Positions 1 through 64,000 of a DNA stretch of 64,000 bases are shown here, in pieces. The stretch covers positions 4,096,001 to 4,160,000 of the forward strand of contig OZ245838.1 of NCBI GenBank assembly GCA_965228735.1, read 5' to 3'. This DNA is from Planctomycetota bacterium. GTDB lineage: Bacteria; Planctomycetota; UBA1135; UBA2386. A model generated the notes under the pieces. That model was not told the DNA's origin, searched no databases, and saw only the letters and a list, made by a program, of their open reading frames with translations. The stretch's first letter is position 1; the number at the start of each line of letters is the position of its first letter. The position numbers and the translations under genes were made by a program.

Positions 1-346
1 GCACGTAGAACGAAACCGGCCCCGGCACCGTATCGAGCCAGGCGCCGAATCGTTGCTGCTCGACGGCAACGCAATCGCACCGAATTTCGGTACGGAGCTT
101 GTCGCTGATCGTCGCCGAGAGCAGCTTGCCGGCGCTCTCGAAGTGACGCTCGATCCCTCGCAGCTGCTCGCGCCCGAGGCGATTGGGTTTCAGCAGGTCA
201 ATCGGACTCACGACCCGATGACCCGAGTCGATCACGGGGGCGTCGGCCGAGTGGGGCGAATCGCTCTCCACGTCGACATCCCCGCCCTCTGTGCGGAACA
301 TGTCGAGCAGGGTGTCGATCTCTTCGTTGCTGAGGATCTCGTTCAC
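1..346 (-). CDS. fliM: Flagellar motor switch protein FliM (5' part; runs off the left edge)
   Basis: Absent from the ORF track. Manual translation from GTG at 346 gives MNEILSNEEIDTLLDMF...PIDLLKPNRLGREQLRGIE, matching the FliM LSQxEIDxLL CheY-binding motif and the following region. It lies directly after fliL. Confidence 0.85.
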   Translation of the reverse strand, partial: MNEILSNEEIDTLLDMFRTEGGDVDVESDSPHSADAPVIDSGHRVVSPIDLLKPNRLGREQLRGIERHFESAGKLLSATISDKLRTEIRCDCVAVEQQRFGAWLDTVPGPVSFYV

Positions 347-404
347 GGGGGGGGTCCTGTCGGGCTTGGGGGCGCCGGGCACTAGCGTTCGGATGACGTC
401 GGCT

Positions 405-917
405 TCACTGGAACAACTTCTGTTGCCACATGAGCCGCACGATCTCGGCGATCGGCTCCTCTTCGCCAAGCGTCGGGAAGATCGCGCGATTGAGTTCGTC
501 GAGGATCGCCTTCTCGGCCATGCGGAAGCCAGCCTCCGTGCGCAACTCCGCCATCGATCGCTGTGACAGCAGCGTCAGCACGCGTGAGTAGGCCTCGGTC
601 CACGCTTCCTTGATCCGCTCGAACGCGTCGTGCTCCAGGTCTTCGCGGGCGCGATAAACGAACTGGAACTTGAACTTCGCCGTGCCACGCCCGGTCTTCG
701 AGACCGGGTTGAACACGAACTCGAGGACATCCGGATGCTGGATGTCCCACTCCTGCAGCACGGGTTTCTCGACCTCGACCTCCACCACCTTCGGCGGGAC
801 GGCAAAGACCACGCCGACACCACCCAGGGCGGCGCCCACGGCTACGAGAACGATCGCAGGAAGTCCCTTCTTCTTGCCCTCGGCCTCTTGGCCCTCGTCC
901 TTCTTCTTGTCGGCCAC
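405..917 (-). CDS. fliL: Flagellar basal body-associated protein FliL
   Basis: 170 aa with a charged N-terminus, one TM helix and an FVFN motif; immediately upstream of fliM; GGAGGAG SD before the GTG. Confidence 0.8.
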   Translation of the reverse strand: MADKKKDEGQEAEGKKKGLPAIVLVAVGAALGGVGVVFAVPPKVVEVEVEKPVLQEWDIQHPDVLEFVFNPVSKTGRGTAKFKFQFVYRAREDLEHDAFERIKEAWTEAYSRVLTLLSQRSMAELRTEAGFRMAEKAILDELNRAIFPTLGEEEPIAEIVRLMWQQKLFQ

Positions 918-1072
918 GTGCTGCTCTCCTCCGTTGCTGCGATGCCGATCCCCTGCGACTGCAGGCGTCGTGTCGGAGGTATCGGCACCCCGGGGCAGCA
1001 GAGTGTTGCGAAAGCGGCCGGACCGTCGGGAAAGCCAGCGGTCGGACGAGTCGGAAAAAGGCGCTCACGGCG

Positions 1073-2173
1073 TCATTTCCCCGTTGGCGCCGCCTCTTTG
1101 CTGACGAGCAGACGCTTCTTGAGCACGTCGCGAATCAGCGCATTGTCGAGCATCTGGATGATCTCGTTGACCTTGTCCTTCTGCATGAACTCGAACGTCT
1201 TGAGGACCTCGGTCTGGCCGTCGTCGGTCTTCCACTGCTGCTGTATCAGCTCGGCGGCCTTCTGGGCCTCGAACGACTCGAGCGTCTTCGCGTTGCGACG
1301 CAGCGCCTCGACCTCATCGTTGCGCACGAGCTTGACCTGATCCTGGAACTGCCGGATGCGCTCGTCGAGCCGCCGCTGCGCGCTGACGATGTCCTCGCGC
1401 ATGCGACCGAGCTCGAGATGCCGCCGGCTGACGTCGTCGGCCAGCTCTTGCAGTTCTTTCTCGCGCAGATCGAGCGCGGTCTTGCGCTTGCCGAGGTCCT
1501 CGAGCTCGAGCTGCACGCGCTCCCACGCTTCGTTGAGCTGCTCCGGCGAGATTCCCGCCGGCATACCCTGGAAGTTGAAGAACCCGCCCGGCGCGTAACG
1601 GTTGGTCTGCTCCTGCGCGAGCGCGATCTCACGCGCCGAGAAGTCACGCTCCGCACTGCCGGCACCGTGCCCACTCGGTGCCCGCGCCGGGGCCGGCGTG
1701 TGCGTGCCCTCGGCTTTCTTGTGACCGTCCTCCTCGGCGTGCGCATCGTCGCCATGACCGTCGTCGGCACCGTGGCCACCGCCGTGGCCACCGCCGTGAC
1801 CCCCGCCATGCCCGTCGTCGCCGCCCTCGGGTTCCGGATTGAGCACCGACTTGCCGGTCTTGACCGGCCGGGGCCCCTGCGGGCCGGGCGCCTGACCGCC
1901 TTCGTGGCCGGCCTCGGTCGTGCCCGGCTCACCGCTGTGCGAGCCCTCCGCGACCTCGCCGTGCGGCGCGGCACCGGGTTGACCTTCGGCGTGGGCTCCG
2001 TCCTCGCCGGCCTCCTCGCCATGGCCGTCGGGCGGCGGGGGGAAGAACGAACTCAACACCGGGATGTTGGCGACGCCCTCGTGGTTGAGGCGGCCCGTCG
2101 CAGCGAGCCCACCGATCAGCGAGCCACCGAACAGGAGCACCCCGATCACACCGTTCACGATCAGCTTCTTCAC
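1073..2173 (-). CDS. MotE/YlxF/FlbB-like flagellar protein with His/Gly-rich linker
   Basis: GTG at 2173 overlaps the fliJ stop. N-terminal TM, coiled coil and MgtE_N-like C-terminus (AKTLESFEAQKAAELI...FEFMQKDKVNEII); occupies the position after fliJ where ylxF/flbB sit. Confidence 0.65.
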   Translation of the reverse strand: MKKLIVNGVIGVLLFGGSLIGGLAATGRLNHEGVANIPVLSSFFPPPPDGHGEEAGEDGAHAEGQPGAAPHGEVAEGSHSGEPGTTEAGHEGGQAPGPQGPRPVKTGKSVLNPEPEGGDDGHGGGHGGGHGGGHGADDGHGDDAHAEEDGHKKAEGTHTPAPARAPSGHGAGSAERDFSAREIALAQEQTNRYAPGGFFNFQGMPAGISPEQLNEAWERVQLELEDLGKRKTALDLREKELQELADDVSRRHLELGRMREDIVSAQRRLDERIRQFQDQVKLVRNDEVEALRRNAKTLESFEAQKAAELIQQQWKTDDGQTEVLKTFEFMQKDKVNEIIQMLDNALIRDVLKKRLLVSKEAAPTGK

Positions 2174-2595
2174 TTCTTGCCCTCCCGGATGAGCTGCGCG
2201 AGCTCGTCGAGTTCTGCCTGTTCGGTCCGCTGCGAGTCCACGCGCCACTCCTCGTGCTCACGTTCCCGCCACTGCTCGAGCGCCCCGAGCTCCCGCTTCT
2301 TCTGCACGTAGTCCGCACGCACGGTCTCGAGCTGCGCCGCCATCTGACGCTGCCGCGTCAACAGCTGGAACTCGTGCCGCGACAGCCCGGCTGCAAGCGC
2401 ACTTGCGAGCGTTTCACCGAGCCCGCCACGCGCTGCCGCTTCGCTGAACTCGCGGCGACCGTGCGCCGCCGCGACCAGCTGTTGATCGACCTCGTGCAAC
2501 GCCGCCGTCGCCCGCGCGAGCTCACGCCGCGACGCGCGCTCGAGCTGGGAGCGCAACCGCAGCAGCGGATCGAGTCGGAAACGAAATCGGCGCAT
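2170..2595 (-). CDS. fliJ: Flagellar export protein FliJ
   Basis: MRRFRFRLDPLLRLR N-terminus, coiled coil, EQAELDE C-terminal motif; follows fliI. Confidence 0.85.
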   Translation of the reverse strand: MRRFRFRLDPLLRLRSQLERASRRELARATAALHEVDQQLVAAAHGRREFSEAAARGGLGETLASALAAGLSRHEFQLLTRQRQMAAQLETVRADYVQKKRELGALEQWREREHEEWRVDSQRTEQAELDELAQLIREGKK

Positions 2596-2660
2596 ATCGC
2601 TCTATCGACCGTGACACGGGCGGTTCGTGAGCGCATTGCCGGGTTTCGGAAGGCCGCGAC

Positions 2661-3974
2661 TCACCCCGCTGCAGCCGCGTCGAGCAGCTGCAGCGTCGCC
2701 GCTGCCGGCCGCAGTCCGGGCGCGCCGAACAACAGCTGCTCGATCGCCGGCTGTTGGGCAATCGCACGATCGAGCTCCGGATCGGACCCCGGGCGATAGG
2801 CACCGACCGTTACGAGATCACGATTCTCCTCATAGCGCGCCATCAGCGTGCGCACCTTCTGCGCCGCATCGCGGTGCGCGTCCGTCGTCACCTTGGGCAT
2901 CAGGCGGCTGACCGAACCGAGCACGTCGATCGCCGGGAAGTTGCCGCGCTCGGCCACGCGGCGGCTGAGCACGATGTGACCGTCGAGGTAGCCGCGCATC
3001 GCGTCGGCCACGGGTTCGTTCATGTCGTCGCCGTCCACGAGGACGGTGAACAGGCCGGTGATCGTGCCGCGCACGTCGTTGCCGAGACGTTCGACGAGGC
3101 GCGGCAGCAACGAGAACAGCGACGGCGGATAGCCGCGCAGAGTCGGAGGTTCACCGGCGGCGAGGCCGACCTCGCGCACGGCCGTCGCATAGCGCGTCAC
3201 CGAGTCCATCATGAACATCACGTCCGCGCCTTGATCACGGAACGACTCCGCGATGGTCACGGCAGCCAGCGGCGCCTTCATGCGCAGCATCGGCGGCTCG
3301 TCGGACGTGCACGCGATGACGACGCTCTTCTGCAACCCCTCCGGGCCGAGGGTGTCGGCGACGAACTCACCGACCTCGCGGCCGCGTTCGCCGATGAGTG
3401 CGATCACGTTGACCTGGCCGGCGTCGCTCTTGGCGATGTTGCCCATGAGCGTCGACTTGCCGACGCCCGAGCCCGCGAAGATGCCGACGCGCTGGCCCTT
3501 GCCGCACGTCAACATGCCGTCGATCGCGGAAACGCCGGTCTCGATCGGCTCGTGAATCGGCGCGCGCTGCAGTGGCGACGGGCTCGAACCGACGAGCGCG
3601 CGACTCATCCCCCCTGGCGCCGGACCACCATCCAGCGGGCGGCCGAGCGCGTCCACGACTCGACCGAGCAGCGCGGGACCGACGGGCACTTCGAGCGGCC
3701 GGTGTTCGTTGACCACCCGGTCCCACGGCGCCACGCGGTGGTGGTCGCCGAGCGTCAGCACGACGGTGTCGTCGCCGTCGAAGCCGACGACCTCGGCCGG
3801 GATCGGCGTCTCGCCGCCCTCGGCCGCAATGGTGCAGACATCGCCGATCGCCGCGTGCAGGCCCTGCACGTGCACCGCGATCCCGCGGATCGCGCGAACG
3901 CGCCCTTCGGCCCGGGGGCGATTCACGGCGCGGGCGCTGTCCAGCGCGCGCCGCAGCTCGGCCGGCAACGTCAC
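2661..3974 (-). CDS. fliI: Flagellar export ATPase FliI
   Basis: Walker A GSGVGKST, IGERGREV, DSVTRYA, GEPP, LDGHIVLSR, PAIDVLGSVSR. Confidence 0.95.
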   Translation of the reverse strand: MTLPAELRRALDSARAVNRPRAEGRVRAIRGIAVHVQGLHAAIGDVCTIAAEGGETPIPAEVVGFDGDDTVVLTLGDHHRVAPWDRVVNEHRPLEVPVGPALLGRVVDALGRPLDGGPAPGGMSRALVGSSPSPLQRAPIHEPIETGVSAIDGMLTCGKGQRVGIFAGSGVGKSTLMGNIAKSDAGQVNVIALIGERGREVGEFVADTLGPEGLQKSVVIACTSDEPPMLRMKAPLAAVTIAESFRDQGADVMFMMDSVTRYATAVREVGLAAGEPPTLRGYPPSLFSLLPRLVERLGNDVRGTITGLFTVLVDGDDMNEPVADAMRGYLDGHIVLSRRVAERGNFPAIDVLGSVSRLMPKVTTDAHRDAAQKVRTLMARYEENRDLVTVGAYRPGSDPELDRAIAQQPAIEQLLFGAPGLRPAAATLQLLDAAAAG

Positions 3975-4564
3975 CGCGCGACCTCGCGCCGAACCTCGGC
4001 GCAGACTCGTTCGAGAGCGTCACGCGGATCGTACCGCAGCCGACCGGCGTCCGTTTCGACCCGCGCCGCGCCGCGCGCGACCTGCGGATCGGGCACGAAG
4101 CGCGTCGCCTTCAGCTGTTCCGTGAGCCCGGGCATCGCCGCGAGTCGGGTCTGCGCGAGTTCGAGATCCTCGGGATGGAGATGCACCTCGATCTCGGAGT
4201 CCTTCGCGCCACGGATGCAATCGCGCAGACTCCGTGCGACGACTGGCACGACGTCGACCGAACCCTGATCGAGTGCGGCTCCGACGATCTCACGCGCGAC
4301 GCCGAGGCCGAGTTCGACGGCCAGACCGGCGACTTCATCGAGCCGCTGATTCACTTGGCCAGGCAGGGCCTGAAACGCCTGCAGCGTCGAGTCGACGATC
4401 GCCCGCAACGCGGCCGAGTCCTCGCCCTCACGCTTCTGCCGATCACGCAGGGTCATGAGCCAGCGCACGCGCGTGGCCTTCTTGCTGTCCGCGGCGGGAC
4501 GCGCGTCGTGCAGCTCGAGCCGCCGCAACGGCTCGTCCATCGGCACCCGGATCGTCGTAGCCAT
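3971..4564 (-). CDS. fliH: Flagellar assembly protein FliH
   Basis: VHLHPED and GAARVETDAG motifs; between fliG and fliI, 4-bp overlap with fliI. Confidence 0.85.
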   Translation of the reverse strand: MATTIRVPMDEPLRRLELHDARPAADSKKATRVRWLMTLRDRQKREGEDSAALRAIVDSTLQAFQALPGQVNQRLDEVAGLAVELGLGVAREIVGAALDQGSVDVVPVVARSLRDCIRGAKDSEIEVHLHPEDLELAQTRLAAMPGLTEQLKATRFVPDPQVARGAARVETDAGRLRYDPRDALERVCAEVRREVAR

Positions 4565-4576
4565 GATGAGTCCGGG

Positions 4577-5590
4577 TTAGACGAACTGCTCCGCGCCGCC
4601 GACCTTGATCTCGCCCTTGTCCATCATCTCCCGGATGATCTTGAGGATCTCCTGCTGGGCCTCGAGCACATCCGTGAGCGCGGTCGGACCGAGTGAGTCG
4701 CGTTCCTCGCGCACCATGTCGGCAGCGCGCTTGCTCAGGTTGCCGAGGACCGTCTCCTCCACCTGCGACGTCGTCGCCTTCAGCGCGACGGCGAGCTGAC
4801 GCGAGTCCACTGCGGCCAGGACCTTCTGAATCGACTTCTTGTCGAGTTTGCCGACATCGTCGAACGTGAACATCTCTTCCCGGATCGCTACGGCGATGCT
4901 CTCGTCCAGGGTCTCGATGCGTTCGAGCACGTCTTTCTCGCCACCACCGAGGTTGTTGAGCATCGAGGCAGCGGCCTTGATCCACGCGCCCGGCTCGGCT
5001 CGCAGCGACGTCAACCCGAGGTCCTTGACCTTGCGCCGCATCACTTCCAGAACCCGCTGGACGACTTCGCCCGGCGTTCGGTCGAGGGTCGCGACCCGGT
5101 GAACCACGTCAGCCCGCAGGTCCTCGCCCAGGTGCACGAGGACCTCCCCGGCCTTCTTGCGATCGAGGTGCGCGATGAAGACGGCAGCGATCTGGGGATG
5201 CTCTTCCGTCAACAGGCCCGCCAGGTCGGACGGCGTCAACGACTCGAACATCGCGAACGGCCGCTTGGCCAGGATGTCGCTGTTCGCCCGCCGCGAGACG
5301 TCGTCGCCCCGCTCCTCGCCGAACGCTCGCTTCAGGACCCCACTCATCAGGCCGTCGACGTCGCCGAGGCCGAGGCCTCCGCTCTGACGCATCAGCGTCG
5401 TCGAGCGCTCGAATACTTCGAGCATCGCGTCACGGTCGATCGTGATCTCCTGCAGCTCCTGCATCGCCCGGGTGATCTTCTCGACGGCGTCGTCACTGAT
5501 GCAACGCAGCACCTGCGCCGCCATCTCCTGATCGATGGACAGCAGCAGAACGGCGATTGCCTTGTCGGGAGACAGCGATGCGTCGGACAT
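4577..5590 (-). CDS. fliG: Flagellar motor switch protein FliG
   Basis: EHPQIAA, GG linker, MFTFDD, LAVALK and AQQEI motifs. Confidence 0.95.
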   Translation of the reverse strand: MSDASLSPDKAIAVLLLSIDQEMAAQVLRCISDDAVEKITRAMQELQEITIDRDAMLEVFERSTTLMRQSGGLGLGDVDGLMSGVLKRAFGEERGDDVSRRANSDILAKRPFAMFESLTPSDLAGLLTEEHPQIAAVFIAHLDRKKAGEVLVHLGEDLRADVVHRVATLDRTPGEVVQRVLEVMRRKVKDLGLTSLRAEPGAWIKAAASMLNNLGGGEKDVLERIETLDESIAVAIREEMFTFDDVGKLDKKSIQKVLAAVDSRQLAVALKATTSQVEETVLGNLSKRAADMVREERDSLGPTALTDVLEAQQEILKIIREMMDKGEIKVGGAEQFV

Positions 5591-5596
5591 GGGGAC

Positions 5597-7111
5597 TCAG
5601 GCGCTCTGTTCGACCAACCAGGACTCGAGCAGACGCGCGAGCGCGGCCGGATCGCTCGCGATCGCGCGCTCGATCTCGCGGCGCATCTTGCGCTGCTGCT
5701 CCTCGGGGCTCAGATCCCGCTCCGGAACCTCTTCGGCGCCGGCAACACCGGCGCTCGGGGCCCCGGCCGCGCTGCGGCCACCGGAGCGCTTGAAGAGGCC
5801 TCGAAGGAAGAACAAGACGACGATCACGCCGAGGATCTGCCCGACCGTCGGTGCCCAGCGCGCTGCAACGTCGATGAAGCCGGTCTCCGAAGTGATCAGC
5901 TCGAGGGGTTCGACGGGCGCGAACTCACCCGGCATCACACTGAAGGACTCGTCGCTGTCGCGCTGGCTGTCCCAGCCGACCATCGTCTTCACGGATCGCG
6001 TGAGTTCGTCCTTGTTGAAGCCGTCGGCGTCTTCGAGCGAGCGATCGTAGACGAGCGCGACGCTCAGACGCCTGATCTCCGGCGCGTGTTTGCCGGAGCG
6101 GCGCTCGCCGATCTCGGTCACGAACTCGCGATCCTTGGTCTCGTCCTTGGTCGTGTTGGTCGTCACGGGATCGCCGACACCCGAGGTCGCCACGCCGACT
6201 GCGTTGGCATCGCCGCTGGATTGCTCCGACGTCTTCTTCGTCGACTTCTCCGATCGCAGGAGCTCTTCCTTGGGCAGCACCTTCTCGGAGATGACCTCCC
6301 ACGCCGGGTCGAGCTCCACGGTCACGGCCACCGACGTCTTGCCGGGCCACAGCTGATCGAGCAGCTCCTGCGCGCGGATGGTCTTCTCCCGCGCGATGTT
6401 CCGCTGCATCGCCATGAACTCGGACGACCCGCCGCCCGCTTCGCGATCGGGGTCGTAACGCCAGCGCGCGCCGCCCACCGCATTCGCGACGGTGACGTTC
6501 GGCAGCGGGATCCCGAGCTGCGACGCCGTCGCCGCTGCCGCCGTGTGCGCCGTCGCCTCGAACGGCGTACCCATGCGCAGCTTCAGCAGGACGGTCGCCG
6601 TCGGCTGATTGGCGCGCGCGGTGTCGACGAACGCACGCACGCGCCGGGCGGCCGCCGCCGTGATGTTCACGCCCGTGACACCCTCGATGTTGCGAACCGC
6701 GCTCTCGGCGCGCGCGATCGACGCGTTGGCGAGCTTCCAGGCCTTGGTCTGCGCGTCGTCGATGATCGACGATGCATCCAGTCCATCGTCCTTGGCCTCG
6801 GACATGAGCCCGGCCTCGCGCAACGCAACGGCAGCCATGCTGACATCGTCCGCGTCCACCATGAAGCTCATGCCGTCGGGGACGTAGGAGATGTTGTTGG
6901 ACTCGAGCGCGCGTCTCGCCGAAGCGAGTTCGTCGCTCGATGTGCCCGTGAACACCGTCCGGTAGCTCGGTTGGCCCGCGTACCAGACGATCGCGCCGAG
7001 ACCGACCACCGTCGCGAGCAGGACCGATGCGACGACGAGCCGCTGCCCGCCGTCGAGCCGAGCCCAGATGCCGCGGAGCTGCTGGGAGAAATCCGTGAAG
7101 AAGGCACGCAT
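5597..7111 (-). CDS. fliF: Flagellar M-ring protein FliF
   Basis: Two TM segments, PTATVLL, IRRLSVALV, C-terminal DPAALARLLESWL; between fliE and fliG. Confidence 0.85.
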   Translation of the reverse strand: MRAFFTDFSQQLRGIWARLDGGQRLVVASVLLATVVGLGAIVWYAGQPSYRTVFTGTSSDELASARRALESNNISYVPDGMSFMVDADDVSMAAVALREAGLMSEAKDDGLDASSIIDDAQTKAWKLANASIARAESAVRNIEGVTGVNITAAAARRVRAFVDTARANQPTATVLLKLRMGTPFEATAHTAAAATASQLGIPLPNVTVANAVGGARWRYDPDREAGGGSSEFMAMQRNIAREKTIRAQELLDQLWPGKTSVAVTVELDPAWEVISEKVLPKEELLRSEKSTKKTSEQSSGDANAVGVATSGVGDPVTTNTTKDETKDREFVTEIGERRSGKHAPEIRRLSVALVYDRSLEDADGFNKDELTRSVKTMVGWDSQRDSDESFSVMPGEFAPVEPLELITSETGFIDVAARWAPTVGQILGVIVVLFFLRGLFKRSGGRSAAGAPSAGVAGAEEVPERDLSPEEQQRKMRREIERAIASDPAALARLLESWLVEQSA

Positions 7112-7114
7112 CGA

Positions 7115-7501
7115 TCAGACCGCCGACCTCGACAGCTTCTCCCAGGCCTCGACGAGCTTGTTGCGCACCTCGAGCATGAGGTTGAACGTCACCTCGCTCT
7201 TGTTGGCAGCGACCATGACGTCGTGGAGCTCGACGTCCTCACCCATGATGAGGCCCTTGTACTTCGCGTCGACGTCGTTCTGCATCTTGCGCAGCGCGCC
7301 GAGAGAGTCCGCGAGCGCCTTGCCGAACGTGCCCTGTTCCGCAGCAGCGTCGACGCCTTCGCCGAGCGGGCGGAACGGGTCCTGGCCGATCGCCATCGGC
7401 CCGGCGCCGTCACCGCCACTCGTGGGGCGCTCACCGCCGAGCGGTGCGCCCTTGTAGAACTTGTCGAACCCCGTCACTGGGGGCAGGTCGAAGCCGCTCA
7501 T
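7115..7501 (-). CDS. fliE: Flagellar hook-basal body protein FliE
   Basis: LHDVMVA...EVRNKLVEAW C-terminal signature. Confidence 0.9.
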   Translation of the reverse strand: MSGFDLPPVTGFDKFYKGAPLGGERPTSGGDGAGPMAIGQDPFRPLGEGVDAAAEQGTFGKALADSLGALRKMQNDVDAKYKGLIMGEDVELHDVMVAANKSEVTFNLMLEVRNKLVEAWEKLSRSAV

Positions 7502-7570
7502 CGTCTCCTCACTCCGGGTTCACGCTTCGTTGGCGCTGTCGCGCCGAGGTATATGGACTGCGGGTGCCGT

Positions 7571-8011
7571 CTACTTGCCCATGTTGTCGATGATCTTCTG
7601 GAGCATCGCCTTGTAGGTGCGCATCGCCGCGAGGTTCGCGTCCACGCTGCGCGAGATCACCTGCATGTCGGCGAGTTCCTGGAACAGCTCGACATTGCTG
7701 CCGAGCACCATCCCCTTCTCGTCCGCGTCCGGGTGTCCCGGCTGATAGAACGCCGGGAACGGCGAGCTGTCGTCCACCACGTCGACGACCCTGGCGCCGC
7801 CGCTGAAGTCGGTGTCGCGACTGCTGATCTCGCCGTTGAGCACCTCTTCGAACACCGCGATCTTGCGCCGATAGGGCTCCTGCTGGGAGTTGCCCGTCCG
7901 GTGCATGTTGACGAGGTTCGACGACACGATCTCGGAGCGCGCCATCTCGGCGCGCAGCCCGGTAGCCGAGATGTCGAACCCCTGGAAGACTCCGCTCATT
8001 GCCCCGACCAT
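7571..8011 (-). CDS. flgC: Flagellar basal-body rod protein FlgC (alternative start ATG at 7999)
   Basis: ISATGL...SSNLVN, PYRRK, YQPGHPDAD, SNV...E.ADM motifs. Confidence 0.92.
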   Translation of the reverse strand: MVGAMSGVFQGFDISATGLRAEMARSEIVSSNLVNMHRTGNSQQEPYRRKIAVFEEVLNGEISSRDTDFSGGARVVDVVDDSSPFPAFYQPGHPDADEKGMVLGSNVELFQELADMQVISRSVDANLAAMRTYKAMLQKIIDNMGK

Positions 8012-8017
8012 GGCTCA

Positions 8018-8374
8018 TTACCTCCCGAAAACGGCCTTGTTGAGGTTCGACTTGTAGCCGCTCAGACGCTGCGTCATCAGATCGTGCAGCAACGCGGTCT
8101 TGCCCAGCAACGCCAGCTCGTCCATGAGCACGACGTTGTTCTGACCCTGCGGGCCGGAGTCGACACGAACGATCTCGTGTGACACGCGTCCGAGATCCTC
8201 GCCGGCACCCGCGCGCGCGCGCTCGGCCGTCAGCAGGTCCTCGAATCGAACCTCGAAGCGCTTGAAACCCGGCGTGTTCTGATTGGCGATGTTGTGCATC
8301 GCCATCTTGGTCCGCGCGGACAGCGCCCCGAGCACTTGTCGGGTGAACGCGGTGTCTTTATCGAAATCGATCAT
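8018..8374 (-). CDS. flgB: Flagellar basal-body rod protein FlgB
   Basis: NIANQNTPGFKR and NNV motifs; start moved to ATG 8374 (MIDFDKD), preceded by a purine-rich GAGAGAGA. Confidence 0.9.
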   Translation of the reverse strand: MIDFDKDTAFTRQVLGALSARTKMAMHNIANQNTPGFKRFEVRFEDLLTAERARAGAGEDLGRVSHEIVRVDSGPQGQNNVVLMDELALLGKTALLHDLMTQRLSGYKSNLNKAVFGR

Positions 8375-8400
8375 TCTCTCTCTACCTGGGCAACGCCTGC

Positions 8401-8427
8401 ATCGGCAGTTCGCCGTGTCCGCCTTGA
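8401..8427 (-). promoter_or_regulatory. Possible sigma28-like promoter upstream of flgB
   Basis: Minus strand reads TCAAG-N16-GCCGAT about 27 nt upstream of the flgB ATG; the spacer is slightly longer than canonical. Confidence 0.3.
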
Positions 8428-8514
8428 GACCGGCAGTTCGAGAGCCGCGACAATTCGGCAACCGCTGTCGAGAAATCCGACGCGCCCCCATCACGCGGTT
8501 ATGCTGCGTCGTTC

Positions 8515-9492
8515 ATGCCTGATTCCACCACGTCTCCGGAGCAGGAGGGTGATTTCGAGGTCTCACCGGACTTGCACGCCGATCTCGTCGCCTCGGTCCG
8601 CGACCTGTTGACGCAAGATCGGCCGGAGATCCCGCCACGCTTCCTCTACGACGAGCTCGGCTCGCGCCTGTTCGAGGTCATCACGGCCTTGCCGGACTAC
8701 TACCCGACGCGCACCGAAGCCGCGATCTGGCGCGATCACATCGCCGCGATCACGGCTGCCCGGCCCGTCGCCGGCTGCACGATGATCGATCTCGGCGCCG
8801 GCAATTGTCAGAAGGCCGCGTCGCTGTTCGATGCGGTCGAGCCCGCAGGCTACCTGGCAGTCGACGTCTCGGCCGACTTCCTCGAGGAAGCCCTCGCCCG
8901 GCTGCGGCTGAAGTTCCCGACCATCGAAATGATGGGCTACGGCGCCGACTTCTTCGAGAACCTCGAGCTGCCCGATATCCCGCAGGAGCGCCGCCTGTTC
9001 TTCTATCCCGGCTCGTCCATCGGCAACTTCACCCGCGACGGCGCGCTGCGCTTCCTCGAGTCCGTCCGCGCCCAGATGTGCGCCGACTCGACGCTGTGGA
9101 TCACCGCGGACCTCGACAAGGACCCAGCCGTGCTCGAGCGCGCGTACGACGACGAGCTCGGCGTCACGGCGGCGTTCAACAAGAACTCGCTCTATCACCT
9201 CAACGAGGTCGCCGGGACCGACTTCCGGCTCCCGGACTGGCAGCACGTCGCGTTCTACGACCGCGACAAGATGCGGATCGAGATGCACCTCGAGGCCGTC
9301 CGGGATGTCACCGTGTCGTGGCCCGGCGGCAGCCGCGAGTTCGAGAAGGGCAACCGGATGCACACCGAGAACTCGCACAAGAACACCGTCGCGACGTTCA
9401 ACGAGCTGCTGCAGCAGGCCGGGCTCCGGACGGTCCAGCACTGGACCGACGAACGCGACTGGGTCGGCTTCTTCGTCGCGGCGCCGGCGTGA
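8515..9492 (+). CDS. egtD: L-histidine N-alpha-methyltransferase EgtD
   Basis: YDELGSRLFEVIT.LPDYYPTRTE, DLGAG, GSSIGNF, AYDD..GVTAAFN, RIEMHL, HTENSHK. Confidence 0.93.
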   Translation: MPDSTTSPEQEGDFEVSPDLHADLVASVRDLLTQDRPEIPPRFLYDELGSRLFEVITALPDYYPTRTEAAIWRDHIAAITAARPVAGCTMIDLGAGNCQKAASLFDAVEPAGYLAVDVSADFLEEALARLRLKFPTIEMMGYGADFFENLELPDIPQERRLFFYPGSSIGNFTRDGALRFLESVRAQMCADSTLWITADLDKDPAVLERAYDDELGVTAAFNKNSLYHLNEVAGTDFRLPDWQHVAFYDRDKMRIEMHLEAVRDVTVSWPGGSREFEKGNRMHTENSHKNTVATFNELLQQAGLRTVQHWTDERDWVGFFVAAPA

Positions 9493-10754
9493 GCAAGGGG
9501 CGCGAGCGCTCCCGCACCGGCGGGTCGCCGCGCGGGCTGCGCGGCGAGGCGCTCGTCCTCGCCCTGCGAGCGGCGCGCGAGCGCACGCTGGCGGCCGTGA
9601 ACGACCTCGACGACGCGCAGTGGCGCGTGCCGTTCGACCCCGGCATCCAGCCCGTGGCGTGGGACCTAGCGCACGTCGGCTGGTTCGCCGAGTTCTGGAT
9701 GCTCCGCGGGCCGCACCGAATCGCGCACGACGGCATCGTCCGCGCCGACCGCGGTGCGCGGCTCTTGCCGCCCGACGAGCACTATGACTCCGCGCAGATC
9801 GACCACCGCGACCGCTGGCAGATCGCGCTCTATCCCCGCGCGACGCTCCTCGAACGCCTCGCCGATCAGCTCGAGGCGTGCTGCCAACATGCACGATCAA
9901 CAACTGGCGGCGACGAACTGTGGAGTGCACGCATGAGCCTCTACCACGAGTGCATGCACCACGAGGCGTTGCTCTGGACGCGCGATCGCCTCGGTTACCC
10001 GGCAGTCGATGGCTACGCGATGCCGGCGCGGCCATCCCGAGGTGGCGACGACCGCGGGCTCCCCCTCGATGGCGGCGTGCAGGAACTCGGTCGCGACCCC
10101 GCGCACGAGTTCGCGTTCGACAACGAACAGCCACTCTCACGCCATCGCATCGCCCCGTTCCGCATCGACCGCACGCTCGTGACCAACGGTCAGTTCCTCG
10201 AGTTCGTCACTGCTGGCGGCTACCGCGAACCGCGCTACTGGATGGGCCCGGCCGCGACCTACCGCGCGCGCATCGAGCGCGAGCACCCGGAGCGTTGGCG
10301 CCGGGCCGGCGGCCAGCAGGACGGCAACGAGTTCGAACACCGCTGGTTCGCCGAATGGCGCCCGCTCGCGCTCGACGAGCCGATCTGCCACCTCAGCGCG
10401 TTCGAGGCCGAAGCCTACTGCGCGTTCCGTGGCCGCCGCCTGCCGAGCGCGGCCGAATGGGAACACGCGGCCGCGGTCACGGCGAACACCGAGAACACCG
10501 CGCACGGGGCGAGCGCGGACTTCGATTGGGGTGGCACGGTGTGGGAGTGGACGTCGACCCCGTTCGCGCCGTATCCGTTCTTTCGGCCTGGTCCGTACAC
10601 GACCTACTCCGCGCCGTGGTTCGGGAGCCAGCGCGAGACCCGCGGCGGCGCGTTCGCAACCGACCCGCTGCTCCACGACCGCGCCTACCGCAACTTCTTC
10701 CTGCCGTTTCGCACCGACGTCTTCACCGGCTTTCGCACGGCAGTGGACGGGTAA
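9489..10754 (+). CDS. EgtB/SenA-family non-heme iron enzyme (DinB-like plus FGE-sulfatase domains), SenA-like motifs
   Basis: GTG at 9489 overlaps the egtD stop. WDLAHVGWF and HECMH give the His triad; FAFDNE, RLPSAAEWE, VWEWT, YRNFF...GFRT also present. Confidence 0.85.
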   Translation: MSKGRERSRTGGSPRGLRGEALVLALRAARERTLAAVNDLDDAQWRVPFDPGIQPVAWDLAHVGWFAEFWMLRGPHRIAHDGIVRADRGARLLPPDEHYDSAQIDHRDRWQIALYPRATLLERLADQLEACCQHARSTTGGDELWSARMSLYHECMHHEALLWTRDRLGYPAVDGYAMPARPSRGGDDRGLPLDGGVQELGRDPAHEFAFDNEQPLSRHRIAPFRIDRTLVTNGQFLEFVTAGGYREPRYWMGPAATYRARIEREHPERWRRAGGQQDGNEFEHRWFAEWRPLALDEPICHLSAFEAEAYCAFRGRRLPSAAEWEHAAAVTANTENTAHGASADFDWGGTVWEWTSTPFAPYPFFRPGPYTTYSAPWFGSQRETRGGAFATDPLLHDRAYRNFFLPFRTDVFTGFRTAVDG

Positions 10755-10775
10755 CGCGGAGGTCCAACGCGCCCG

Positions 10776-13055
10776 CTACGCGGGCAGCGGCAGAGGCTGC
10801 GGCGCACCGGCGGAAACCGGCAACCCGACCGCCGATGCCGGCGCCGACGCGGCCACGAGGGGCACGATGGGTTCGCTGCACTCCCGACCCTGCGCCGACA
10901 GACAACCCGCGAGCCGTTCGATGGCGGCTGCAGCGTCACTCCACCGGAACCGCTCGCGCACGGCAGCCGCGTTCGACTGCGCCGTCGCAGTTCGCGCCGG
11001 CAGGTCGCGCAGCGTCTCGACGAGCAACCGAGCCGCCGCATCGGGGTCGGGCTCGAGCACCCAGGGCGTGCCCACGTGCGAGCCGGGCAACTCGAGCTCA
11101 CGACGGGTCGCCGGGATCGGCCACGCGCCAGGCACTTCGAGCATCGCATCCGCGCCGCCACCGGACGTCGTGATCACCGGCAGACCGACCACTCGAGCCT
11201 CGAGGACGGGCAGCCCGAAGCCCTCACCGCGATACGGATGCAGCAACACGTCGCAGGCGCGGTAGAGCCCGGCGAGCTCCCGCCGCGCGAGCGGTGCGTC
11301 GACGACGTGCAGCGGCGGTGTTCCCGCGGTGTCGCGGAACCGCTCGATCAAGTCGCCGAGATGGAACTGACCGTAGTGCCGATCGCGACCGACCGACTTC
11401 ACGACGACGACGAAGTCGAGCCCCGCGGCGCGCGCCGCGAGCACGGTGCGCATGAACACGTCGAAGCCCTTGCGCCACACGAGCCCGCCGCAGAACAGCA
11501 CCGCGGGCCGGTCCCCCTTCCATTGGACCAGGTCAGCAGCCGGCGCGACGTTCTGGTGCATCACTTCGTCGACGCCGTGCGGCACGAGCGCGATCGTCGC
11601 CGGATCCCGCCCGGCAGCAGCAACGCAATCGCGAACGTGCGCGCTGTGCACGACCACGACGTCGGCGTCCTGCGTCACGTGCGGCGTGAGATCGACCGGC
11701 AACGCGCCGTATTCCCAATCGACGCGCAAACCGAACACGCGACAGTCGGGGCGGTCGACGCGCGGCGGCCAGCCGGCCGCGAGCCACAGGTCGGCGCGGC
11801 CCGGCTGCCGCGACAGGCACGACTCGAGTTCGGGAGCACGCCGCCGGAACGCCGCGAGCCCGTGCTCGAACGGCCCCCGCGGCACCAGCCGCAGATCGAC
11901 GTTGCCGCGTTGCTGCAGCGCCCGCGCGGTCTCGATCGTGAGTTCGGCGCTCGACGAGGTCTCGAAGAACGGTGCCTCGAGCACGACGACCGGTCTCGTA
12001 TCACCGAGCGCCCGCGGCACCGCCGGCGCCGGTGCCGGTCGCCCGCGAACGAAGTTCTCCACGACGTGCCGCCGCCCGCGATCGCCGACCATCGCGCCGC
12101 CGCGCCCGAACGCCGCTTCCACGGCCGCGATCAGCGCATCGACATCGGGCTCGAAGCGGTCGCCGGTTCGCGTGCCACCGATCCGGCTCGCGACACCCGG
12201 CACCGCGATGGCCGGGGCGGCCGATGGGCTCGCGCTCACGCATACCGGGCGGCCGCTCGCGAGCCACTGGATGAGTTCTTCGGCCGCGGGCACGGCGCGC
12301 GCGGGCACCAGGATCGCAGCCGCGTCGACGCAGTGCTCGGGCCCGAATCGACCGCGGACGATGTCGACCTTGCCGGGCGACAGCCGGGCCCGCTGCAGCA
12401 GTTGCGCCGCCCGTTCGCCCGCCACTCCGAGGTCGACGGCGTCCTCCGGCCAGACGATGCGCAGCCTACGATCCGCTCGCGCGAGCCCCGCCGCCCATGC
12501 CGCCAGCACGAGATCGGTGCCGCCGCGGTCCACGTCATACGCCGAATGAACGATCGTGTCGCGCGGGCCGTCGCTCGGAATCGCGAGCCACGGCGCTATC
12601 CGCGCCTCACTGGCGGCGCCCGCGGGCGCGTCGTTGCCGCCCCAGCGCAGCTCGCCGAGCACCCGGTCCAGCACATCGACGGGCGCCCGGCTCGGCGCGG
12701 CCGCGAGCACGACACAGGCCCGGGGCCACTCGAGGCCAGCGAGGCGCGTGGCGTCGTCGAGGACGGACTCCGCCCCGAACACCACGAGCGGCGCGGTGCT
12801 CGCCACCGGCGTATCCGCCGCGCGCATGAGCAGCTGGATCTCGGCTGCCGGCAGGCGGGTGCCCACCTCGAGGTCGCGCACACCGTCCGTCAGCGGAATC
12901 GCGGTCTCACCCGCGAGCGGCGGCCGCGTCCGCACCGCGCCGAGCGCCAGCGAACACTGCAGCCCAGAGCCGTTCGCCAGACGCAGGAAGGTGCGCAGGA
13001 GGTTCGCCGCCGCATCCTCCCCGAAGGGATCGCCGTAGATGCGAACGTGGCTCAT
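10776..13055 (-). CDS. Multi-domain glycosyltransferase, family 4 (GT-B)
   Basis: C-terminal WRKGFD and DVLLHPYRGEGFGLPVLEA motifs; the N-terminal half looks like a degenerate GT-B domain. Confidence 0.8.
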   Translation of the reverse strand: MSHVRIYGDPFGEDAAANLLRTFLRLANGSGLQCSLALGAVRTRPPLAGETAIPLTDGVRDLEVGTRLPAAEIQLLMRAADTPVASTAPLVVFGAESVLDDATRLAGLEWPRACVVLAAAPSRAPVDVLDRVLGELRWGGNDAPAGAASEARIAPWLAIPSDGPRDTIVHSAYDVDRGGTDLVLAAWAAGLARADRRLRIVWPEDAVDLGVAGERAAQLLQRARLSPGKVDIVRGRFGPEHCVDAAAILVPARAVPAAEELIQWLASGRPVCVSASPSAAPAIAVPGVASRIGGTRTGDRFEPDVDALIAAVEAAFGRGGAMVGDRGRRHVVENFVRGRPAPAPAVPRALGDTRPVVVLEAPFFETSSSAELTIETARALQQRGNVDLRLVPRGPFEHGLAAFRRRAPELESCLSRQPGRADLWLAAGWPPRVDRPDCRVFGLRVDWEYGALPVDLTPHVTQDADVVVVHSAHVRDCVAAAGRDPATIALVPHGVDEVMHQNVAPAADLVQWKGDRPAVLFCGGLVWRKGFDVFMRTVLAARAAGLDFVVVVKSVGRDRHYGQFHLGDLIERFRDTAGTPPLHVVDAPLARRELAGLYRACDVLLHPYRGEGFGLPVLEARVVGLPVITTSGGGADAMLEVPGAWPIPATRRELELPGSHVGTPWVLEPDPDAAARLLVETLRDLPARTATAQSNAAAVRERFRWSDAAAAIERLAGCLSAQGRECSEPIVPLVAASAPASAVGLPVSAGAPQPLPLPA

Positions 13056-13251
13056 CGCGCCGTGTCATCGGTGGTTTCCCGACCCGAACATGATCCGAAT
13101 TCGCCGGGCCGGGACCCCGGCGACTCCCCCGGCCACGGCAGGCCCCGCAAGGTGTTTCGCGGCCGGCACTTGGCGCGCGCCCGGCGGCCCCGTGCACACT
13201 CAATGCACCAGCTACTGGCGTGGGACCGGCGCAGTGGCAAGATCGCGGGCA

Positions 13252-14235
13252 ATGCCCCCTGAGCCGCGCTCCCACCCCGACCGCCGCGCCGCGACGCTGG
13301 CGACCGCTGAGTCGGCGGATCCGCGACCGGCACCGGAGAACGGTGCGTTCCTGGTGCCAGGGCCCGGCGCCCGCGACTGCCGCATGGACCTCAAGCTGCT
13401 GATGTGGCGCGCGCGCGCCGCGGCACAACGGTCGCAGGCCGCGGCGCAACATCTCGACCGCTTCGATCCGAAGACCCGGCCCGACCTCTGGGCCGGCACG
13501 GTGCAGGACGGGACGGCGCGCGGCTTCGCCGCGGCGCTCGAGGAGGCGATCGATCTGGCCGGGGCACCACCGGCCCCCGAACCGGCCGAGCCCGGCGGTC
13601 CGCTCGCGAATCCCGAACAGCCCGTCCAGGAGTTCACCGGCCGCGAGCTCCGCCGGAAGAAGGATCTCCTCGTCGCGAGCGGCGGTCCGCGGGTGCGGTT
13701 CTCGCGCCGCGAGGGCCTGCTGTTCGTCGACCGTTCGAGCGCCACCAACTCGCCGAACTGTCTGCGGTTCGAAGCCCGCCGGGATCACGGCACGCTCGAC
13801 GACTTCGTCGCCGACGCCGACGAACGGCCGCGGCTGTTCTCGGCCCAGTTCCTGCAACCGGTGCGTTACTGCGCTGGCCCGGGCGGCACCCGGCTCGAAC
13901 TCGGCGGCCGGCTCGGCCGCGGGCCCGTCGGCTGGCCCATGACGCTGACGATCGCCGGGGCACCGACCAACGCCGAACTGCGCCTGACCCTCCGCATCGA
14001 GACGTGCCCGCCGGACTGGCGCCTGCGCGCCCGCTTTCTCGGACTGCGGCCAGAACACCTCGTCCACGAGTGCGAAGACGTGCGCGACGTGGTGCAGAGT
14101 GACGCGGGCGGGTTCGTCGCGTTCACGTTGGCACGGCCGAGCGCTGCGTTGCTGGTCGACGGCGAACCGGTCGCGGTCCCGGCCGCGGCGCGACTCGGAC
14201 CGCTGGTGCACGACTTCGTGCTGCGATCAGGATGA
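13252..14235 (+). CDS. Hypothetical protein, weak resemblance to GH38 C-terminal beta domain
   Basis: ATG 13252 chosen because the longer ORF overlaps the GT start. LRFE...D.G and DWRLRARF recall alpha-mannosidase C-terminal motifs. Confidence 0.45.
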   Translation: MPPEPRSHPDRRAATLATAESADPRPAPENGAFLVPGPGARDCRMDLKLLMWRARAAAQRSQAAAQHLDRFDPKTRPDLWAGTVQDGTARGFAAALEEAIDLAGAPPAPEPAEPGGPLANPEQPVQEFTGRELRRKKDLLVASGGPRVRFSRREGLLFVDRSSATNSPNCLRFEARRDHGTLDDFVADADERPRLFSAQFLQPVRYCAGPGGTRLELGGRLGRGPVGWPMTLTIAGAPTNAELRLTLRIETCPPDWRLRARFLGLRPEHLVHECEDVRDVVQSDAGGFVAFTLARPSAALLVDGEPVAVPAAARLGPLVHDFVLRSG

Positions 14236-14353
14236 CGGGCGGCAAGCCTGCCAGGCGCCACGCCCGTCGGAGAGCGCACCCGGCAACGTGAACCCGATTC
14301 GCTACGGATCGGTTTCGGTAGGGCCGGTTCGGTACGGGCCGGCTCGATGCGGT

Positions 14354-16000
14354 TCAGCTGGGCTTCCAGTACTCGTTGCCGTCGCGATCCCAGATCTGGT
14401 AGCCGATGTCCATGCGTTCGGCGAGTTCGATCAGGGCTGCGATGTGGTCGCCGTAGACGAAGCCGAGGTGATTCGATGGCCAGCGTTTGCCGAGCACCTT
14501 GTCCGACACCGGCACCCTGCCTTCGATGATCGGCCAGCTCGGGTTGTAGTCGTTGTGCCGTGACTTCTTGACGGCCGTCGTGCGCATCAGCGTCGCGACG
14601 AGGTAGAGCCGACCGTTCTCGACCCCGAGCCGCGCGACCGTGACGTCCTGATCCGCTGCCGTGCGCATGCGGACCGCGGCGCCGCCGGCGGCGTAGAAGT
14701 GCTCCTGCCCCGGGTACTCGACCTCGCTGAGCTTGCTCGCCGTCGAGTCGTCTTCGTGACCGGCGTAGTAGACCGGATGCTGACCGCAGTTCACGATCGC
14801 GAGCAGGGTCTGGCCGCGCTTGTCCGTCTTGACGTAGCGGAAGTCGCCGAAGCCCGCCGGCTTGCCGGCGAGCTCCTTCAGCAGGTACTGCGAATACATC
14901 GTCGGCAGATCCGTCTCGCAGCTCGTCGGGATCATCTGCTTCTTGCGACCGAGCGGGTCGACGTCGTTGCCGAGGAACGACGTCGCCATGCAACACGTCG
15001 CGTAGCGACCGCTGCACTCGTCCTGACACTTGATCGTGACCGCGCCCGCGCCCTTCTCGCGCGCGATGTCGAACGTTGCGTAGTACATCGCGATCTGCAG
15101 CGCGTACTTGTCACGCGTCACGGTTCGGCCACGGATCACGCCGAAGCGCTTCGGGTCGGTGTCGTAGTTGGCGCCGACGGCCCGACGAACGCGGGCGTCG
15201 CGGATGCGTTCGATATCCGAAAGTCCGGGCTGTCCCGCCCAGTCGAACATCTCGAACGCGCGGTCGAGGAAGACCTGCTGGTCGAGGCTCTCGCTCGTGA
15301 TTCCCCACCGCCGGGTCAGCTCCTCCTGGTCGATCCGCGTCGTCGGCATCTTGAGGGAGAACGAGCCGAACTCGAGCGCGTGCAGCTTGTGCAGCCCTTC
15401 GACGACCTTCTTGACCCGTTGCTCCTGCGCCGCGCGCTGCGCGAACATCGCGAGGGCGGCCTCGAGTTCGCCGAACGCCTGCGCGCCCTCGAAGTCGCCG
15501 TAGACGTGCACGAACGACTCGCCGTTCTGGTTGAACGAACCGCCCGTCGCCATGCCCGACACCATGCCTGGCACGGTCGTGTCCTGGATCGACATCAGCA
15601 CGAGCCGCGGCTTCGCGGTCGCGTCCGTGGCCTTGAGCTTCTGCGCGTAGGCGGCGACGACCTTCTGGCTCGTCTGCGGAAACGTCCACGTCTGATGCAC
15701 GTTGACGAGTGCATCGACACCGACCTTCGCGAACTCGGCCGCGTACTGCTCGCACAACGCGGTCGAATGGCACAGTCGGTCGTAGCCCGCGAGTTTCTTC
15801 CCGGGATACACGACGTCGTACTTGCCGGTCTTCTGCAGGCGTTGGATCAACCGTTGCATCACTCCGATATCGTGCTCGGCGTGATCGCGCATGACCCAGG
15901 GGCGCGGGTCGTAACCCGAGAACACGCCGACGCGGATCTTGCGCGGGCGTGAAGGAGAAGAACGCGAAGCGCGCTTCGCGGCCGTGGTCCGGGCAGTCAT
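14354..16000 (-). CDS. L-fucose/L-arabinose isomerase family protein
   Basis: IKCQDE, SCETD, NCG and C-terminal SNHLGFVYGD give the E/D/H metal-ligand pattern of FucI/AraA-like enzymes. Confidence 0.7.
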   Translation of the reverse strand: MTARTTAAKRASRSSPSRPRKIRVGVFSGYDPRPWVMRDHAEHDIGVMQRLIQRLQKTGKYDVVYPGKKLAGYDRLCHSTALCEQYAAEFAKVGVDALVNVHQTWTFPQTSQKVVAAYAQKLKATDATAKPRLVLMSIQDTTVPGMVSGMATGGSFNQNGESFVHVYGDFEGAQAFGELEAALAMFAQRAAQEQRVKKVVEGLHKLHALEFGSFSLKMPTTRIDQEELTRRWGITSESLDQQVFLDRAFEMFDWAGQPGLSDIERIRDARVRRAVGANYDTDPKRFGVIRGRTVTRDKYALQIAMYYATFDIAREKGAGAVTIKCQDECSGRYATCCMATSFLGNDVDPLGRKKQMIPTSCETDLPTMYSQYLLKELAGKPAGFGDFRYVKTDKRGQTLLAIVNCGQHPVYYAGHEDDSTASKLSEVEYPGQEHFYAAGGAAVRMRTAADQDVTVARLGVENGRLYLVATLMRTTAVKKSRHNDYNPSWPIIEGRVPVSDKVLGKRWPSNHLGFVYGDHIAALIELAERMDIGYQIWDRDGNEYWKPS

Positions 16001-16075
16001 GAGCGCCGCAGTCTACTCGACATCAACTCGGGCTCGCGATACGTTGCGGGATCCCGTCCCCCGCCTCTCTGTCTC

Positions 16076-17596
16076 ATGTCGGAAGTTGCCTGGTTCAGCG
16101 CTGGCGCAGTCGTTGCGGCCGCCGTTGCCTGGAGCATCGGTCGCTGGCGCGCAGGCGACGAGAATCGGCGCCGGATGCGAAGCTCGATCCAGGTCGACGC
16201 CGACGGCATCGCGGCGGACCGCCGGGCAAGCGCGAGCCAGACCGTCGATCGACCCGTTGGCGAAGACGCGCTCGGCGAGGGTGCACGCCATCTCGTTGAT
16301 GAACGGCTGGCTGATGAACGGCTGGCTGATGAACGGCTGGCTGATGAACGGCTGGCTGGCAAGAACGGTCCGGACGCGGCAGCGCCGGTCGTCGACCTGC
16401 AGCAGTTCTCGGACCCAGGGCCGAACGGCGATTTCGACGGCGAACGCAGCGACGATCACGACACGCCACACGCGCTGTCGATCGACGCAACACCGCCCGA
16501 CGACGTCGACGGCCCACGCGTCGCACGTTCCGTCGCTCGCGAGATCGCCGACGTCGCGTCCGCCGTCGAAGGCAGCGCGTTCGACCTCGTCGAGGCTGCC
16601 CCCGAACCAGAGCGGGTGCCGCGCGCGGCCGAACGCTTCCTCGGCGCCGTGCAGCGACTCCGCGATCTGCACGCCAAGCTCGTGTCGTACGGCACGGAAG
16701 CGTCGCCGAGTGACGGCACTGCCGACTTCCGCGAGGTCGTAGACGGGCTCAAGGAAGAACTGCAGCACCTCCGACTCGGACTCGAGCTCGACACGGAGCT
16801 CCCGGCGAATCTGCCCGTGCTCGCGTGCAGCCCGAGTATCGCGCGCAACATCCTGCTCTTCGCGTGCTCGGCGATGTTCCGATCCGAACCCGGGGCGACC
16901 AACCTGACGATCTCCGCGGAACGCTCGCTCGTCGAGAACGAGCCGCGCCTCCGAATCGAGATGCTGCTCGAATGGGTCGTGGATCCGCGTGACGGTGCGC
17001 ACCCGGCGCCGCACGAGTCCGACGTCGCGTTGGCGATCGAGGCCGCGCGCCGGCTGGCCGAAGGCCATGGCGGCAAGATCCGGATGGACCGGCCGGCCGA
17101 TCGGGTGATCCGGACGAGCTTGCGCCTGCCCGCGTCGGTGCGGCCGCAGGAGTCCGAGCCGGAGACCGGCGAATCACGCACGGGGGCCGTTCACGTCCGG
17201 GCGGGCGCAGCAGCGCAGCAGCACGACTTCGGCGGCGCGCTCGTCGTCGAGGCCGACCCCGACGTGCGGGCGATGCTGGCGCGCGAGCTGCGAGCCCGCG
17301 GTCGGGCCGTGTTCGCGTGCGCGGACGGCAGCTCCGCGCGCACGTTCCTCGAAGCGACCCCGCAGCGGTTCGAACTGCTCATCGTCGACCAGGAACATCG
17401 ACTCGAGGACCGCGACGCGCTCGGCGAGACGATCCGGCGCCTGACCCCGGAACTCAAGATCTGCGTTCTCGGCCCGGCGGCCCAGGCGGCGGCGAGCGAC
17501 ACGACCGAGCCCGCATGGCCCGAAGTCTGCCGCCTGCAGAAGCCGTTCGGCGTCCACGAACTGCGGCGCGCACTCGCCTCCGTTCTCGACGCTTGA
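16076..17596 (+). CDS. Membrane-anchored degenerate hybrid histidine kinase/receiver protein (pseudokinase)
   Basis: N-terminal TM; HisKA-like helix lacking His; degenerate HATPase region (HGGKI); C-terminal receiver (LVVEAD, LLIVD, LQKPF). Confidence 0.7.
   Translation: MSEVAWFSAGAVVAAAVAWSIGRWRAGDENRRRMRSSIQVDADGIAADRRASASQTVDRPVGEDALGEGARHLVDERLADERLADERLADERLAGKNGPDAAAPVVDLQQFSDPGPNGDFDGERSDDHDTPHALSIDATPPDDVDGPRVARSVAREIADVASAVEGSAFDLVEAAPEPERVPRAAERFLGAVQRLRDLHAKLVSYGTEASPSDGTADFREVVDGLKEELQHLRLGLELDTELPANLPVLACSPSIARNILLFACSAMFRSEPGATNLTISAERSLVENEPRLRIEMLLEWVVDPRDGAHPAPHESDVALAIEAARRLAEGHGGKIRMDRPADRVIRTSLRLPASVRPQESEPETGESRTGAVHVRAGAAAQQHDFGGALVVEADPDVRAMLARELRARGRAVFACADGSSARTFLEATPQRFELLIVDQEHRLEDRDALGETIRRLTPELKICVLGPAAQAAASDTTEPAWPEVCRLQKPFGVHELRRALASVLDA
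16298..16357 (+). repeat. Perfect 15-bp tandem repeat x4 (GATGAACGGCTGGCT), encodes (DERLA)4
   Basis: Read directly from the sequence. Confidence 0.95.
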
Positions 17597-17624
17597 TAGG
17601 CTCGGCCGCTCGGAGGAACCCAAG

Positions 17625-18413
17625 CTGGCTCGCAAAGACAATCGCCCACCGGAGCAGTTCCGGCCCATCCGTTTCACGCGCTCGTTCACCGATCGCCCGG
17701 GCTCGGTCCTGACCGAGTGCGGCAACACCAAGGTGCTGTGCACAGTGTGTGTGCAGGATCAGGTCCCGATGTGGATGGCCAACCGCCACGCCGGCGGCTG
17801 GCTCACGGCCGAGTACGCGATGCTGCCCGGCGCCGGGCAGCCGCGCAAACCGCGCGACGGCCGCACGGGCCGACCGCCGGACGGCCGCAGCCTCGAGATC
17901 CAGCGGCTCATCGGCCGGGCGCTGCGCAGCTCGCTCGATCTCGCGGCACTGCCGGAGATCACCCTCTGGGTCGACTGCGACGTGATCAGCGCCGACGGCG
18001 GCACCCGGACGACGGCGATCAACGGCGCCGCGGTCGCGCTCTACGACGCGCTGCTGTGGCTCGAAGAACAGCGCAAGCTGCCGAACTGGCCGCTGCGCGG
18101 ACTCGTCGCCGCGATCTCCGTCGGGCTCGTTCAGGGCGAAGCGCTCTGCGACCTCGACTATCACGAGGACAGTTCGGCCGAAGTCGACCTCAACGTCGTG
18201 ACGAGCAGCAGCGGCAACCTGATCGAGATCCAGGGCACGGCCGAGAAGAAGCCGTTCAGCAACGAGCAGCTCCAGGAGATGCTCGGCATGGCCGGCAACG
18301 CCTGCACCGAGATCCGCACGCTGCAGAAGCAGGCCCTCGGCCTGCCGACCGGCGACAGCAGCAGCGACGGCGACAGCAGCAGCGACGGCGACAGCAGCAG
18401 CGACGGCGATTGA
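17625..18413 (+). CDS. rph: Ribonuclease PH, apparent CTG start
   Basis: GWLTAEYAMLP, GRSLEIQRLIGRALR, DCDVISADGGTRT, DLDYHEDS, EIQGTAE. The conserved N-terminus (RPIRFTR...GSVL..CGNTKVLCT) extends upstream of the listed ORF to CTG 17625, 8 nt after GGAGG. Confidence 0.93.
   Translation: MARKDNRPPEQFRPIRFTRSFTDRPGSVLTECGNTKVLCTVCVQDQVPMWMANRHAGGWLTAEYAMLPGAGQPRKPRDGRTGRPPDGRSLEIQRLIGRALRSSLDLAALPEITLWVDCDVISADGGTRTTAINGAAVALYDALLWLEEQRKLPNWPLRGLVAAISVGLVQGEALCDLDYHEDSSAEVDLNVVTSSSGNLIEIQGTAEKKPFSNEQLQEMLGMAGNACTEIRTLQKQALGLPTGDSSSDGDSSSDGDSSSDGD
18351..18410 (+). repeat. 18-bp tandem repeat x3.3 (GGCGACAGCAGCAGCGAC), encodes a GDSSSD tail on RNase PH
   Basis: Read directly from the sequence. 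Confidence 0.95.
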
Positions 18414-18495
18414 TCGCCCTCCCGCGCCGTCGGGAGACGCGCCGCGGGATAGAGACGTGCCGCGGGCCAAGGCGAAGAAGCGGTCCGTACATGCA

Positions 18496-18525
18496 ACCGG
18501 CCGCTGCCCGGAGGCAGCGGCCGGT
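18496..18525 (-). terminator. 13-bp perfect GC hairpin between convergent genes (loop UCCG on the minus strand)
   Basis: ACCGGCCGCTGCC-CGGA-GGCAGCGGCCGGT; no clear U-tract. Confidence 0.55.
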
Positions 18526-18579
18526 CGATCGATCTCGACCGGGCCAGAGGCCCGATCGTGAATCGTGATCAGCCCGTGA

Positions 18580-20472
18580 TTACGTGCCGATCTTCGCGCA
18601 GACGCCGTTCGACGCGATGACGCCAGCGGCGTTGAGGCCCGGCGTGATCGTGCCCGACTGCAGGAACACCTGCGTGTTGTTGAAGCCCGTCGGGACGTTC
18701 CAGGTCCAGCGCAGCTCGTTGTTCGCGGCGAACACGAACACACTCGTCACGATCGCGCCGATGTTCAGGTTCGACGTGCAGCCAGGCATGCCGAACGGGC
18801 CGAGGTTGAGGCCCGGGCTCTGCGGCAGCAGACCGATCGAGATGAAGCCGGCGCCGGTGCCAGCCGTGAGGCTGTCGACGACGATGTCGACGCTGGTGCC
18901 CGCGATCGGGCGGCCGTCGACGAACAGGTTCGGCGGGAAGGCGCCGTCACCCGTCTGGATCGCGCCAGCGCCCGACCAGTCGGTCAGACCGCCGAGCGGC
19001 GAGCCGTCACCCTTCGAGTAGCCGAGGATGGCATCGTTGCCACTCGCGGCGTCCGAGTTGAACAGGGTGCCGAAGGCGACGTCGAACTGGCCGCTGTCGT
19101 ACAGCGTCAGCTGGATGTCGCAGACTTCGTTCGCAACCGCCGGCCAGTTCGGGACGCCCTGCCACGTGATGCGGGCCGTCGTCGGGGTCGGGTTCTCGAA
19201 GTAGAGCGCACCGACGCCGCCGTTCAGGGCGAGGTCGAGGTCGAGGTCGGCGTTGAACGCGCAGATCTGCGCCAGCGGACCGCTCGGCGGGCCGTCACGG
19301 AAGGTGGCGGTGCTGCCGTAGTTCGAACCGCAGGTCGCGAACGAGGCATCCGTCGTCAGACCGAGGTAGATCTTGCCGTTGCTGTTGATCGTGATGTCGG
19401 TCGTCGTGCCACCCGGGTGCGGGAACGAGAAGCCCAGCGGCTGGGTGATGCAAGCATCGTCCCAGGTGCCAGAAGAGCTCGACGTGAAGCCCGTCGGGTT
19501 GCCGGCGAGGTTCGTGCCGCTCGCAACCGGAGCGAACGGGGCGCCCGGAACGATGAGGTAGGAGTCCTGCGGGGAACCCTGCGGCAGCCACGTGTAGCCA
19601 CCACCGACGGCGCCGGTCGCCTCGTACTGCGAACCCTGGGCCGTGCCGGCCGGGATGACGTCGTACGCCGCCTGCGGGCGGTTGTAGCAGCCTTCACCGT
19701 ACTGGAGCGAGAGCGCAGCGCTCGCGTCCGGCGTGTACTGGATCTGGATGTTGACGCTGTCCTGCGCGCCGTTCGGGGTCGCGTTGTCGATCACCGCGCC
19801 CGTCGCGTCGACGGTGTGCCAGCCGTTCTGCTGGATGCCGTCGTTGCTGAGCGTGATGAACTGGTCGCTCCAGGTGATCGCCGGGTTCGGGCTCACACCG
19901 ATCGTGTGGATCGCGCCCGTGTTGGCGGTGACGACCAGCGGCGTGTTCGTGTAGGTCGTCGGGATGACCTGGATGCACATGCCGTACTGGCCGGCCGGCA
20001 GCGTGAACGGCGTCGGGTTGCCGGTGACCGGGTCCTTGAAGTTCGCGATCGGGCTGTCGCCGTTCCAGGCGACGACCGTCAGCTCACCGAGAACCTCGGG
20101 CTCACCGTCGGCGGTGCCGGCACCGGTCGCGTCGATGCCCCAGTTCGCGCGCATGGTCTCGTTGCCGACGCGCGTGCCCGGGATCAGGTAGATGCGAACC
20201 TCGGCGATGTTGCCGACCTGGTCCGGAACGACCGGGTTACCAGCACCCTGGTCGTACGTCGTGACGTTCATCCCGGTGATCTCGATCGGCGACGCCAGAT
20301 CGATGTCGATGAACTGGCCGAGCGAGTTGTCGACGAGGTTGCCGTAGTAGAAACTCGCGGCCCACGGATCGTAGGTGCGAATGTCGGACGGAGGCGGACT
20401 ACCGGCGCAGTTCTGCGCCATGGCGATCGTCGACGTAGCGGCGACCGCGAGAGCCAAGGAGACCTTGTGCAT
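18580..20472 (-). CDS. Secreted/surface protein with signal peptide and shared C-terminal domain; paralog of 47883..49649
   Basis: Signal peptide ending AMA-Q; Gly/Thr/Asn-rich; YGEGC motif; C-terminal RPIAG...PGC...FLQ...SNG. Confidence 0.75.
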   Translation of the reverse strand: MHKVSLALAVAATSTIAMAQNCAGSPPPSDIRTYDPWAASFYYGNLVDNSLGQFIDIDLASPIEITGMNVTTYDQGAGNPVVPDQVGNIAEVRIYLIPGTRVGNETMRANWGIDATGAGTADGEPEVLGELTVVAWNGDSPIANFKDPVTGNPTPFTLPAGQYGMCIQVIPTTYTNTPLVVTANTGAIHTIGVSPNPAITWSDQFITLSNDGIQQNGWHTVDATGAVIDNATPNGAQDSVNIQIQYTPDASAALSLQYGEGCYNRPQAAYDVIPAGTAQGSQYEATGAVGGGYTWLPQGSPQDSYLIVPGAPFAPVASGTNLAGNPTGFTSSSSGTWDDACITQPLGFSFPHPGGTTTDITINSNGKIYLGLTTDASFATCGSNYGSTATFRDGPPSGPLAQICAFNADLDLDLALNGGVGALYFENPTPTTARITWQGVPNWPAVANEVCDIQLTLYDSGQFDVAFGTLFNSDAASGNDAILGYSKGDGSPLGGLTDWSGAGAIQTGDGAFPPNLFVDGRPIAGTSVDIVVDSLTAGTGAGFISIGLLPQSPGLNLGPFGMPGCTSNLNIGAIVTSVFVFAANNELRWTWNVPTGFNNTQVFLQSGTITPGLNAAGVIASNGVCAKIGT

Positions 20473-20817
20473 GTTTTGTCTTGTCTTGGAGAAGGGAGAA
20501 AGAAGGTCCTGGGACAGGACCAGGGGGAGCCATGGTTCCGCGCCCGGGCGATCTCGTCAACGTGGTCCGAAGACCAGGGTGATTCGACGCTTGCGGCGAA
20601 GGCGAAATGCAGCGAGAAACCTGGCGGCGAAGGGTATCGCACCGACCGGGGGTGAGTCGGCGGACTACGGACGTCGGGCGCCCGGGCAATGTTCGGCGGA
20701 TCCGCAGATTTTGACCGGGCACGTTGCCATGATGCAGTTTGCGGTGATCCGTAGCCCGCGGCAGTCGCCCCGTCATGCCATGGCCCTAAACCCGGGCGAC
20801 ATCGTAGACTTCGCGCG

Positions 20818-21447
20818 ATGACCGACCTGTGGATCGCGACCGGGAATGCCAAGAAGCGCGCTGAGCTCGAGCGCCTCGTCGACTCCTTCGGCGTCCGCGT
20901 CCTATCGCCCGCCGCATTGGGTAGTCGGTCGAACGAATATGTCCCGATCGAGGACCAACCGACGTTCGCGGGTAACGCCGAGAAAAAGGCGGCGGCGCTG
21001 GCACGACTTTGTGACGCCCACACGCTCGCGGACGACAGCGGCCTGTGCGTCGACGCGCTCGATGGCCGCCCCGGGGTGCACTCCGCCCGCTACGGCGGCC
21101 CCGGCCTCGACGACGCCGGCCGCGTCCGCGCGTTGCTCGAGGAGCTCGCGGCGGTCCCGCCCGAACGCCGCACGGCGCGCTTCGTCTGCAGCCTGTGCGT
21201 GTGCGATGGCGACGGCACGGTGCTGACCCGCATCGAGGAGAGCTGCGAGGGCACGCTCCTGACGGAGCCGAGCGGCGCCGGCGGCTTCGGCTACGACCCG
21301 ATCTTCGTGCCGCTCGAGTTCGACGGCGATCCGGCGCGCACGTTCGCCCGCCTCGACGCGGAGCAGAAGGACCGACTGAGCCACCGCGGCAAGGCGCTGC
21401 GCAAGCTCGCTTCGGTGCTGCCGACGATTCTGCCGAAGGATCGATAG
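20818..21447 (+). CDS. rdgB: Non-canonical purine NTP pyrophosphatase RdgB/Ham1
   Basis: ATGNAKK, ADDSGL, PGVHSARY, GFGYDPIF, SHRGKAL. Confidence 0.93.
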   Translation: MTDLWIATGNAKKRAELERLVDSFGVRVLSPAALGSRSNEYVPIEDQPTFAGNAEKKAAALARLCDAHTLADDSGLCVDALDGRPGVHSARYGGPGLDDAGRVRALLEELAAVPPERRTARFVCSLCVCDGDGTVLTRIEESCEGTLLTEPSGAGGFGYDPIFVPLEFDGDPARTFARLDAEQKDRLSHRGKALRKLASVLPTILPKDR

Positions 21448-21484
21448 GCCAGCACCCCCCGCGCCGGCCCCAGCCGCGACCGCC

Positions 21485-23323
21485 ATGACGATCGAGATCC
21501 TCATCGTGCTCACCACGCTCGCCGCGGTGCTCACGCTGCTGATCGGCACGCGCATTCCGGCCGATGCGATCCTCGTTGCCGGGCTGACGCTGCTGCTCGC
21601 CGTGCCGGTCCCGGTCGACGGTGGCGTGCAGATCGGCATCGTGACGCTGGCGGACGGCGTGCAGGGCTTCGGCAACCCCGGCATGCTCGCGGTCGGCGCG
21701 CTGTTCGTCGTCGTCACGGGTCTTCGCGAGACGGGCGCGATCGACTGGATCGCGACGACGCTGCTCGGTCGGCCGCAGAACGAACGCTCCGCGATCGTGC
21801 GCGTCATGCTGCCGGTCGCCGCGATGAGCGCGTTCCTCAACAACACGCCCGTCGTCGCGATGATGATCCCGGCGATCCAGGACTGGAGCAAACGACTGCA
21901 GCTGGCCGCGTCGCGCCTGCTGATCCCGTTGAGCTACGCCGCGATCCTCGGCGGCACGTGCACGCTGATCGGCACGAGCACCAATCTCGTGGTGGCCGGC
22001 CTCGTCGCGGAGAACCCGACCATCCCCGACCTCGCCATGTTCGACCTGACCTGGGTCGGGCTGCCGTGTGCCGTGCTCTGCGGCGCGCTCGTCGTGTTCC
22101 TCGGCCCGCGGTTGCTGCCGAACCGCGCCGGCACCCTCGGCACCGGCGCTGCGGGCACCGCCGGCACCGCGAGCCTCGCCGACACCAAGGAGTACACCCT
22201 CGAGCTCGTCGTGCCGACCGGCAGCCCGCTCGCGGGCCGCAGTATCGACGAGGCCGGGCTGCGTCGATTGCCGGGGTGCTTCCTGATCGAGATCGAACGC
22301 GGGGGCGAGATCATCGCATCGGTCGGACCGCACCGCCGGCTCGAGGAAGGCGACCGTCTGTTGTTCGCCGGCGTCGTCGACTCGATCCGCGACCTCGTGA
22401 AGACGCGCGGGCTCGAACTCGCGACCGACCAGGTCTTCAAGCTCGACGCGCCGCGCTACAAGCGCCGACTGTTCGAGGCCGTCGTCGCGCCGACCTCGGA
22501 GCTCACGGGCACGACGATCCGCGCGGCCGGCTTCCGCAACCGCTTCGCCGGCGCCGTCATCGCCGTCGCGCGCAACGGCGAACGGGTGCGCGGGCGCCTC
22601 GGCGACATCCGGCTCAAGGGCGGTGATCTGTTGCTCGTCGAAGCCGAACCCAAGTTCGACGACCGCGCGAGCGCGTCCGGCGACTTCCTGCTCGTGCGGT
22701 CGCTCGAGGACTCGACGCCGCGCCAGCATGCGCGCGCGCCGCTCGCCGTGCTGATCCTGCTCACGATGGTCGTGCTCGTGACGACCGGCGTCTATCCGAT
22801 GCTGGTCGCCGCACTCCTCGCGGCCGGCGCCATGGTGCTGACGCGGTGCTCGACGCTCACGGTCGCGCGGCGCGCGATCGACTGGTCACTGCTGATCGTG
22901 ATCGGCGCATCGCTCGGCATCGGCGAAGCGATGTCCCAGAGCGGCGCGGCCGACTGGCTCGCAGGCTCGGTGCTCGCCCTGAGCGGCGGCAACGCGTGGC
23001 TCATGCTCGCGGCCGTCTACGCCACGACCGCGCTGCTCACCGCGGCGGTCAGCAACGCGGCCTCCGTCGCGCTCATGTTCCACATCGCGGTCGCGGGCGC
23101 GACGGCCCACGAGCTCGACCCGATGCCGTTCGTGATCGCCGTGATGATGGCCGGCTCCGCGAGCTTCGCGACGCCGATCGGCTACCAGACCAACCTCATG
23201 GTGTACGGCCCGGGTGGCTACACGTTCCGCGACTTCCTCCGCATCGGCGTGCCGGTCAACCTCGCGGCCGGCATCGGCACCGTGGCGCTGACGCCATGGG
23301 TGTTTCCGTTCCACCCACAATGA
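21485..23323 (+). CDS. SLC13/DASS permease with two TrkA-C domains (probable sulfate transporter)
   Basis: SAFLNNTPVVA, LGGTCTLIGTSTNL, SFATPIGYQTNLMVYGPGGY; sits beside cysQ and cysDNC. Confidence 0.88.
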   Translation: MTIEILIVLTTLAAVLTLLIGTRIPADAILVAGLTLLLAVPVPVDGGVQIGIVTLADGVQGFGNPGMLAVGALFVVVTGLRETGAIDWIATTLLGRPQNERSAIVRVMLPVAAMSAFLNNTPVVAMMIPAIQDWSKRLQLAASRLLIPLSYAAILGGTCTLIGTSTNLVVAGLVAENPTIPDLAMFDLTWVGLPCAVLCGALVVFLGPRLLPNRAGTLGTGAAGTAGTASLADTKEYTLELVVPTGSPLAGRSIDEAGLRRLPGCFLIEIERGGEIIASVGPHRRLEEGDRLLFAGVVDSIRDLVKTRGLELATDQVFKLDAPRYKRRLFEAVVAPTSELTGTTIRAAGFRNRFAGAVIAVARNGERVRGRLGDIRLKGGDLLLVEAEPKFDDRASASGDFLLVRSLEDSTPRQHARAPLAVLILLTMVVLVTTGVYPMLVAALLAAGAMVLTRCSTLTVARRAIDWSLLIVIGASLGIGEAMSQSGAADWLAGSVLALSGGNAWLMLAAVYATTALLTAAVSNAASVALMFHIAVAGATAHELDPMPFVIAVMMAGSASFATPIGYQTNLMVYGPGGYTFRDFLRIGVPVNLAAGIGTVALTPWVFPFHPQ

Positions 23324-23459
23324 CCGACGACGCCGGCGGCCTGGTGAATTCTCGGCGCTCGCGTGGATCGGTGGGATGATCTGTGAACAGTGGCGTTGCC
23401 GCATCGGGCGTTGGAGTTTGTACCTGGCACCGCACCCAACCCGTGATACGACTTTCGCG

Positions 23460-24305
23460 ATGACTGCCCCGACTGCGGATGAACTCCAGGCGCGCCTCGA
23501 CTTCGCGGCGCAGATCGCCGGTGAAGCCGGCCAACGGCTCAGCGGATTGCGGGCGAGCGGGCGTTGGGCGGACGAGAAGATTCTCGGCGACGTCGGCGAT
23601 CAGGCCGCGGACGGCTATCTGCAGGGCTATCTGCGTGGGCGCTATCCCGAGGACGGCATCCTGTCGGAGGAGACGAAGGACTCGCCCGAACGGCAGCAAC
23701 GGCGCTACACGTGGATCGTCGATCCGCTCGACGGCACGAAGGAGTACCGCACGCAGCGCCACGACTGGGCGGTGCACGTCGGCCTGTGCCTCGACGGGGA
23801 GCCGCTGCTCGGCGCGGTGGCGCTGCCGGGGGTCGGGCGCGTGATGCGGGGCATCTGCGCTGCGGGACACGTTCGGGCAGATGTCACGGTCACGGGCGAC
23901 GTCGCGGGCAAGGCGGATTGGCCGCGCGCGTTCGCCGGCGATTCGCACGAGGCCCCGCATGACGGACCGCTCCGCATCGCCGCGAGCCGGAGCCATACCC
24001 CGGACTGGATGACGCGCTTCGTCGACCACCTCGGCAACGCCGAACTCGTGCCGTCCGGCAGCGTCGGCTTCAAGGTCTCGCTGCTGCTGTTCGGCAAGGC
24101 CGACGTCTACGTCCACAAGACCGGCCTCAAGGAGTGGGACACGTGCGCGCCGGAGGCGATCGCCCGCGCCGCGGGCTGGGCCGTCTGCCGGCTCAGCGGC
24201 GAGGCCCAGCGTTACAACCAGGACAACCCGCGGAACGACGAGATCGCGGTGTGTCGCAAGGAGTTGCTGCCGCGGGTGCTCGAGAGCGTGCAGGCCGCGC
24301 TGTAG
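23460..24305 (+). CDS. cysQ: 3'(2'),5'-bisphosphate nucleotidase CysQ
   Basis: ILSEE, WIVDPLDGTKEY, SRSH, EWDTCA; start moved to ATG 23460. Confidence 0.85.
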   Translation: MTAPTADELQARLDFAAQIAGEAGQRLSGLRASGRWADEKILGDVGDQAADGYLQGYLRGRYPEDGILSEETKDSPERQQRRYTWIVDPLDGTKEYRTQRHDWAVHVGLCLDGEPLLGAVALPGVGRVMRGICAAGHVRADVTVTGDVAGKADWPRAFAGDSHEAPHDGPLRIAASRSHTPDWMTRFVDHLGNAELVPSGSVGFKVSLLLFGKADVYVHKTGLKEWDTCAPEAIARAAGWAVCRLSGEAQRYNQDNPRNDEIAVCRKELLPRVLESVQAAL

Positions 24306-24351
24306 TGGGCTTCTGTCCGACCCCGCACCGTGTCGATGACCGACTGACCCC

Positions 24352-25248
24352 ATGAGCTTCGTTCGCACCTACGACGCCGGCAACGCACCGCGCGGCATCT
24401 TCCGCCACCTGCGGGCGCTGCTCGGCTACCCGGCGCTGGTCTGGCAGAACCGGTTCCTGATCCACAACAGCTTCCGCCGCGAGCTCATGAGCCGCTGGCA
24501 CGGCTCGTTCCTCGGCGCGTTCTGGATGCTCGCGCAGCCGCTGTTCCAGTTCGCGATCTACTACTTCATCTTCGGCCTGCTGTTCGGCGAGCGCGGCACC
24601 GACAAGGCACCCGACGGTGCGTTCGCGGTCTACCTGTTCAGCGGCATCATCGTGTTCCACGCGCTGACCGAAGCGTCGAACAAGTGCGTGAGCATCATCG
24701 GCGCGAACGGCAACCTCGTGAAGAAGGTCGCGTTCCCGTCCGAGGCGCTCGTCATCCCCGTCACGATGATCTCGCTCGTGCTCTATCTCATCGGGGCGAT
24801 CGTCTGCCTCGTGATCGGGATGGCACTCGGGATCCTCGAACCGGGTCCGCTCCTGCTGATGCTGCCGGTCATCCTCGCCGTGCAGGCGGTGTTCACGATC
24901 GGCTTCGGACTGTTCCTCGCCAACCTCAACGTGTTCGTCCCCGACGTCGGACAGCTGTGGCGCATCATCTCGATGGCGTGGATCTTCCTGACGCCGGTGT
25001 TCTGGATGCCGGATCGGCTGGCCAACCTGCACGATCACGGGCTCGGGTTCGTCGAGACGATCGCGCGCTACGGCAATCCGGCGTTCTCGCTCGTCATGTG
25101 CCACCGCCTCGCGCTCGGGGGCACCAGCCCGATGCTCGGCGAGTTCTGGCCGCAGTTCGGCGTCTTCTGCGCCTGGGCGTTGTTCTTCCTCGTCCTCGGC
25201 TACACGACGTTCGTGAGCCAGAAAGAGAAGTACGCCGACATCGTCTGA
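24352..25248 (+). CDS. wzm: ABC-2 polysaccharide export permease (Wzm/RfbA-like)
   Basis: GSFLGAFW..AQPL, NLVKKVAFP, FLTPVFW, NP motif, C-terminal YADIV. Confidence 0.85.
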   Translation: MSFVRTYDAGNAPRGIFRHLRALLGYPALVWQNRFLIHNSFRRELMSRWHGSFLGAFWMLAQPLFQFAIYYFIFGLLFGERGTDKAPDGAFAVYLFSGIIVFHALTEASNKCVSIIGANGNLVKKVAFPSEALVIPVTMISLVLYLIGAIVCLVIGMALGILEPGPLLLMLPVILAVQAVFTIGFGLFLANLNVFVPDVGQLWRIISMAWIFLTPVFWMPDRLANLHDHGLGFVETIARYGNPAFSLVMCHRLALGGTSPMLGEFWPQFGVFCAWALFFLVLGYTTFVSQKEKYADIV

Positions 25249-25272
25249 CGCGCGCGACCGCCCAGAGAACGA

Positions 25273-26499
25273 CTACGACTGCGGCGCCGCGGCGCCCTCG
25301 TCGACCGTCCAGCGGTGGTCCTGCAGGAACAGGCCGATGTCCTTCGTCCGGTTCTTGATGATCAGGCACTGCTCCGCCGGTCGCTCGTGGAACCGGTGCA
25401 CGCCGTTCTCGTCGAACAGCCAGATCGGCAGCGTGAACTCACCCGACAGCAGGTTGACGCCGTCGTAGTGCAGCGTCACGTGGCCCTCGGCAAAGTCGAA
25501 CACGAGGTCGTGGAACTGCGTCGTGTGCGCGAAGCACAGCGTGCCGTCCGAACGCATCGCGCCGACCGCCATCGTCAGACGCTCGCGCTTCGGGTTCCTC
25601 ACGTGTACGCGGATCGCGACGTCGTCCCCCGGAGCGAACTCGTTGCGCAGCTCGCCGGTCTTGCCGTCGAGGATCTGCGCGCCGAGGATGCGCGGCGCGT
25701 CGTCACCGCGATTCTTCGCCTCCGGCTTGTCATCGTAGGCGACGTGATCGCCGCCGCCCGAGACCTTGTTCTCGTAGGTCGCGTACTCGTTGGTCACGGC
25801 GACCGAGTCGTCGAGCATCTCGATCTGCCCCTGCTTCATCCAGATGGCGCGGTCGCAGATCTGCCGCACGTCGTAGAGCGAGTGCGAGCAGAAGAACATC
25901 GAGCGCCCCTTGCGCTTGAAGTCCCAGATCTTCTCGACGCACTTGCGGCGGAAGTTCATGTCGCCGACCGAGAGGATCTCGTCGATGATCATCAGGTCCG
26001 GCTCCGTCGACATCGCGACGCTGAAGCCGAGGCGGGCGGCCATGCCGGACGAGTAGGTTCGCACGGGCGCGTTGATGAACTCGCCGAGCTCGCTGAACTC
26101 GATGATCTCGTCGACCTTCTTGCGAGCCTCCTTGCGCGAGAACCCCATGATCGCCGCGTTCATGAAGATGTTCTCGCGGCCCGTGAAGCTCTTGTGGAAG
26201 CCCGATCCGAGCTCGAGCAGGCTCGTGACGCGACCGCGAACCGTGTAGCGGCCGCGCGTCGGGAACGTCGTGCCGCTGAGCACCTTGAGCAACGTCGACT
26301 TGCCAGCACCATTGGTGCCGACGAGCCCCATGCACTCGCCCGGCTTGACGTCGAAGGACACGTTCTTCAGCGCGTGAATCGCACGATGCCGCGGCTTCTT
26401 GTTCCACGGCATCCGCTCGAGCAAGCGACCGTACGGGTTGCCATACAGCCGATACGTCTTGCTCAGGTCGAATGCTTCGATGACCGGTTCGGTCGCCAC
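25273..26499 (-). CDS. wzt: Polysaccharide export ATP-binding protein with C-terminal Wzt_C-like domain
   Basis: GTNGAGKSTLLK, LELGSGFH, YSSGM, IIDEILSVGD, plus a ~150-aa beta-rich C-terminal extension. Confidence 0.88.
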   Translation of the reverse strand: MATEPVIEAFDLSKTYRLYGNPYGRLLERMPWNKKPRHRAIHALKNVSFDVKPGECMGLVGTNGAGKSTLLKVLSGTTFPTRGRYTVRGRVTSLLELGSGFHKSFTGRENIFMNAAIMGFSRKEARKKVDEIIEFSELGEFINAPVRTYSSGMAARLGFSVAMSTEPDLMIIDEILSVGDMNFRRKCVEKIWDFKRKGRSMFFCSHSLYDVRQICDRAIWMKQGQIEMLDDSVAVTNEYATYENKVSGGGDHVAYDDKPEAKNRGDDAPRILGAQILDGKTGELRNEFAPGDDVAIRVHVRNPKRERLTMAVGAMRSDGTLCFAHTTQFHDLVFDFAEGHVTLHYDGVNLLSGEFTLPIWLFDENGVHRFHERPAEQCLIIKNRTKDIGLFLQDHRWTVDEGAAAPQS

Positions 26500-26502
26500 T
26501 TG

Positions 26503-28446
26503 TCAGCTCAGCAGGTTGCGGGAACGCAGGAACGCGAGGACCTTGTCGACGTTGGCATCGACGCCCTCGTTCACGGTATCCAACACGAGGTCCGGCTGCT
26601 TGCTCGGCTCGTACGGCGCATCGACGCCCGTGACGTTGGCGATCTCCCCGGCGCGGGCGCGGGCGTAGAGGCCGTCCTCGTCGCGCTGCTCGCAGACGTC
26701 CAGCGGCGCGTTGCAGAACACCTCGACGAACGCCTCGGAGTCCACGATCTCGCGCGCCTGCTGGCGCTCGAACTCGATCGGTGACACGAGTGCCACCACC
26801 GTGCTGACGCCGAGTCCGAGGTTGAGCCGCGCGATCTCCGCCGCCCGTCGCTGATTCTCCCAGCGGTCCGCGCCGGAGAAGCCGAGGTCGCGGTTGATGC
26901 CGAGACGCAGGATCTCGCCGTCGAGCACCTGCACGTGCTTCTGCTCGTCGAACAGCTTCTGCTCGAGCGCGTAGGCGATCGACGACTTGCCCGACCGCGG
27001 CAAACCCGTGATCCAGAGCACGAACGGCTCCTGGCCGAGGCGCTGCCGGCGCGCCTCCGGCGTGACCTGCCGTTTCTTCTGCAGCCGCACGTTGCTGCCC
27101 GCGTCGGCGCTCTTCTGCCGGCGACCCGTCGTCTCGTCGGCCGTCTTGCGCTCGACGATCATCGCCGCGCCGACCGTCGCGTTGGTCAACCGATCGATGA
27201 GGATGAACGAGCCCATGCCGCGGTTCTTGACGTAGGCGTCGGCGGCGAGCGGCCGGCTGCACTCGACGCGAATGCGGCCGACCTCGTTCATCTCGAGCTT
27301 GCTCGCTTCCTCACGGTGCAGGTCACCGACGTTGATCCGGTAGCGGATGTCCGAGACGACGGCCGGCGTTGACGACGTCGCGTGCTTGACGAGGTACTGC
27401 TTGCCCACCTGCAGCGCGGCCTCGTCGAACCAGACGATCATCGCCTCGACGGCGTTACTCAGGGACGGCGCGTTCTTCGGCGACACGATCACGTCACCGC
27501 GGCTCGCATCGATCTCGTCCTCGAGCGTGACCGTCACGGCCATCGACGCGAACGCCTCCTCGAGATCACCGTCGTAGGTGACGATCGACTTGACCTTGCT
27601 CTGCTTGCCCGACGGCACGACGGCGATCGGATCCCCGACGCGCAACACACCCGACGCGATCGTCCCGGCGAAGCCGCGGAAGTCGAGGTTCGGCCGCACG
27701 ACGCGCTGCACCGGCAGGCGCAGATCGACGAGGTTGCGATCGCTCGCGAGGTGCACCGTCTCGAGGTGATCGAGCAACGGCGAACCCTGGAACCACGGCA
27801 TGCTGTCGCCGCGGTGCACCACGTTCTCGCCCTTGAGCGCCGACATCGGGATGAAGTGGATGTCGCGCACCTGCAGGCGCGCCGCGAACTCGCTGTAGTC
27901 GTCGCGGATCTCCTGGAAGCGGTCCTCGCTGTAGTCGACGAGGTCCATCTTGTTGATCGCGACGACGAAGTGCTGGATGCCCAGCAGCGCGCAGATGAAC
28001 GAGTGCCGCCGCGTCTGCTCGAGCACGCCGTGGCGCGCGTCGATGAGGATCACCGCGAGGTCGCAGTTGCTCGCGCCCGTCGCCATGTTGCGCGTGTATT
28101 GCACGTGCCCCGGCGTGTCCGCGATGATGAACTTGCGCGACTCGGTCGCGAAGTAGCGATACGCCACGTCGATCGTGATGCCCTGCTCACGCTCGGCCTG
28201 CAGCCCGTCGACGAGCAGCGCGAGGTCGACCTCTTCGCCCGTCGTGCCGAACTTGGCGGTCGCCTTCTTGGTCGCGGCCAACACGTCGTCGAAGACGAGC
28301 TGGCTGTCGAAGAGCAACCGGCCGATGAGCGTCGACTTGCCGTCGTCGACGCTGCCGCACGTCAGCAACCGCAGCATGCCGCGATCGCCGTAGCGCTCGA
28401 GGTAGCCCTCGATGCCGTGTTGATCGATCTCGCTCTGGTAGGACAT
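26503..28446 (-). CDS. cysN: Sulfate adenylyltransferase large subunit fused to an APS kinase-like domain (CysN/CysC)
   Basis: TCGSVDDGKSTLIGRL, AEREQGITIDVAYRYF, DTPGH, NKMD; C-terminal APS kinase-like domain. Confidence 0.95.
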   Translation of the reverse strand: MSYQSEIDQHGIEGYLERYGDRGMLRLLTCGSVDDGKSTLIGRLLFDSQLVFDDVLAATKKATAKFGTTGEEVDLALLVDGLQAEREQGITIDVAYRYFATESRKFIIADTPGHVQYTRNMATGASNCDLAVILIDARHGVLEQTRRHSFICALLGIQHFVVAINKMDLVDYSEDRFQEIRDDYSEFAARLQVRDIHFIPMSALKGENVVHRGDSMPWFQGSPLLDHLETVHLASDRNLVDLRLPVQRVVRPNLDFRGFAGTIASGVLRVGDPIAVVPSGKQSKVKSIVTYDGDLEEAFASMAVTVTLEDEIDASRGDVIVSPKNAPSLSNAVEAMIVWFDEAALQVGKQYLVKHATSSTPAVVSDIRYRINVGDLHREEASKLEMNEVGRIRVECSRPLAADAYVKNRGMGSFILIDRLTNATVGAAMIVERKTADETTGRRQKSADAGSNVRLQKKRQVTPEARRQRLGQEPFVLWITGLPRSGKSSIAYALEQKLFDEQKHVQVLDGEILRLGINRDLGFSGADRWENQRRAAEIARLNLGLGVSTVVALVSPIEFERQQAREIVDSEAFVEVFCNAPLDVCEQRDEDGLYARARAGEIANVTGVDAPYEPSKQPDLVLDTVNEGVDANVDKVLAFLRSRNLLS

Positions 28447-29354
28447 CAGAAGTAGCCCTCCCGCTTCTTCTCTTCCATCGAGCCGGCTTCGTCGTAGTCG
28501 ATGACGCGCCCCTGGCGCTCGCTGTCCTTGCTGCGCAGCATCTCCTCGATGATCTTCGGCAGCGTGTCGGCGTCCGACTCGATCGCGCCCGTGAGCGGGT
28601 AGCAGCCGAGCGTGCGGAACCGGACCATCTTCATCTCCGGCTCCTCACCGTCCTCGAGCGGCAGGCGCTCGTCGTCGACCATGATCCACGTGCCGTTGCG
28701 CTGCACGACCGGCCGCTCCTTGGCGAAGTAGAGCGGCACCATCGGCAGGTTCTCCTGGTAGATGTAGAGCCAGACGTCGAGTTCGGTCCAGTTGCTGAGC
28801 GGGAAGACGCGGATCGACTCGCCCTTGTTCACGCGGCAGTTGAACACGTTCCAGAGCTCGGGGCGCTGGTTCTTCGGGTCCCACTGGTGGAACTTGTCGC
28901 GGAAGCTGAAGATCCGCTCCTTCGCGCGACTCTTCTCCTCGTCGCGCCTGGCACCGCCGAACGCCGCGTCGTACTCGCCGGCATTGAGCGCCTGCTTGAG
29001 CGCCTCGGTCTTCATCACGTGCGTGTGCCGCTGGGTGCCATGCGTGAACGGGCCGATGCCCTGCTCGACGCCTTCCTGATTGATCCACTCGACGAAGTCG
29101 AGATCGAGGTCCTGCACGAGCTTGTCGCGGAACTCGATCATCTCGCGGAACTTCCACGTCGTGTTGACGTGCAGCACCTTGAACGGGATGCGATCCGGCG
29201 CGAACGCCTTCTCGGCGAGGCGCAGCATCACGCCCGAGTCCTTCCCGATGGAGTAGAGCATCACCGGGTTGTCGAACTCGGCCGCGACCTCCCGCATGAT
29301 GTGGATGCTCTCCTGCTCCAGTTGGCGCAGGTGGCTGAGGGCATACTTCGTCAT
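28446..29354 (-). CDS. cysD: Sulfate adenylyltransferase small subunit CysD
   Basis: [50 protein letters not shown]; start ATG 29354. Confidence 0.96.
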
Positions 29355-29367
29355 AGTTCGGTCGTCG

Positions 29368-29982
29368 TCACTCCGTTGGCGCCCGCAGCAACCCGCGCTG
29401 CTCGAGCAGTTGTTCGACTGCGCTCGCCGATTCCGCGAGCTCCTGCACACCCGTGTCGATGCGCAGCTCGGGGTTCTCCGGCGCTTCGTAGGGCGAGCTG
29501 ATGCCGGTGAATTCCGGGATCTCGCCGGCCCGCGCCTTCTGGTAGAGCCCCTTGGGGTCGCGCGATTCGCAGACCGCGAGGTCGGCGTCGACGTGCACCT
29601 CGACGAAGTCGTCGCCGACGAGCTCGCGCACCTGCGCCCGGTCGCTGCGGAACGGCGAGATGAACGCGGTCAGCACGATCGCGCCGGCATCGGCGAACAG
29701 CGCCGCGACATGGCCGATGCGCCGGATGTTCTCGACCCGCCCGGCATCGGAGAAGTCGAGGTCGGCGCAGAGGCCGTGCCGGATGTTGTCACCGTCGAGC
29801 ACGTAGACGAGCCGGCCCGCTGCATGGAGCCGTTCTTCGAGCGCCCGCGCGACCGTCGACTTGCCCGAGCCGGACAGGCCCGTGAACCACACCACCGCGC
29901 CGCGCTGCCCGAGCAGTCGCTCCCGATCGGCGCGGGACACGACGCCATCGTGGCGTTTGATATGGCGAGGAGGAGTCGGCAT
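29368..29982 (-). CDS. cysC: Adenylyl-sulfate kinase CysC
   Basis: [43 protein letters not shown]. Confidence 0.95.
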
Positions 29983-30014
29983 CGGCGGTCTGGCCCCGAG
30001 TTTCGGGGCGAAGC

Positions 30015-30043
30015 AGGGTCCGCAGTGCCCGCGGACTTGTCAA
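30015..30043 (-). promoter_or_regulatory. Putative sigma70 promoter of cysC with an overlapping inverted repeat
   Basis: Perfect TTGACA on the minus strand (30038-30043), 17-nt spacer, weak -10 (GACCCT); palindrome GTCCGC-N7-GCGGAC at 30018-30036. Confidence 0.4.
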
Positions 30044-30239
30044 TCCTCTTTACCATCGGCGCGGGCCCGGTGGACCTCGCGCCCGGTAGTACCGCGCTCA
30101 TGGCATGGGCGGATCGCCGTCACGCCGCCGCGCCGCGCGACATCTTCATGCCGCCTTCGCACGAACCGGGCCGGCGGCACCGGATCGCACTCCCCTTACG
30201 ATCGGAAAGCCGAGCCGCCGCCGACTCGATCCGTGCGCA

Positions 30240-32285
30240 TCAGTCGACCCGAATCGGCGTGAACAGCGTCTCCGCGTTGCCCGCGCCGTAGCCCCAGGCC
30301 GTGACCGCCGTCCAGTCCGCGGGCAGCGGCACGGTGAGCGTCTTGCCCGCAGCCGTCGCGCGCGCCTCGTGCTTCTCGAAGTCGACCTCGAACACGACCT
30401 CGATCGGGGACCGACCGTCCCATTCGATCGGCAGGGTCTTCTTCTGCCGGAAGTTCTTCGGCCCGATGATGGTCAGCTCCCGGGAGCCGAACTGGATGCC
30501 GCCGCGCACGAGGTCGCGGCGCGGGTGGCCGCCGCTCAGCACGATGTAGCCGTTCTGCCGCAGGCGTCCGGGCAGCGGCGTCATCGTCGACCGGAAGCGC
30601 GTGCCCTTGGGGTCGTCCGTGCGGAGCAGGTAGCCGCCCGCGGTGTTGGCCCACAGCCCGATGCCCGCCTCACCGGCCATCGAACGCGCGACGCCCGCGG
30701 TGACATCGAAGCCCGGCAACAGCGAACCGGTGTCGTCGCCGTACTGCTCGCGCAGCTCCTGCAGCCGCCGCTTCAGCGCCTCGAACACCGCGGCGTAGGC
30801 CGGATCCTCGTGCACGCTGCGCAGCTCGTCCGGGTCCTTCTCGAGGTCGAACAGCTCCCAGTCGTTCCACTGCGGTTCGTAGTAGCGCACGAGCTTGTAG
30901 CGATCGGTGCGCACCCCGTAGTGCGCCGGGACCATGTGGACCGCGTGCGACTCGTAGTAGTGGTAGTAGAGCGCGTCGCGCCAGTCGTCGGGCTCCTCGC
31001 CGTCGAGCAGCGGCACGAGCGAGGTGCCGTGCATGTCATCGGGCGTCGCGATGCCGGCGAGATCGAGGAACGTCGGCGCGTAGTCGATGTTCTGCGTCAG
31101 CGACTCGACCTCGACACCTTCGGGCAGCTTGCCTGGCCACGACATCACGAGCGGCATGCGGAAGCTCTCCTCGTACATCCAGCGCTTGTCGTACCAGCCG
31201 TGGTCGCCGAGGTAGAAGCCCTGGTCCGAGCTGTAGACGACGATCGTGTTGGCCTTCACCTTCGGATGCGCATCGAGCCACGCGAGCAGCCGCCCGACGC
31301 TGCGGTCGACGCCGTTGACGCACCGCAGGTAGTTCTTGATGTAGCGCTGGTAGTACCACCGCAGCCGCTCCTTGCCCGTCGGCGGATCGGCCTGGAACGC
31401 GTCGTTCTCGGCCATGAACGCCGCGTCCCACGTCTTCTTCTGCGCGGGCGTGAGGCGCTTCATCATGTTGTCGAAGGCCCGATCAGGCCCCTGCAGACCG
31501 GCCGCACGCTGCGCGTCGGTCGGCGGCACCATGAGGTCGTAGTGCAGGTACATGTGCTCGACGAGCGTCATCTCCTGGTGCTTCGCGCCCTCGGTGCGAC
31601 CCGCGTAGTCGTCGAACAGCGTCGCCGGCTCCGGCAGCGTCTCGCCCTGATAGAGCGGCAGGTCCTCAGGTGCAGGCATCCAACTGCGATGCGGCGCCTT
31701 GTGCTGGCACATCAACAGGAACGGCTTGTCCGGGTCGCGCCCGTCGAGCCACTCGATCGCGAGATCGGTCGTGATGTTGGTCGCGTGACCTTCGATGCGA
31801 ACGCGGCCTTCGGGCGTCTTGAAGTCCGGGTTGTAGTACTGCCCCTGCCCCGGCAGCACGATCCAGTGATCGAACCCCTGCGGGTCCGACGTCAGGTGCC
31901 ACTTGCCGATCATCGCCGTCTGGTAGCCCGCCCTCTGCAGCATCTTCGGCATCGTCGGCTGGTTGCCGTCGAACGTGTTGCCGTTGCGCATGAAGCCATT
32001 CTCGTGGCAGTGCTTGCCCGTGAGGATCGTCGCGCGCGACGGACCGCAGATGGAGTTGCCGCAGAAGTTGTTGCGGAACAGGAGGCCCGCGTTCGCGATG
32101 CGGTCGATGTTCGGCGTCTCGTTGATCCCCGAGCCGTAGGCGCTGATCGCGTGCGCGGCGTGGTCATCGCTGAAGATGAACACGATGTTGGGGCGGGTGC
32201 CGGAGAGCGGCCGCTGTGCGATCGCACAACCGGCCGTGACCGGAACGGCGATCGCCGCGGCGAGGACGAGCTGGAGGCGGGTCAT
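30240..32285 (-). CDS. Secreted Cys-type formylglycine-dependent sulfatase with an extra C-terminal domain
   Basis: PNIVFIFSDDH, CGPSRATILTG (CxPxR), GKWHL, SSDQG, DKRWMYEES; start ATG 32285 with signal peptide. Confidence 0.92.
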   Translation of the reverse strand: MTRLQLVLAAAIAVPVTAGCAIAQRPLSGTRPNIVFIFSDDHAAHAISAYGSGINETPNIDRIANAGLLFRNNFCGNSICGPSRATILTGKHCHENGFMRNGNTFDGNQPTMPKMLQRAGYQTAMIGKWHLTSDPQGFDHWIVLPGQGQYYNPDFKTPEGRVRIEGHATNITTDLAIEWLDGRDPDKPFLLMCQHKAPHRSWMPAPEDLPLYQGETLPEPATLFDDYAGRTEGAKHQEMTLVEHMYLHYDLMVPPTDAQRAAGLQGPDRAFDNMMKRLTPAQKKTWDAAFMAENDAFQADPPTGKERLRWYYQRYIKNYLRCVNGVDRSVGRLLAWLDAHPKVKANTIVVYSSDQGFYLGDHGWYDKRWMYEESFRMPLVMSWPGKLPEGVEVESLTQNIDYAPTFLDLAGIATPDDMHGTSLVPLLDGEEPDDWRDALYYHYYESHAVHMVPAHYGVRTDRYKLVRYYEPQWNDWELFDLEKDPDELRSVHEDPAYAAVFEALKRRLQELREQYGDDTGSLLPGFDVTAGVARSMAGEAGIGLWANTAGGYLLRTDDPKGTRFRSTMTPLPGRLRQNGYIVLSGGHPRRDLVRGGIQFGSRELTIIGPKNFRQKKTLPIEWDGRSPIEVVFEVDFEKHEARATAAGKTLTVPLPADWTAVTAWGYGAGNAETLFTPIRVD

Positions 32286-32383
32286 GGGCGCGCGACTGTA
32301 AGGGCTGGCGGCCGGATTTCCGGCTCTGGGTGTGTCCGGTCCGGAACGGCCCTGTCGATCCACCAGGAACCGCAATCCGTCTT

Positions 32384-32414
32384 CAGAGCCCGAACGCCCC
32401 AGAGCCCGAACGCC
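32384..32414 (+). repeat. 15-bp direct repeat (CAGAGCCCGAACGCC x2) just before the ATG at 32416
   Basis: Copies at 32384-32398 and 32400-32414. Confidence 0.85.
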
Positions 32415-32415
32415 A

Positions 32416-34680
32416 ATGTCTCGCTCAACCCGACTGTTCTCCCTGGCGCTGCTCGGCGCCTTCGCGATCGACCTGCTGCCGGCCCAGGTGCCGGTCCACA
32501 CCGCCGCCGACGACGACGGCAGGGCGTACGGCACGTGGGCCGCGGGCGACGACTACAAGGTCGCGTTCGACGGCGGCATGACGTTCGTCCCGTATCTCGG
32601 CAAGGACTACCCGGAGAACCGCCCGTTCTCCTGGCGCACCGCATCGTTCCGAATCGGCGAGACCGAGCTGCTCGGTGAGGGTGAACAGCCCGAGTCCGCG
32701 GCGGCGGCGAATGGCTGGCGCTACGAGTACCGCTTCGCGGCGTTCACCGAGGCCTACGACGTGCGTCCGGACGGCGTCGAACAGACCTTCGTGATCCCAC
32801 AGCGCCTCGCGACGGGCTCCCTCGGCACGCTGGAGATCCGCGGCGCGATCGCCACCGATCTCACTGCCGCACCGCGCGGCCACGAGCACGCACCGCTCGT
32901 GTTCGGCGACGCGCAGGGCAACACGGTGTTGCGCTACGGCGCCGCAGTCGCGATCGATGCTGCCGGCGAGCAGTGCGCGATGACGACCGCGTTCGATGAC
33001 GGCGCGGTCACGTTGCGACTCGACGGTGAGTGGCTGGCGAGCGCGACGTTCCCGGTCGTCGTCGACCCGCTGCTCGGCGTGTTCTTCGCGAGCGGGGGCA
33101 ATCTCACGACCGAGGTCGACGTGCTCCACGACCCGCTCGGCAGCGGTGGCCACATCTGGCAGACGACAACGCGCTGGGCCAGCGCCAACGACTCCGACGT
33201 GTTCCTCCGTCGCATCGAGAGCAACGGCTCGTCGACGCCGGTCTACGCGGACACGAGTTCACTGTGGTCGTCGATGCACCCGAGCCTCGGGCGCCATCGC
33301 TACGGCGCCTGCACGCTGCTCGCGTTCGTGCGGCACTTCCACAACTCGGACACCCGCAAGCTGCGGTGGCACAAGCACGGCCGCGCCGACTTCACGCTGT
33401 CGACGAGCTTCGGCTCGGTCGACACCGGGCTCTTCCAGGCGCAGCGCCCGCGCGTGGCGTCCGACCTGAGCGTGATCACGGGCCAGTATCTGCTCGTCGT
33501 CTACCAACAGGAGAACGGCCACACGTTCTACGAGAACAACGGCAGCGAGATCTGGGGTGCGGTGATCAGTCTCTACGGCGCCGGTTCGGCCGCCCTGCCG
33601 TTCGCCATTCACGACCAGACGTTCGAGGACGCCGAACGCCCGGACGTGTCGACGATCGAACTCGGCGGCAATCACACGTGGACGGTCGCCTACCAGGTGA
33701 TCGGCAACAGCCCGATGTGGAGTCCGCATACGAGTTGGGACATCGAGATGCGCCGCGTCGATCGCCACGGCAACGTCTCGGCGGAGACCGTGATCGCCTC
33801 CAGCTCTGACCGCCACGACATGGGACCGAAGCTGGCCGGGCTGAACGACACGTTGTTCCTCGGCTACACCAACGGCTACTCGTCCGAGCTCGGCAGCCGG
33901 CCGACGGAAGCACGCGGCACGGCGATCGTGACCGAGCGGCGCGAGTGGAACGGCGCGAGCTTCGACCTGCCCTACTCGAGCTACTACACGGCCTCGACCA
34001 ACAATCTCGGCGAGTGGCGCGAGCTCTGTGACATGGAGCTGGATCTCACCACCCGCAGTCACTGCGCCAGACTCATTCGCTACGACAACGCCAGCGTCCT
34101 CTTCACGGTCACCGGCTACCAGGGGCGCCGCGTGCACGGCGAGCTCGCCTACGCCGGCGGCTGGGCCAGCGACGCGCTCGACGCCGCTGCGGCGTTCGAC
34201 GAGAACGACGGCACGTTCGTGCTCGGCACCGCCTACGACTCCGCGCAGAACGCGACGAGCGGCGTCGTCCTCGACCGCTACGCCCACCCGACGGCCGCGC
34301 CGATCCAGTCGACCGGCCTCGGCTGCGGCAGCGGCACGCTGTCGTGGGTCGGCAGCCAGCTCATCGGCGACGAGGACTGCGAGGTGCGCATCGACAACAT
34401 CGCGCCGACCGCGCTCGCGGCGATCGTCGTCGGGCTGCAGCCGTACTCGCAGTTGCTGCCGCCGATGCCGCCCGTCGTGCCGGGCTGCTGGCAGCTCGTG
34501 CCGACCGCCGGTCCCGGCAGCCTCGCGACGCTGCCGATCGTCATCGGGTCGAACGGCTACGACATCGACCTGCCCGAAGCGTTGATTCCGTTCACGCTCT
34601 ACTTCCAGGGCGTGCACTTCGACGCGAGCAACGCCTCGGTCTACACGACCGAGCGCCTCGAAGTGCCGCTCGTCAAGTAG
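32416..34680 (+). CDS. Secreted protein; paralog of 34713..37007
   Basis: Signal peptide ending LPA-Q; shares YK..F..GMTFVP, AFTEAYDV, ATxPVVVDP and C-terminal TLYFQ...RLEVP with its neighbour. Confidence 0.75.
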   Translation: MSRSTRLFSLALLGAFAIDLLPAQVPVHTAADDDGRAYGTWAAGDDYKVAFDGGMTFVPYLGKDYPENRPFSWRTASFRIGETELLGEGEQPESAAAANGWRYEYRFAAFTEAYDVRPDGVEQTFVIPQRLATGSLGTLEIRGAIATDLTAAPRGHEHAPLVFGDAQGNTVLRYGAAVAIDAAGEQCAMTTAFDDGAVTLRLDGEWLASATFPVVVDPLLGVFFASGGNLTTEVDVLHDPLGSGGHIWQTTTRWASANDSDVFLRRIESNGSSTPVYADTSSLWSSMHPSLGRHRYGACTLLAFVRHFHNSDTRKLRWHKHGRADFTLSTSFGSVDTGLFQAQRPRVASDLSVITGQYLLVVYQQENGHTFYENNGSEIWGAVISLYGAGSAALPFAIHDQTFEDAERPDVSTIELGGNHTWTVAYQVIGNSPMWSPHTSWDIEMRRVDRHGNVSAETVIASSSDRHDMGPKLAGLNDTLFLGYTNGYSSELGSRPTEARGTAIVTERREWNGASFDLPYSSYYTASTNNLGEWRELCDMELDLTTRSHCARLIRYDNASVLFTVTGYQGRRVHGELAYAGGWASDALDAAAAFDENDGTFVLGTAYDSAQNATSGVVLDRYAHPTAAPIQSTGLGCGSGTLSWVGSQLIGDEDCEVRIDNIAPTALAAIVVGLQPYSQLLPPMPPVVPGCWQLVPTAGPGSLATLPIVIGSNGYDIDLPEALIPFTLYFQGVHFDASNASVYTTERLEVPLVK

Positions 34681-34712
34681 GCGGCGCGAGGTGCCGCCCG
34701 CCGAACGAACGG

Positions 34713-37007
34713 CTACTTGATCACCGGCACCTCGAGACGCCGCGTCGACTCGAAGCGCGTGCCGTCGAAGACCCAATCCTGGAAGTAGAGGGTCAGCGGC
34801 GGCAACCACTCGGGCAGCGGGAAGGTCCAGCGCGGGAAACCCTGGCTCGGCGCCAGCTGGAAGTTCATCGTGCCGAGGTAGGCCGGTCCGTTGTCCACGA
34901 GGAGGAAGCAGCCGGACCCGACCGCGGGGTCGATGATCTGCAGGTTCTCCGGCGCGAGCGACACGAGCATGAAATGACCGCTGCCCGCCGGCGCGCTCAG
35001 CACGTAGATGAAGTCGGTCTCCGAACCGATCTGGCGACCGCCGTTCCAGCGCGGAGACACCGAACTGCAGCCCGGGCCAACGAGCGCCGTCGGGCCGGGC
35101 GGGTTGTACTCGAGCGGCCGACCCTGAAGGACCGCGCTCGAGCCCGTGGAACTGCCGGTCACCACGGAATACTGGTCGGGCCCGAGGGCAAACGTCACGG
35201 CTCCGGACTGCGCGAGCCCAGCGAGCGCGTCAGCCGGGCCTTCGGTCGGCTGGCCGGTGTAGCCGACGATCGCGTAGCGCGGCGTGTAGGCGCCGTTCCC
35301 CATCGATTCACGCCACAGCGGCGCAAAGTGCGAACGGTCGCGGCGATCGAACGCGAGGTCGAGCGTCTGCAGCACGCGTGTCGCCGATGCCTCCAACACG
35401 ATGGGTGCCTGATCACCCGCCGGGTCGGGCGTGGCGCTGCCCTCGAACCAGTCGAAGCGTTCGAGCTGCATCCGCGTGCCGGCCATGCTCGTCGTCTTGC
35501 TGAGGAAGAACGTCGGATACGACGCGAACAACACCGCCCAGCGGCCGTTGCCGCCTTCGACGACGGGGCGCAGCTGGTGCTCGTTGGACGCCGCCGCGAC
35601 GTCGCTCGTCCAGGTCCCCGACGCCACGGTGCCGGTCTGCGAGATGCGCTTGCCCGCGAGGTCCCAGTCGTCCGACGACAGCAGGTTGTTGTAGGTCTGG
35701 TAGACGCACATCCACGAGTACGGTGAGCCGTCCGCGACCTGGTTGACGCTCGGGCGCTCGTCGTCGGTCACGAGCGACGCACCGATCGGGAACTCCGTGC
35801 CGAACGTCCCGTTCGTGGTCGTGACGTCGAGGCGCACGCCGTAGACCGCGCTGCCGGCGACGTTGGAGAAGCCGCCCACGTTGTTCTCGCGCTGGAACAC
35901 GACGAGCGCATGCGAGCCGGTCGAGAATTGGCCGACGCCGCCGACGTCCGGGCGCCAATCGTTGCCACTCGAGGGCACGAACGACGTGTAGGTCGAGCTC
36001 TGCGTCAGATCTCCCAGATCGCGCACGTGCGCTCGCAGCTGACTGACGGTCGTCGGATTGTTCACGAAGTGACGGCGGAACACGATGGCCCAGCGGTCGG
36101 GGCCCGCCACGAAGGCCACGGCCGGGTGGTCGGTCACCCACGATGTGGTCATGTCGGTGAAGACCGTCACTGCACCAGCGAAGTCCTCGTCCGTGAGCCG
36201 CCCGAAGACGTCGACGTCGGTCGCCGAGAACGCCGCCGACCAGACCGTCAGGACGTCGTCACCGTGGACCCCATCGATGTGCGCGACGTCGACGTCCTCG
36301 AGCGGCACATCGCCCAGGTATCCGGCCACGGAAACCGGCGAGGTGAAGAACGGGTCGACGACGACCGGCAGCGTCGCTTTCGCGAGCCAGGTCCCGGGCA
36401 CGCTCAGCGTGATCTCGCCGTTCTCGTATCCAGTCAGCAGTTCGATCCTGTCACCGGTCGCGTCAAAGGCGAACGCCTTGCCGTAGCGCACGACCTCGTT
36501 GCCCTGCGCGTCGCGGAACGCCAGCGCGCCGTGCGCCGGCGCCATGCCGTCCGCATGCAGCTCGGTGGCCACCTTGCCGGTGATCACGAGGTCGCCGTTC
36601 CCCGGCAGTGTCTCGAACACGAACGTCTGCTCGAGCCCTGCGTGCAGCACGTCGTAGGCTTCGGTGAACGCCGCGAAGCGGTATTCGAATCGGTAACCGT
36701 CACCGTGCGGCACCGGGTGTTCGCCACGTTCGAGCAGATCGCGTTCACCGCGGCGCACCGACGCGGTCCGCCAACTCACCGGCAGATTGCGCGGATAGCC
36801 GCGCCCGAGCATCGGCACGAACGTCATGCCGTCGTGGAACGACGCCTTGTAGTGACCGCCGCCGGCCCAGATGCCGTACTCGGCACCGAGGTCGGGCGCT
36901 GCCGTGTGCACGGCGACGCGGAAGTCGTCGAACGGCACGCCTTCGGCCTGGGCGGCGAGCGGCGATGCGATCGACGCCACCAGCAACGCGATCACGGTGG
37001 TCTTCAG
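34713..37007 (-). CDS. Secreted protein; paralog of 32416..34680 (start uncertain: CTG 37007 or GTG 36995)
   Basis: (M)KTTVIALLVASIASPLAA-Q signal peptide and the same conserved blocks as the paralog. The listed 1043-aa ORF extension overlaps the next gene. Confidence 0.72.
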   Translation of the reverse strand: MKTTVIALLVASIASPLAAQAEGVPFDDFRVAVHTAAPDLGAEYGIWAGGGHYKASFHDGMTFVPMLGRGYPRNLPVSWRTASVRRGERDLLERGEHPVPHGDGYRFEYRFAAFTEAYDVLHAGLEQTFVFETLPGNGDLVITGKVATELHADGMAPAHGALAFRDAQGNEVVRYGKAFAFDATGDRIELLTGYENGEITLSVPGTWLAKATLPVVVDPFFTSPVSVAGYLGDVPLEDVDVAHIDGVHGDDVLTVWSAAFSATDVDVFGRLTDEDFAGAVTVFTDMTTSWVTDHPAVAFVAGPDRWAIVFRRHFVNNPTTVSQLRAHVRDLGDLTQSSTYTSFVPSSGNDWRPDVGGVGQFSTGSHALVVFQRENNVGGFSNVAGSAVYGVRLDVTTTNGTFGTEFPIGASLVTDDERPSVNQVADGSPYSWMCVYQTYNNLLSSDDWDLAGKRISQTGTVASGTWTSDVAAASNEHQLRPVVEGGNGRWAVLFASYPTFFLSKTTSMAGTRMQLERFDWFEGSATPDPAGDQAPIVLEASATRVLQTLDLAFDRRDRSHFAPLWRESMGNGAYTPRYAIVGYTGQPTEGPADALAGLAQSGAVTFALGPDQYSVVTGSSTGSSAVLQGRPLEYNPPGPTALVGPGCSSVSPRWNGGRQIGSETDFIYVLSAPAGSGHFMLVSLAPENLQIIDPAVGSGCFLLVDNGPAYLGTMNFQLAPSQGFPRWTFPLPEWLPPLTLYFQDWVFDGTRFESTRRLEVPVIK

Positions 37008-37174
37008 GGCAGGAGAAGGCGTCCCAGGGACGACACGAGGGCGAACGACACACATCGTGCAGGGGGTAGCGAGAGCGCTGCGCTGCCCGACTGCGATTTC
37101 CCCGAGAAACGCTCGCCCCGCAACACCCGAGTCATAAGCCCCAGCGAACCATGGGGCTGCGCGTTCACCAGGCG

Positions 37175-38515
37175 TCACCGCCGGCGCCAGAGCAGCCAGC
37201 CGGTCTGCAACAGCCCGGCGACCGTGAACGCCGCGAGCGCCACGTAGATCCCGCGCACGCCGGGCAGCAGCTCGACGCCCGCCACGAGCCCGGCCGTGCA
37301 CGCGACGAGGTAGACGACGACGGCCTCCGTGATCGGTCGCGTGCGGCCCTCGCTCACGAGCACACCCTGGTGGTAGTTCTGGGCAACCGCGTAGCCCGGC
37401 ATCAGCAGCGCGAAGAGCAGCGCCGAACCCGCGAGCGTCGTGAGTTCGTCGGACAGCCCGCTGACCGTGCCGAACCAGAACGCGCCGAGCGGCGTCAGGG
37501 CCAGGACGGCGAGCACGGTCATCGCGATCAGGCCGATCTGCGTGCCGAAGCGGCGCAGCGCCGGCTTGCCGCCGGGCTGCCCCGCGAGCGTGACGACCAC
37601 TTCGTTGAACGCGAACCCCGCGCTGCGGGTGAGGAACACGATGCCGTAGACCGCCGGCCACGCCGCGAGCGACGCGAGCGGGTCGGCCATCTGACTCATC
37701 GCCCACGAACCGATCGGCTGGATGACGATCGTGATCAGAGGGGTGAACGCGAGCGGCAGATAGAACCGCGAGAACGCGCGCCACGTGAGTTCGGAGTCGT
37801 CGGTCGCGGCAGCCAATCGTGGTCGCCCGACGTTGCGGTAGCACCAGCCCGCGAACAGCGCCTCGAGAACGACGCCGAGCGCGACCCCGATCGTCCCGAC
37901 GACGATGCCGGGCAGGCCGCCGACCAGGAGCCCGATCGCGAGCACGACCACGTTCGTGAGCAGCCGGATGATCGTGCCGTAGACGACGACGTCCGACCGT
38001 TCACAGCGGATCAGCACCCCCTGCTGGAAGCGCCGGTACGCGATGGCCCAGGTCCACGGCAGCATGATCTGCATGCCGATTCGGCCGGGCTCCACCGTCT
38101 CGGGCGGGACCTGGATCAGATCGAGCGCGATCCAATCGAACAGCGGCGTGAACGCGACGAGCGCGTGCACCACGGTCAGCACGAGCCCGGAAACGTGCGT
38201 GAAGCGCAGCAGGCGCGCGTGCGCCGCGAGGTTCTTCGCGAGCGCCGTCGACGCCGCGAGCAACATGATGATCGGCGCCTCGATGAGGATCGACAGCGGG
38301 TAGACGAGCGCTCCCATCGCCGCGAGGTGCACCTCGCCGCCCGGCATGCGCGTCATCGCGACCGCGAGCATCGGCATCTCGACGCCCATGAGCAGCCAGC
38401 TGCCGGCCAACGGCCACCACAGCGACAACACCCGGCGCGCGTCGACGATCGCACCGTCCGTGGGCTGCGGCTCGCCGGCCGGCGGCGCTGCGGGGGGTGA
38501 ATCGAGGGCGGACAA
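37175..38515 (-). CDS. MATE/MOP-superfamily multi-pass membrane protein
   Basis: About 12 hydrophobic segments in two related halves (WWPLA.../FYLPLA...), FQQGVLI and YHQGVLV; start uncertain (TTG 38515). Confidence 0.65.
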   Translation of the reverse strand: MSALDSPPAAPPAGEPQPTDGAIVDARRVLSLWWPLAGSWLLMGVEMPMLAVAMTRMPGGEVHLAAMGALVYPLSILIEAPIIMLLAASTALAKNLAAHARLLRFTHVSGLVLTVVHALVAFTPLFDWIALDLIQVPPETVEPGRIGMQIMLPWTWAIAYRRFQQGVLIRCERSDVVVYGTIIRLLTNVVVLAIGLLVGGLPGIVVGTIGVALGVVLEALFAGWCYRNVGRPRLAAATDDSELTWRAFSRFYLPLAFTPLITIVIQPIGSWAMSQMADPLASLAAWPAVYGIVFLTRSAGFAFNEVVVTLAGQPGGKPALRRFGTQIGLIAMTVLAVLALTPLGAFWFGTVSGLSDELTTLAGSALLFALLMPGYAVAQNYHQGVLVSEGRTRPITEAVVVYLVACTAGLVAGVELLPGVRGIYVALAAFTVAGLLQTGWLLWRRR

Positions 38516-38595
38516 GGCGTCGCTTTCTCGGCTCCGCCGTCGCCGAACGCAAGCGCCCGTTTCGGCGGCCGCCGCGACTGGCCAAACGGACCCGG

Positions 38596-38946
38596 TTACC
38601 GACCCTTCCAGCAGAGCCAGAACGAGAACAGCACGACGAGTGCGGCGGCCGTCGTGACGGAGACGAACAGCGGCTGGCCGGCGGTGCGGCCGACGAGGAA
38701 GTACCAGGTCAACCAACCGAAAACGCAGACGGTGGCGAGGGTGATTCCGAGTATGCGCTGGACACCCGAGCTGCCCCCGAGCTCCCGGACCATCTCGGCA
38801 TGCGCGAGCTCGAACGCGGCATCGAGGTCCGCACGCGCGAGCTGCGGCTCGACCTCGCGCTGTGATCGCACCGCGGCAGCGAGCTTCTCGGCGAGGCGCA
38901 CCGCGCGCGGCCCCGCCGTCGCGCTCTTCGGGGTGATCACGATCAT
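38596..38946 (-). CDS. Small hypothetical membrane protein (2 TM)
   Basis: 116 aa, two C-terminal hydrophobic helices; TAGAGT 6 nt upstream of the ATG. Confidence 0.55.
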   Translation of the reverse strand: MIVITPKSATAGPRAVRLAEKLAAAVRSQREVEPQLARADLDAAFELAHAEMVRELGGSSGVQRILGITLATVCVFGWLTWYFLVGRTAGQPLFVSVTTAAALVVLFSFWLCWKGR

Positions 38947-38989
38947 CGCCGGACTCTACGGCACTCGACCACCAGAGCTACGCCCGGCC

Positions 38990-39886
38990 CTACTTCAGCA
39001 GATCCGGATCGAACGGCAGGTTGGTGCGCAGCTTGTAGCGCCGGTTGCGTTCGCCCGTGCCGACGAACCCGATCTGCCAGATCCCGGCCTGGGCGCAGAC
39101 GAGGAACAGCGGTTCGACCGCCAGAAACGGCGTCGGCCCATCGAGCAGCACGAGCAGTTCGCCCTCACAGACCGGCTGGATGCCGCCGGGCCCGACCCGC
39201 TTCACGGGCCAGTCGAAGCGCTCTGGGATGCCGGCGATCTTCTCGGCCTCCGCGATCGGCATCCGCCCGCCGGGCCGCCCGCCGAGACCGCTGAACATCG
39301 GCGCGTCGAACCCGGCCTTCTGCGCAAGCTCCCAGACCGCGAGCACGTCCTGCATGGCGACCTCCCGATCGACCTCGAACAGCAGGTGCTTCGGCCCGCG
39401 CACGTTCGCGACCCGCGCTGCCAGTTGCGTCACGATCTGCCGCACTGCCGCCGACTCGATCCGCGGCCCGCGAAACTGCGGTGCGTCGCGCCGCTCGCCG
39501 ATGACGATCGTCTCGCCCTTCTGCTGCAACACGATCCGCACCGGCCCGCGCGGGTTCGCGGCGAGCGCGCCGCCGTCGTCCTTGACCTCGACCTCTTCGA
39601 CCACCTCGCCCGGGCTCGCCTTCGGCAGCGCCGCCCCGTGATCCCCGCGGCCGCGCTGCAACTCGTGCAGCCCCCACGTCCCGTTCGACCGCCGCACGGC
39701 CAGCACGAGCGGCCCGTTCCCGGCCGCGACGTCGACCCCGGTCGACAACTTCGGCGGCTCCAACCCCTCGCGCTCGATTAGCTGCCGCACGAGCCCATCC
39801 GCCAGCGACCGCTTCACGGGCGCCACTTCGACGGGCTCCTGCGCCACCGCACAACCGAGCAGAACCACCAACACGAAGAGTCTCAC
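38990..39886 (-). CDS. Exported hypothetical protein with two ExbD/TolR-like segments
   Basis: GTG 39886 starts a signal peptide; FEVDREVAMQDVLAVWELAQKAGF and LLDGPTPFLAVEPLFLVCAQAGIWQIGF resemble the ExbD periplasmic motif. Confidence 0.5.
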   Translation of the reverse strand: MRLFVLVVLLGCAVAQEPVEVAPVKRSLADGLVRQLIEREGLEPPKLSTGVDVAAGNGPLVLAVRRSNGTWGLHELQRGRGDHGAALPKASPGEVVEEVEVKDDGGALAANPRGPVRIVLQQKGETIVIGERRDAPQFRGPRIESAAVRQIVTQLAARVANVRGPKHLLFEVDREVAMQDVLAVWELAQKAGFDAPMFSGLGGRPGGRMPIAEAEKIAGIPERFDWPVKRVGPGGIQPVCEGELLVLLDGPTPFLAVEPLFLVCAQAGIWQIGFVGTGERNRRYKLRTNLPFDPDLLK

Positions 39887-39893
39887 CCCCGGA

Positions 39894-39992
39894 ACGGTAC
39901 CCGGTTCGATCTGCCGGCGTAACCCGCGGGCGCGACAGGATGCCACCTCGAACCAGGTACCGTACGGCGGGCAAGGTACCGTACGGCGGGCA
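39894..39992. repeat. Palindromic REP/MITE-like element, copy 1, with a 19-bp tandem duplication
   Basis: ACGGTACCCGGTTCGA (39894-39909) and TCGAACCAGGTACCGT (39948-39963) are inverted with 1 mismatch; AGGTACCGTACGGCGGGCA occurs twice (39955-39992). Confidence 0.8.
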
Positions 39993-39996
39993 GCGA

Positions 39997-41238
39997 TCAG
40001 AACGCGAAGTTCCAGCCGACCTCGAACGCGTTGTCGTCCGACACGTCGAACGGCAGGCGGCCGGCGCGGTAGGTCGCGAAGAAGCCGTCCTGGTGCGTGA
40101 TCGCGACCGCGACGTAGTCGTAGCTCTCGAGGCCCGCGGCCTGCACCGCGGCCGAAGCGTCGAGCTCCTGGAAGTAGCGGTAGTTCACGCCGACGAAGAG
40201 GTCGCGCTCTTCACCACCCCACTTGAGCCGCAGGAATGGGGTCTTCATACCCGCCTCGAGCATGAGGCGCGGGAACGCCGAGTTGTCGCCGACCATCGCC
40301 CGCGGGTCGTTGCCTTCGGGCTCGACGAGGTCGAGCTTGGCACGAAGGTACGGCAGCGCGTTGCCGCGCGGCGAGAAGCCGCCGTCCCAGCCGCTGAGCC
40401 AACGCGTGATCGCGAACGGATAGTCCGCCACGTTCAGCCAGCTGAGCAGCGTGTCCTGACCGTATGACTTGACGTCGAGCCAGAGCGACCCGCCGACCGT
40501 GACGTTGCGCGCCGTGAACCGCTGGTTGGTCTCGTAACCGCCGTGCAGCTCGGCTTCGACGAAATAGTGGTTCGGGTCGACGAGCTCCGCCATGCGGGCC
40601 CTGATCCGGCGGAGCTTCGCCTCGTTGCCCGCTGCACCTACCATCTCGTTGATCAAGCCCGTGAACTGCGCCTCGGTCCCGGTCCAGCCCGGCACGTTGC
40701 CGAGCCAGTACGAGAACGCGACCTCCGAGACGAGGAAGTCCGCCGGGTTGGTCGCGTCATCGAACGCGACGCTGCCCTTCGCGCGCAGTTCGAACGCCGC
40801 GTGGTTGGCAGGAATGCCGTTCTCGTCACGCTGCTCACCGAACTCGTGTGACTTCTCGTAGTCGTACCCGAAGCCGAGGCTGCTCTCGGCCCCCTGGTTC
40901 TCGAACGTCTTGAGCTCGAGCTGCAGGTTCTGGAACAACGACTCGGCGGGCCCGTCCTCGAAGTTGAACATGTTGCCGAAGACACGGCCCGTGGCCTTGC
41001 CGGCGAGCTTCCGAGCGACCTTGCTGACCGCCGAGGGATTCTCCGCGATGAACTTGGCGATCTCCTTCTCGGCCTTCTCCCGCGGGTTCTCGACGGGCTC
41101 CGACGCACGAACGGGCTCGCCGCCGCCGGCCTCGATCGCTCCGGGATCGAACGGCTCGGGTCCGCGCCATGCGCTCGGCGTCCCGACACATGCGACCAAC
41201 GCGAACGCCGCCGCCATCGCCAACACCGAACGGCACAT
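39997..41238 (-). CDS. Putative lipoprotein with an outer-membrane beta-barrel-like C-terminus
   Basis: ATG 41238 overlaps the upstream stop (TGATG); lipobox LVAC; amphipathic strands; ends FEVGWNFAF. Confidence 0.6.
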   Translation of the reverse strand: MCRSVLAMAAAFALVACVGTPSAWRGPEPFDPGAIEAGGGEPVRASEPVENPREKAEKEIAKFIAENPSAVSKVARKLAGKATGRVFGNMFNFEDGPAESLFQNLQLELKTFENQGAESSLGFGYDYEKSHEFGEQRDENGIPANHAAFELRAKGSVAFDDATNPADFLVSEVAFSYWLGNVPGWTGTEAQFTGLINEMVGAAGNEAKLRRIRARMAELVDPNHYFVEAELHGGYETNQRFTARNVTVGGSLWLDVKSYGQDTLLSWLNVADYPFAITRWLSGWDGGFSPRGNALPYLRAKLDLVEPEGNDPRAMVGDNSAFPRLMLEAGMKTPFLRLKWGGEERDLFVGVNYRYFQELDASAAVQAAGLESYDYVAVAITHQDGFFATYRAGRLPFDVSDDNAFEVGWNFAF

Positions 41239-41732
41239 CACAGCCACCCCACGTACTGCGAGTCGAGCTCCCGCCCTAGTTTGGCGACCGTGTTCGCCTT
41301 GCCGGCGAAAACGGCCTCGACCGCGTCGTACGCGGCGTTCTTGTCCTGCTGCGTGGTGCCCGAACGCGGTTCGAGGGTCGGCCGCCCGGTCAGGACCAGC
41401 TTCAAGAAGCTCGTGCAGAAGTCGCGAGCGGCCTTCCGCTCCATGTCCGCGGACGACCCCGTCGGCCAGAACTGCAGCTGCTCCATCTTCAGCTTGCCGA
41501 CGTCGTCCCAGGACAGCGACAGCTTGAACTGCCCGAAGTAGACGAGCAGGCCGAACGTCGTCTTGTGCGCGACGTTGCTGTCCGACCACGAGGCGGCACC
41601 CGAGGGCACGACCGCGCCAGCAGTCGACGCCCGTCGCGCCGCCTTCTTGGCGACCTTCTTCTTCGTCGCCTTCTTCTTCGCCGACTTCTTCTTGGCCGAC
41701 TTCTTCGCAGCCTTCTTCTTCTTCTGGGCCAT
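41238..41732 (-). CDS. Hypothetical protein with a histone H1-like Lys/Ala-rich N-terminus
   Basis: [34 protein letters not shown]; strong AAGGAG SD. Confidence 0.7.
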
Positions 41733-41876
41733 GGCTCCTTCTCCGATTCAGGGGTTTGCGCGCCGCCCTTTCCCGACGCGGCACCCGGATGGTCCCACAC
41801 GCGATCGCCGGCCTCAAGACACCCACCGATTTCTCACGCCGAGCGCGGTAGCATCCGCGGCTCGAAACCCGACGCG

Positions 41877-42839
41877 ATGCGGACCTTCCAGCAACTGATC
41901 CTCGACCTGCAGGCCTATTGGAACGAGCACGGCTGCGCCCTGCTGCAGCCCTACGACATGGAGGTCGGCGCCGGCACGAGCCACACCGCGACGTTCCTGC
42001 GCGCGCTCGGTCCCGAGCCGTGGCGCGCTGCCTACGTGCAGCCGAGCCGGCGCCCGAAGGACGGCCGCTACGGCGACAACCCCAACCGCCTGCAGCACTA
42101 CTACCAGTATCAGGTCGTCCTCAAGCCGTCGCCCGCGGACATCATGGACCTCTACCTCGGTTCGCTGCGCGCGATCGGGCTCGACCTCGAGCAGAACGAC
42201 GTGCGCTTCGTCGAGGACGACTGGGAGAACCCGACGCTCGGCTGCTGGGGCCTCGGCTGGGAGGTCTGGCTCAACGGCATGGAGGTGACGCAGTTCACCT
42301 ACTTCCAGCAGGTCGGCGGCATCGACTGCAAACCGATCACGGGTGAGATCACCTACGGGCTCGAGCGGCTGTGCATGTACATCCAGGGCGTCGAGAACGT
42401 CTATGACCTGCAGTTCGCCGACGGCCTGAAGTACGGCGACGTGTTCCACCAGAACGAGGTCGAGCAGAGCACCTACAACTTCGAGCACAGTGACGTCGAA
42501 TTCCTGCTCACGGCGTTCGACGCCTACGAACGCCAGTCGCAGCACCTGATGTCACAAGAGCTCGCGCTGCCCGCCTACGAGCGGCTGCTCGAAGCCGGCC
42601 ACACGTTCAACCTGCTCGACGCGCGCGGCGCGATCAGCGTCACGGAGCGCGCGGCCTACATCGGCCGCATCCGCAACCTCGCGCGCGCCGTCGCGCAGAG
42701 CTACGTCGACAGTCGGGCGCGCCTCGGCTTCCCGATGGCGCCCAAGGAATGGGCCGACGAGACGGTGCAGAAGCTCGAAGCCGCGCGCGAGAAGGCCGCG
42801 AAGAAGGCGGCCAAGCAGAGCAAGAAGAAGGGCGCCTGA
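41877..42839 (+). CDS. glyQ: Glycine--tRNA ligase alpha subunit
   Basis: [54 protein letters not shown]. Confidence 0.97.
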
Positions 42840-43028
42840 GTCGCCACCGGTCGCCGTCGATCGCTGCCGACTGCCACGGATCGCTCCGGTGCAGCCGGAG
42901 GGCCCACGTGAAGGTGTGACAGGTTGTCGCCCTTACCGGCCACTACGGGGGCGCCGCGGGTTTGGCTTTGGCAATCGGCGACTCGTCCGCCTTCAATGCC
43001 AGCCCGTTCCTCCACCACTCAGGATCTC

Positions 43029-43493
43029 ATGTCAGAAGGAAAGCGCCCTGGCGGGCTGACCGCCCTCGCCGTCATCAACTTCGTGTTCACCGGGTTCGGT
43101 GCGCTCAATCTGCTCGCCCTGGCTGCGCTGCTGGCGTTCATCAGCCTCGCCGACACCTCCGACGCGGACATCCCCGAGGGCCTGCGGGAAGCCGTCGAGA
43201 TGTGGAAAGAGATCGGCGTCGGGTTCTTCTACGTTGCGCTGTTGCTCGAGTTGGTGAACACCACACTGCTGCTGCTGTCGGGCATCGGCTACCTCAAGCA
43301 GAAGAAGTTCCTGGGTCGGGGCCTCGGCTCGCTCTATGGCGTGCTCGGGATCGTCGGCGTCGCTGCGACGACGCTCATGGTGCAGAACGACGCCGTCGGT
43401 GGCTTCCAACTGCTGACACTGCTCGCCGTCATCTACCCCCTGCTCACGCTGATCCTGCTGAACACCACGTTCAAGCACGACTTCATCCGCTGA
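43029..43493 (+). CDS. Hypothetical 4-TM membrane protein
   Basis: ATG 43029 after AGGA; KRPGGLTALAVINFV followed by hydrophobic helices. Confidence 0.65.
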   Translation: MSEGKRPGGLTALAVINFVFTGFGALNLLALAALLAFISLADTSDADIPEGLREAVEMWKEIGVGFFYVALLLELVNTTLLLLSGIGYLKQKKFLGRGLGSLYGVLGIVGVAATTLMVQNDAVGGFQLLTLLAVIYPLLTLILLNTTFKHDFIR

Positions 43494-43511
43494 CCAAGAG
43501 CCGAACGTCCG

Positions 43512-44447
43512 ATGAACGGCCGCCAGATCGCACTGATCGCCAAGTACTCGACGCGCTACTCCGTGCGCGGCGGCATCGGGCTGGTCTTCCTGCTCCTGTC
43601 CCTGTCGTTCGGCCTGCTGTCAGCGCACATCATGCTGCAGCCGGTCGAGATCGTTGTGAAACAGATCTCGGAGCAGAACGAGAACGCAGACAAGGGCGAA
43701 CTCACCGAGATGGTCCTCGAGCGCATGGTCAAGGAAGCCGCGCCGGTCGTCAGCTGGATGCTGTCGAGTTCCAGCGCCAATGACGACGATGAGACCGCGG
43801 CTGAGAAAGCCGAAGCCGCGGACGCGTGGGCCGAGTATCTGCTCGAAGAGCGCCCGGCGGTACTGTCCGCGATCTTCCTCATCCTGCTGTTTGGATGGCC
43901 CTTCATCGTCGCGATCGGCGCGTTCGACATCTACGCCGGCGACATCGGCTCGCGGCAGCTGCGCTACCAGCTGTTGCGCGTCGACCGCGGCAGCATCTTC
44001 TTCGGGCGATTGCTCGGCATGCTGGCGACGTTCGCCCTCGTGCTGTTACTGCTCGCGAGCACCGTCGTGCTCTACATGGGGCTCAAGCTCCCCATGTATG
44101 GCTGGGGTGAACTGGTCTCGTGGGCCTTGCAAGGCACGGCCGCGATCCTGTTCGTCTCGATTCCGTACGTAGCGCTCTGCGCGTGGATCTCGGCATCCAT
44201 CGGCAGTTCGTTCGCCGCGCTCACGATCAGCAAACTCGTAATCGCCGGCGTTCCGATGTTCGCGACGTTCGGCTCCTACACCCACGAGGCGGCCGGCTAC
44301 ATCAAGTACCTGCTGCCCTGGGGCGTGCAGAACCGACTGCTGCACCCCGAGTGGAGCCAGTTGCTGCTCGCCGCCGGGGTGTGTCTCGCGCAGACCGCGC
44401 TGTTCACCTGGCTCGGCTACCGCAAGTTCACGAGGCGCGACCTGTGA
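43512..44447 (+). CDS. ABC-2 type transporter permease
   Basis: DIYAGDIGSRQLRYQLLR..R..IFFGR, 6 TM, C-terminal FTRRDL. Confidence 0.8.
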   Translation: MNGRQIALIAKYSTRYSVRGGIGLVFLLLSLSFGLLSAHIMLQPVEIVVKQISEQNENADKGELTEMVLERMVKEAAPVVSWMLSSSSANDDDETAAEKAEAADAWAEYLLEERPAVLSAIFLILLFGWPFIVAIGAFDIYAGDIGSRQLRYQLLRVDRGSIFFGRLLGMLATFALVLLLLASTVVLYMGLKLPMYGWGELVSWALQGTAAILFVSIPYVALCAWISASIGSSFAALTISKLVIAGVPMFATFGSYTHEAAGYIKYLLPWGVQNRLLHPEWSQLLLAAGVCLAQTALFTWLGYRKFTRRDL

Positions 44448-45472
44448 CCGCACCGCCACCCGTTCCCTCCCCGGCGACGCCAGAAGCGGCGACCGGGCGT
44501 CAGGCGATCCGCGTGCAGAACGTCAGCAAGACGTTCGGCACGACCAAGGCGCTCGACGATGTCAGCTTCGACGTCCCCGCGGGTTCGATCTTCGGCCTGC
44601 TCGGCCCCAACGGCGCGGGCAAGACGACGCTGTTCTCGATCACGGCGGGGTTCCTGCAGGCCGACAGCGGTCAGCTGCAGGTGCTCGACACCGACATCCA
44701 ACGCGTCTCGCAGCTGCAGGGCCGCATGACGATCCTGCCGCAGGACGCGTCGTTCCAGAAGAACGTGCCGCTGCTCGACCAGCTCGTGTTCTTCCGTCGG
44801 CTCGACGGCAGCGATCCGGAGACGGCGAAGGAGGAAGTGGTCGAAGCGCTCGAGAAGGTCGGCCTCGCCGAATACCAGCAGCGCGGCATCCACGCGCTGT
44901 CGCACGGCATGCTCAAGCGCCTCGGCATCGCCCAGGCGTTCCTCGGCAACCCCGAGGTCATCATCCTCGACGAGCCGACGTCCGGGCTCGATCCGCAGAA
45001 CGCGCGCCAGATCCGCGACCTCGTGCGCGACCTGCAGAAGTCGGCCAACGTCACGACCGTCGTGAGCTCGCACAATCTCGCCGAGATCCAGGAGCTCTGC
45101 GACCACGTCGCGATCCTAGACCACGGCAAGGTCCGCGCGTGCGGCCCCGTCGAGGAGATCACGCGCAGCAGCCTGATGCTCGAGCTCACGACCTCGCGGC
45201 CGCTGCTGCCGGCCGACTGCGCGGCGCTGACGGACATCGCCGGCGTCACGACGATCGACGATCGCGGCCCGACGCGATACACGGCGCGACTCGCGCTGCC
45301 CCCCGGTCGGTCGGCGGACGACGTGCTCATGGCGGTGCTCCGCGCCCTCATGGACCGCGGCATCACGCCGCGCGGGGTCTCGCAGGGCAACAGCCTCGAA
45401 GAGTTCTTCCTGTCCGTCACCGGCGGTTCGGTGACTGACGGCGAGTCGGCTGATAGCGTCACCGCCGACTGA
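44444..45472 (+). CDS. ABC-2 type transporter ATP-binding protein
   Basis: GPNGAGKTT, LSHGM, ILDEPTSGLDP, SSH; GTG overlaps the permease stop. Confidence 0.9.
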   Translation: MTAPPPVPSPATPEAATGRQAIRVQNVSKTFGTTKALDDVSFDVPAGSIFGLLGPNGAGKTTLFSITAGFLQADSGQLQVLDTDIQRVSQLQGRMTILPQDASFQKNVPLLDQLVFFRRLDGSDPETAKEEVVEALEKVGLAEYQQRGIHALSHGMLKRLGIAQAFLGNPEVIILDEPTSGLDPQNARQIRDLVRDLQKSANVTTVVSSHNLAEIQELCDHVAILDHGKVRACGPVEEITRSSLMLELTTSRPLLPADCAALTDIAGVTTIDDRGPTRYTARLALPPGRSADDVLMAVLRALMDRGITPRGVSQGNSLEEFFLSVTGGSVTDGESADSVTAD

Positions 45473-45529
45473 CCGGCCGGCCCACCACGGCCGGCGCCGC
45501 TCCAACAGCCAACGCCAGCCGACCCCGCC

Positions 45530-47698
45530 GTGACCGCGACCGCGACATCGAAGAACCTGCTCGTCGAACTCTTCGTCGAAGAGCTCCCCCCGAAGGCCCT
45601 CGATAAGCTCGGCCGCGCGTTCGCCGACGGCATCGTTCGCGGACTGCGCGAGCAGGGACTCTGCAGCGACGACGCCCGACTCACCCCGTTCGCCACGCCG
45701 CGCCGACTCGCGGTGCACATCCAGAACGTGCTCGCCCAGGCCGCCGACAAGCAGGTCGAGATCAAGCTCGTCCCCGTCGCGATCGGTCTCGACGACGACG
45801 GTCAGCCGACCAAGGTGCTGGCGAAGAAGCTCAGTGCGATCGGCGCGGACGTGAGCGTCGTGCCGCAGCTGCGGCAGGCGAGCGACGGCAAGAAGGACAC
45901 GCTGTGGCTCGACCGCACCGAGCCGGGCGTCGACCTCGTCGCCGGGCTGCAGAAGGCGCTCGACGACGCCGTCGCCAAGCTGCCGATCCCCAAGGTGATG
46001 ACGTACCAGCAGCAGGACGGCTGGACGGACGTCAAGTTCGTGCGGCCCGCGCATCGCCTGATCGCGCTGCACGGCAGCGAGGTCGTGCCCGTCACGACGC
46101 TCGGACTCACCGCCGGACGGGAGACGCAAGGTCATCGCTTCGAGGCCGGCAACGTCGTGATCGACGTTCGCGATGCCGACAGCTACGCCGCGCAGCTCGA
46201 GAACGACGGCCGCGTGCTCGCGTCGTTCGCGGCCCGGCGCGACGCGATCCGAGCGCAGCTCGACGAGCGCGCGCAGGACCTGAACCTCACACCGATCGCC
46301 GACGACGATCTGCTCGACGAGGTCACCGCACTCGTCGAGCTGCCGAACGTGCTGGCCTGCGGCTTCGAGGACGAGTTCCTCAGCGTGCCGCAGGAATGCC
46401 TCATCCTGACGATGAAGCAGAACCAGAAGTACTTCCCGCTGCTCGACTCCGTGGGCAAGTTGACCAACCGCTTCCTCATCGTCAGCAACATCGCGCCAAA
46501 GGACCCGGGCGCGGTCATCGAGGGCAACGAGCGCGTCGTGCGACCGCGGCTCGCCGACGCCAAGTTCTTCTTCGACCAGGACCGGAAGAACACGCTCGAG
46601 TCGCGCTTGCCGCGACTCGCGAAGGTCGTCTACCACAACAAGCTCGGCTCGCAGCTCGAGCGCGTCGAACGCGTGCGGGCGATCGCGCGGGCCATCGGCA
46701 AGCGCCTCGGCGACGACCGGTCGGGCAGCGGGGGGTCGGGTAGCGGGGAAGCTGGTGGCGCAGACCTCGCGGCCCAGGCCGACCGCGCAGCCCAGCTCGG
46801 CAAGGGCGACCTGCTGACCGAGATGGTCGGCGAGTTCCCCGAGCTGCAGGGCATCATGGGCGGCTACTACGCGCTCAACGACGGCGAGCCCGAGGCGATC
46901 GCGCATGCGATCGAGGACCACTACAAGCCGCGGTTCGCCGGCGACGAGCTGCCGCGCAACGACGTCGGCCTCGTCGTGGCGCTGGCCGACAAGCTCGAGA
47001 CGCTCGTCGGCATGTTCGGCATCGGCCAGAAGCCGACGGGCGACAAGGACCCGTTCGCGCTGCGGCGCCACGCGCTCGGCGTGATCCGCATGCTCATCGG
47101 CAGCGAGTCGCCGCTCGAACTCGAAGAGCTCATCGGCTTCGCCGTGCCCGCGTTCGCGAGCAGCGGCGACCACGCGATCGAGGACCCGACGGCCGCGCTG
47201 TCGGACTTCGTGTTCGACCGCCTGCAGAACGCGCTGCGCGATGACGGCTACACGGCGCAGGAGGTCGCGGCCGTCGTGTCGCTGCGACCGCAGCAACTCG
47301 CGGACGTGCCCCGGCGTCTCGCCGCGGTGCGCGCGTTCGCCGCGCTCCCCGAGGCCGAAGCACTCGCCGCCGCCAACAAGCGCATCGGCAACATCCTCAA
47401 GAAGGGGACGGTCGACCCGGGCGTGGCGGTGCAGGAGAGCCTGCTCCGTGAAGACGCCGAGCGCCGCCTGTGGCAGGCGCTCACCGAGACCGACCGCGCC
47501 GCGCAGGAGCAGCTCGCGGCCGGGGATTACACCGCGGCGCTCAGCCGATGTGCGGCACTGCGCGAGCCGGTCGACGCGTTCTTCGAAGCCGTCATGGTCA
47601 ACGCGGACGACGACGGTTTACGGCGCAACCGACTCGCGCTCCTCGCGCGCTTGCAACGGCTGATGAACGGCATCGCCGACCTCGCGCAGCTCGCGTAA
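45530..47698 (+). CDS. glyS: Glycine--tRNA ligase beta subunit
   Basis: LLVELFVEELPP, TPRRL, FVRP, GNERVVRPRLADAKFF, MVGEFPELQG, DPFALRR, RRNRLALL. Confidence 0.96.
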   Translation: MTATATSKNLLVELFVEELPPKALDKLGRAFADGIVRGLREQGLCSDDARLTPFATPRRLAVHIQNVLAQAADKQVEIKLVPVAIGLDDDGQPTKVLAKKLSAIGADVSVVPQLRQASDGKKDTLWLDRTEPGVDLVAGLQKALDDAVAKLPIPKVMTYQQQDGWTDVKFVRPAHRLIALHGSEVVPVTTLGLTAGRETQGHRFEAGNVVIDVRDADSYAAQLENDGRVLASFAARRDAIRAQLDERAQDLNLTPIADDDLLDEVTALVELPNVLACGFEDEFLSVPQECLILTMKQNQKYFPLLDSVGKLTNRFLIVSNIAPKDPGAVIEGNERVVRPRLADAKFFFDQDRKNTLESRLPRLAKVVYHNKLGSQLERVERVRAIARAIGKRLGDDRSGSGGSGSGEAGGADLAAQADRAAQLGKGDLLTEMVGEFPELQGIMGGYYALNDGEPEAIAHAIEDHYKPRFAGDELPRNDVGLVVALADKLETLVGMFGIGQKPTGDKDPFALRRHALGVIRMLIGSESPLELEELIGFAVPAFASSGDHAIEDPTAALSDFVFDRLQNALRDDGYTAQEVAAVVSLRPQQLADVPRRLAAVRAFAALPEAEALAAANKRIGNILKKGTVDPGVAVQESLLREDAERRLWQALTETDRAAQEQLAAGDYTAALSRCAALREPVDAFFEAVMVNADDDGLRRNRLALLARLQRLMNGIADLAQLA

Positions 47699-47882
47699 TC
47701 CGACCCGGGTCGCGCGCCAGAATCGCTCGACCGTACACAGCCGGGCGATCGGCCCCTTCCGAACGCCGAGGTGATTCACCCAACGACGCAACACGTCACG
47801 GGAGAGAGGCTATGATCTTTCGACCGGCTGGATCGCGTTATCTCTGCGCGCTCCACCACACCTCTCCTTTTCCTACCCAGCC

Positions 47883-49649
47883 ATGCTGAAACAAACTCTC
47901 TTCGCCATCACCGCACTGACGTGCAGTGCGCTGAGCCAAAGCCCCCTCTCGACCTTCAACGCTCCGAACAACCAGGGCAACATCGGCGGCATCGTCTACT
48001 TCGACCTGACCGTCGGTGCCACGAACATCACCATCACCGACCTCGCCTGGGTGCCGGCAGCGATCGGCGCACAGGGCGGCGGCATGGACATCTACATGGG
48101 CCCGGCCAGCTGGCAGGGTAGCCAGTCGTCCGCCGCGGCGTGGTCCGTCGTCGCCTCGACGGCCGGCTCCGTCCCGCTGACGGCCGGCACGTTGACCGCG
48201 CCCGATCCGCTCAACAACGCGATCTGCCTCGAGGCGAACACGACCTATGGCTTCGCGCTCGTCGCCACCAACGGCACGTCGGGCTTCTCGCACAACTACC
48301 AGAACGGCACGGGTTGCCCGCTGACCGGCACGGCCACGGGTATCGGCAACGTCAGCACCAACGAACTGCAGTTCATCGGCGGCGCCGCCCAGAACGCCCC
48401 GTTCAACGGCACGGGCGTCTTCTGCCCGCGCGTCTGGCAGGGTGAGATCCACTACACGGTCGACCCGACCTGCACGCCGATCGCCGTCGCGACGAACGAG
48501 CAGTACGGCGAAGGCTGCGTCAAGGACCGCACCTCGTACGACGAGCAGTTCCTCAACCCGTCCACGTCGCTCGACGTCGCGGGCATCACGGTCCTGCACC
48601 AGTTCACCGGCAGCACGTACAACGTGTCGGTCGGCGGCACCCCGTTCACCCCGCCGGGTGCGGGCGCGATCGCGCTGCCGGTCACGTCCAACACGGACGT
48701 CCAGAGCGTCGCGGCCAACAACACGGGCGGCCAGCTGCCGTTCCCGGTCTTCTTCCCGAACGGCGCCGGTGGCGTCGGCATCGCTGACGACCTCGAGGTT
48801 TGCGCTTCGGGTTACGTGACCCCGGTCGACGTGGCCGGCGCGGGCACGACGGCGCCGGCTCCGGGCTCCAACCCGGGCGACCTGTCGTCCACGCTCGATG
48901 AGTTCCTCCAGGGTGCGGCGCGCTGGTGCCCGAACTGGGTGAACCAGGATCCGAGCACGAGCGGCTCGGTCGTCTTCGAAGTCCTCGGCGCCGGCGCTGA
49001 GCTCGTCGTCACCTGGTCCGCCGTCCCGTACGGTGGCCTCGCGACGAGCGCCAACACCTACCAGATCGCGTTCTTCGCGAACGGCGACGTCGAGTTCCGC
49101 TACGACGCGTCGCAGACCGGCGCTGGCGCCGGTGGCTCGTGGCCGACCCTGATCGGTTGGACCCCGGGTCCGGCGCCGGGTGCGACCCAGGCGCTGCAGA
49201 ACTCGCTCGACGTGTCGTCGATCAACCTCACGACCTCGCCGATCGACAACCAGGAGCTCTTCATCGACCTGGACATGCGTCCGGTGATCGGCACGAACCC
49301 GAACATCGTCCTCGACGGCTACGATCCGGCGCAGGCGGCCCTCGTGTTCCTGCTGTTCAACTTCACGCCGGACGTCCCGGGCACGCTGCTCTCGAGCCTC
49401 GGCATCGGAGCGGGTGACTGCCGCGGCTACGTCGCGATCAACTTCAACGCGCTCGCGCTCGGCACCGGCGGCGTCGCCCCGGTGACGCGCAGTCTCGTTG
49501 GTGGTCCGATCCCGTCGGGCGCCGGCCTCAACGGCCTCGAGTTCTACATCCAGGGCGCCGCCCTGCAGGCGAACTGCGCCAACGGCCCGTGCAACCCGCT
49601 CGGCGCCACGTTCTCGAACGGTCTGCGCATCTTCATCGGCCTGCTCTAG
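47883..49649 (+). CDS. Secreted/surface protein; paralog of 18580..20472
   Basis: Signal peptide ending ALS-Q; YGEGC; C-terminal RPVIG...GDC...FYIQ...FSNGL. Confidence 0.75.
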   Translation: MLKQTLFAITALTCSALSQSPLSTFNAPNNQGNIGGIVYFDLTVGATNITITDLAWVPAAIGAQGGGMDIYMGPASWQGSQSSAAAWSVVASTAGSVPLTAGTLTAPDPLNNAICLEANTTYGFALVATNGTSGFSHNYQNGTGCPLTGTATGIGNVSTNELQFIGGAAQNAPFNGTGVFCPRVWQGEIHYTVDPTCTPIAVATNEQYGEGCVKDRTSYDEQFLNPSTSLDVAGITVLHQFTGSTYNVSVGGTPFTPPGAGAIALPVTSNTDVQSVAANNTGGQLPFPVFFPNGAGGVGIADDLEVCASGYVTPVDVAGAGTTAPAPGSNPGDLSSTLDEFLQGAARWCPNWVNQDPSTSGSVVFEVLGAGAELVVTWSAVPYGGLATSANTYQIAFFANGDVEFRYDASQTGAGAGGSWPTLIGWTPGPAPGATQALQNSLDVSSINLTTSPIDNQELFIDLDMRPVIGTNPNIVLDGYDPAQAALVFLLFNFTPDVPGTLLSSLGIGAGDCRGYVAINFNALALGTGGVAPVTRSLVGGPIPSGAGLNGLEFYIQGAALQANCANGPCNPLGATFSNGLRIFIGLL

Positions 49650-49666
49650 GTCGATGTCGGAAAGAG

Positions 49667-49732
49667 CCGCGACGCTCCGGCGTCGCGGGTCGAAGGAAGG
49701 CCGCGGTGACATCGTCATCGCGGCCTTCTTTC
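49667..49732 (+). terminator. Double hairpin, probable bidirectional terminator
   Basis: CCGCGACGC-TCCG-GCGTCGCGG (49667-49688), then GAAGGCCGCGGTGAC-ATC-GTCATCGCGGCCTTC followed by TTT; lies between convergent genes. Confidence 0.65.
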
Positions 49733-49759
49733 GTCTGGACTCGAAAGCCGTGCCCCGGA

Positions 49760-50458
49760 CTAGCCGAAGCGCAGGAACCCGACCGGATCACCGACGACCG
49801 CGGTCTCGACGAGCTCGTCGTCCGCATCGTAGGCCACGCCCAAAGCCAGCGCCGGCTCGAGGAACCACGCGGCCTCCTCGGCCGACGTCGTAACCCAGCC
49901 GGGCAACGTGATCGCCTCGAACAACTGGCGGGCGAGTTCACGCGCGTTCTCGCGTTCGGCGGCGAAGCGCTCGACGTCGAGCTGCACGGGCGCGATGCGG
50001 CCGTAGGTGACATCGCTCAGCAGCGGCCAGGTCTCGGGGTCGGTGAACAGGCTGATGCACCCGACGTGGTCGAACGCCGCCGCCGTCGCCATCGATCGCG
50101 CGTCGGCGGCGAGCAGCTCCAACCCCGCGGGCGCACCCGCGCGTCGCAACGCGGCGTTGATGAGATCGCACTCGGCCTGTCGCAAATTGGTCGCGACCAC
50201 CCCGCGACCCCGGGCTTGTTCGGCGAGGAGTACGGGCAGTTCGCCCAGGCCAGCTCCCACCCAGAGCGACCGCCCGGCTCGCGGCAGCCGCCGCAGCAAA
50301 TGGTGGGCGAGCTGATCGCCCAATTCGACCAGGGCGTCGCGCCGGCTTCGCAGTTCGGATTCGCCTGCTTCGTGGAAGTAGATGTCACCGAGCGCGCGCC
50401 AGTCCAGGGCGTCGAGCACGCGCGCGAGCAGCCTGGACTGATCGTTCGGGTCCGTCAT
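49760..50458 (-). CDS. Hypothetical protein with a class I SAM-dependent methyltransferase-like fold
   Basis: SLWVGAGLGEL Gly-rich motif I, ADA and FDHV motifs; start ATG 50458. Confidence 0.5.
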   Translation of the reverse strand: MTDPNDQSRLLARVLDALDWRALGDIYFHEAGESELRSRRDALVELGDQLAHHLLRRLPRAGRSLWVGAGLGELPVLLAEQARGRGVVATNLRQAECDLINAALRRAGAPAGLELLAADARSMATAAAFDHVGCISLFTDPETWPLLSDVTYGRIAPVQLDVERFAAERENARELARQLFEAITLPGWVTTSAEEAAWFLEPALALGVAYDADDELVETAVVGDPVGFLRFG

Positions 50459-50481
50459 CGGGCAGCGATACCGCGACGCGC

Positions 50482-50835
50482 CTACTGCCGGATCGTGCCG
50501 AGCTGATAGAGCATCGGCCAGTTGAAGATCCCGGTCTTGTGACCGTCGGTCCACACGAAGCTCAGCCCGTAGCGTCCGACGAGCTCCTGGCCGAGGATCA
50601 GGATGTCCTCGGGAATCGTCTTCGGGTCGAGCAACGCGCGCCCCGTGCCTTCCTCGATGCAGTTCGCGCACGGGCACGCGAGGCGCAGATCGCGCGCCGC
50701 ATAGTCGTGCACGACGCCGTCCTTCCATTCGATGCGGAACACGAACGGCGAGACGAGCTCGGCGGCCCGGGGCTCGGGCCGTGGCGGCTGGTGAGGCGAG
50801 GGCTGGCCAGGTTGAGGCTGCGGAGACTGCGTCAT
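50482..50835 (-). CDS. DUF971 / gamma-butyrobetaine hydroxylase N-terminal-like protein
   Basis: IEWKDG, LRLACPCANC, VGRYG, WTDGHKTGIFNW. Confidence 0.85.
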   Translation of the reverse strand: MTQSPQPQPGQPSPHQPPRPEPRAAELVSPFVFRIEWKDGVVHDYAARDLRLACPCANCIEEGTGRALLDPKTIPEDILILGQELVGRYGLSFVWTDGHKTGIFNWPMLYQLGTIRQ

Positions 50836-50854
50836 GTTCGAGTAGGGTGCTCGG

Positions 50855-51472
50855 GTGCGAACCGGTGCGTTGATTCTGGCAGGTGGGCGCAGCGAGCGCA
50901 TGGGACAACCCAAAGAGCTGCTGCAGTTCGGTGACGAATCGCTGCTCTGCCGGATCAGCACCGCGCTGAGCACGGCCGCGATGCCCGTCGTCGTCGTTCG
51001 CCGGACCGCAGACCAACCCCTGCCGGAGCTGCCGAGCACGGTCACGGTCATCACCGACGATCGCCCTGGCGCCGGGCCGCTCGCCGCGCTCGCGACGGGG
51101 CTGCGGCACCTGATCGGGGCCGCAGCCTTCGGGCCGGACGACGCGGCGTTCGTGACCGCCTGCGACAGCCCGTTCCTGCGGGGTACCGACGTCGCCTGGC
51201 TCGCCGGCCTGCTCGGCGCCCACGACGCGGTGATCCCGGCGCCGAACGGCGAGCTGCAGCCGACCTGCGCGGTCTACCGTTGCCGCTGCCTCGCGGCCGC
51301 GGAAGCGCTGCTGCAGCAGAGCGTGATGGCGCCACGCGAACTCATCCGCGCACTCGCGGCCCGCACGCTCACGACCGACGAACTGCGGCAGCACGACCCG
51401 GATCTGCGCTTCTTGCGCAACGTGAACACGCCGGAGGAGTATCGGCGCGCGCTCGCCGACGCGGCATACTGA
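50855..51472 (+). CDS. mobA: Molybdenum cofactor guanylyltransferase MobA
   Basis: LILAGGRSERMG..K, GPLAAL, ACDSPF, NVNTPEE. Confidence 0.88.
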   Translation: MRTGALILAGGRSERMGQPKELLQFGDESLLCRISTALSTAAMPVVVVRRTADQPLPELPSTVTVITDDRPGAGPLAALATGLRHLIGAAAFGPDDAAFVTACDSPFLRGTDVAWLAGLLGAHDAVIPAPNGELQPTCAVYRCRCLAAAEALLQQSVMAPRELIRALAARTLTTDELRQHDPDLRFLRNVNTPEEYRRALADAAY

Positions 51473-51476
51473 CCGG

Positions 51477-52691
51477 GTGACGATCACGGCCGAGCCCCGC
51501 CCGCGGTGTTACCGCTGCATGCGGCCGCACGGCCACTGCATATGCGCGCTCGTGCCGCAGGTCGATACCCGGACGCGGGTCGTCATCATCCAGCACCCCG
51601 GCGAACGCGACCACCCGTTCGGCACCGCGAAGATCCTCGGCCTCGGCCTCCCGAACGCCGCGGTGCACACCGTGCACGGCGGCTTCAGCCGCTCGCTCGC
51701 GTGCCGCGATCTCGACGTGCCGGACGACGCGGTGCTGCTCTATCCGCACCCGGACGCGATCGAGCTCGAAGACCTCGCCGCGTCGACGAACACAGCGCCG
51801 TCGACGCTCGTCGTCCTCGACGGCACTTGGTCGCACGCGCGTCGGCTCTACCACGAGAACCCGTGGCTGCAGCAGCTGCGCCACGTCCGCATCACGCCGG
51901 CCGAACCCTCGCGCTACCGCATCCGCAAGGAGCCGCGACCGGAGTGCCTGTCCACGCTGGAAGCGACGGTCTGCGCGCTGCGCACGCTCGAGTCCGCGGC
52001 GACGCAACGAGGCCTCGACAAGCTCGTGGCCGCGTTCGACGGCATGATCGAGCATCAGATCGGTCACATGTCGAGCGCGCCCCGGCAGGTTCGCTTCCGC
52101 AAGCCCCGGCAGCGACAGCGGCGCGAGCTGTCACCGCTGCTCGAGGATCCGGGCTTCTGCGTCGTCTACGCCGAGTCGTCGCTGCCCGGCGGCGACCCGG
52201 GTGCCACGCGCGAGCTCGTGCAGGTCGCGTTCGCCGACCTCACGACGGGCCGTTCGCACGAACTGCTGCTGCGCCCGCGCACCGCGCCGCCGCCGCCGGG
52301 TCACCTGCGCCACATGGGGCTCACCGCCGATGAGCTGAACGGCGGCCTCACGCTCGATGAGGCCCGCGATCGGTTTCGCGCACTCGCCGGCCCCGGCCCG
52401 TTCGGTGCCTGGACGCAGACGATGCTCGACTGGACCGCAGAGCTCATGCCGGACGGCGCGGCCATGACCGTGCTCAAGACCAGCTACTGCAACTACCGCC
52501 ACCGCGGTTCGGGCTTCCTCGAAGAGGTGGTCGAACGCGAGCAGCTCGAGCCAGAGCCGACCCCGTGTCACGGTCGCGCCGCGAACCGGCTCAGCAACGC
52601 GCTCGCCGTCGGCCGCTGGCTGCGCGAGCTCCGGCGGGGCCAGGACGCGGACCTGAACGCGGAGACCAGGAACACGGAGAGCGGGCCATGA
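51477..52691 (+). CDS. DTW-domain protein (tRNA acp3U transferase TapT-like) with a C-terminal extension
   Basis: CxxC...CxC Zn motif, QHP.E, LLYP, LDGTW, LSTLEA; about 190 extra C-terminal residues. Confidence 0.8.
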   Translation: MTITAEPRPRCYRCMRPHGHCICALVPQVDTRTRVVIIQHPGERDHPFGTAKILGLGLPNAAVHTVHGGFSRSLACRDLDVPDDAVLLYPHPDAIELEDLAASTNTAPSTLVVLDGTWSHARRLYHENPWLQQLRHVRITPAEPSRYRIRKEPRPECLSTLEATVCALRTLESAATQRGLDKLVAAFDGMIEHQIGHMSSAPRQVRFRKPRQRQRRELSPLLEDPGFCVVYAESSLPGGDPGATRELVQVAFADLTTGRSHELLLRPRTAPPPPGHLRHMGLTADELNGGLTLDEARDRFRALAGPGPFGAWTQTMLDWTAELMPDGAAMTVLKTSYCNYRHRGSGFLEEVVEREQLEPEPTPCHGRAANRLSNALAVGRWLRELRRGQDADLNAETRNTESGP

Positions 52692-53473
52692 TCCTGACCG
52701 TTCTCGGCTCCGGCACGGCGATCCCCGAACCCGACCGGTTCCCCGCGGGATACCACGTCGCGAGCGGCGACACCTCCGTGCTCGTCGACTGTGGGCCCGG
52801 GACGCTGCGGCGGCTCGCGCAGAGCGGGCACTCGGTGCGCGACCTCGATGCGGTGCTGCTCACGCACTACCACACCGACCACTGCGCCGACCTCGCGGCG
52901 CTGCTGTTCGCGCTGCGTTCGCCGCACTTTCACGGCCGACCACCGCTCGACGTCTACGGCGCGCCGGGTCTCCGGCGGCTCGTCGAACAACTGCAGGGCG
53001 CCTGGCCGTGGCTCGAACCCCGCGGCTTCGAGCTGCGACTGCACGAGATCGGGCCCGGCGACCACGACATCGCGGCCGGACGCACTGGCACGGGGTCCAC
53101 CGGCACTGGGCTCACCGTCACCGCGATCCCGATCCGGCACACGGCCCAGAGCCTCGGCTACCGCATCCGTGATGCGCACGGCCTCGCCGCGTTCTCCGGC
53201 GACGCGGACGAGTGCGAAGAGCTCGTCGATCTGGCCAGGGACGCGGACGTGTTCGTCTGCGACGCCGCGGCCCCCGACGACGTGAAGATGGACGGCCACC
53301 TGACGCCGGGCCTGGCGGCCGACTACGCCGCGCGCGGCGGCGCTCGCCGGCTCGTGCTGACGCATTTCTACCCCGAGTGCCACGGGCGCGACCTTCGAGC
53401 CATGGCCGCCAGACGTTACGATGGCGAAGTCGTGCTCGCCGAGGACCTCATGCAACTCGACGTCGGCCCATGA
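52688..53473 (+). CDS. Metallo-beta-lactamase fold hydrolase, RNase Z/BN-like
   Basis: LTVLGSG, VDCGPG, THYHTDH, FSGD, GHLT, LTHFYP; ATG overlaps the upstream stop. Confidence 0.85.
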   Translation: MILTVLGSGTAIPEPDRFPAGYHVASGDTSVLVDCGPGTLRRLAQSGHSVRDLDAVLLTHYHTDHCADLAALLFALRSPHFHGRPPLDVYGAPGLRRLVEQLQGAWPWLEPRGFELRLHEIGPGDHDIAAGRTGTGSTGTGLTVTAIPIRHTAQSLGYRIRDAHGLAAFSGDADECEELVDLARDADVFVCDAAAPDDVKMDGHLTPGLAADYAARGGARRLVLTHFYPECHGRDLRAMAARRYDGEVVLAEDLMQLDVGP

Positions 53474-53524
53474 CCGTGACGACCAGCATCCCGGGCCTGA
53501 CCTGATTCCTTCGAACCAAAGCTC

Positions 53525-54217
53525 GTGCTCAACACCCTGGCTATCGATGTCGGCGGCTCCGGCCTGAAGGCGGCGGTCCTCGACGGCAACGGTGACCTGC
53601 TGACGGAACGTCGCAAGGTCGAGACGCCGGTCGGCGCGCGCCCCGAGGAGTTCGTCGCGACGCTGCTGGAGATGATCCAGCCGTTCCCCGAGTTCGACCG
53701 CGTCGCCGTGGGGTTCCCGGGCGTCGTGCGCAACGGCTTCATCCGCACGGCCGCGAACCTCGGCAACGAGGCGTGGCTCGGCTTTCCGCTCGGCAAGGAG
53801 CTCGAGGACCGGCTCGGCAAGCCCGTGCGCGTGGCCAACGACGCCGACGTGCAGGGGCTCGCGGCGATCCAGGGCAAGGGCGTCGAGGTCGTGATCACGC
53901 TCGGCACCGGATTCGGTTCGGCGGTCTACGAGAACGGCCGGCTCGGCCCGCACCTCGAGCTCGCGCACCATCCATTCCGCAAGGGTGAGACCTACGAGCA
54001 ACAGCTCGGCAACGAGACGCGACGCGCGATCGGGCAGAGCAAGTGGGAGAAGCGCGTGCACCGCGCGATCGAGTGCCTGCGCGCGCTCACCTTCTTCGAT
54101 CACCTCTACATCGGCGGCGGCAACGGCAAGCGACTCGTCGAGCAGCTGCCGCCCGACGTGACGATCGTCGACAACATCGCCGGCATCCGCGGCGGGATGC
54201 ATCTGTTCGAGGACTGA
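53525..54217 (+). CDS. ppgK: ROK-family polyphosphate glucokinase-like protein
   Basis: IDVGGSGLK, GFPG, NDADVQG, TLGTGFGSA, LELAH, IGGGN, NIAGI.GG. Confidence 0.75.
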   Translation: MLNTLAIDVGGSGLKAAVLDGNGDLLTERRKVETPVGARPEEFVATLLEMIQPFPEFDRVAVGFPGVVRNGFIRTAANLGNEAWLGFPLGKELEDRLGKPVRVANDADVQGLAAIQGKGVEVVITLGTGFGSAVYENGRLGPHLELAHHPFRKGETYEQQLGNETRRAIGQSKWEKRVHRAIECLRALTFFDHLYIGGGNGKRLVEQLPPDVTIVDNIAGIRGGMHLFED

Positions 54218-54229
54218 CCGCGGTGCGCG

Positions 54230-55357
54230 TCAGCGCAGCAGCTGTTCGTCCTGCAAGAACGCGAAGATCCGGTCGGCGAACAGGCGATGCCCGACATCGT
54301 TCGGGTGCTGGTCCGTGACGTGCGCCCAGAGGTCCATCTCGTCGTCACGACCGACGAAGTCGACGCTCGTGTCCACGCAGTGGATGCCGGCATCCTGGCA
54401 GAACTCCTGCACCATCCGGATCAGCCCGGCATACGGATACGGCTCCGCGTCGAGGTCGCTGAGCATCGGAAAGACGGCGACGACGAGCTCGATGCCCTCG
54501 CCGTCACACGTCGACTTCAGGTCGCGCAACGCGCCCTGCACCGCGTTCCAGACACCCGGCGCCTCACGCACCACGGCCGCGAAGTCGGTCCTCTGCCGCC
54601 GCGCTTCGCGCATGGCGGCGGACCAGCGCACGTAGCGCACGATGGCACTGAAGCTCTCGAACTCCTCGTCGTCGAACTTCGGCGGGACGTAGCTCAACAT
54701 CGGCACCGCGTTGGTATGCGGCTCCATGTCGTTGAGGCACAAGCCGACGATCACGAGGTCGGGATCGAGCAGCACCCCGTCCGTCTTCATCCACGCGTCG
54801 TAGCCCGTCGGGTTGTACGTGCCGCACGCGAAGCCGCAGTTGACGACCTGGGCCGGGCCGCGTTCCTTCAGCGCGAGTTCGAGCACGTGCGGCCAGGCGA
54901 GCTCGGCCGGCACCCCGCTGCCCCAGGTGAACGAGTCGCCGAGCGCCAGCACGCGGTACTCGCCCGCCGGCTTCGTGACCGGAAACTCCTCGTCGCGGAA
55001 CCCGCGCGAGCTGTGCCGCACGTCGATGCACCCGTCCGCGTCGAAGTAGTCCCAGCGCGGCCGGTCGTAGCCCTGCTTGACGTTCAGCGACGGGGTCAGG
55101 CGGCCGTAGGGGTGCTCGAGATCGCCGCCGCCCATGTAGCCACCCGCGCCGAGGAAATTGGCGATCTCGGACACCGGAATCTCGACGCCCGTCGGCGTGT
55201 AGAACTTGCCCGCGCCCGTGCCGCCCGGATCGGGCCCGAACCAGCGGAACACCATCTCGGCCGCGACGAGGGCCAGGACGATGGCGCCGACGAGCAGCGC
55301 AAGGCGCGGCAGCAGTCGGGAGTTGGGACGGGTATCTCGCTCGGAGCCGGGGGCCAT
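54230..55357 (-). CDS. Membrane-anchored SGNH/GDSL hydrolase
   Basis: N-terminal TM, GFRD, LGDSFTWG, ND, DQHPN..GH; start ATG 55357. Confidence 0.8.
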   Translation of the reverse strand: MAPGSERDTRPNSRLLPRLALLVGAIVLALVAAEMVFRWFGPDPGGTGAGKFYTPTGVEIPVSEIANFLGAGGYMGGGDLEHPYGRLTPSLNVKQGYDRPRWDYFDADGCIDVRHSSRGFRDEEFPVTKPAGEYRVLALGDSFTWGSGVPAELAWPHVLELALKERGPAQVVNCGFACGTYNPTGYDAWMKTDGVLLDPDLVIVGLCLNDMEPHTNAVPMLSYVPPKFDDEEFESFSAIVRYVRWSAAMREARRQRTDFAAVVREAPGVWNAVQGALRDLKSTCDGEGIELVVAVFPMLSDLDAEPYPYAGLIRMVQEFCQDAGIHCVDTSVDFVGRDDEMDLWAHVTDQHPNDVGHRLFADRIFAFLQDEQLLR

Positions 55358-55411
55358 CGGGGCGCGGATGATACCGGTTGAGCGGTCGCCGGACAGTGGC
55401 ATGATCGCCGC

Positions 55412-56275
55412 ATGACCCGCCGCGCGCTCCTCTGCACCGCCCTCCTGCTCGCGGGCTGCGGCGACGACGAGCCCGTGACGCCGGCGCGCCGGGAGCCGCA
55501 GCCGATGACGGACGCGGCGCGGGCGCGGCTCGCGCGGTTCGCGGATCCATCGACCTGGGCAGCGGTCGCGGGTCAGGACGGGATGGTGCGTGACCCGCGC
55601 ACGGGGATCACGTTCGTTCGGGTCCCGGCCGGCACGTTCACCATGGGCGGCGGGGTGCAGCCGCAGGAACAGCCGCAGCACGAGGTCGAGATCACGCGCG
55701 ATTATCTGCTGGCGCAGACCGAGCTCACCGTCGGGCAATGGCAGCGCTACGTGGACGAGTACGCGGGCGATCCGAACGTCGAACTGCCGCAAGGCGGCGA
55801 TCAGGATCCGACGCTGCCGATGACGCTGAACCTCCTCGACGCGCGGCACTTCGCCAAGACGTTCGCCTACCGTCTGCCGACCGAGGCCGAGTGGGAACGC
55901 GCCTGCACCGGCGGCCAATCGCGGGAAGCCGAGCCGTGGTCGTCCGAGGCCGGCATGCGCGAGCACGCGTGGTTCCACCGCAACGCCGACTACCGCGCGC
56001 ACCCGGTCGCTCAGAAGGCCGCCAACGCGTACGGGCTGCATGACATGCTCGGCAACCTGTGGGAGTGGTGCGCCGATCACTACGACCCGAAGGCGTACGA
56101 GGGGCGCGAACCGAGAGCGACGGATCCGACGACCGCGACCGGAGGCCCGCATCACGTCATCCGCGGCGGCTCCTGGTTCTCCGTCCCCCCGGCAACCCCC
56201 CGCACCCGCCTGGCCGAACTCGCGAACAAGCGCAGCGCGTTCTACGGCGTTCGCTTCGCAGTCACGCCGAACTGA
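55412..56275 (+). CDS. Lipoprotein with an FGE-sulfatase (SUMF1-like) domain
   Basis: Lipobox LLAGC; FTMG, YRLPTEAEWE, GLHDMLGNLWEWC, RGGSW, GVRF. Confidence 0.85.
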   Translation: MTRRALLCTALLLAGCGDDEPVTPARREPQPMTDAARARLARFADPSTWAAVAGQDGMVRDPRTGITFVRVPAGTFTMGGGVQPQEQPQHEVEITRDYLLAQTELTVGQWQRYVDEYAGDPNVELPQGGDQDPTLPMTLNLLDARHFAKTFAYRLPTEAEWERACTGGQSREAEPWSSEAGMREHAWFHRNADYRAHPVAQKAANAYGLHDMLGNLWEWCADHYDPKAYEGREPRATDPTTATGGPHHVIRGGSWFSVPPATPRTRLAELANKRSAFYGVRFAVTPN

Positions 56276-56284
56276 CAAGGATGG

Positions 56285-56386
56285 CCGTACGGTACCTGGT
56301 TCATCCTGCCGGAATCACACTCGCGCGCTCGCACAGCGGCCTCAGCCACTCCGCGATTCCAGCAGTTTGAACCAGGTACCGTACGG
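56285..56386. repeat. Palindromic REP/MITE-like element, copy 2 (102 bp, perfect 19-bp terminal inverted repeats)
   Basis: CCGTACGGTACCTGGTTCA (56285-56303) and TGAACCAGGTACCGTACGG (56368-56386); inner CTGCCGGAATC/GATTCCAGCAG also pair. Confidence 0.85.
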
Positions 56387-56410
56387 GTGGGTTGAAGTGA
56401 CAACGTGTTG

Positions 56411-58420
56411 TCACTCGCTCACGCGGGCTCCGAGCACTGCGAAGATCGGCAGGGTGTAGATGTTGGTCGCGATGCCCGGTTCCTCGGTCGCGAGCATCAC
56501 GTCGAGCGCGTCGAAGTTCGCTGCGGCCTCGGGGACGTCGAAGCCGACCCAGCGGCTGCCGCCCTGGAACGGGTTTTGGAACGCGAAGGGGACGGTGCCG
56601 ACGACTTCGTCGCGCAGACGGAAGCGCAGTTCGCCGTGGCCGATGCCGTCGAGCAGCAGCAGGACGCGCCGCGCTGGCGGTGAGGCGGAGCCCATGTCAC
56701 GACGGAGGCGCAGGCCGCCTTCGCGCACGACGACGCAGTTGGCATCGAACCATGGCGTGCCGGGAGTCGTGTCGCGCGGGAACGCGGCCATCGGTTGCTG
56801 CACGAGCGGTGCCGGCAGATAGTCGTTGGCGACGTAGTCGGCGAGCAGGGCATCGAACTCGCCGGTCCACAGCCCAAAGATCGAGCGCCAGCGTTCCGCG
56901 GCGAACAGCGGGTCGCGCAGCGCGCGTTCGAGGTGACTCCAGTACTCCGCGAGTCCGGGGTCGACGATGCGATTCTCGCCGCTCGCGAGCGTCTCGAAGT
57001 AGCCCTCGGGGATCCGGCGTTTGAAGTGACCGATGCGCCAGTCCGTCGGGTCCTCGAGCGGCAGCCGCATGAGCAGCGGGTCGCAGAGGAACGGCTCGAC
57101 GACGTGCACGTTCGGCCCGCCGAGGAACCCGGCGACCCCGGCCGTCGGAAAGAACGCGACTGCGGGCCGGCGCCGATCGGCGAACGTGATGCCGAACGCG
57201 CCGTGGACCGGAACGTCACGCGCCGGGCTCCACCAGGCCCACTTCGCGGCGTAGTAGTCGCGTTCGCGACCGATGCCGTGCGCGATCGCGGCGTTGCCGT
57301 CGAGCGGCACCGGGCGCGCCCACGGCGGCAGGCCGTCTACGAAGCTCGCGCCGATCAACACCGCGCCCGCGACCCACGCGGCGAGACCACGGAACGACCG
57401 CGCACTCGCGAGCAGCGCCACGACGAACGCCGCCGTGAAGAAGCGACCCGACATGAAGTCGCCGCCGACGTTCACGACGTAGGCCACCTGCAGCAGCACC
57501 CCGAGCGCGAGCGGCGTGCGGGTCCGCGACGGCCGCACGATTCCGACGACGACCGCGGTCGCGAGCACGAGCGCGGTCACGGGATCGCGCTCGACGAGAT
57601 CGAGCAGATAGCGCAGTCCCTGCGCGATCAGGTCCGCGCGCGCAACGTCCGCGGCAACGACCTTGCCGAACGCGGGCGTCGGCAGCAGCGTCCCGAAGTA
57701 GACGACGGCGAACGCGCACCACAGCGAGAACACCAGAACGCCGGGCCACACCGCCCGCAGGATCGCGCCCGGCCGCAGACCGAACATCGCGTAGACGACG
57801 CTCGGCAGCAGCAGCAGTCCGACGTCCTGGCGCGCGAGTCCGAGCAGCGCGGCCACGAGCACGAGCCAGCGCAGACGCGAGGCTCCCTCGCGGCAGATCC
57901 ACTCGCGCAGGTACCAGCCGAGCAGCGCGTAGACCAACGGGTTCTCGAGGCCGCCGGTGCCGAACTCGACGAACGCGCGCGACCCGAGCGCCGCGGCAAG
58001 GACGACGCCGAACGCGGCCGCGATGCTCCCCGCGTGCCGCGCGAGAAAATACGTCGCGATCGTCGCGAGCCCGACGCCGACCCCCATCGTCGTGAAGAAC
58101 GGCTCACCGGTGATCAGCCGGACTCCCGTCAGCAGCAGGATCCAGAGCGGATGCGTCGCGGTGAGCGTGCGGTCGAGGACGTTCCAGCGGAAGCCTTCGC
58201 CGGCCGCGAGGTTCTCGACGTTGCGCAACGTGACGAGCGCGTCGTCGCAGATCCATGCCGTGACCAGCACGGCGCCCCCGACGCCGAGCGCGAGCAGCGC
58301 GGCGAGCCACCAGGGCACGGCGACCGCCGGCCGCCGGCTCGCCTGCGCGGCTGCGCTCCCTGCCGCGCGGAAAGCCGCGGTGTGATCCGCGACGGGCGGT
58401 CCGGGTCCCGGCGCGGTCAT
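56411..58420 (-). CDS. GT-C fold membrane glycosyltransferase (AftB-like)
   Basis: WICDDALVTLR.VEN...G..WN...R....THPLW, GLENPL, GGDFMSGRFF, WRIGHF.R; many TM helices. Confidence 0.7.
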   Translation of the reverse strand: MTAPGPGPPVADHTAAFRAAGSAAAQASRRPAVAVPWWLAALLALGVGGAVLVTAWICDDALVTLRNVENLAAGEGFRWNVLDRTLTATHPLWILLLTGVRLITGEPFFTTMGVGVGLATIATYFLARHAGSIAAAFGVVLAAALGSRAFVEFGTGGLENPLVYALLGWYLREWICREGASRLRWLVLVAALLGLARQDVGLLLLPSVVYAMFGLRPGAILRAVWPGVLVFSLWCAFAVVYFGTLLPTPAFGKVVAADVARADLIAQGLRYLLDLVERDPVTALVLATAVVVGIVRPSRTRTPLALGVLLQVAYVVNVGGDFMSGRFFTAAFVVALLASARSFRGLAAWVAGAVLIGASFVDGLPPWARPVPLDGNAAIAHGIGRERDYYAAKWAWWSPARDVPVHGAFGITFADRRRPAVAFFPTAGVAGFLGGPNVHVVEPFLCDPLLMRLPLEDPTDWRIGHFKRRIPEGYFETLASGENRIVDPGLAEYWSHLERALRDPLFAAERWRSIFGLWTGEFDALLADYVANDYLPAPLVQQPMAAFPRDTTPGTPWFDANCVVVREGGLRLRRDMGSASPPARRVLLLLDGIGHGELRFRLRDEVVGTVPFAFQNPFQGGSRWVGFDVPEAAANFDALDVMLATEEPGIATNIYTLPIFAVLGARVSE

Positions 58421-58451
58421 GTTCGGTCCTCGGTGAACGACCCGGCGCGCG

Positions 58452-59159
58452 TCAGTCGCGCGACATCAGCAGGATCAGGATGTGCTTGAACAGCAGCACC
58501 ACGTCCGTGAAGAGCATGATCGCGCCCGACATCGGCATGCTCGTCGGCAGCCGGTGCAGGATCTCGCTCGTGTGGTAGAGGATGTAGCCCGAGTACAGCA
58601 GGACGATCGCACCGGAGATCCAGATGCCGAGCGAGAACCCGAAGATGGCCCCCGCGATGATCGTCCCGAGGATCGTGAGGAAGCCAACGAACAGCAGGCC
58701 GCGGAGCCACTGGAAGTCCTTCCCCGTGATGAACACGAACACGGTGAGGGCGCCGAATACGACGGCCGTCAGGAGGCTCGCGGTGGCCACGGTGCCGGCC
58801 GGGGCCGTGATCGTCAGCGGCGCAACCAGCAGACCCAGCAGGAACGCCCAGCTGGCATACGCAACGACGTTGATCGGCTTCTTCTCGGCGAGCGCCTGGA
58901 CGGCGAACGAGCCACCCAGGAACAGGCCCATGTAGATGGCCCAGCCCACCAACCCGTTGCCTGCGATCAGCTCCCAGAGGCTCACCATCAACCGGGTCAC
59001 CGGCGGCACGTTGCCCGCGGCCCACAAGGTCGCCGCGAACCCGAGGATACCGAGGAACAGGTAGCTGTAGACCCGCTTGAGGAACGTGGCGCGCTCACTG
59101 GCCGCCGCGAAGGCAGCCGGGGTCAACGCGGCGGAGGCGTAGGGATTGTGGTCTTCCAT
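58452..59159 (-). CDS. Bax inhibitor-1/YccA family membrane protein
   Basis: RATFLKRVY, about 7 TM, ILYHT, LFTDV..LF..IL; start ATG 59159. Confidence 0.85.
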   Translation of the reverse strand: MEDHNPYASAALTPAAFAAASERATFLKRVYSYLFLGILGFAATLWAAGNVPPVTRLMVSLWELIAGNGLVGWAIYMGLFLGGSFAVQALAEKKPINVVAYASWAFLLGLLVAPLTITAPAGTVATASLLTAVVFGALTVFVFITGKDFQWLRGLLFVGFLTILGTIIAGAIFGFSLGIWISGAIVLLYSGYILYHTSEILHRLPTSMPMSGAIMLFTDVVLLFKHILILLMSRD

Positions 59160-59329
59160 GGTCGATTTGGTCCGGCGCGAGTTCGGCGCCCGGCGCTGGA
59201 GTGTAGGCCATCGGAGACCGGGCCGCCAACCGCGGAGGCGCCGCCGGAGCCGGATCCCCCTTGAACATCGGCCGTCAGGTCGCAATCCTGTTTGCCCGAA
59301 TTTCGACTGTCACCCACCGACACGCCCAG

Positions 59330-61243
59330 ATGTCCGCAACCTCCGAGAAGCACACGTTCCAGGCCGAGGTCAACGAGGTCCTGTCCCTCGTCGTCAACTC
59401 GCTCTACTCGCACCGCGAGGTCTTCCTCCGCGAACTCATCAGCAACGCCGCCGATGCGATCGACCAGCTGAGCTTCCGCGCCCTGACCGACCACGACCTG
59501 CTCGGGAAGGACGAAGAACTGAAGATCGAGCTGATCCAGGACAAGGACGCCGGCACGCTGACGATCCGCGACAACGGGATCGGCATGAGCCACGACGAGC
59601 TGATCGAGAACCTCGGCACGATCGCGCGCTCCGGCAGCCGCAAGCTCGCCGAGTCGCTGTCCGCGGACCAGAAGAAGGACATCACGCTGATCGGCCAGTT
59701 CGGCGTCGGCTTCTACTCGGCGTTCCTCGTCGCCGACTCCGTGCGCGTGACCTCGCGCAAGGCGGGCAGCGACGAGACCTGGTCCTGGGAGAGCCAGGCG
59801 AAGGGCGACTTCGAGATCCAAAAGAGCGAGCGCGAGTCGCGCGGCACCGAGATCGTGCTGACGCTCAAGGACGACGCCAAGGAATACCTCGAGGAGTGGC
59901 CGGTCCGCGAGACCGTGCGCAAGTACAGCGACTACGTGCGCTGGCCGATCCAGATGGAGATCGAGCGCACCGAGGGCGAGGGCGACGACAAGAAGACGAC
60001 CAAGGAGTGGGTCAAGCTCAACGCCGCGAGCGCCCTGTGGACGCGCAGCAAGAGCGAGATCGAAGACGAGCAATACAACGAGTTCTACAAGTCGCTGTCG
60101 CACGACTGGCAGGCACCGCTCGCGTGGACGCACTTCCGCATCGAGGGCACGCATGAGCTCACGGGCCTGCTGTATCTGCCCGGCAAGGCGCCGTTCGACC
60201 TCGGCGGCGATCGCAAGAAGTCGGGCGTCCGCCTGTTCGTCAAGCGCGTCTTCATCATGGACGACGCGCAGGAGATCGTGCCGGAGTGGCTGCGCTTCGT
60301 GAAGGGCGTCGTCGACAGCGAGGACCTGCCGCTGAACGTCTCGCGCGAGATCCTGCAGAAGGACGCGACGACGCGGTTCATCAGGAAGCAGGTGATCGGC
60401 AAGACGCTGACACTGCTCGAGGAGCTCGCGGGCGAAGGCGAGATCGAACGCGAGGTCGACGGCGAGACACAGAAGACCGACCGTTACCTGCAGTTCTGGA
60501 ACGAGTTCGGCCGCTCGATCAAGGAGGGCGTCTACCACGAGTTCGACGCGCGGGAGCGACTCGCCGCGCTGCTGCGCTACCGCAACACGAACGGTGACGA
60601 CCTCACGAGTCTGGCGGCCTACGTCGAGCGCATGGACGACGAGCAGAAGTCGATCTACTTCGTCGCCGGCGACTCGCTCGCCGCGGTCAAGTCGAGCCCG
60701 CACATCGAGGCGCTGCAGAAGCGCGGCTACGAGGTGCTGTTCATGACCGACCCGATCGACGAGTGGGTCGTGGACGCGCTGCGCGAGTTCGACGGCAAGC
60801 CGTTCGTGTCCGCGGCCAAGGGCGCGCTCGACCTCCCCGAGACCGAGGAGGAGAAGAAGCAGAAGGAAGAGAAGGAGAAGGCGCTCGCGCCGGTCATCGA
60901 GCGCCTCGGCAAGTCGCTCGAGGAGAACGTCAAGACCGTGCGCGTCACCGACCGCCTGACCGACTCGCCCGCCTGCCTCGTCGCCGACCAGATGGGCATG
61001 AGCGCCAACCAGGAGCGCATGCTGCGCGAGGCGGGCCACGAGGTGCCCAAGCAGCAGCGCATCCTCGAGATCAACCCGGATCACCCGGTGATCCAGAAGC
61101 TCGAGTCGATGGGCGACGACGCGCAGTTCGGCGAGTGGTCGGCGCTGCTCTACGACCAGGCGCTGATCGCCGAGGGCGCGCTGCCCGAGGATCCGGGCGC
61201 ATTCGCGAAGCGCGTCGCGCAGCTGATGACCAGGGTCGACTGA
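59330..61243 (+). CDS. htpG: Chaperone HtpG (Hsp90)
   Basis: FQAEV, YSHREVFLRELISNA, DNGIGM, IGQFGVGFYS, DSEDLPLNVSRE, LEINPDHP; start ATG 59330. Confidence 0.97.
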   Translation: MSATSEKHTFQAEVNEVLSLVVNSLYSHREVFLRELISNAADAIDQLSFRALTDHDLLGKDEELKIELIQDKDAGTLTIRDNGIGMSHDELIENLGTIARSGSRKLAESLSADQKKDITLIGQFGVGFYSAFLVADSVRVTSRKAGSDETWSWESQAKGDFEIQKSERESRGTEIVLTLKDDAKEYLEEWPVRETVRKYSDYVRWPIQMEIERTEGEGDDKKTTKEWVKLNAASALWTRSKSEIEDEQYNEFYKSLSHDWQAPLAWTHFRIEGTHELTGLLYLPGKAPFDLGGDRKKSGVRLFVKRVFIMDDAQEIVPEWLRFVKGVVDSEDLPLNVSREILQKDATTRFIRKQVIGKTLTLLEELAGEGEIEREVDGETQKTDRYLQFWNEFGRSIKEGVYHEFDARERLAALLRYRNTNGDDLTSLAAYVERMDDEQKSIYFVAGDSLAAVKSSPHIEALQKRGYEVLFMTDPIDEWVVDALREFDGKPFVSAAKGALDLPETEEEKKQKEEKEKALAPVIERLGKSLEENVKTVRVTDRLTDSPACLVADQMGMSANQERMLREAGHEVPKQQRILEINPDHPVIQKLESMGDDAQFGEWSALLYDQALIAEGALPEDPGAFAKRVAQLMTRVD

Positions 61244-61385
61244 GGGCAACCCTCGAAGCGCCCGGACCCCCGGGGTCGAATCCCGCGCGTTCGCGGGGCG
61301 ATTCCGGGCCCCGGATCCGCCGATGCCACGGGCCCGTCGACGACCGCACCAGCCCGCCTCCGCCGGTGGTCGATAACCGACGTGC

Positions 61386-63656
61386 TTGCGTATTCGCAGC
61401 CGGATCCTGGCCACCCTCGGTCTCGTCACCGTCGTTCCGATGGCAGCGGTCGTACTCGTCGCGCACGAGCGGGCTACCGATGCAGCCAAGAAGACCGCGG
61501 CTTCGCAGCTGCAGGCGGACGCCGACCGCGCCGCCGTCGGCCTCGCCGCCTACGTCCAGGACCAGCTCGGCCAGCTCGGCACGCTCGCGCGACTCGCGTC
61601 CGTTCGCACGACCGCGACGCAGGGCGACCTCGACAGCAACGCCCAGACCGCCGCCACGGCCGCGCTCACGGCGCTCGCCCAGCGTGACACCGAGGCCACC
61701 GTCGCCTGCGGGATCCTCGACCGCAACGGCCGCTGCGTGCTCGACGGCCTGCGAACCGCGAGCATCGGCCTCGACGAATCCCATCACGACTACGCGCGCA
61801 TCCCGCTGCACGACGGCTCGTCGTGGAGCGGCCACGCCGAGTGGATCGACTCCGCCTGGCCCTCGCTCGTGTTCGCGGTGCCCGTGCGCGGCGACGACGG
61901 CGAAGTGCAAGGCGCCGTCCGTCTCGTTCTCGAGAGCACGCGACTGCACAAACGGCTCACGGCGATCGGTCGCCACGGCGATCGCGCGCTGACGGCCGAC
62001 ACCATCGCGTTGCTCGATGCGCACGGCCAGGTCATCACGGACCTCGGTTCGCCGACCCACGCGTTCGGCATCAAGCGCATCTCCGCCAAGACCCCACCGG
62101 CCGGAGACCTGGCCGAGGTCGACTGGTTCGTCGCCGGCGCCACCCACCCGACGAACGGCTACGCCGCGCTCGCTCGCGTTCCCGGCAGCGCGTGGCGCCT
62201 CATGGCCTGGCAGAGCGCCCGGTCGCACGACGCGCCGTTGGCGGCGCTCGTCGTCGGCACCGCCGTGCAGGGCGGGGTCCTGATCGCGTTGCTTCTGATC
62301 ACCGCGATCCTCGCCTCGCGTCTCGTCGCCGGACCGATCACGCGCCTCGAAGCCGCGGCGCGCCAGATCGCGGACGGCAGCCTCAACATCGTTCTGCCCG
62401 AAGGCCAGGACGAGGTCGGCTCGCTCGGCCGCACGATCCAGCTGATGAAGGACCGGCTGCTCGCCGCGATGCACGAGCTCGAGGACTCGGCCGTGAGCGC
62501 GCGCGCCGCGTCACAGGTCAAGTCGCAGTTCCTCGCCAACATGAGCCATGAGCTGCGCACGCCGCTCACGGCGATCCTCGGCTACGCGGAGGTGGTGCTC
62601 GAGGACGCGGACATGCCGGCGCGCTCGCAGGACACGATCCGCACGATCCTGCGGAACGCGGACCACCTGCTGCAGCTCGTCAACGAGATCCTCGACCTCG
62701 CCAAGGTGGAGTCGGGCACGATGCGCGTCGAGCTGTCCGAGTTCCGCGCCGCCAAGCTCGTCGACGACACGGCCGAACTCCTGCGCATCAAGGCGCGCGA
62801 CAAGGGCATCGCGCTCGTCGTCGATGCTCCGGGCCCCGCTACGGTGATCCGTTCGGACGCGCTGCGCCTGCGTCAGATCCTGCTCAACCTCGCGGGCAAC
62901 GCGATCAAGTTCACCGATACCGGCTCCGTGACGATCCGCGCGTCGGTGTCACACGACCCCGACGAGCTCGTCTGCGAGGTCGCGGACACGGGCGCGGGGA
63001 TTCCCGCTGACCAGATCGAGGCGCTGTTCCGGCCGTTCTCCCAGGTCGACTCGGGGATGTCGCGCAAACACGGCGGCACGGGCCTCGGCCTCTCGATCAG
63101 CCAGCACTTCGCGAAGCTGCTCGGCGGCGAGATCACCTGCACGAGCACCCTCGGCGAAGGCAGCGTGTTTCGGCTGCGGATGCCCGTCGAATGCGTGGAG
63201 CAGAAGGCCAAACCGCGCGCGGCCGCACCCGCATCCGGCACCCCGACCATCGAAGGGCGAATCCTGCTCGTCGAGGACGGGCCCGACAACCAGCGCCTCT
63301 TCAGTCACGTGCTGAAGAAGGCCGGCGCCGAGGTCACGATCACGGACGACGGGTTGGCCGGTGTGAGAGCGCTCTGCGTCGACGGCGACGAGGACGGCGA
63401 GGCCGTCGACCCGTTGCCGTTCGACATGATCCTCATGGACATGCAGATGCCGGTCATGGACGGCTACGAAGCGACCCGCCGGCTGCGCGCGAAAGGCATC
63501 ACGCTGCCGATCGTCGCCCTCACCGCGCACGCCATGGGCGACGCCAAGCAGGAGTGCATCGACGCCGGCTGCGACCACTGCGCGACCAAGCCGATCGGCG
63601 GCCGCGCGCTCGTGCAACTGTGCGCGGACTGGCTCGGCCACCGCGTCAGTCGATGA
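61386..63656 (+). CDS. Hybrid sensor histidine kinase (periplasmic sensor, HAMP, HisKA, HATPase, REC)
   Basis: Two TM, DEVG, FLANMSHELRTPL, NAIKFT, DTGAG, GTGLGL, DMQMPVMDG, KP. Confidence 0.92.
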   Translation: MRIRSRILATLGLVTVVPMAAVVLVAHERATDAAKKTAASQLQADADRAAVGLAAYVQDQLGQLGTLARLASVRTTATQGDLDSNAQTAATAALTALAQRDTEATVACGILDRNGRCVLDGLRTASIGLDESHHDYARIPLHDGSSWSGHAEWIDSAWPSLVFAVPVRGDDGEVQGAVRLVLESTRLHKRLTAIGRHGDRALTADTIALLDAHGQVITDLGSPTHAFGIKRISAKTPPAGDLAEVDWFVAGATHPTNGYAALARVPGSAWRLMAWQSARSHDAPLAALVVGTAVQGGVLIALLLITAILASRLVAGPITRLEAAARQIADGSLNIVLPEGQDEVGSLGRTIQLMKDRLLAAMHELEDSAVSARAASQVKSQFLANMSHELRTPLTAILGYAEVVLEDADMPARSQDTIRTILRNADHLLQLVNEILDLAKVESGTMRVELSEFRAAKLVDDTAELLRIKARDKGIALVVDAPGPATVIRSDALRLRQILLNLAGNAIKFTDTGSVTIRASVSHDPDELVCEVADTGAGIPADQIEALFRPFSQVDSGMSRKHGGTGLGLSISQHFAKLLGGEITCTSTLGEGSVFRLRMPVECVEQKAKPRAAAPASGTPTIEGRILLVEDGPDNQRLFSHVLKKAGAEVTITDDGLAGVRALCVDGDEDGEAVDPLPFDMILMDMQMPVMDGYEATRRLRAKGITLPIVALTAHAMGDAKQECIDAGCDHCATKPIGGRALVQLCADWLGHRVSR

Positions 63657-64000
63657 GCGGCGCGAGCGCCTCCTGCCACAGGCGCAGCCTGGTCGCCCGA
63701 TCGGTGCCCGCGTTCGCCGGGCTCGTCGACGGCAGCCGCACGCTCCGGATCTCGCGCTCGAGCGCCAAGAGCTGCGGCCGGGCGCGCTTCTCGAACCCGT
63801 CGTGCGCAGCCGCGCCGTTGCACAGCACGTCGGCGATCCCGGCGTGATCCGCGAAGAACGTGGCGAAGTCGTTCGCCTCGACAGTGCGCGCGACGATCGC
63901 CGAATCGAGGCTGCCCTCGCGTTCACAGCTCTGCATGACGTCCCACAGCGCGATGCCGGCCCGCTGCAAGGCGCGGGTCCGCGCCGCGTAGTCGAGCGTC
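63646..64000 (-). CDS. DNA-deoxyinosine (hypoxanthine) glycosylase, UDG superfamily (5' end beyond the window)
   Basis: GIALWDV..SC.R.GSLDSAI, NG, LPSTSPAN. Confidence 0.8.
   Translation of the reverse strand, partial: TLDYAARTRALQRAGIALWDVMQSCEREGSLDSAIVARTVEANDFATFFADHAGIADVLCNGAAAHDGFEKRARPQLLALEREIRSVRLPSTSPANAGTDRATRLRLWQEALAPLID

Follow-up and report, generated by a model that had tools for sequence, protein, structure and literature searches.

An uncatalogued Ig-like domain, mostly C-terminal, on hundreds of signal-peptide proteins of a planctomycete: a probable mark of surface proteins

In the type IX secretion system (T9SS), the C-terminal domain (CTD) of the cargo is cleaved by PorU. 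Dockerins (PF00404) are calcium-binding, EF-hand-like modules. In Vibrio, the C-terminal tag of the GlyGly-CTERM/rhombosortase pathway gives membrane association to surface proteins exported by the type II system (T2SS), while a separate signal drives their translocation, according to the accessible part of the report (PMC13393428); to that extent it offers a precedent for a C-terminal tag on T2SS-exported surface proteins. The domain described here resembles the type A CTD of T9SS in that a single module, here predicted to be Ig-like, ends many Sec-exported proteins with a similar range of cargo. It differs from that CTD (PF18962) in showing no sequence match, in its length of ~120 residues, its paired cysteines, and its long hydrophobic loop, and in occurring also in N-terminal, inserted, and split forms. 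With dockerins and the dockerin-like tails of Phycisphaerae it shares the character of a single terminal module exchanged on the same orthologous cargo, but its fold is unrelated. Unlike GlyGly-CTERM and PEP-CTERM, which consist of a short cleaved motif and a transmembrane helix, it is a folded domain without such a helix or a basic tail, and unlike type V autotransporters it is predicted to form a sandwich instead of a C-terminal beta-barrel.

The starting point was four genes in a 64,000-nucleotide window (the whole stretch of DNA analysed) of a Planctomycetota genome that consists of one contig and is 93% complete by markers (Table 1). The four open reading frames are real, with C-terminal ends as quoted in the initial annotation, and a signal peptide (a hydrophobic stretch followed by an A-x-A-Q-type site) could be read from the sequence at all four N termini; the start of P0005 is uncertain, the candidates being 37007 (CTG), 36995 (in-frame GTG), and 37055 (ATG). 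The genes had been grouped into two mutually unrelated paralogue pairs. P0002 and P0005 are indeed clear paralogues (E 1e-84), while P0004 and P0003 showed no phmmer link and it took two rounds of profile search to join them (E 3e-28 and 2e-42), so that this pair is remote; as claimed, the two pairs were never linked to each other in phmmer or profile comparison. The passenger of P0004 had no Pfam/NCBIfam match. The shared tail likewise held up by profile (converged E 7e-22 to 4e-15) but not in pairwise alignment, where only P0002 versus P0005 was significant (E 5e-11; other pairs, E 0.5-81). Its proposed size of ~110 residues had to be raised to ~120 owing to an earlier start at a G-C motif. 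In P0004 and P0003 this first G-C lies ~250-260 aa upstream of the remainder, with an inserted stretch between, which suggests a split domain; the single-sequence fold prediction for P0003 (pLDDT 32) gave no structural confirmation of it.

Table 1. Positions of the four genes and their domain copies in the window
Feature	Position	Strand	Remark
P0004, 630-aa signal-peptide protein	18580..20472	-	Remote paralogue of 47883-49649
Tag domain of P0004, aa 510-629	18586..18945	-	E 7e-22; first cysteine absent locally
Displaced first motif Y-G-x-G-C of P0004, aa 258-262	19687..19701	-	Putative part of a split domain
P0002, 754-aa signal-peptide protein	32416..34680	+	In 29-gene paralogue family of the genome
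Tag domain of P0002, aa 636-752	34321..34671	+	E 4e-20; AlphaFold2 pLDDT 95.3
P0005, ~760-aa signal-peptide protein	34713..37007	-	Convergent paralogue of 32416-34680
Tag domain of P0005	34722..35072	-	E 2e-16
P0003, 588-aa signal-peptide protein	47883..49649	+	No Pfam/NCBIfam match
Displaced first motif Y-G-x-G-C of P0003, aa 208-212	48504..48518	+	Putative part of a split domain
Tag domain of P0003, aa 456-586	49248..49640	+	E 4e-15

We then searched the genome with a profile of the four tails, which in its first round matched 66 proteins, in 64 of them at the C terminus; the reversed proteome gave no match at E<0.01. For a second profile, 32 seed tails were chosen by eye from proteins selected on composition; with it the domain was found in 381 of 5472 genes called with our own gene caller. 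Overall, a single copy is present in each of ~340-380 proteins (~7% of genes), and the bearers account for ~10% of the genome's residues. Matches thus number in the hundreds, mostly C-terminal and tied to signal peptides, the latter assigned by ad hoc rules that were positive for 203 of 266 domain proteins versus 1455 of 4394 others. The passengers fall into 113 clusters of unrelated activities, among them S8, M14, and trypsin peptidases, FG-GAP, LamG, and Kelch proteins, di-haem peroxidases, a sulfatase, a beta-lactamase-fold protein, and haem-c proteins. The domain occurred in 60 of 301 Planctomycetota genomes and is carried by 29,913 clusters of sequences grouped at 50% identity. The initial annotation had proposed an export or anchoring domain specific to the lineage, and a lineage-restricted module shared by hundreds of signal-peptide proteins of unrelated kinds behaves like such a tag.

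The extreme C terminus was the site of 352 of the 381 copies, which end 1-3 residues before the stop, with no transmembrane helix and no basic tail. The other 29 were N-terminal (13), followed by 16-50 aa (14), or internal (2); 16 of the 381 proteins were nearly stand-alone domains, and none contained a duplicate. This C-terminal preference and the lack of duplication are as compatible with an address as with a tether. Because N-terminal, internal, split, or stand-alone copies exist, cleavage at a free C terminus, and with it strictly C-terminal processing, is unlikely.

The domain is a predicted disulfide-tied, all-beta Ig-like sandwich (AlphaFold2, pLDDT 95, P0002 copy) and nearly uncharged (K+R+E 4%, GRAVY +0.43). 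Its two cysteines co-occur, both being present in 192 copies, neither in 82, and one in 51; of 24 copies without the first cysteine, 13 have a cysteine 225-280 aa upstream. Searches of Pfam, NCBIfam, and PDB sequences with the domain gave no match. None of 78 copies matched the T9SS-type families (Por_Secre_tail, TIGR04183, TIGR04131, FlgD_ig) at E<=0.1, and none matched a CBM or PF00404 in Pfam. A literature search, which covered mainly journals free of subscription, listed no description of the domain, and the nearest ESM Atlas entries were unnamed Planctomycetota clusters (best 0.93), named matches being passenger families below 0.9. The domain is thus an uncatalogued module with no family model. 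Foldseek gave no match to the predicted domain at E<=0.001; its best rows, the lipid-binding ML proteins (GM2 activator, MD-1, NPC2), were rejected as too weak (TM ~0.35, rmsd ~10). In structural comparison the best match had Z 8.1 and an rmsd of 2.8 over 93 residues, with matches tied at Z 7-8, a level of common fold arrangement that implies no function. The likeness to Ig, FnIII, and macroglobulin sandwiches (PECAM-1, complement C5, TEP1) is accordingly one of fold class only, and no chain titled T9SS CTD was among the 50 structural matches listed.

To see how the tail relates to its cargo, we compared orthologous proteins across hosts. At 80 GTDB loci of a TonB-operon protein, 69 of which kept an operon neighbour, this domain formed the tail in 30 and a sister type did so in 25; 14 tails were dockerin-like, 9 were of other kinds, and 2 were cut off. 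All six loci titled Phycisphaerae-type had the dockerin-like tail. For an M14 peptidase, the 120 best homologues included 38 with this domain at the end, 3 with the sister type, 11 with FlgD_ig (PF13860), which fills the same slot, and at least 5 with a dockerin-like tail. The tail follows host lineage, not cargo. Such swapping on orthologous cargo suggests a role as sorting tags, and not as cellulosome parts, for the dockerin-like tails of Phycisphaerae. It also speaks against a binding module that serves the cargo, for instance a carbohydrate-binding or adhesion domain not yet recognised as such. The generic Ig/FnIII-like fold favours that reading, as do CBM56 and the accessory domains of glycoside hydrolases, which belong to the structural matches tied at Z 7.0-7.1, but the unrelated activities of the passengers, the absence of repeats in 381 proteins, and the lack of a Pfam CBM match make it very improbable.

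We next compared the amino acid composition of tagged and untagged proteins, an indirect marker of localisation that may partly reflect beta-rich folds. The tagged bodies (n=293) contained 8.3% K+R+E and 20.1% N+S+T, versus 17.7% and 12.6% in untagged signal-peptide proteins (n=539), of which 51 resembled the tagged ones. When tagged proteins were set against untagged homologues encoded by the same genome, 40 of 45 pairs, and 10 of 13 families, showed the shift in the tagged body (Wilcoxon p 0.008). Tagged proteins have an extracellular-type composition. Conversely, the domain was present on 278 of 305 signal-peptidase-I proteins of this composition, a count that is partly circular, since the tagged proteins themselves served to fix the threshold and the profile was seeded from composition-selected tails; in a distant genome (G177) it was detectable in only 24 of 61 proteins of extracellular composition. 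Lipoproteins of such composition, assigned by an ad hoc lipobox rule, mostly lacked it (5 with, 23 without), as expected if a lipid anchor takes its place. Taken with the tail exchange, these sequence data indicate that the domain probably marks surface or extracellular proteins. That the proteins instead remain inside the envelope, the domain binding either peptidoglycan or the outer membrane on its inner side, appears distinctly unlikely. The di-haem peroxidases, sulfatase, and beta-lactamase-fold protein could work in the periplasm, the accessible part of PMC11131199 suggests that planctomycetes degrade polymers in an enlarged periplasm, and no dedicated exit machine was found; however, untagged paralogues of the same enzymes are periplasm-like in composition whereas the tagged ones are not, and the domain is nearly uncharged and exchanged with FlgD_ig and dockerin-like tails.

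The initial annotation had further postulated a dedicated, undescribed machine, for which the genome comparisons gave no support. As in hosts of T2SS substrates, T2SS genes are present in this genome, which has seven secretins; GspD with adjoining GspE/GspF-like genes and pseudopilins (E/F and pilin names read from sequence) was found in G000 and G177. A GspD orthologue occurred in 30 of 30 carriers tested and in 80 of 80 genomes at E<=1e-20, 11 of 50 non-carriers scoring inside the carriers' range. A twin secretin in an ExbB-ExbD-ExbD operon was present in 220 of 301 genomes (59 of 60 carriers and 161 of 241 non-carriers), a pseudopilin-cassette gene in 56 of 80 (29 of 30 and 27 of 50), and a short secretin in 77 of 80; the twin-secretin operon also encodes a 949-aa TPR protein, which was too divergent to profile and was seen in 22 of 301 genomes, 16 of them carriers. 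No machine gene tracked the domain, every secretin system tested being found also in non-carriers, with kinship confounding all these comparisons. The secretin systems, being wider than the domain, were ruled out as specific to it. No uncharacterised outer-membrane barrel shared with G177 was found among 158 of 243 shared signal-peptide candidates compared with Pfam (E<=1e-12), a comparison with a small distant carrier (2.31 Mb compared, 86% complete) that would miss fast-evolving or missing genes, and the 40 and 32 longest proteins of the two genomes included no common barrel of SprA size. Of the T9SS parts, PorV (PF19572) had no candidate in the genome, with a positive control matched in Bacteroides thetaiotaomicron; SprA (PF14349) gave no match, but its control matched nowhere, and for PF18962, also without a match, the control matched only below the cut-off. 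No T9SS genes were seen around the single C25 peptidase gene. The autotransporter barrel (PF03797) and cohesin (PF00963) were not found in the genome, both positive controls being matched. The single exosortase lies in an exopolysaccharide locus, with ~3 PEP-CTERM proteins of its own.

A chain of events can be proposed, to which as a whole we give about an even chance. The proteins would be exported by Sec and fold in the periplasm, as paired cysteines and the haem-c and sulfatase cargo suggest. Folded, they would cross the outer membrane by way of a secretin channel, for which the type II system is, by elimination, the simplest candidate. They would then stay at the surface uncleaved, held non-covalently by the nearly uncharged, hydrophobic domain, which may touch the outer membrane, bind a receptor, or associate with further copies of itself. 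Somewhat unlikely in our estimate is a pure export address, with the cargo later released or anchored otherwise, as with T9SS CTDs; its reader would be a type II system adapted to the lineage or an undescribed translocon such as that of the twin-secretin ExbB-ExbD-ExbD operon. The slot shared with FlgD_ig tails, the invariably single and mostly C-terminal copy, its presence on most signal-peptidase-I proteins of extracellular composition, and the near-universal twin secretin of carriers agree with an address; the N-terminal, inserted, split, and stand-alone copies, the mostly untagged lipoproteins, and the many non-carriers with twin secretin or cassette do not.

Extending the tether, one may speculate, with considerable doubt, on a pathway of the clade's own, in which an Ig-like tag on 5-10% of the proteome would be read by a secretin machine and the cargo would form a tag-held mosaic coat. 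The machine would be a type II system served by a single universal tag, or else the twin-secretin ExbB-ExbD-ExbD apparatus, which lacks an ATPase, and the hosts would be deep-branching Planctomycetota (the Saltatorellus clade and neighbours). If true, this would be a functional counterpart of T9SS assembled from components unrelated to it, and the Phycisphaerae, with their dockerin-like tails, would use a second type of tag for the same route. With a profile of the domain one could predict which proteins are likely to lie at the surface in a large and mainly uncultured section of Planctomycetota, and the tag would be a direct handle on how planctomycetes bring folded enzymes to the surface. 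These proposals are testable, since a sister type of the domain occurs in the cultured Saltatorellus ferox Poly30 (Poly30_50180 and Poly30_47500).

All four genes were present with the C-terminal ends that the initial annotation had quoted, two of them on the minus strand, and none of their products gave an above-noise match in Pfam or NCBIfam. Pairwise, the expected likeness of the tails was significant for 32416/34713 only, the remaining pairs giving E values of 0.5 to 81. The proposed paralogy was likewise close for 32416/34713, while 18580 and 47883 turned out to be remote and linked by profile only; the bodies of the two pairs never joined in a profile search, in agreement with their presumed unrelatedness. 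A common C-terminal domain was borne out by a profile of the four tails, which picked up 66 proteins of the source genome (G000) in the first round, 64 with a C-terminal match, and converged on 290 (7.19 Mb, one contig, 69% GC, 5472 genes called with our own codon-score script). With the speed filters off, 341 proteins matched at E<0.01, against 0 in the reversed proteome, and a second profile, seeded with 32 diverged tails chosen by eye, raised the union of both to 381. The copies in the four window genes all scored E 4e-15 or better. We refer to this ~120-aa domain as the tag domain, and to genomes having it as carriers. In the window, the four genes are dispersed, their surroundings being housekeeping genes, and no export machinery adjoins them.

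AlphaFold2 (78-row alignment) predicted a confident beta-sandwich (pLDDT 95.3, pTM 0.88). Structure searches with this model returned nothing beyond a generic Ig/FnIII/macroglobulin arrangement (best Z 8.1), Foldseek gave no match at E<=0.001, and no PDB sequence matched the domain. Its consensus runs G-C ... P-x-l-G ... hydrophobic strand ... P-G-C ... i-P ... G ... Q ... D ... S-N ... last strand. Since the two cysteines co-occur (both in 192, neither in 82, one in 51; n=325, paralogues not being independent), a disulfide between them is predicted. In 13 of the 24 copies keeping the second cysteine only, 18580 and 47883 included, the first motif lay 225-280 aa upstream; such split copies probably hold an inserted domain between the first motif and the rest. 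The domain is nearly uncharged and hydrophobic in G000 (K+R+E 4%, GRAVY +0.43, median net charge -3). It never occurred twice in one protein (0/381) and was C-terminal behind a passenger in 336 of the 381 copies; 16 were nearly stand-alone (several possibly fragments or mis-started), 14 were followed by 16-50 residues resembling the end of a passenger domain, 13 were N-terminal, and 2 internal.

Amino-acid composition, which serves as a marker of extracellular proteins (PMC3223724, available part), was then compared using residue sets of our own choice. Tagged bodies differed from untagged signal-peptide proteins in K+R+E (8.3 versus 17.7%) and N+S+T (20.1 versus 12.6%), and were also richer in G. 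Of 539 untagged signal-peptide proteins, only 51 resembled the tagged ones, about 30 of these having, by eye, a diverged copy. In the union set, the tag domain was found in 278 of 305 extracellular-type signal-peptidase-I proteins and 11 of 572 others, a figure with some circularity, the threshold and the second profile having been derived from tagged or composition-selected sets. The cleaner test is a fold-controlled one, in which 40 of 45 homologous pairs, and 10 of 13 families, had the tagged member shifted (p 0.008); among the five reversed pairs, four had a lipoprotein-type N-terminus on the untagged protein and one a diverged tail (by eye). Counting against the association is G177, a small distant carrier, where the domain was detectable in only 24 of 61 extracellular-type proteins, many others ending in similar-looking tails. 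Retention of the tagged proteins inside the envelope appears unlikely.

The cargo was diverse: 298 passenger bodies gave 113 single-linkage clusters, including 90 singletons. Among 82 full tagged proteins scanned (out of 88 in the fetched loci), 42 had no Pfam match and 40 matched families including Kelch and other propellers, trypsin, S8, M14, beta-lactamase fold, sulfatase, di-haem peroxidase, FG-GAP, Vps10, LamG, and DUF7452. The domain occurred in 60 of 301 Planctomycetota genomes, mostly all-or-none per family (six or more matches in 55 carriers, one in 5; 14 candidates scored), the phylum being assigned from Atlas taxa and record titles; its profile matched 29,913 clusters at 50% identity. 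A sister type, which has a Q-x-W-x-R-D strand and is alignable over 109 columns (HH-suite probability 71, E 4e-5), predominates in one family of the same order; 13 of the 301 genomes, all within the 60 carriers, were found to have it. It is also present in the cultured strain Poly30, i.e., Saltatorellus ferox (10.1101/817700), a source whose available text does not mention C-terminal, signal peptide, or secretion.

To what extent the tail follows host or cargo was determined for two passengers. A PF28492 protein leads a TonB-receptor operon (413-aa protein, TonB-dependent receptor, ExbB-like pair, ExbD, TonB, TPR) syntenic in G000 and G177; of its best 120 homologues, 47 ended in the tag domain, 40 in the sister type, 19 in a dockerin-like tail, and 14 otherwise. 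In 80 GTDB loci, of which 69 kept an operon neighbour, the counts were 30, 25, 14, and 9, with 2 cut off. Dockerin-like tails were found in 6/6 loci titled Phycisphaerales, Phycisphaerae, or Phycisphaeraceae, record titles often being unreliable. In a quick tree built from the bodies only (78 rows, without the 2 cut-off ones; weak deep support), 15 tail changes were needed (minimum 3, shuffled mean 39.5); therefore, the tails group by lineage, with more than one exchange. Among the best 120 homologues of an M14 peptidase, 38 had the tag domain, 3 the sister type, 11 FlgD_ig (two of these named Eisenbacteria), 5 a dockerin-like tail by pattern (more by eye), and 63 other ends. The tag domain tracks its host, whereas a binding module serving the cargo would track the cargo, which makes the latter reading very improbable. 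Three untagged PF28492 homologues (P0157, P0160, P0163) have a short terminal motif, its Trp lying about five residues before the C-terminus, which may be a further lineage-specific tag.

G000 gave no match for PorV, autotransporter barrels, or cohesin, their positive controls being detected; SprA gave no match, its positive control being silent as well. G000 has one C25 peptidase, three Omp85 proteins, seven secretins, and one exosortase with a few PEP-CTERM proteins of its own. Channels were also sought in 2.31 Mb of G177 (2.4 Mb, 86% complete, another order; 39 tagged proteins, 34 C-terminal). Among 243 signal-peptide candidates common to both genomes, of which 158 were scanned, the recognisable outer-membrane channels were BamA, an LptD-like protein (named from context), a TonB receptor, porin-like barrels, and secretins. 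A GspD orthologue was present in 30/30 carriers (11/50 non-carriers scored equally well), a twin secretin in 59/60 carriers and 161/241 non-carriers (220/301 in all), and a pseudopilin-cassette gene in 29/30 and 27/50, respectively. A secretin route is therefore available wherever the tag domain occurs. The undescribed machine initially proposed was so far not supported, no link to a single machine emerging and non-carriers having these systems too; a dedicated secretin pathway is rather doubtful. PVC TPR-tolQ-tolR-tolR-vWA clusters of unknown function have been described (PMC12204202), the available part of that source not mentioning the tag domain.

The tag domain is a folded module in single copy on unrelated cargo with Sec-type N-termini; its position is flexible, and it is exchanged, in a host-bound way, with known tags. 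It resembles a T9SS C-terminal domain or a dockerin in the way it works, yet groups with neither in membership tests. No description of it turned up in the literature searched, including the available parts of PMC12204202, PMC11131199, PMC3223724, 10.1101/817700, and PMC13393428; the family is real, large, and uncatalogued, and makes a new kind of variant among terminal surface-sorting modules. Sec-type cargo would fold in the periplasm, leave folded through a secretin, and be held on the surface non-covalently by the uncleaved domain, steps to which we jointly give an even chance. A pure export address is possible, though less probable: extracellular-type lipoproteins mostly lack the domain (23 without, 5 with, 3 of these convincing), it is exchanged with dockerin-like tails, and it also occurs N-terminal, inserted, and stand-alone, all of which favour a tether. 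A precedent for an anchoring tag, with a separate signal driving T2SS passage, is Vibrio GlyGly-CTERM (PMC13393428, available part).

Locations of the tagged genes and of other features (window coordinates, or G000 and G177 loci)
Location	Strand	Feature
window:18580-20472	-	tagged gene
window:32416-34680	+	tagged gene
window:34713-37007	-	tagged gene
window:47883-49649	+	tagged gene
window:405-8374	-	flagellar basal-body genes (names from translations)
G000:C1:4007090-4019012 (L249); L093		conserved operon; first gene a tagged PF28492 protein, tail changing by lineage
G000:C1:6769699-6784599 (L030); L044 in G177		twin secretin: a pair of TPR-bearing secretins surrounding TPR proteins, ExbB, and two ExbD; adjoins an actin-like (MreB/Salactin) gene
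G000:C1:1397583-1410385 (L240); L054, L158		pseudopilin-like cassette without secretin in the cluster: 1735-aa pilin-type, 904-aa TPR-like, and 495-aa secreted proteins
G000:C1:6386040-6388247 (L242)		Omp85-family barrel with patatin-like N-terminus (from motifs), type Vd-like; no orthologue seen in G177
G000:C1:2418873-2422367, 2695762-2699205, 5166114-5169569		three ~1150-aa Ig-like proteins, candidate surface scaffolds: extracellular-type composition, no tag domain, lipoprotein-type N-terminus in at least two, common C-terminal ending in F
G000:C1:494643-496607, 597064-599166, 4228049-4230127, 529958-531718		three multicopper oxidases with barrel-like tail (weak CopB match in the only one scanned); a fourth homologue with tag domain instead
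G000:C1:1749726-1750790		one protein with sister-type (type B) tail, not the usual type (E 3e-6)
G177 L115:2596-8431, L085:12544-14121, L099:17771-19504		apparent internal copy of a diverged tag domain (by eye), followed by the same kind of stretch as splits G000 tag domains

What the first reader, a model, noticed from the sequence alone, without database searches (positions are those of the whole stretch)
21485..29982. Sulfate-activation genes interleaved with a convergently split Wzm/Wzt exporter: candidate sulfated-glycan system
Seen: SLC13-cysQ-wzm on the plus strand meets wzt-cysNC-cysD-cysC on the minus strand; the wzm and wzt stops are 24 bp apart and wzt starts 3 bp after the cysN stop. 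No cysH/cysI/cysJ is present in the window. Knowledge: wzm and wzt are normally co-directional neighbours; CysDNC makes PAPS and CysQ removes PAP, the sulfotransferase by-product; Wzt C-terminal domains recognise terminal modifications of glycans. Inference: the locus supplies PAPS for a sulfated surface polysaccharide, and this Wzt C-domain might recognise a sulfate cap.
Basis: partly seen in the sequence, partly recalled or inferred. Interest (0 to 1): 0.7.

Follow-up and report, generated by a model that had tools for sequence, protein, structure and literature searches.

The report
Glycan exporter relocated beside sulfate activation
In an uncultured planctomycete that lacks the genes to reduce sulfate, the only sulfate-activation genes sit beside a sugar-chain exporter that has left its ancestral operon, which likely marks a sulfated surface polysaccharide, a known kind of product, while a sulfate 'cap' read by the exporter looks unlikely.

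Summary
Observation confirmed. cysC-cysD-cysNC is the genome's only sulfate-activation route; no cysH or sulfite reductase was found, but nine sulfotransferases were, so PAPS can likely only feed sulfation. The Wzm/Wzt pair has orthologs in 55 of 61 related genomes. In 33 it lies inside a conserved glycosyltransferase/de-N-acetylase operon. In 20 it lies elsewhere, and that operon has lost it wherever the site is visible (17). The move happened in two separate lineages (AU p=1.1e-6), and 19 of the 20 moved pairs lie beside cys or sulfotransferase genes. A second, exporter-less glycosyltransferase cluster, with three sulfotransferases here, adjoins the locus in four relatives. Best reading (0.6): a PAPS-supply and export hub for a dispersed, probably sulfated surface glycan, like Cobetia/Vibrio sulfated-capsule loci but using Wzm/Wzt. 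The sulfate-cap idea is poorly supported: the conserved C-domain residues are kept in 17 genomes without any sulfation genes, no sulfotransferase family is shared, and none carries a coiled-coil ruler. Gene orientation varies three ways, so the convergent split carries little meaning. The scan had noted only this same stretch before.

The parts
21485..23323 (+). SLC13/CitMHS-type permease with two TrkA-C domains; likely sulfate importer (inferred from context)
   Evidence: PF03600, PF02080, PF00939; TIGR00785 below cut-off; the 4 close orthologs (65-78%) among 60 relatives all lie in this locus, as do two at 41-42%
23460..24305 (+). CysQ-like inositol-monophosphatase-family enzyme; likely PAP 3'-phosphatase
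   Evidence: PF00459; best NCBIfam hit TIGR01331, below cut-off; metal-binding motifs intact; two relatives carry a different PF00459 enzyme at the locus instead
24352..25248 (+). wzm, ABC-2 glycan export permease; ortholog of the permease of the ancestral glycosyltransferase operon
   Evidence: PF01061; orthologs and synteny
25273..26499 (-). wzt, ABC ATPase with a C-terminal Wzt_C beta-sandwich (about residues 266-400); the only Wzt_C match in the genome
   Evidence: PF00005, PF14524; profile match to A. aeolicus Wzt E=2e-101; AF2 model pLDDT 87; VIA-align Z 30.8 to 7k2t, rmsd 9.4, 358 aligned; Atlas 0.95 to Wzt_C clusters
26503..28446 (-). cysNC, ATP sulfurylase large subunit fused to an APS-kinase-like domain with non-canonical motifs
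   Evidence: NF004035 921 bits, cut-off 715; motifs
28446..29354 (-). cysD, ATP sulfurylase small subunit; the genome's only PF01507 match
   Evidence: TIGR02039 506 bits, cut-off 397
29368..29982 (-). cysC, stand-alone APS kinase with canonical motifs
   Evidence: TIGR00455 253 bits, cut-off 139
30240..32285 (-). sulfatase upstream of cysC; probably incidental, kept at this place only in one same-genus genome among those fetched
   Evidence: PF00884, PF16347; synteny
10776..13055 (-). GT4 glycosyltransferase whose ortholog lies directly upstream of SLC13/cysQ in three relatives; possible part of the locus
   Evidence: ortholog is GT4 by Pfam; best hits 35-54%; gene order

Best explanation
The locus holds the genome's only sulfate-activation genes next to a Wzm/Wzt exporter displaced from a conserved glycosyltransferase operon, and it likely serves as the PAPS-supply and export hub of a surface glycan that is probably sulfated as a variable decoration rather than as an export signal. 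Shown: gene content, lack of reduction genes, orthology of the exporter, its loss from the core operon (C1:6707946-6715653: lipoprotein, five GT2, one GT4, one PIG-L de-N-acetylase), and an exporter-less accessory cluster (C1:7008631-7037802) with nucleotide-sugar genes, 11 glycosyltransferases and three sulfotransferases. Inferred steps: SLC13 imports sulfate; CysD/CysN make APS and CysC makes PAPS; the core and accessory enzymes build a lipid-linked glycan; sulfotransferases add sulfate in the cytoplasm; CysQ removes PAP; Wzm/Wzt flips the glycan, with the C-domain reading a feature common to the whole order. The final form is most likely an LPS O-polysaccharide (inferred). The same PAPS pool likely also serves Wzx-linked polysaccharides.
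For: No cysH, sulfite reductase or Sat in the genome; 9 PF13469 matches. Across 61 genomes ATP sulfurylase and sulfotransferases co-occur: 38 both, 19 neither, 2 and 2 discordant. The moved exporter is beside cys genes in 17 of 20 genomes and beside a sulfotransferase-family gene in 2 more. Two lineages are separate clades, each sister to operon-linked exporters; holding them together is rejected, p-AU 1.1e-6. All 20 genomes with the moved pair have ATP sulfurylase and sulfotransferases, against 14 of 33 with ATP sulfurylase among operon-linked ones. Sulfotransferases lie next to wzm in G008, G004, G012. Orthologs of accessory-cluster genes adjoin the locus in G003, G018, G005, G008. Sulfotransferases lie in the accessory cluster here and in 7 of 16 relatives fetched, including a GT2-sulfotransferase fusion in G006, and in none of the 3 fetched genomes without PAPS genes. 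The cluster has a GT2-coiled-coil-GT4 protein, a marker of ABC-dependent assembly (PMC11231755, passages). No KpsS/KpsC match; lpxC present.
Against: No sulfotransferase lies in the window. 17 of 33 genomes with the intact operon have no ATP sulfurylase and no PF13469 match, so the core glycan does not need sulfate. Five operon-linked genomes of the same family keep cysCDN as a free-standing operon in unrelated contexts. G001 (same genus) shows no sulfotransferase in its accessory cluster, and G007 has the moved pair beside neither gene type. Two of this genome's sulfotransferases lie beside Wzx-type flippase genes. That the accessory cluster uses this exporter rests on synteny and on its lack of an exporter; the genome has a second wzm/wzt pair at 1.65 Mb. 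Kin are not independent: the linkage rests on two landing events. No chemistry or expression data.
Confidence: 0.6

Rival explanations
1. The genes share an envelope neighbourhood, but the exported glycan is unsulfated. PAPS goes to Wzx/Wzy exopolysaccharides, lipids or small molecules, and Wzm/Wzt keeps exporting the ancestral core-operon glycan.
For: The core operon and exporter persist in 17 genomes without sulfation genes. Sulfotransferases lie beside Wzx-type genes at 4.63-4.65 Mb and 2.55 Mb, and four others lie in no evident glycan context. No sulfotransferase in the window or in the core operon.
Against: Two separate landings beside sulfation genes; sulfotransferases inserted beside wzm in three relatives; a GT2-sulfotransferase fusion in the accessory cluster; the genes stay together through three orientations.
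Confidence: 0.26
2. The Wzt C-domain reads a terminal sulfate cap, as other Wzt domains read methyl, phosphomethyl or Kdo caps.
For: The A. aeolicus methyl pocket is replaced (L300 to G313, T346 to P358, A348 to W360, H350 to F362; with PMC9445017). Basic residues H368, R369, R373, R384, K386 could form an anion site. R373 is in 16 of 20 moved Wzt against 3 of 17 from genomes without PAPS genes, and G033/G028 share R305, K/R307 and R373 with the other lineage.
Against: In the 17 genomes without sulfation genes D363 and R369 and H368 are kept in 17, K/R386 in 16 and R384 in 14; R373 is already present in two of the three nearest operon-linked relatives; net C-domain charge is negative in all groups (means -3.7, -4.9, -3.1). 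No sulfotransferase family is shared by the cys-linked genomes. No tested sulfotransferase has a coiled coil, while the GT proteins do (crude scorer).
Confidence: 0.1
3. cysC-cysD-cysNC is an assimilatory sulfate-reduction operon and the exporter is a chance neighbour.
For: cysDNC, cysQ and a permease are usual parts of assimilatory operons (established knowledge).
Against: No cysH-like strong PF01507 match beyond CysD in 61 genomes; PF01077 in 2 of 61 and not here.
Confidence: 0.03

Closest known systems
Sulfated capsule locus of Cobetia marina KMM 1449 (PMC11766843, passages read)
   Same: cysNC, cysD, cysQ and a sulfate permease lie beside an ABC glycan exporter, between oppositely oriented export operons; the polysaccharide is shown to be sulfated.
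   Different: There the exporter is KpsDMTE with KpsSC, and GT and sulfotransferase genes are in the same cluster. Here it is Wzm/Wzt with a C-domain, KpsS/KpsC is not found, and biosynthesis is spread over three loci.
Sulfated capsule locus of Vibrio sp. KMM 8419 (PMC11641403, passages read)
   Same: cysC, cysN, cysD and sulfotransferases with an ABC exporter; the authors call PAPS plus sulfotransferase genes in a glycan cluster a hallmark of sulfated polysaccharide.
   Different: Those are second copies of the cys genes; here they are the only copies and no reduction pathway is found.
Cap-reading Wzm/Wzt O-antigen exporters (A. aeolicus, PMC9445017; K. pneumoniae O3/O4/O5/O7/O12, PMC11231755; passages read)
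   Same: Wzm permease, Wzt ATPase, C-terminal beta-sandwich, hinge tyrosine kept (Y239 invariant), and a coiled-coil GT protein in the likely partner cluster.
   Different: Methyl-cap pocket residues are replaced; wzm and wzt are split in orientation and detached from their GT genes; the coiled-coil protein carries only GT domains.

Membership tests
Wzm/Wzt ABC glycan exporter with C-terminal binding module | ABC-2 permease plus Wzt-type ATPase | tested here: met
Wzm/Wzt ABC glycan exporter with C-terminal binding module | C-terminal Wzt_C beta-sandwich | tested here: met
   PF14524 26.7 bits, below the 30.4 cut-off, but all-beta in the model, aligned to A. aeolicus Wzt through residue 364, Atlas 0.95
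A. aeolicus-type methyl-cap readers | pocket Leu300, Thr346, Ala348, His350, Trp362 | tested here: not met
   G313, P358, W360, F362 at four positions; the Trp362 counterpart lies beyond the alignment and was not assigned
Sulfate-cap polymerase-terminator system (hypothetical) | terminating enzyme (a sulfotransferase) at the end of a coiled-coil ruler | tested here: not met
   no coiled-coil segment in any sulfotransferase scored; segments found in GT proteins (home-made approximate scorer)
Sulfate-cap polymerase-terminator system (hypothetical) | binding-site residues specific to genomes that can sulfate | tested here: inconclusive
   core residues shared with 17 genomes without PAPS genes; R373 and R305/R307 enriched in moved copies; no pocket geometry could be measured
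Sulfate-cap polymerase-terminator system (hypothetical) | export requires the cap | not testable with these tools
   needs mutants
Cobetia/Vibrio-type sulfated capsule loci | PAPS genes, cysQ and permease beside an ABC glycan exporter | tested here: met
Cobetia/Vibrio-type sulfated capsule loci | Kps-type export and Kdo priming (KpsS/KpsC) | tested here: not met
   no PF05159 match; KpsM model 23.5 bits against cut-off 300; KpsE not tested
Cobetia/Vibrio-type sulfated capsule loci | sulfotransferases and GTs in the same cluster | tested here: not met
   not in this window; present in the locus of G008, G004, G012
Cobetia/Vibrio-type sulfated capsule loci | product chemically shown to be sulfated | not testable with these tools
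   no isolate or chemistry
Assimilatory sulfate-reduction (cys) operon | APS/PAPS reductase and sulfite reductase | tested here: not met
CysQ (TIGR01331) | score over curated cut-off | tested here: inconclusive
   best hit but 103.9 against 228.8; motifs intact

The most novel reading that the evidence does not exclude
In two lineages of an uncultured planctomycete order the exporter of an ancient envelope glycan was recruited into a sulfation module that can also move between families (G060), and its C-domain has begun to read a sulfated terminal sugar, the first sulfate checkpoint on a glycan ABC exporter; with the operon's de-N-acetylase and, in some members, a sulfotransferase resembling the heparan N-sulfotransferase domain, the product could be N-sulfated.
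Probability: 0.1. Interest if true: 0.78.

Novelty: new variant of a known kind. Interest (0 to 1): 0.42.

Why it matters
It points to a probably sulfated, ABC-exported surface glycan in an uncultured planctomycete group, found here also in a macroalgal metagenome, whose members reduce no sulfate by any route detected and so seem to activate it only for sulfation. It names the three loci and the candidate sulfotransferases, which are testable enzymes for bacterial polysaccharide sulfation. The repeated relocation of one exporter from an order-wide operon to sulfation genes is a clean natural case of pathway re-wiring. The general pairing of PAPS genes with an ABC glycan exporter is already in print for Cobetia and Vibrio.

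Tried and rejected
Assimilatory role: rejected. Assembly artefact: rejected. One origin of the cys linkage: rejected; groups were named from neighbourhood, but after a first tree had been seen (whose careful search did not finish). Conserved cap-forming sulfotransferase: the heparan N-sulfotransferase-like family is in 7 of 61 genomes only. Searches of solved structures with the C-domain alone gave only ribosomal L19 noise. A scan of named genomes was swamped by generic ABC ATPases and gave no close relative. No RNA holder was listed. No sigma-70-like promoter was found; terminator-like sites 7 against 4.0 +/- 2.2 in shuffles. The c47 family beside wzt in G017/G009 has no Pfam or NCBIfam match; its sulfotransferase-like motif is recalled, not tested, and it is not counted as a sulfotransferase. 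The bioinformatic survey of Wzt binding modules and terminators (doi 10.1093/glycob/cwz066, seen only as a reference entry) is not held, so I cannot say whether it already proposes sulfate terminators. Seven literature searches (listings and abstract starts) showed no paper on this locus or on a sulfate-reading Wzt; most subscription papers are outside the library. No supplements were opened.
Full report
Observation. The seven genes, strands and gaps are as described. CysD, CysNC and CysC pass curated cut-offs; the CysQ, DASS and Wzt_C matches are best hits below cut-off. The genome is one contig of 7.19 Mb, 93% complete. Named homologs of Wzm are labelled Planctomycetes/Planctomycetota. Single contigs from 3 of 4 runs laid span the wzm/wzt junction.

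What the PAPS is for. The only PF01507 match in the genome is CysD itself. There is no PF01077 sulfite reductase and no Sat. There are 9 PF13469 sulfotransferase matches. In 61 genomes of the order, the strong PF01507 matches are the CysD copies, plus five weak hits at E 5e-6 or worse, and PF01077 is found in 2. ATP sulfurylase of either type and sulfotransferases co-occur: 38 genomes have both, 19 neither, 2 only the first, 2 only the second (tallied in 98). Kin are not independent and many assemblies are incomplete, but the inference that these cys genes serve sulfation is firm.

Where the exporter comes from. Full-length Wzt orthologs at 44% identity or more occur in 55 of 61 genomes. I fetched 60 regions around them and called genes with a home-made caller. 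In 33 genomes the order is lipoprotein, wzm, wzt, GT2, GT2, GT4, PIG-L de-N-acetylase, GT2 and more. In 20 the pair lies elsewhere; 2 could not be placed. This genome keeps the operon at C1:6707946-6715653 with the lipoprotein gene directly before the first GT2 and no wzm/wzt. The same gap is seen in 17 of the 20; 2 are cut by contig ends and 1 gave no match. So the window's pair is the displaced exporter of an order-wide glycan pathway.

Where it landed. Lineage A (14 genomes, this one included) has the pair beside cysC-cysD-cysNC: convergent in 11, co-directional as wzt-wzm in G013, divergent in G017 and G009. A cysQ-like gene is in the fetched locus in 12 of the 14 and SLC13 in 7. Lineage B (6 genomes) has wzm-wzt-cysC-cysD as one run in G033, G028 and G060, wzm-wzt-SGNH-sulfotransferase in G022 (PF13469 at cut-off) and its ortholog in G011, and neither in G007. 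On a Wzm+Wzt tree of 35 of the genomes, A (support 84) and B (99) each group with operon-linked relatives (99 each), and a tree holding them together is rejected (p-AU 1.1e-6). G060 belongs to another family but carries a B-type pair, and its native operon has lost wzm/wzt, which suggests transfer and replacement; mis-binning is not excluded. Against a tight link: five operon-linked relatives of B hold cysCDN as a free operon.

The likely glycan. A second cluster at C1:7008631-7037802 has UDP-glucose dehydrogenase and two epimerase-family genes (by orthology to Pfam-typed genes), 11 glycosyltransferases, a methyltransferase, an SGNH protein and three sulfotransferases, two with Stf0-family matches above cut-off, and no exporter. 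Its orthologs directly adjoin the cys/wzm/wzt locus in G003 and G018 (68-91% identity) and G005 and G008 (41-50%). Among 16 relatives whose matching cluster I fetched, 7 have sulfotransferases inside it, G006 as a GT2 fusion; the 3 without PAPS genes have none; G001, G033, G022, G017, G018 and G004 show none in regions that are partly cut. The cluster's large protein is GT2-coiled coil-GT4. Coiled-coil rulers mark ABC-dependent assembly (PMC11231755, passages). The second wzm/wzt pair at 1.65 Mb has a Wzt without C-domain and its own GT and methyltransferase genes. KpsS/KpsC is not found, lpxC is, and one of three PF04932 matches lies away from Wza genes, which favours an LPS O-polysaccharide; this is inference.

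The sulfate-cap idea. The C-domain is a real Wzt_C fold. The A. aeolicus methyl pocket (PMC9445017, passages) is replaced at four mapped positions; the alignment ends before Trp362. A basic patch exists, but H368, R369 and D363 are kept in all 17 Wzt from genomes with no ATP sulfurylase and no PF13469 match, and net charge is no less negative in the moved copies. If the patch binds an anion, phosphate or carboxylate fits its distribution better than sulfate (inference). The sulfotransferases vary from genome to genome and none scored has a coiled coil. In favour: R373 is in 16 of 20 moved copies against 3 of 17, and G033/G028 share R305, K/R307 and R373 with lineage A, but R373 is already in G024 and G025. 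I give the cap 0.1.

Comparison with what is known. Cobetia marina KMM 1449 has cysNC, cysD, cysQ and a sulfate permease between kpsDMTE and kpsSC and makes a sulfated capsule (PMC11766843, passages); Vibrio KMM 8419 is similar (PMC11641403, passages). The locus works like these but is not a Kps capsule locus. What is new here is the Wzm/Wzt exporter, the dispersed layout, the lack of any reduction pathway and the repeated relocation. The key survey of Wzt terminators was not available.

Verdict. Real and conserved; a new variant of a known kind; interest 0.42.

Noticed in passing
window 26503-27040 (C-terminal domain of CysNC): The fused APS-kinase domain departs from the canonical motifs (P-loop GLPR/A-type instead of [11 protein letters not shown] instead of DGDN) in the copies where the motifs were found among 15 examined, while all 12 stand-alone CysC are canonical; the fused domain may be inactive or regulatory.
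   Followed up: partly
G000:C1:6707946-6715653 (L102): An order-wide operon: BamC-like lipoprotein, GT2/GT4 genes and one or two PIG-L de-N-acetylases, normally with wzm-wzt and often after der; product unknown and conserved in most of 61 genomes.
   Followed up: partly
L158 (G012), L080 (G019), L081 (G054), L083 (G047), L084 (G038): Extra full-length wzt copies without wzm; in G012 and G019 they lie beside an unannotated protein family, in G012 also a radical SAM gene. Possible swap-in ATPases for modified glycans.
   Followed up: no
L063 and L159 (G060): A genome of another family carries a lineage-B wzm-wzt-cysC-cysD-cysNC run while its native operon lacks wzm/wzt: possible transfer with replacement.
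   Followed up: partly
whole order, 61 genomes: No cysH found and PF01077 in 2 of 61: the group seems unable to assimilate sulfate.
   Followed up: partly
L280:2381-3253 (G013), L286:10709-12673 (G006), G000:C1:5003670-5004467: A sulfotransferase family whose best solved match is the human heparan N-sulfotransferase domain (E 2e-9), in 7 of 61 genomes, fused to GT2 in G006.
   Followed up: partly
window 405-13055: Flagellar-like genes, an egtD/egtB-like pair and a GT4 lie left of the locus; the same neighbours flank it in G006 and G013. Flagellar names are from recalled motifs; the egt-like orthologs were typed by Pfam.
   Followed up: no
window 16013-16400: Short tandem amino-acid repeat (ADERL repeated) in the ORF at 16076-17596.
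   Followed up: no
G000:C1:1650052-1662396 (L103): Second wzm/wzt cluster with a C-domain-less Wzt, GT2, GT9 and methyltransferase genes.
   Followed up: no
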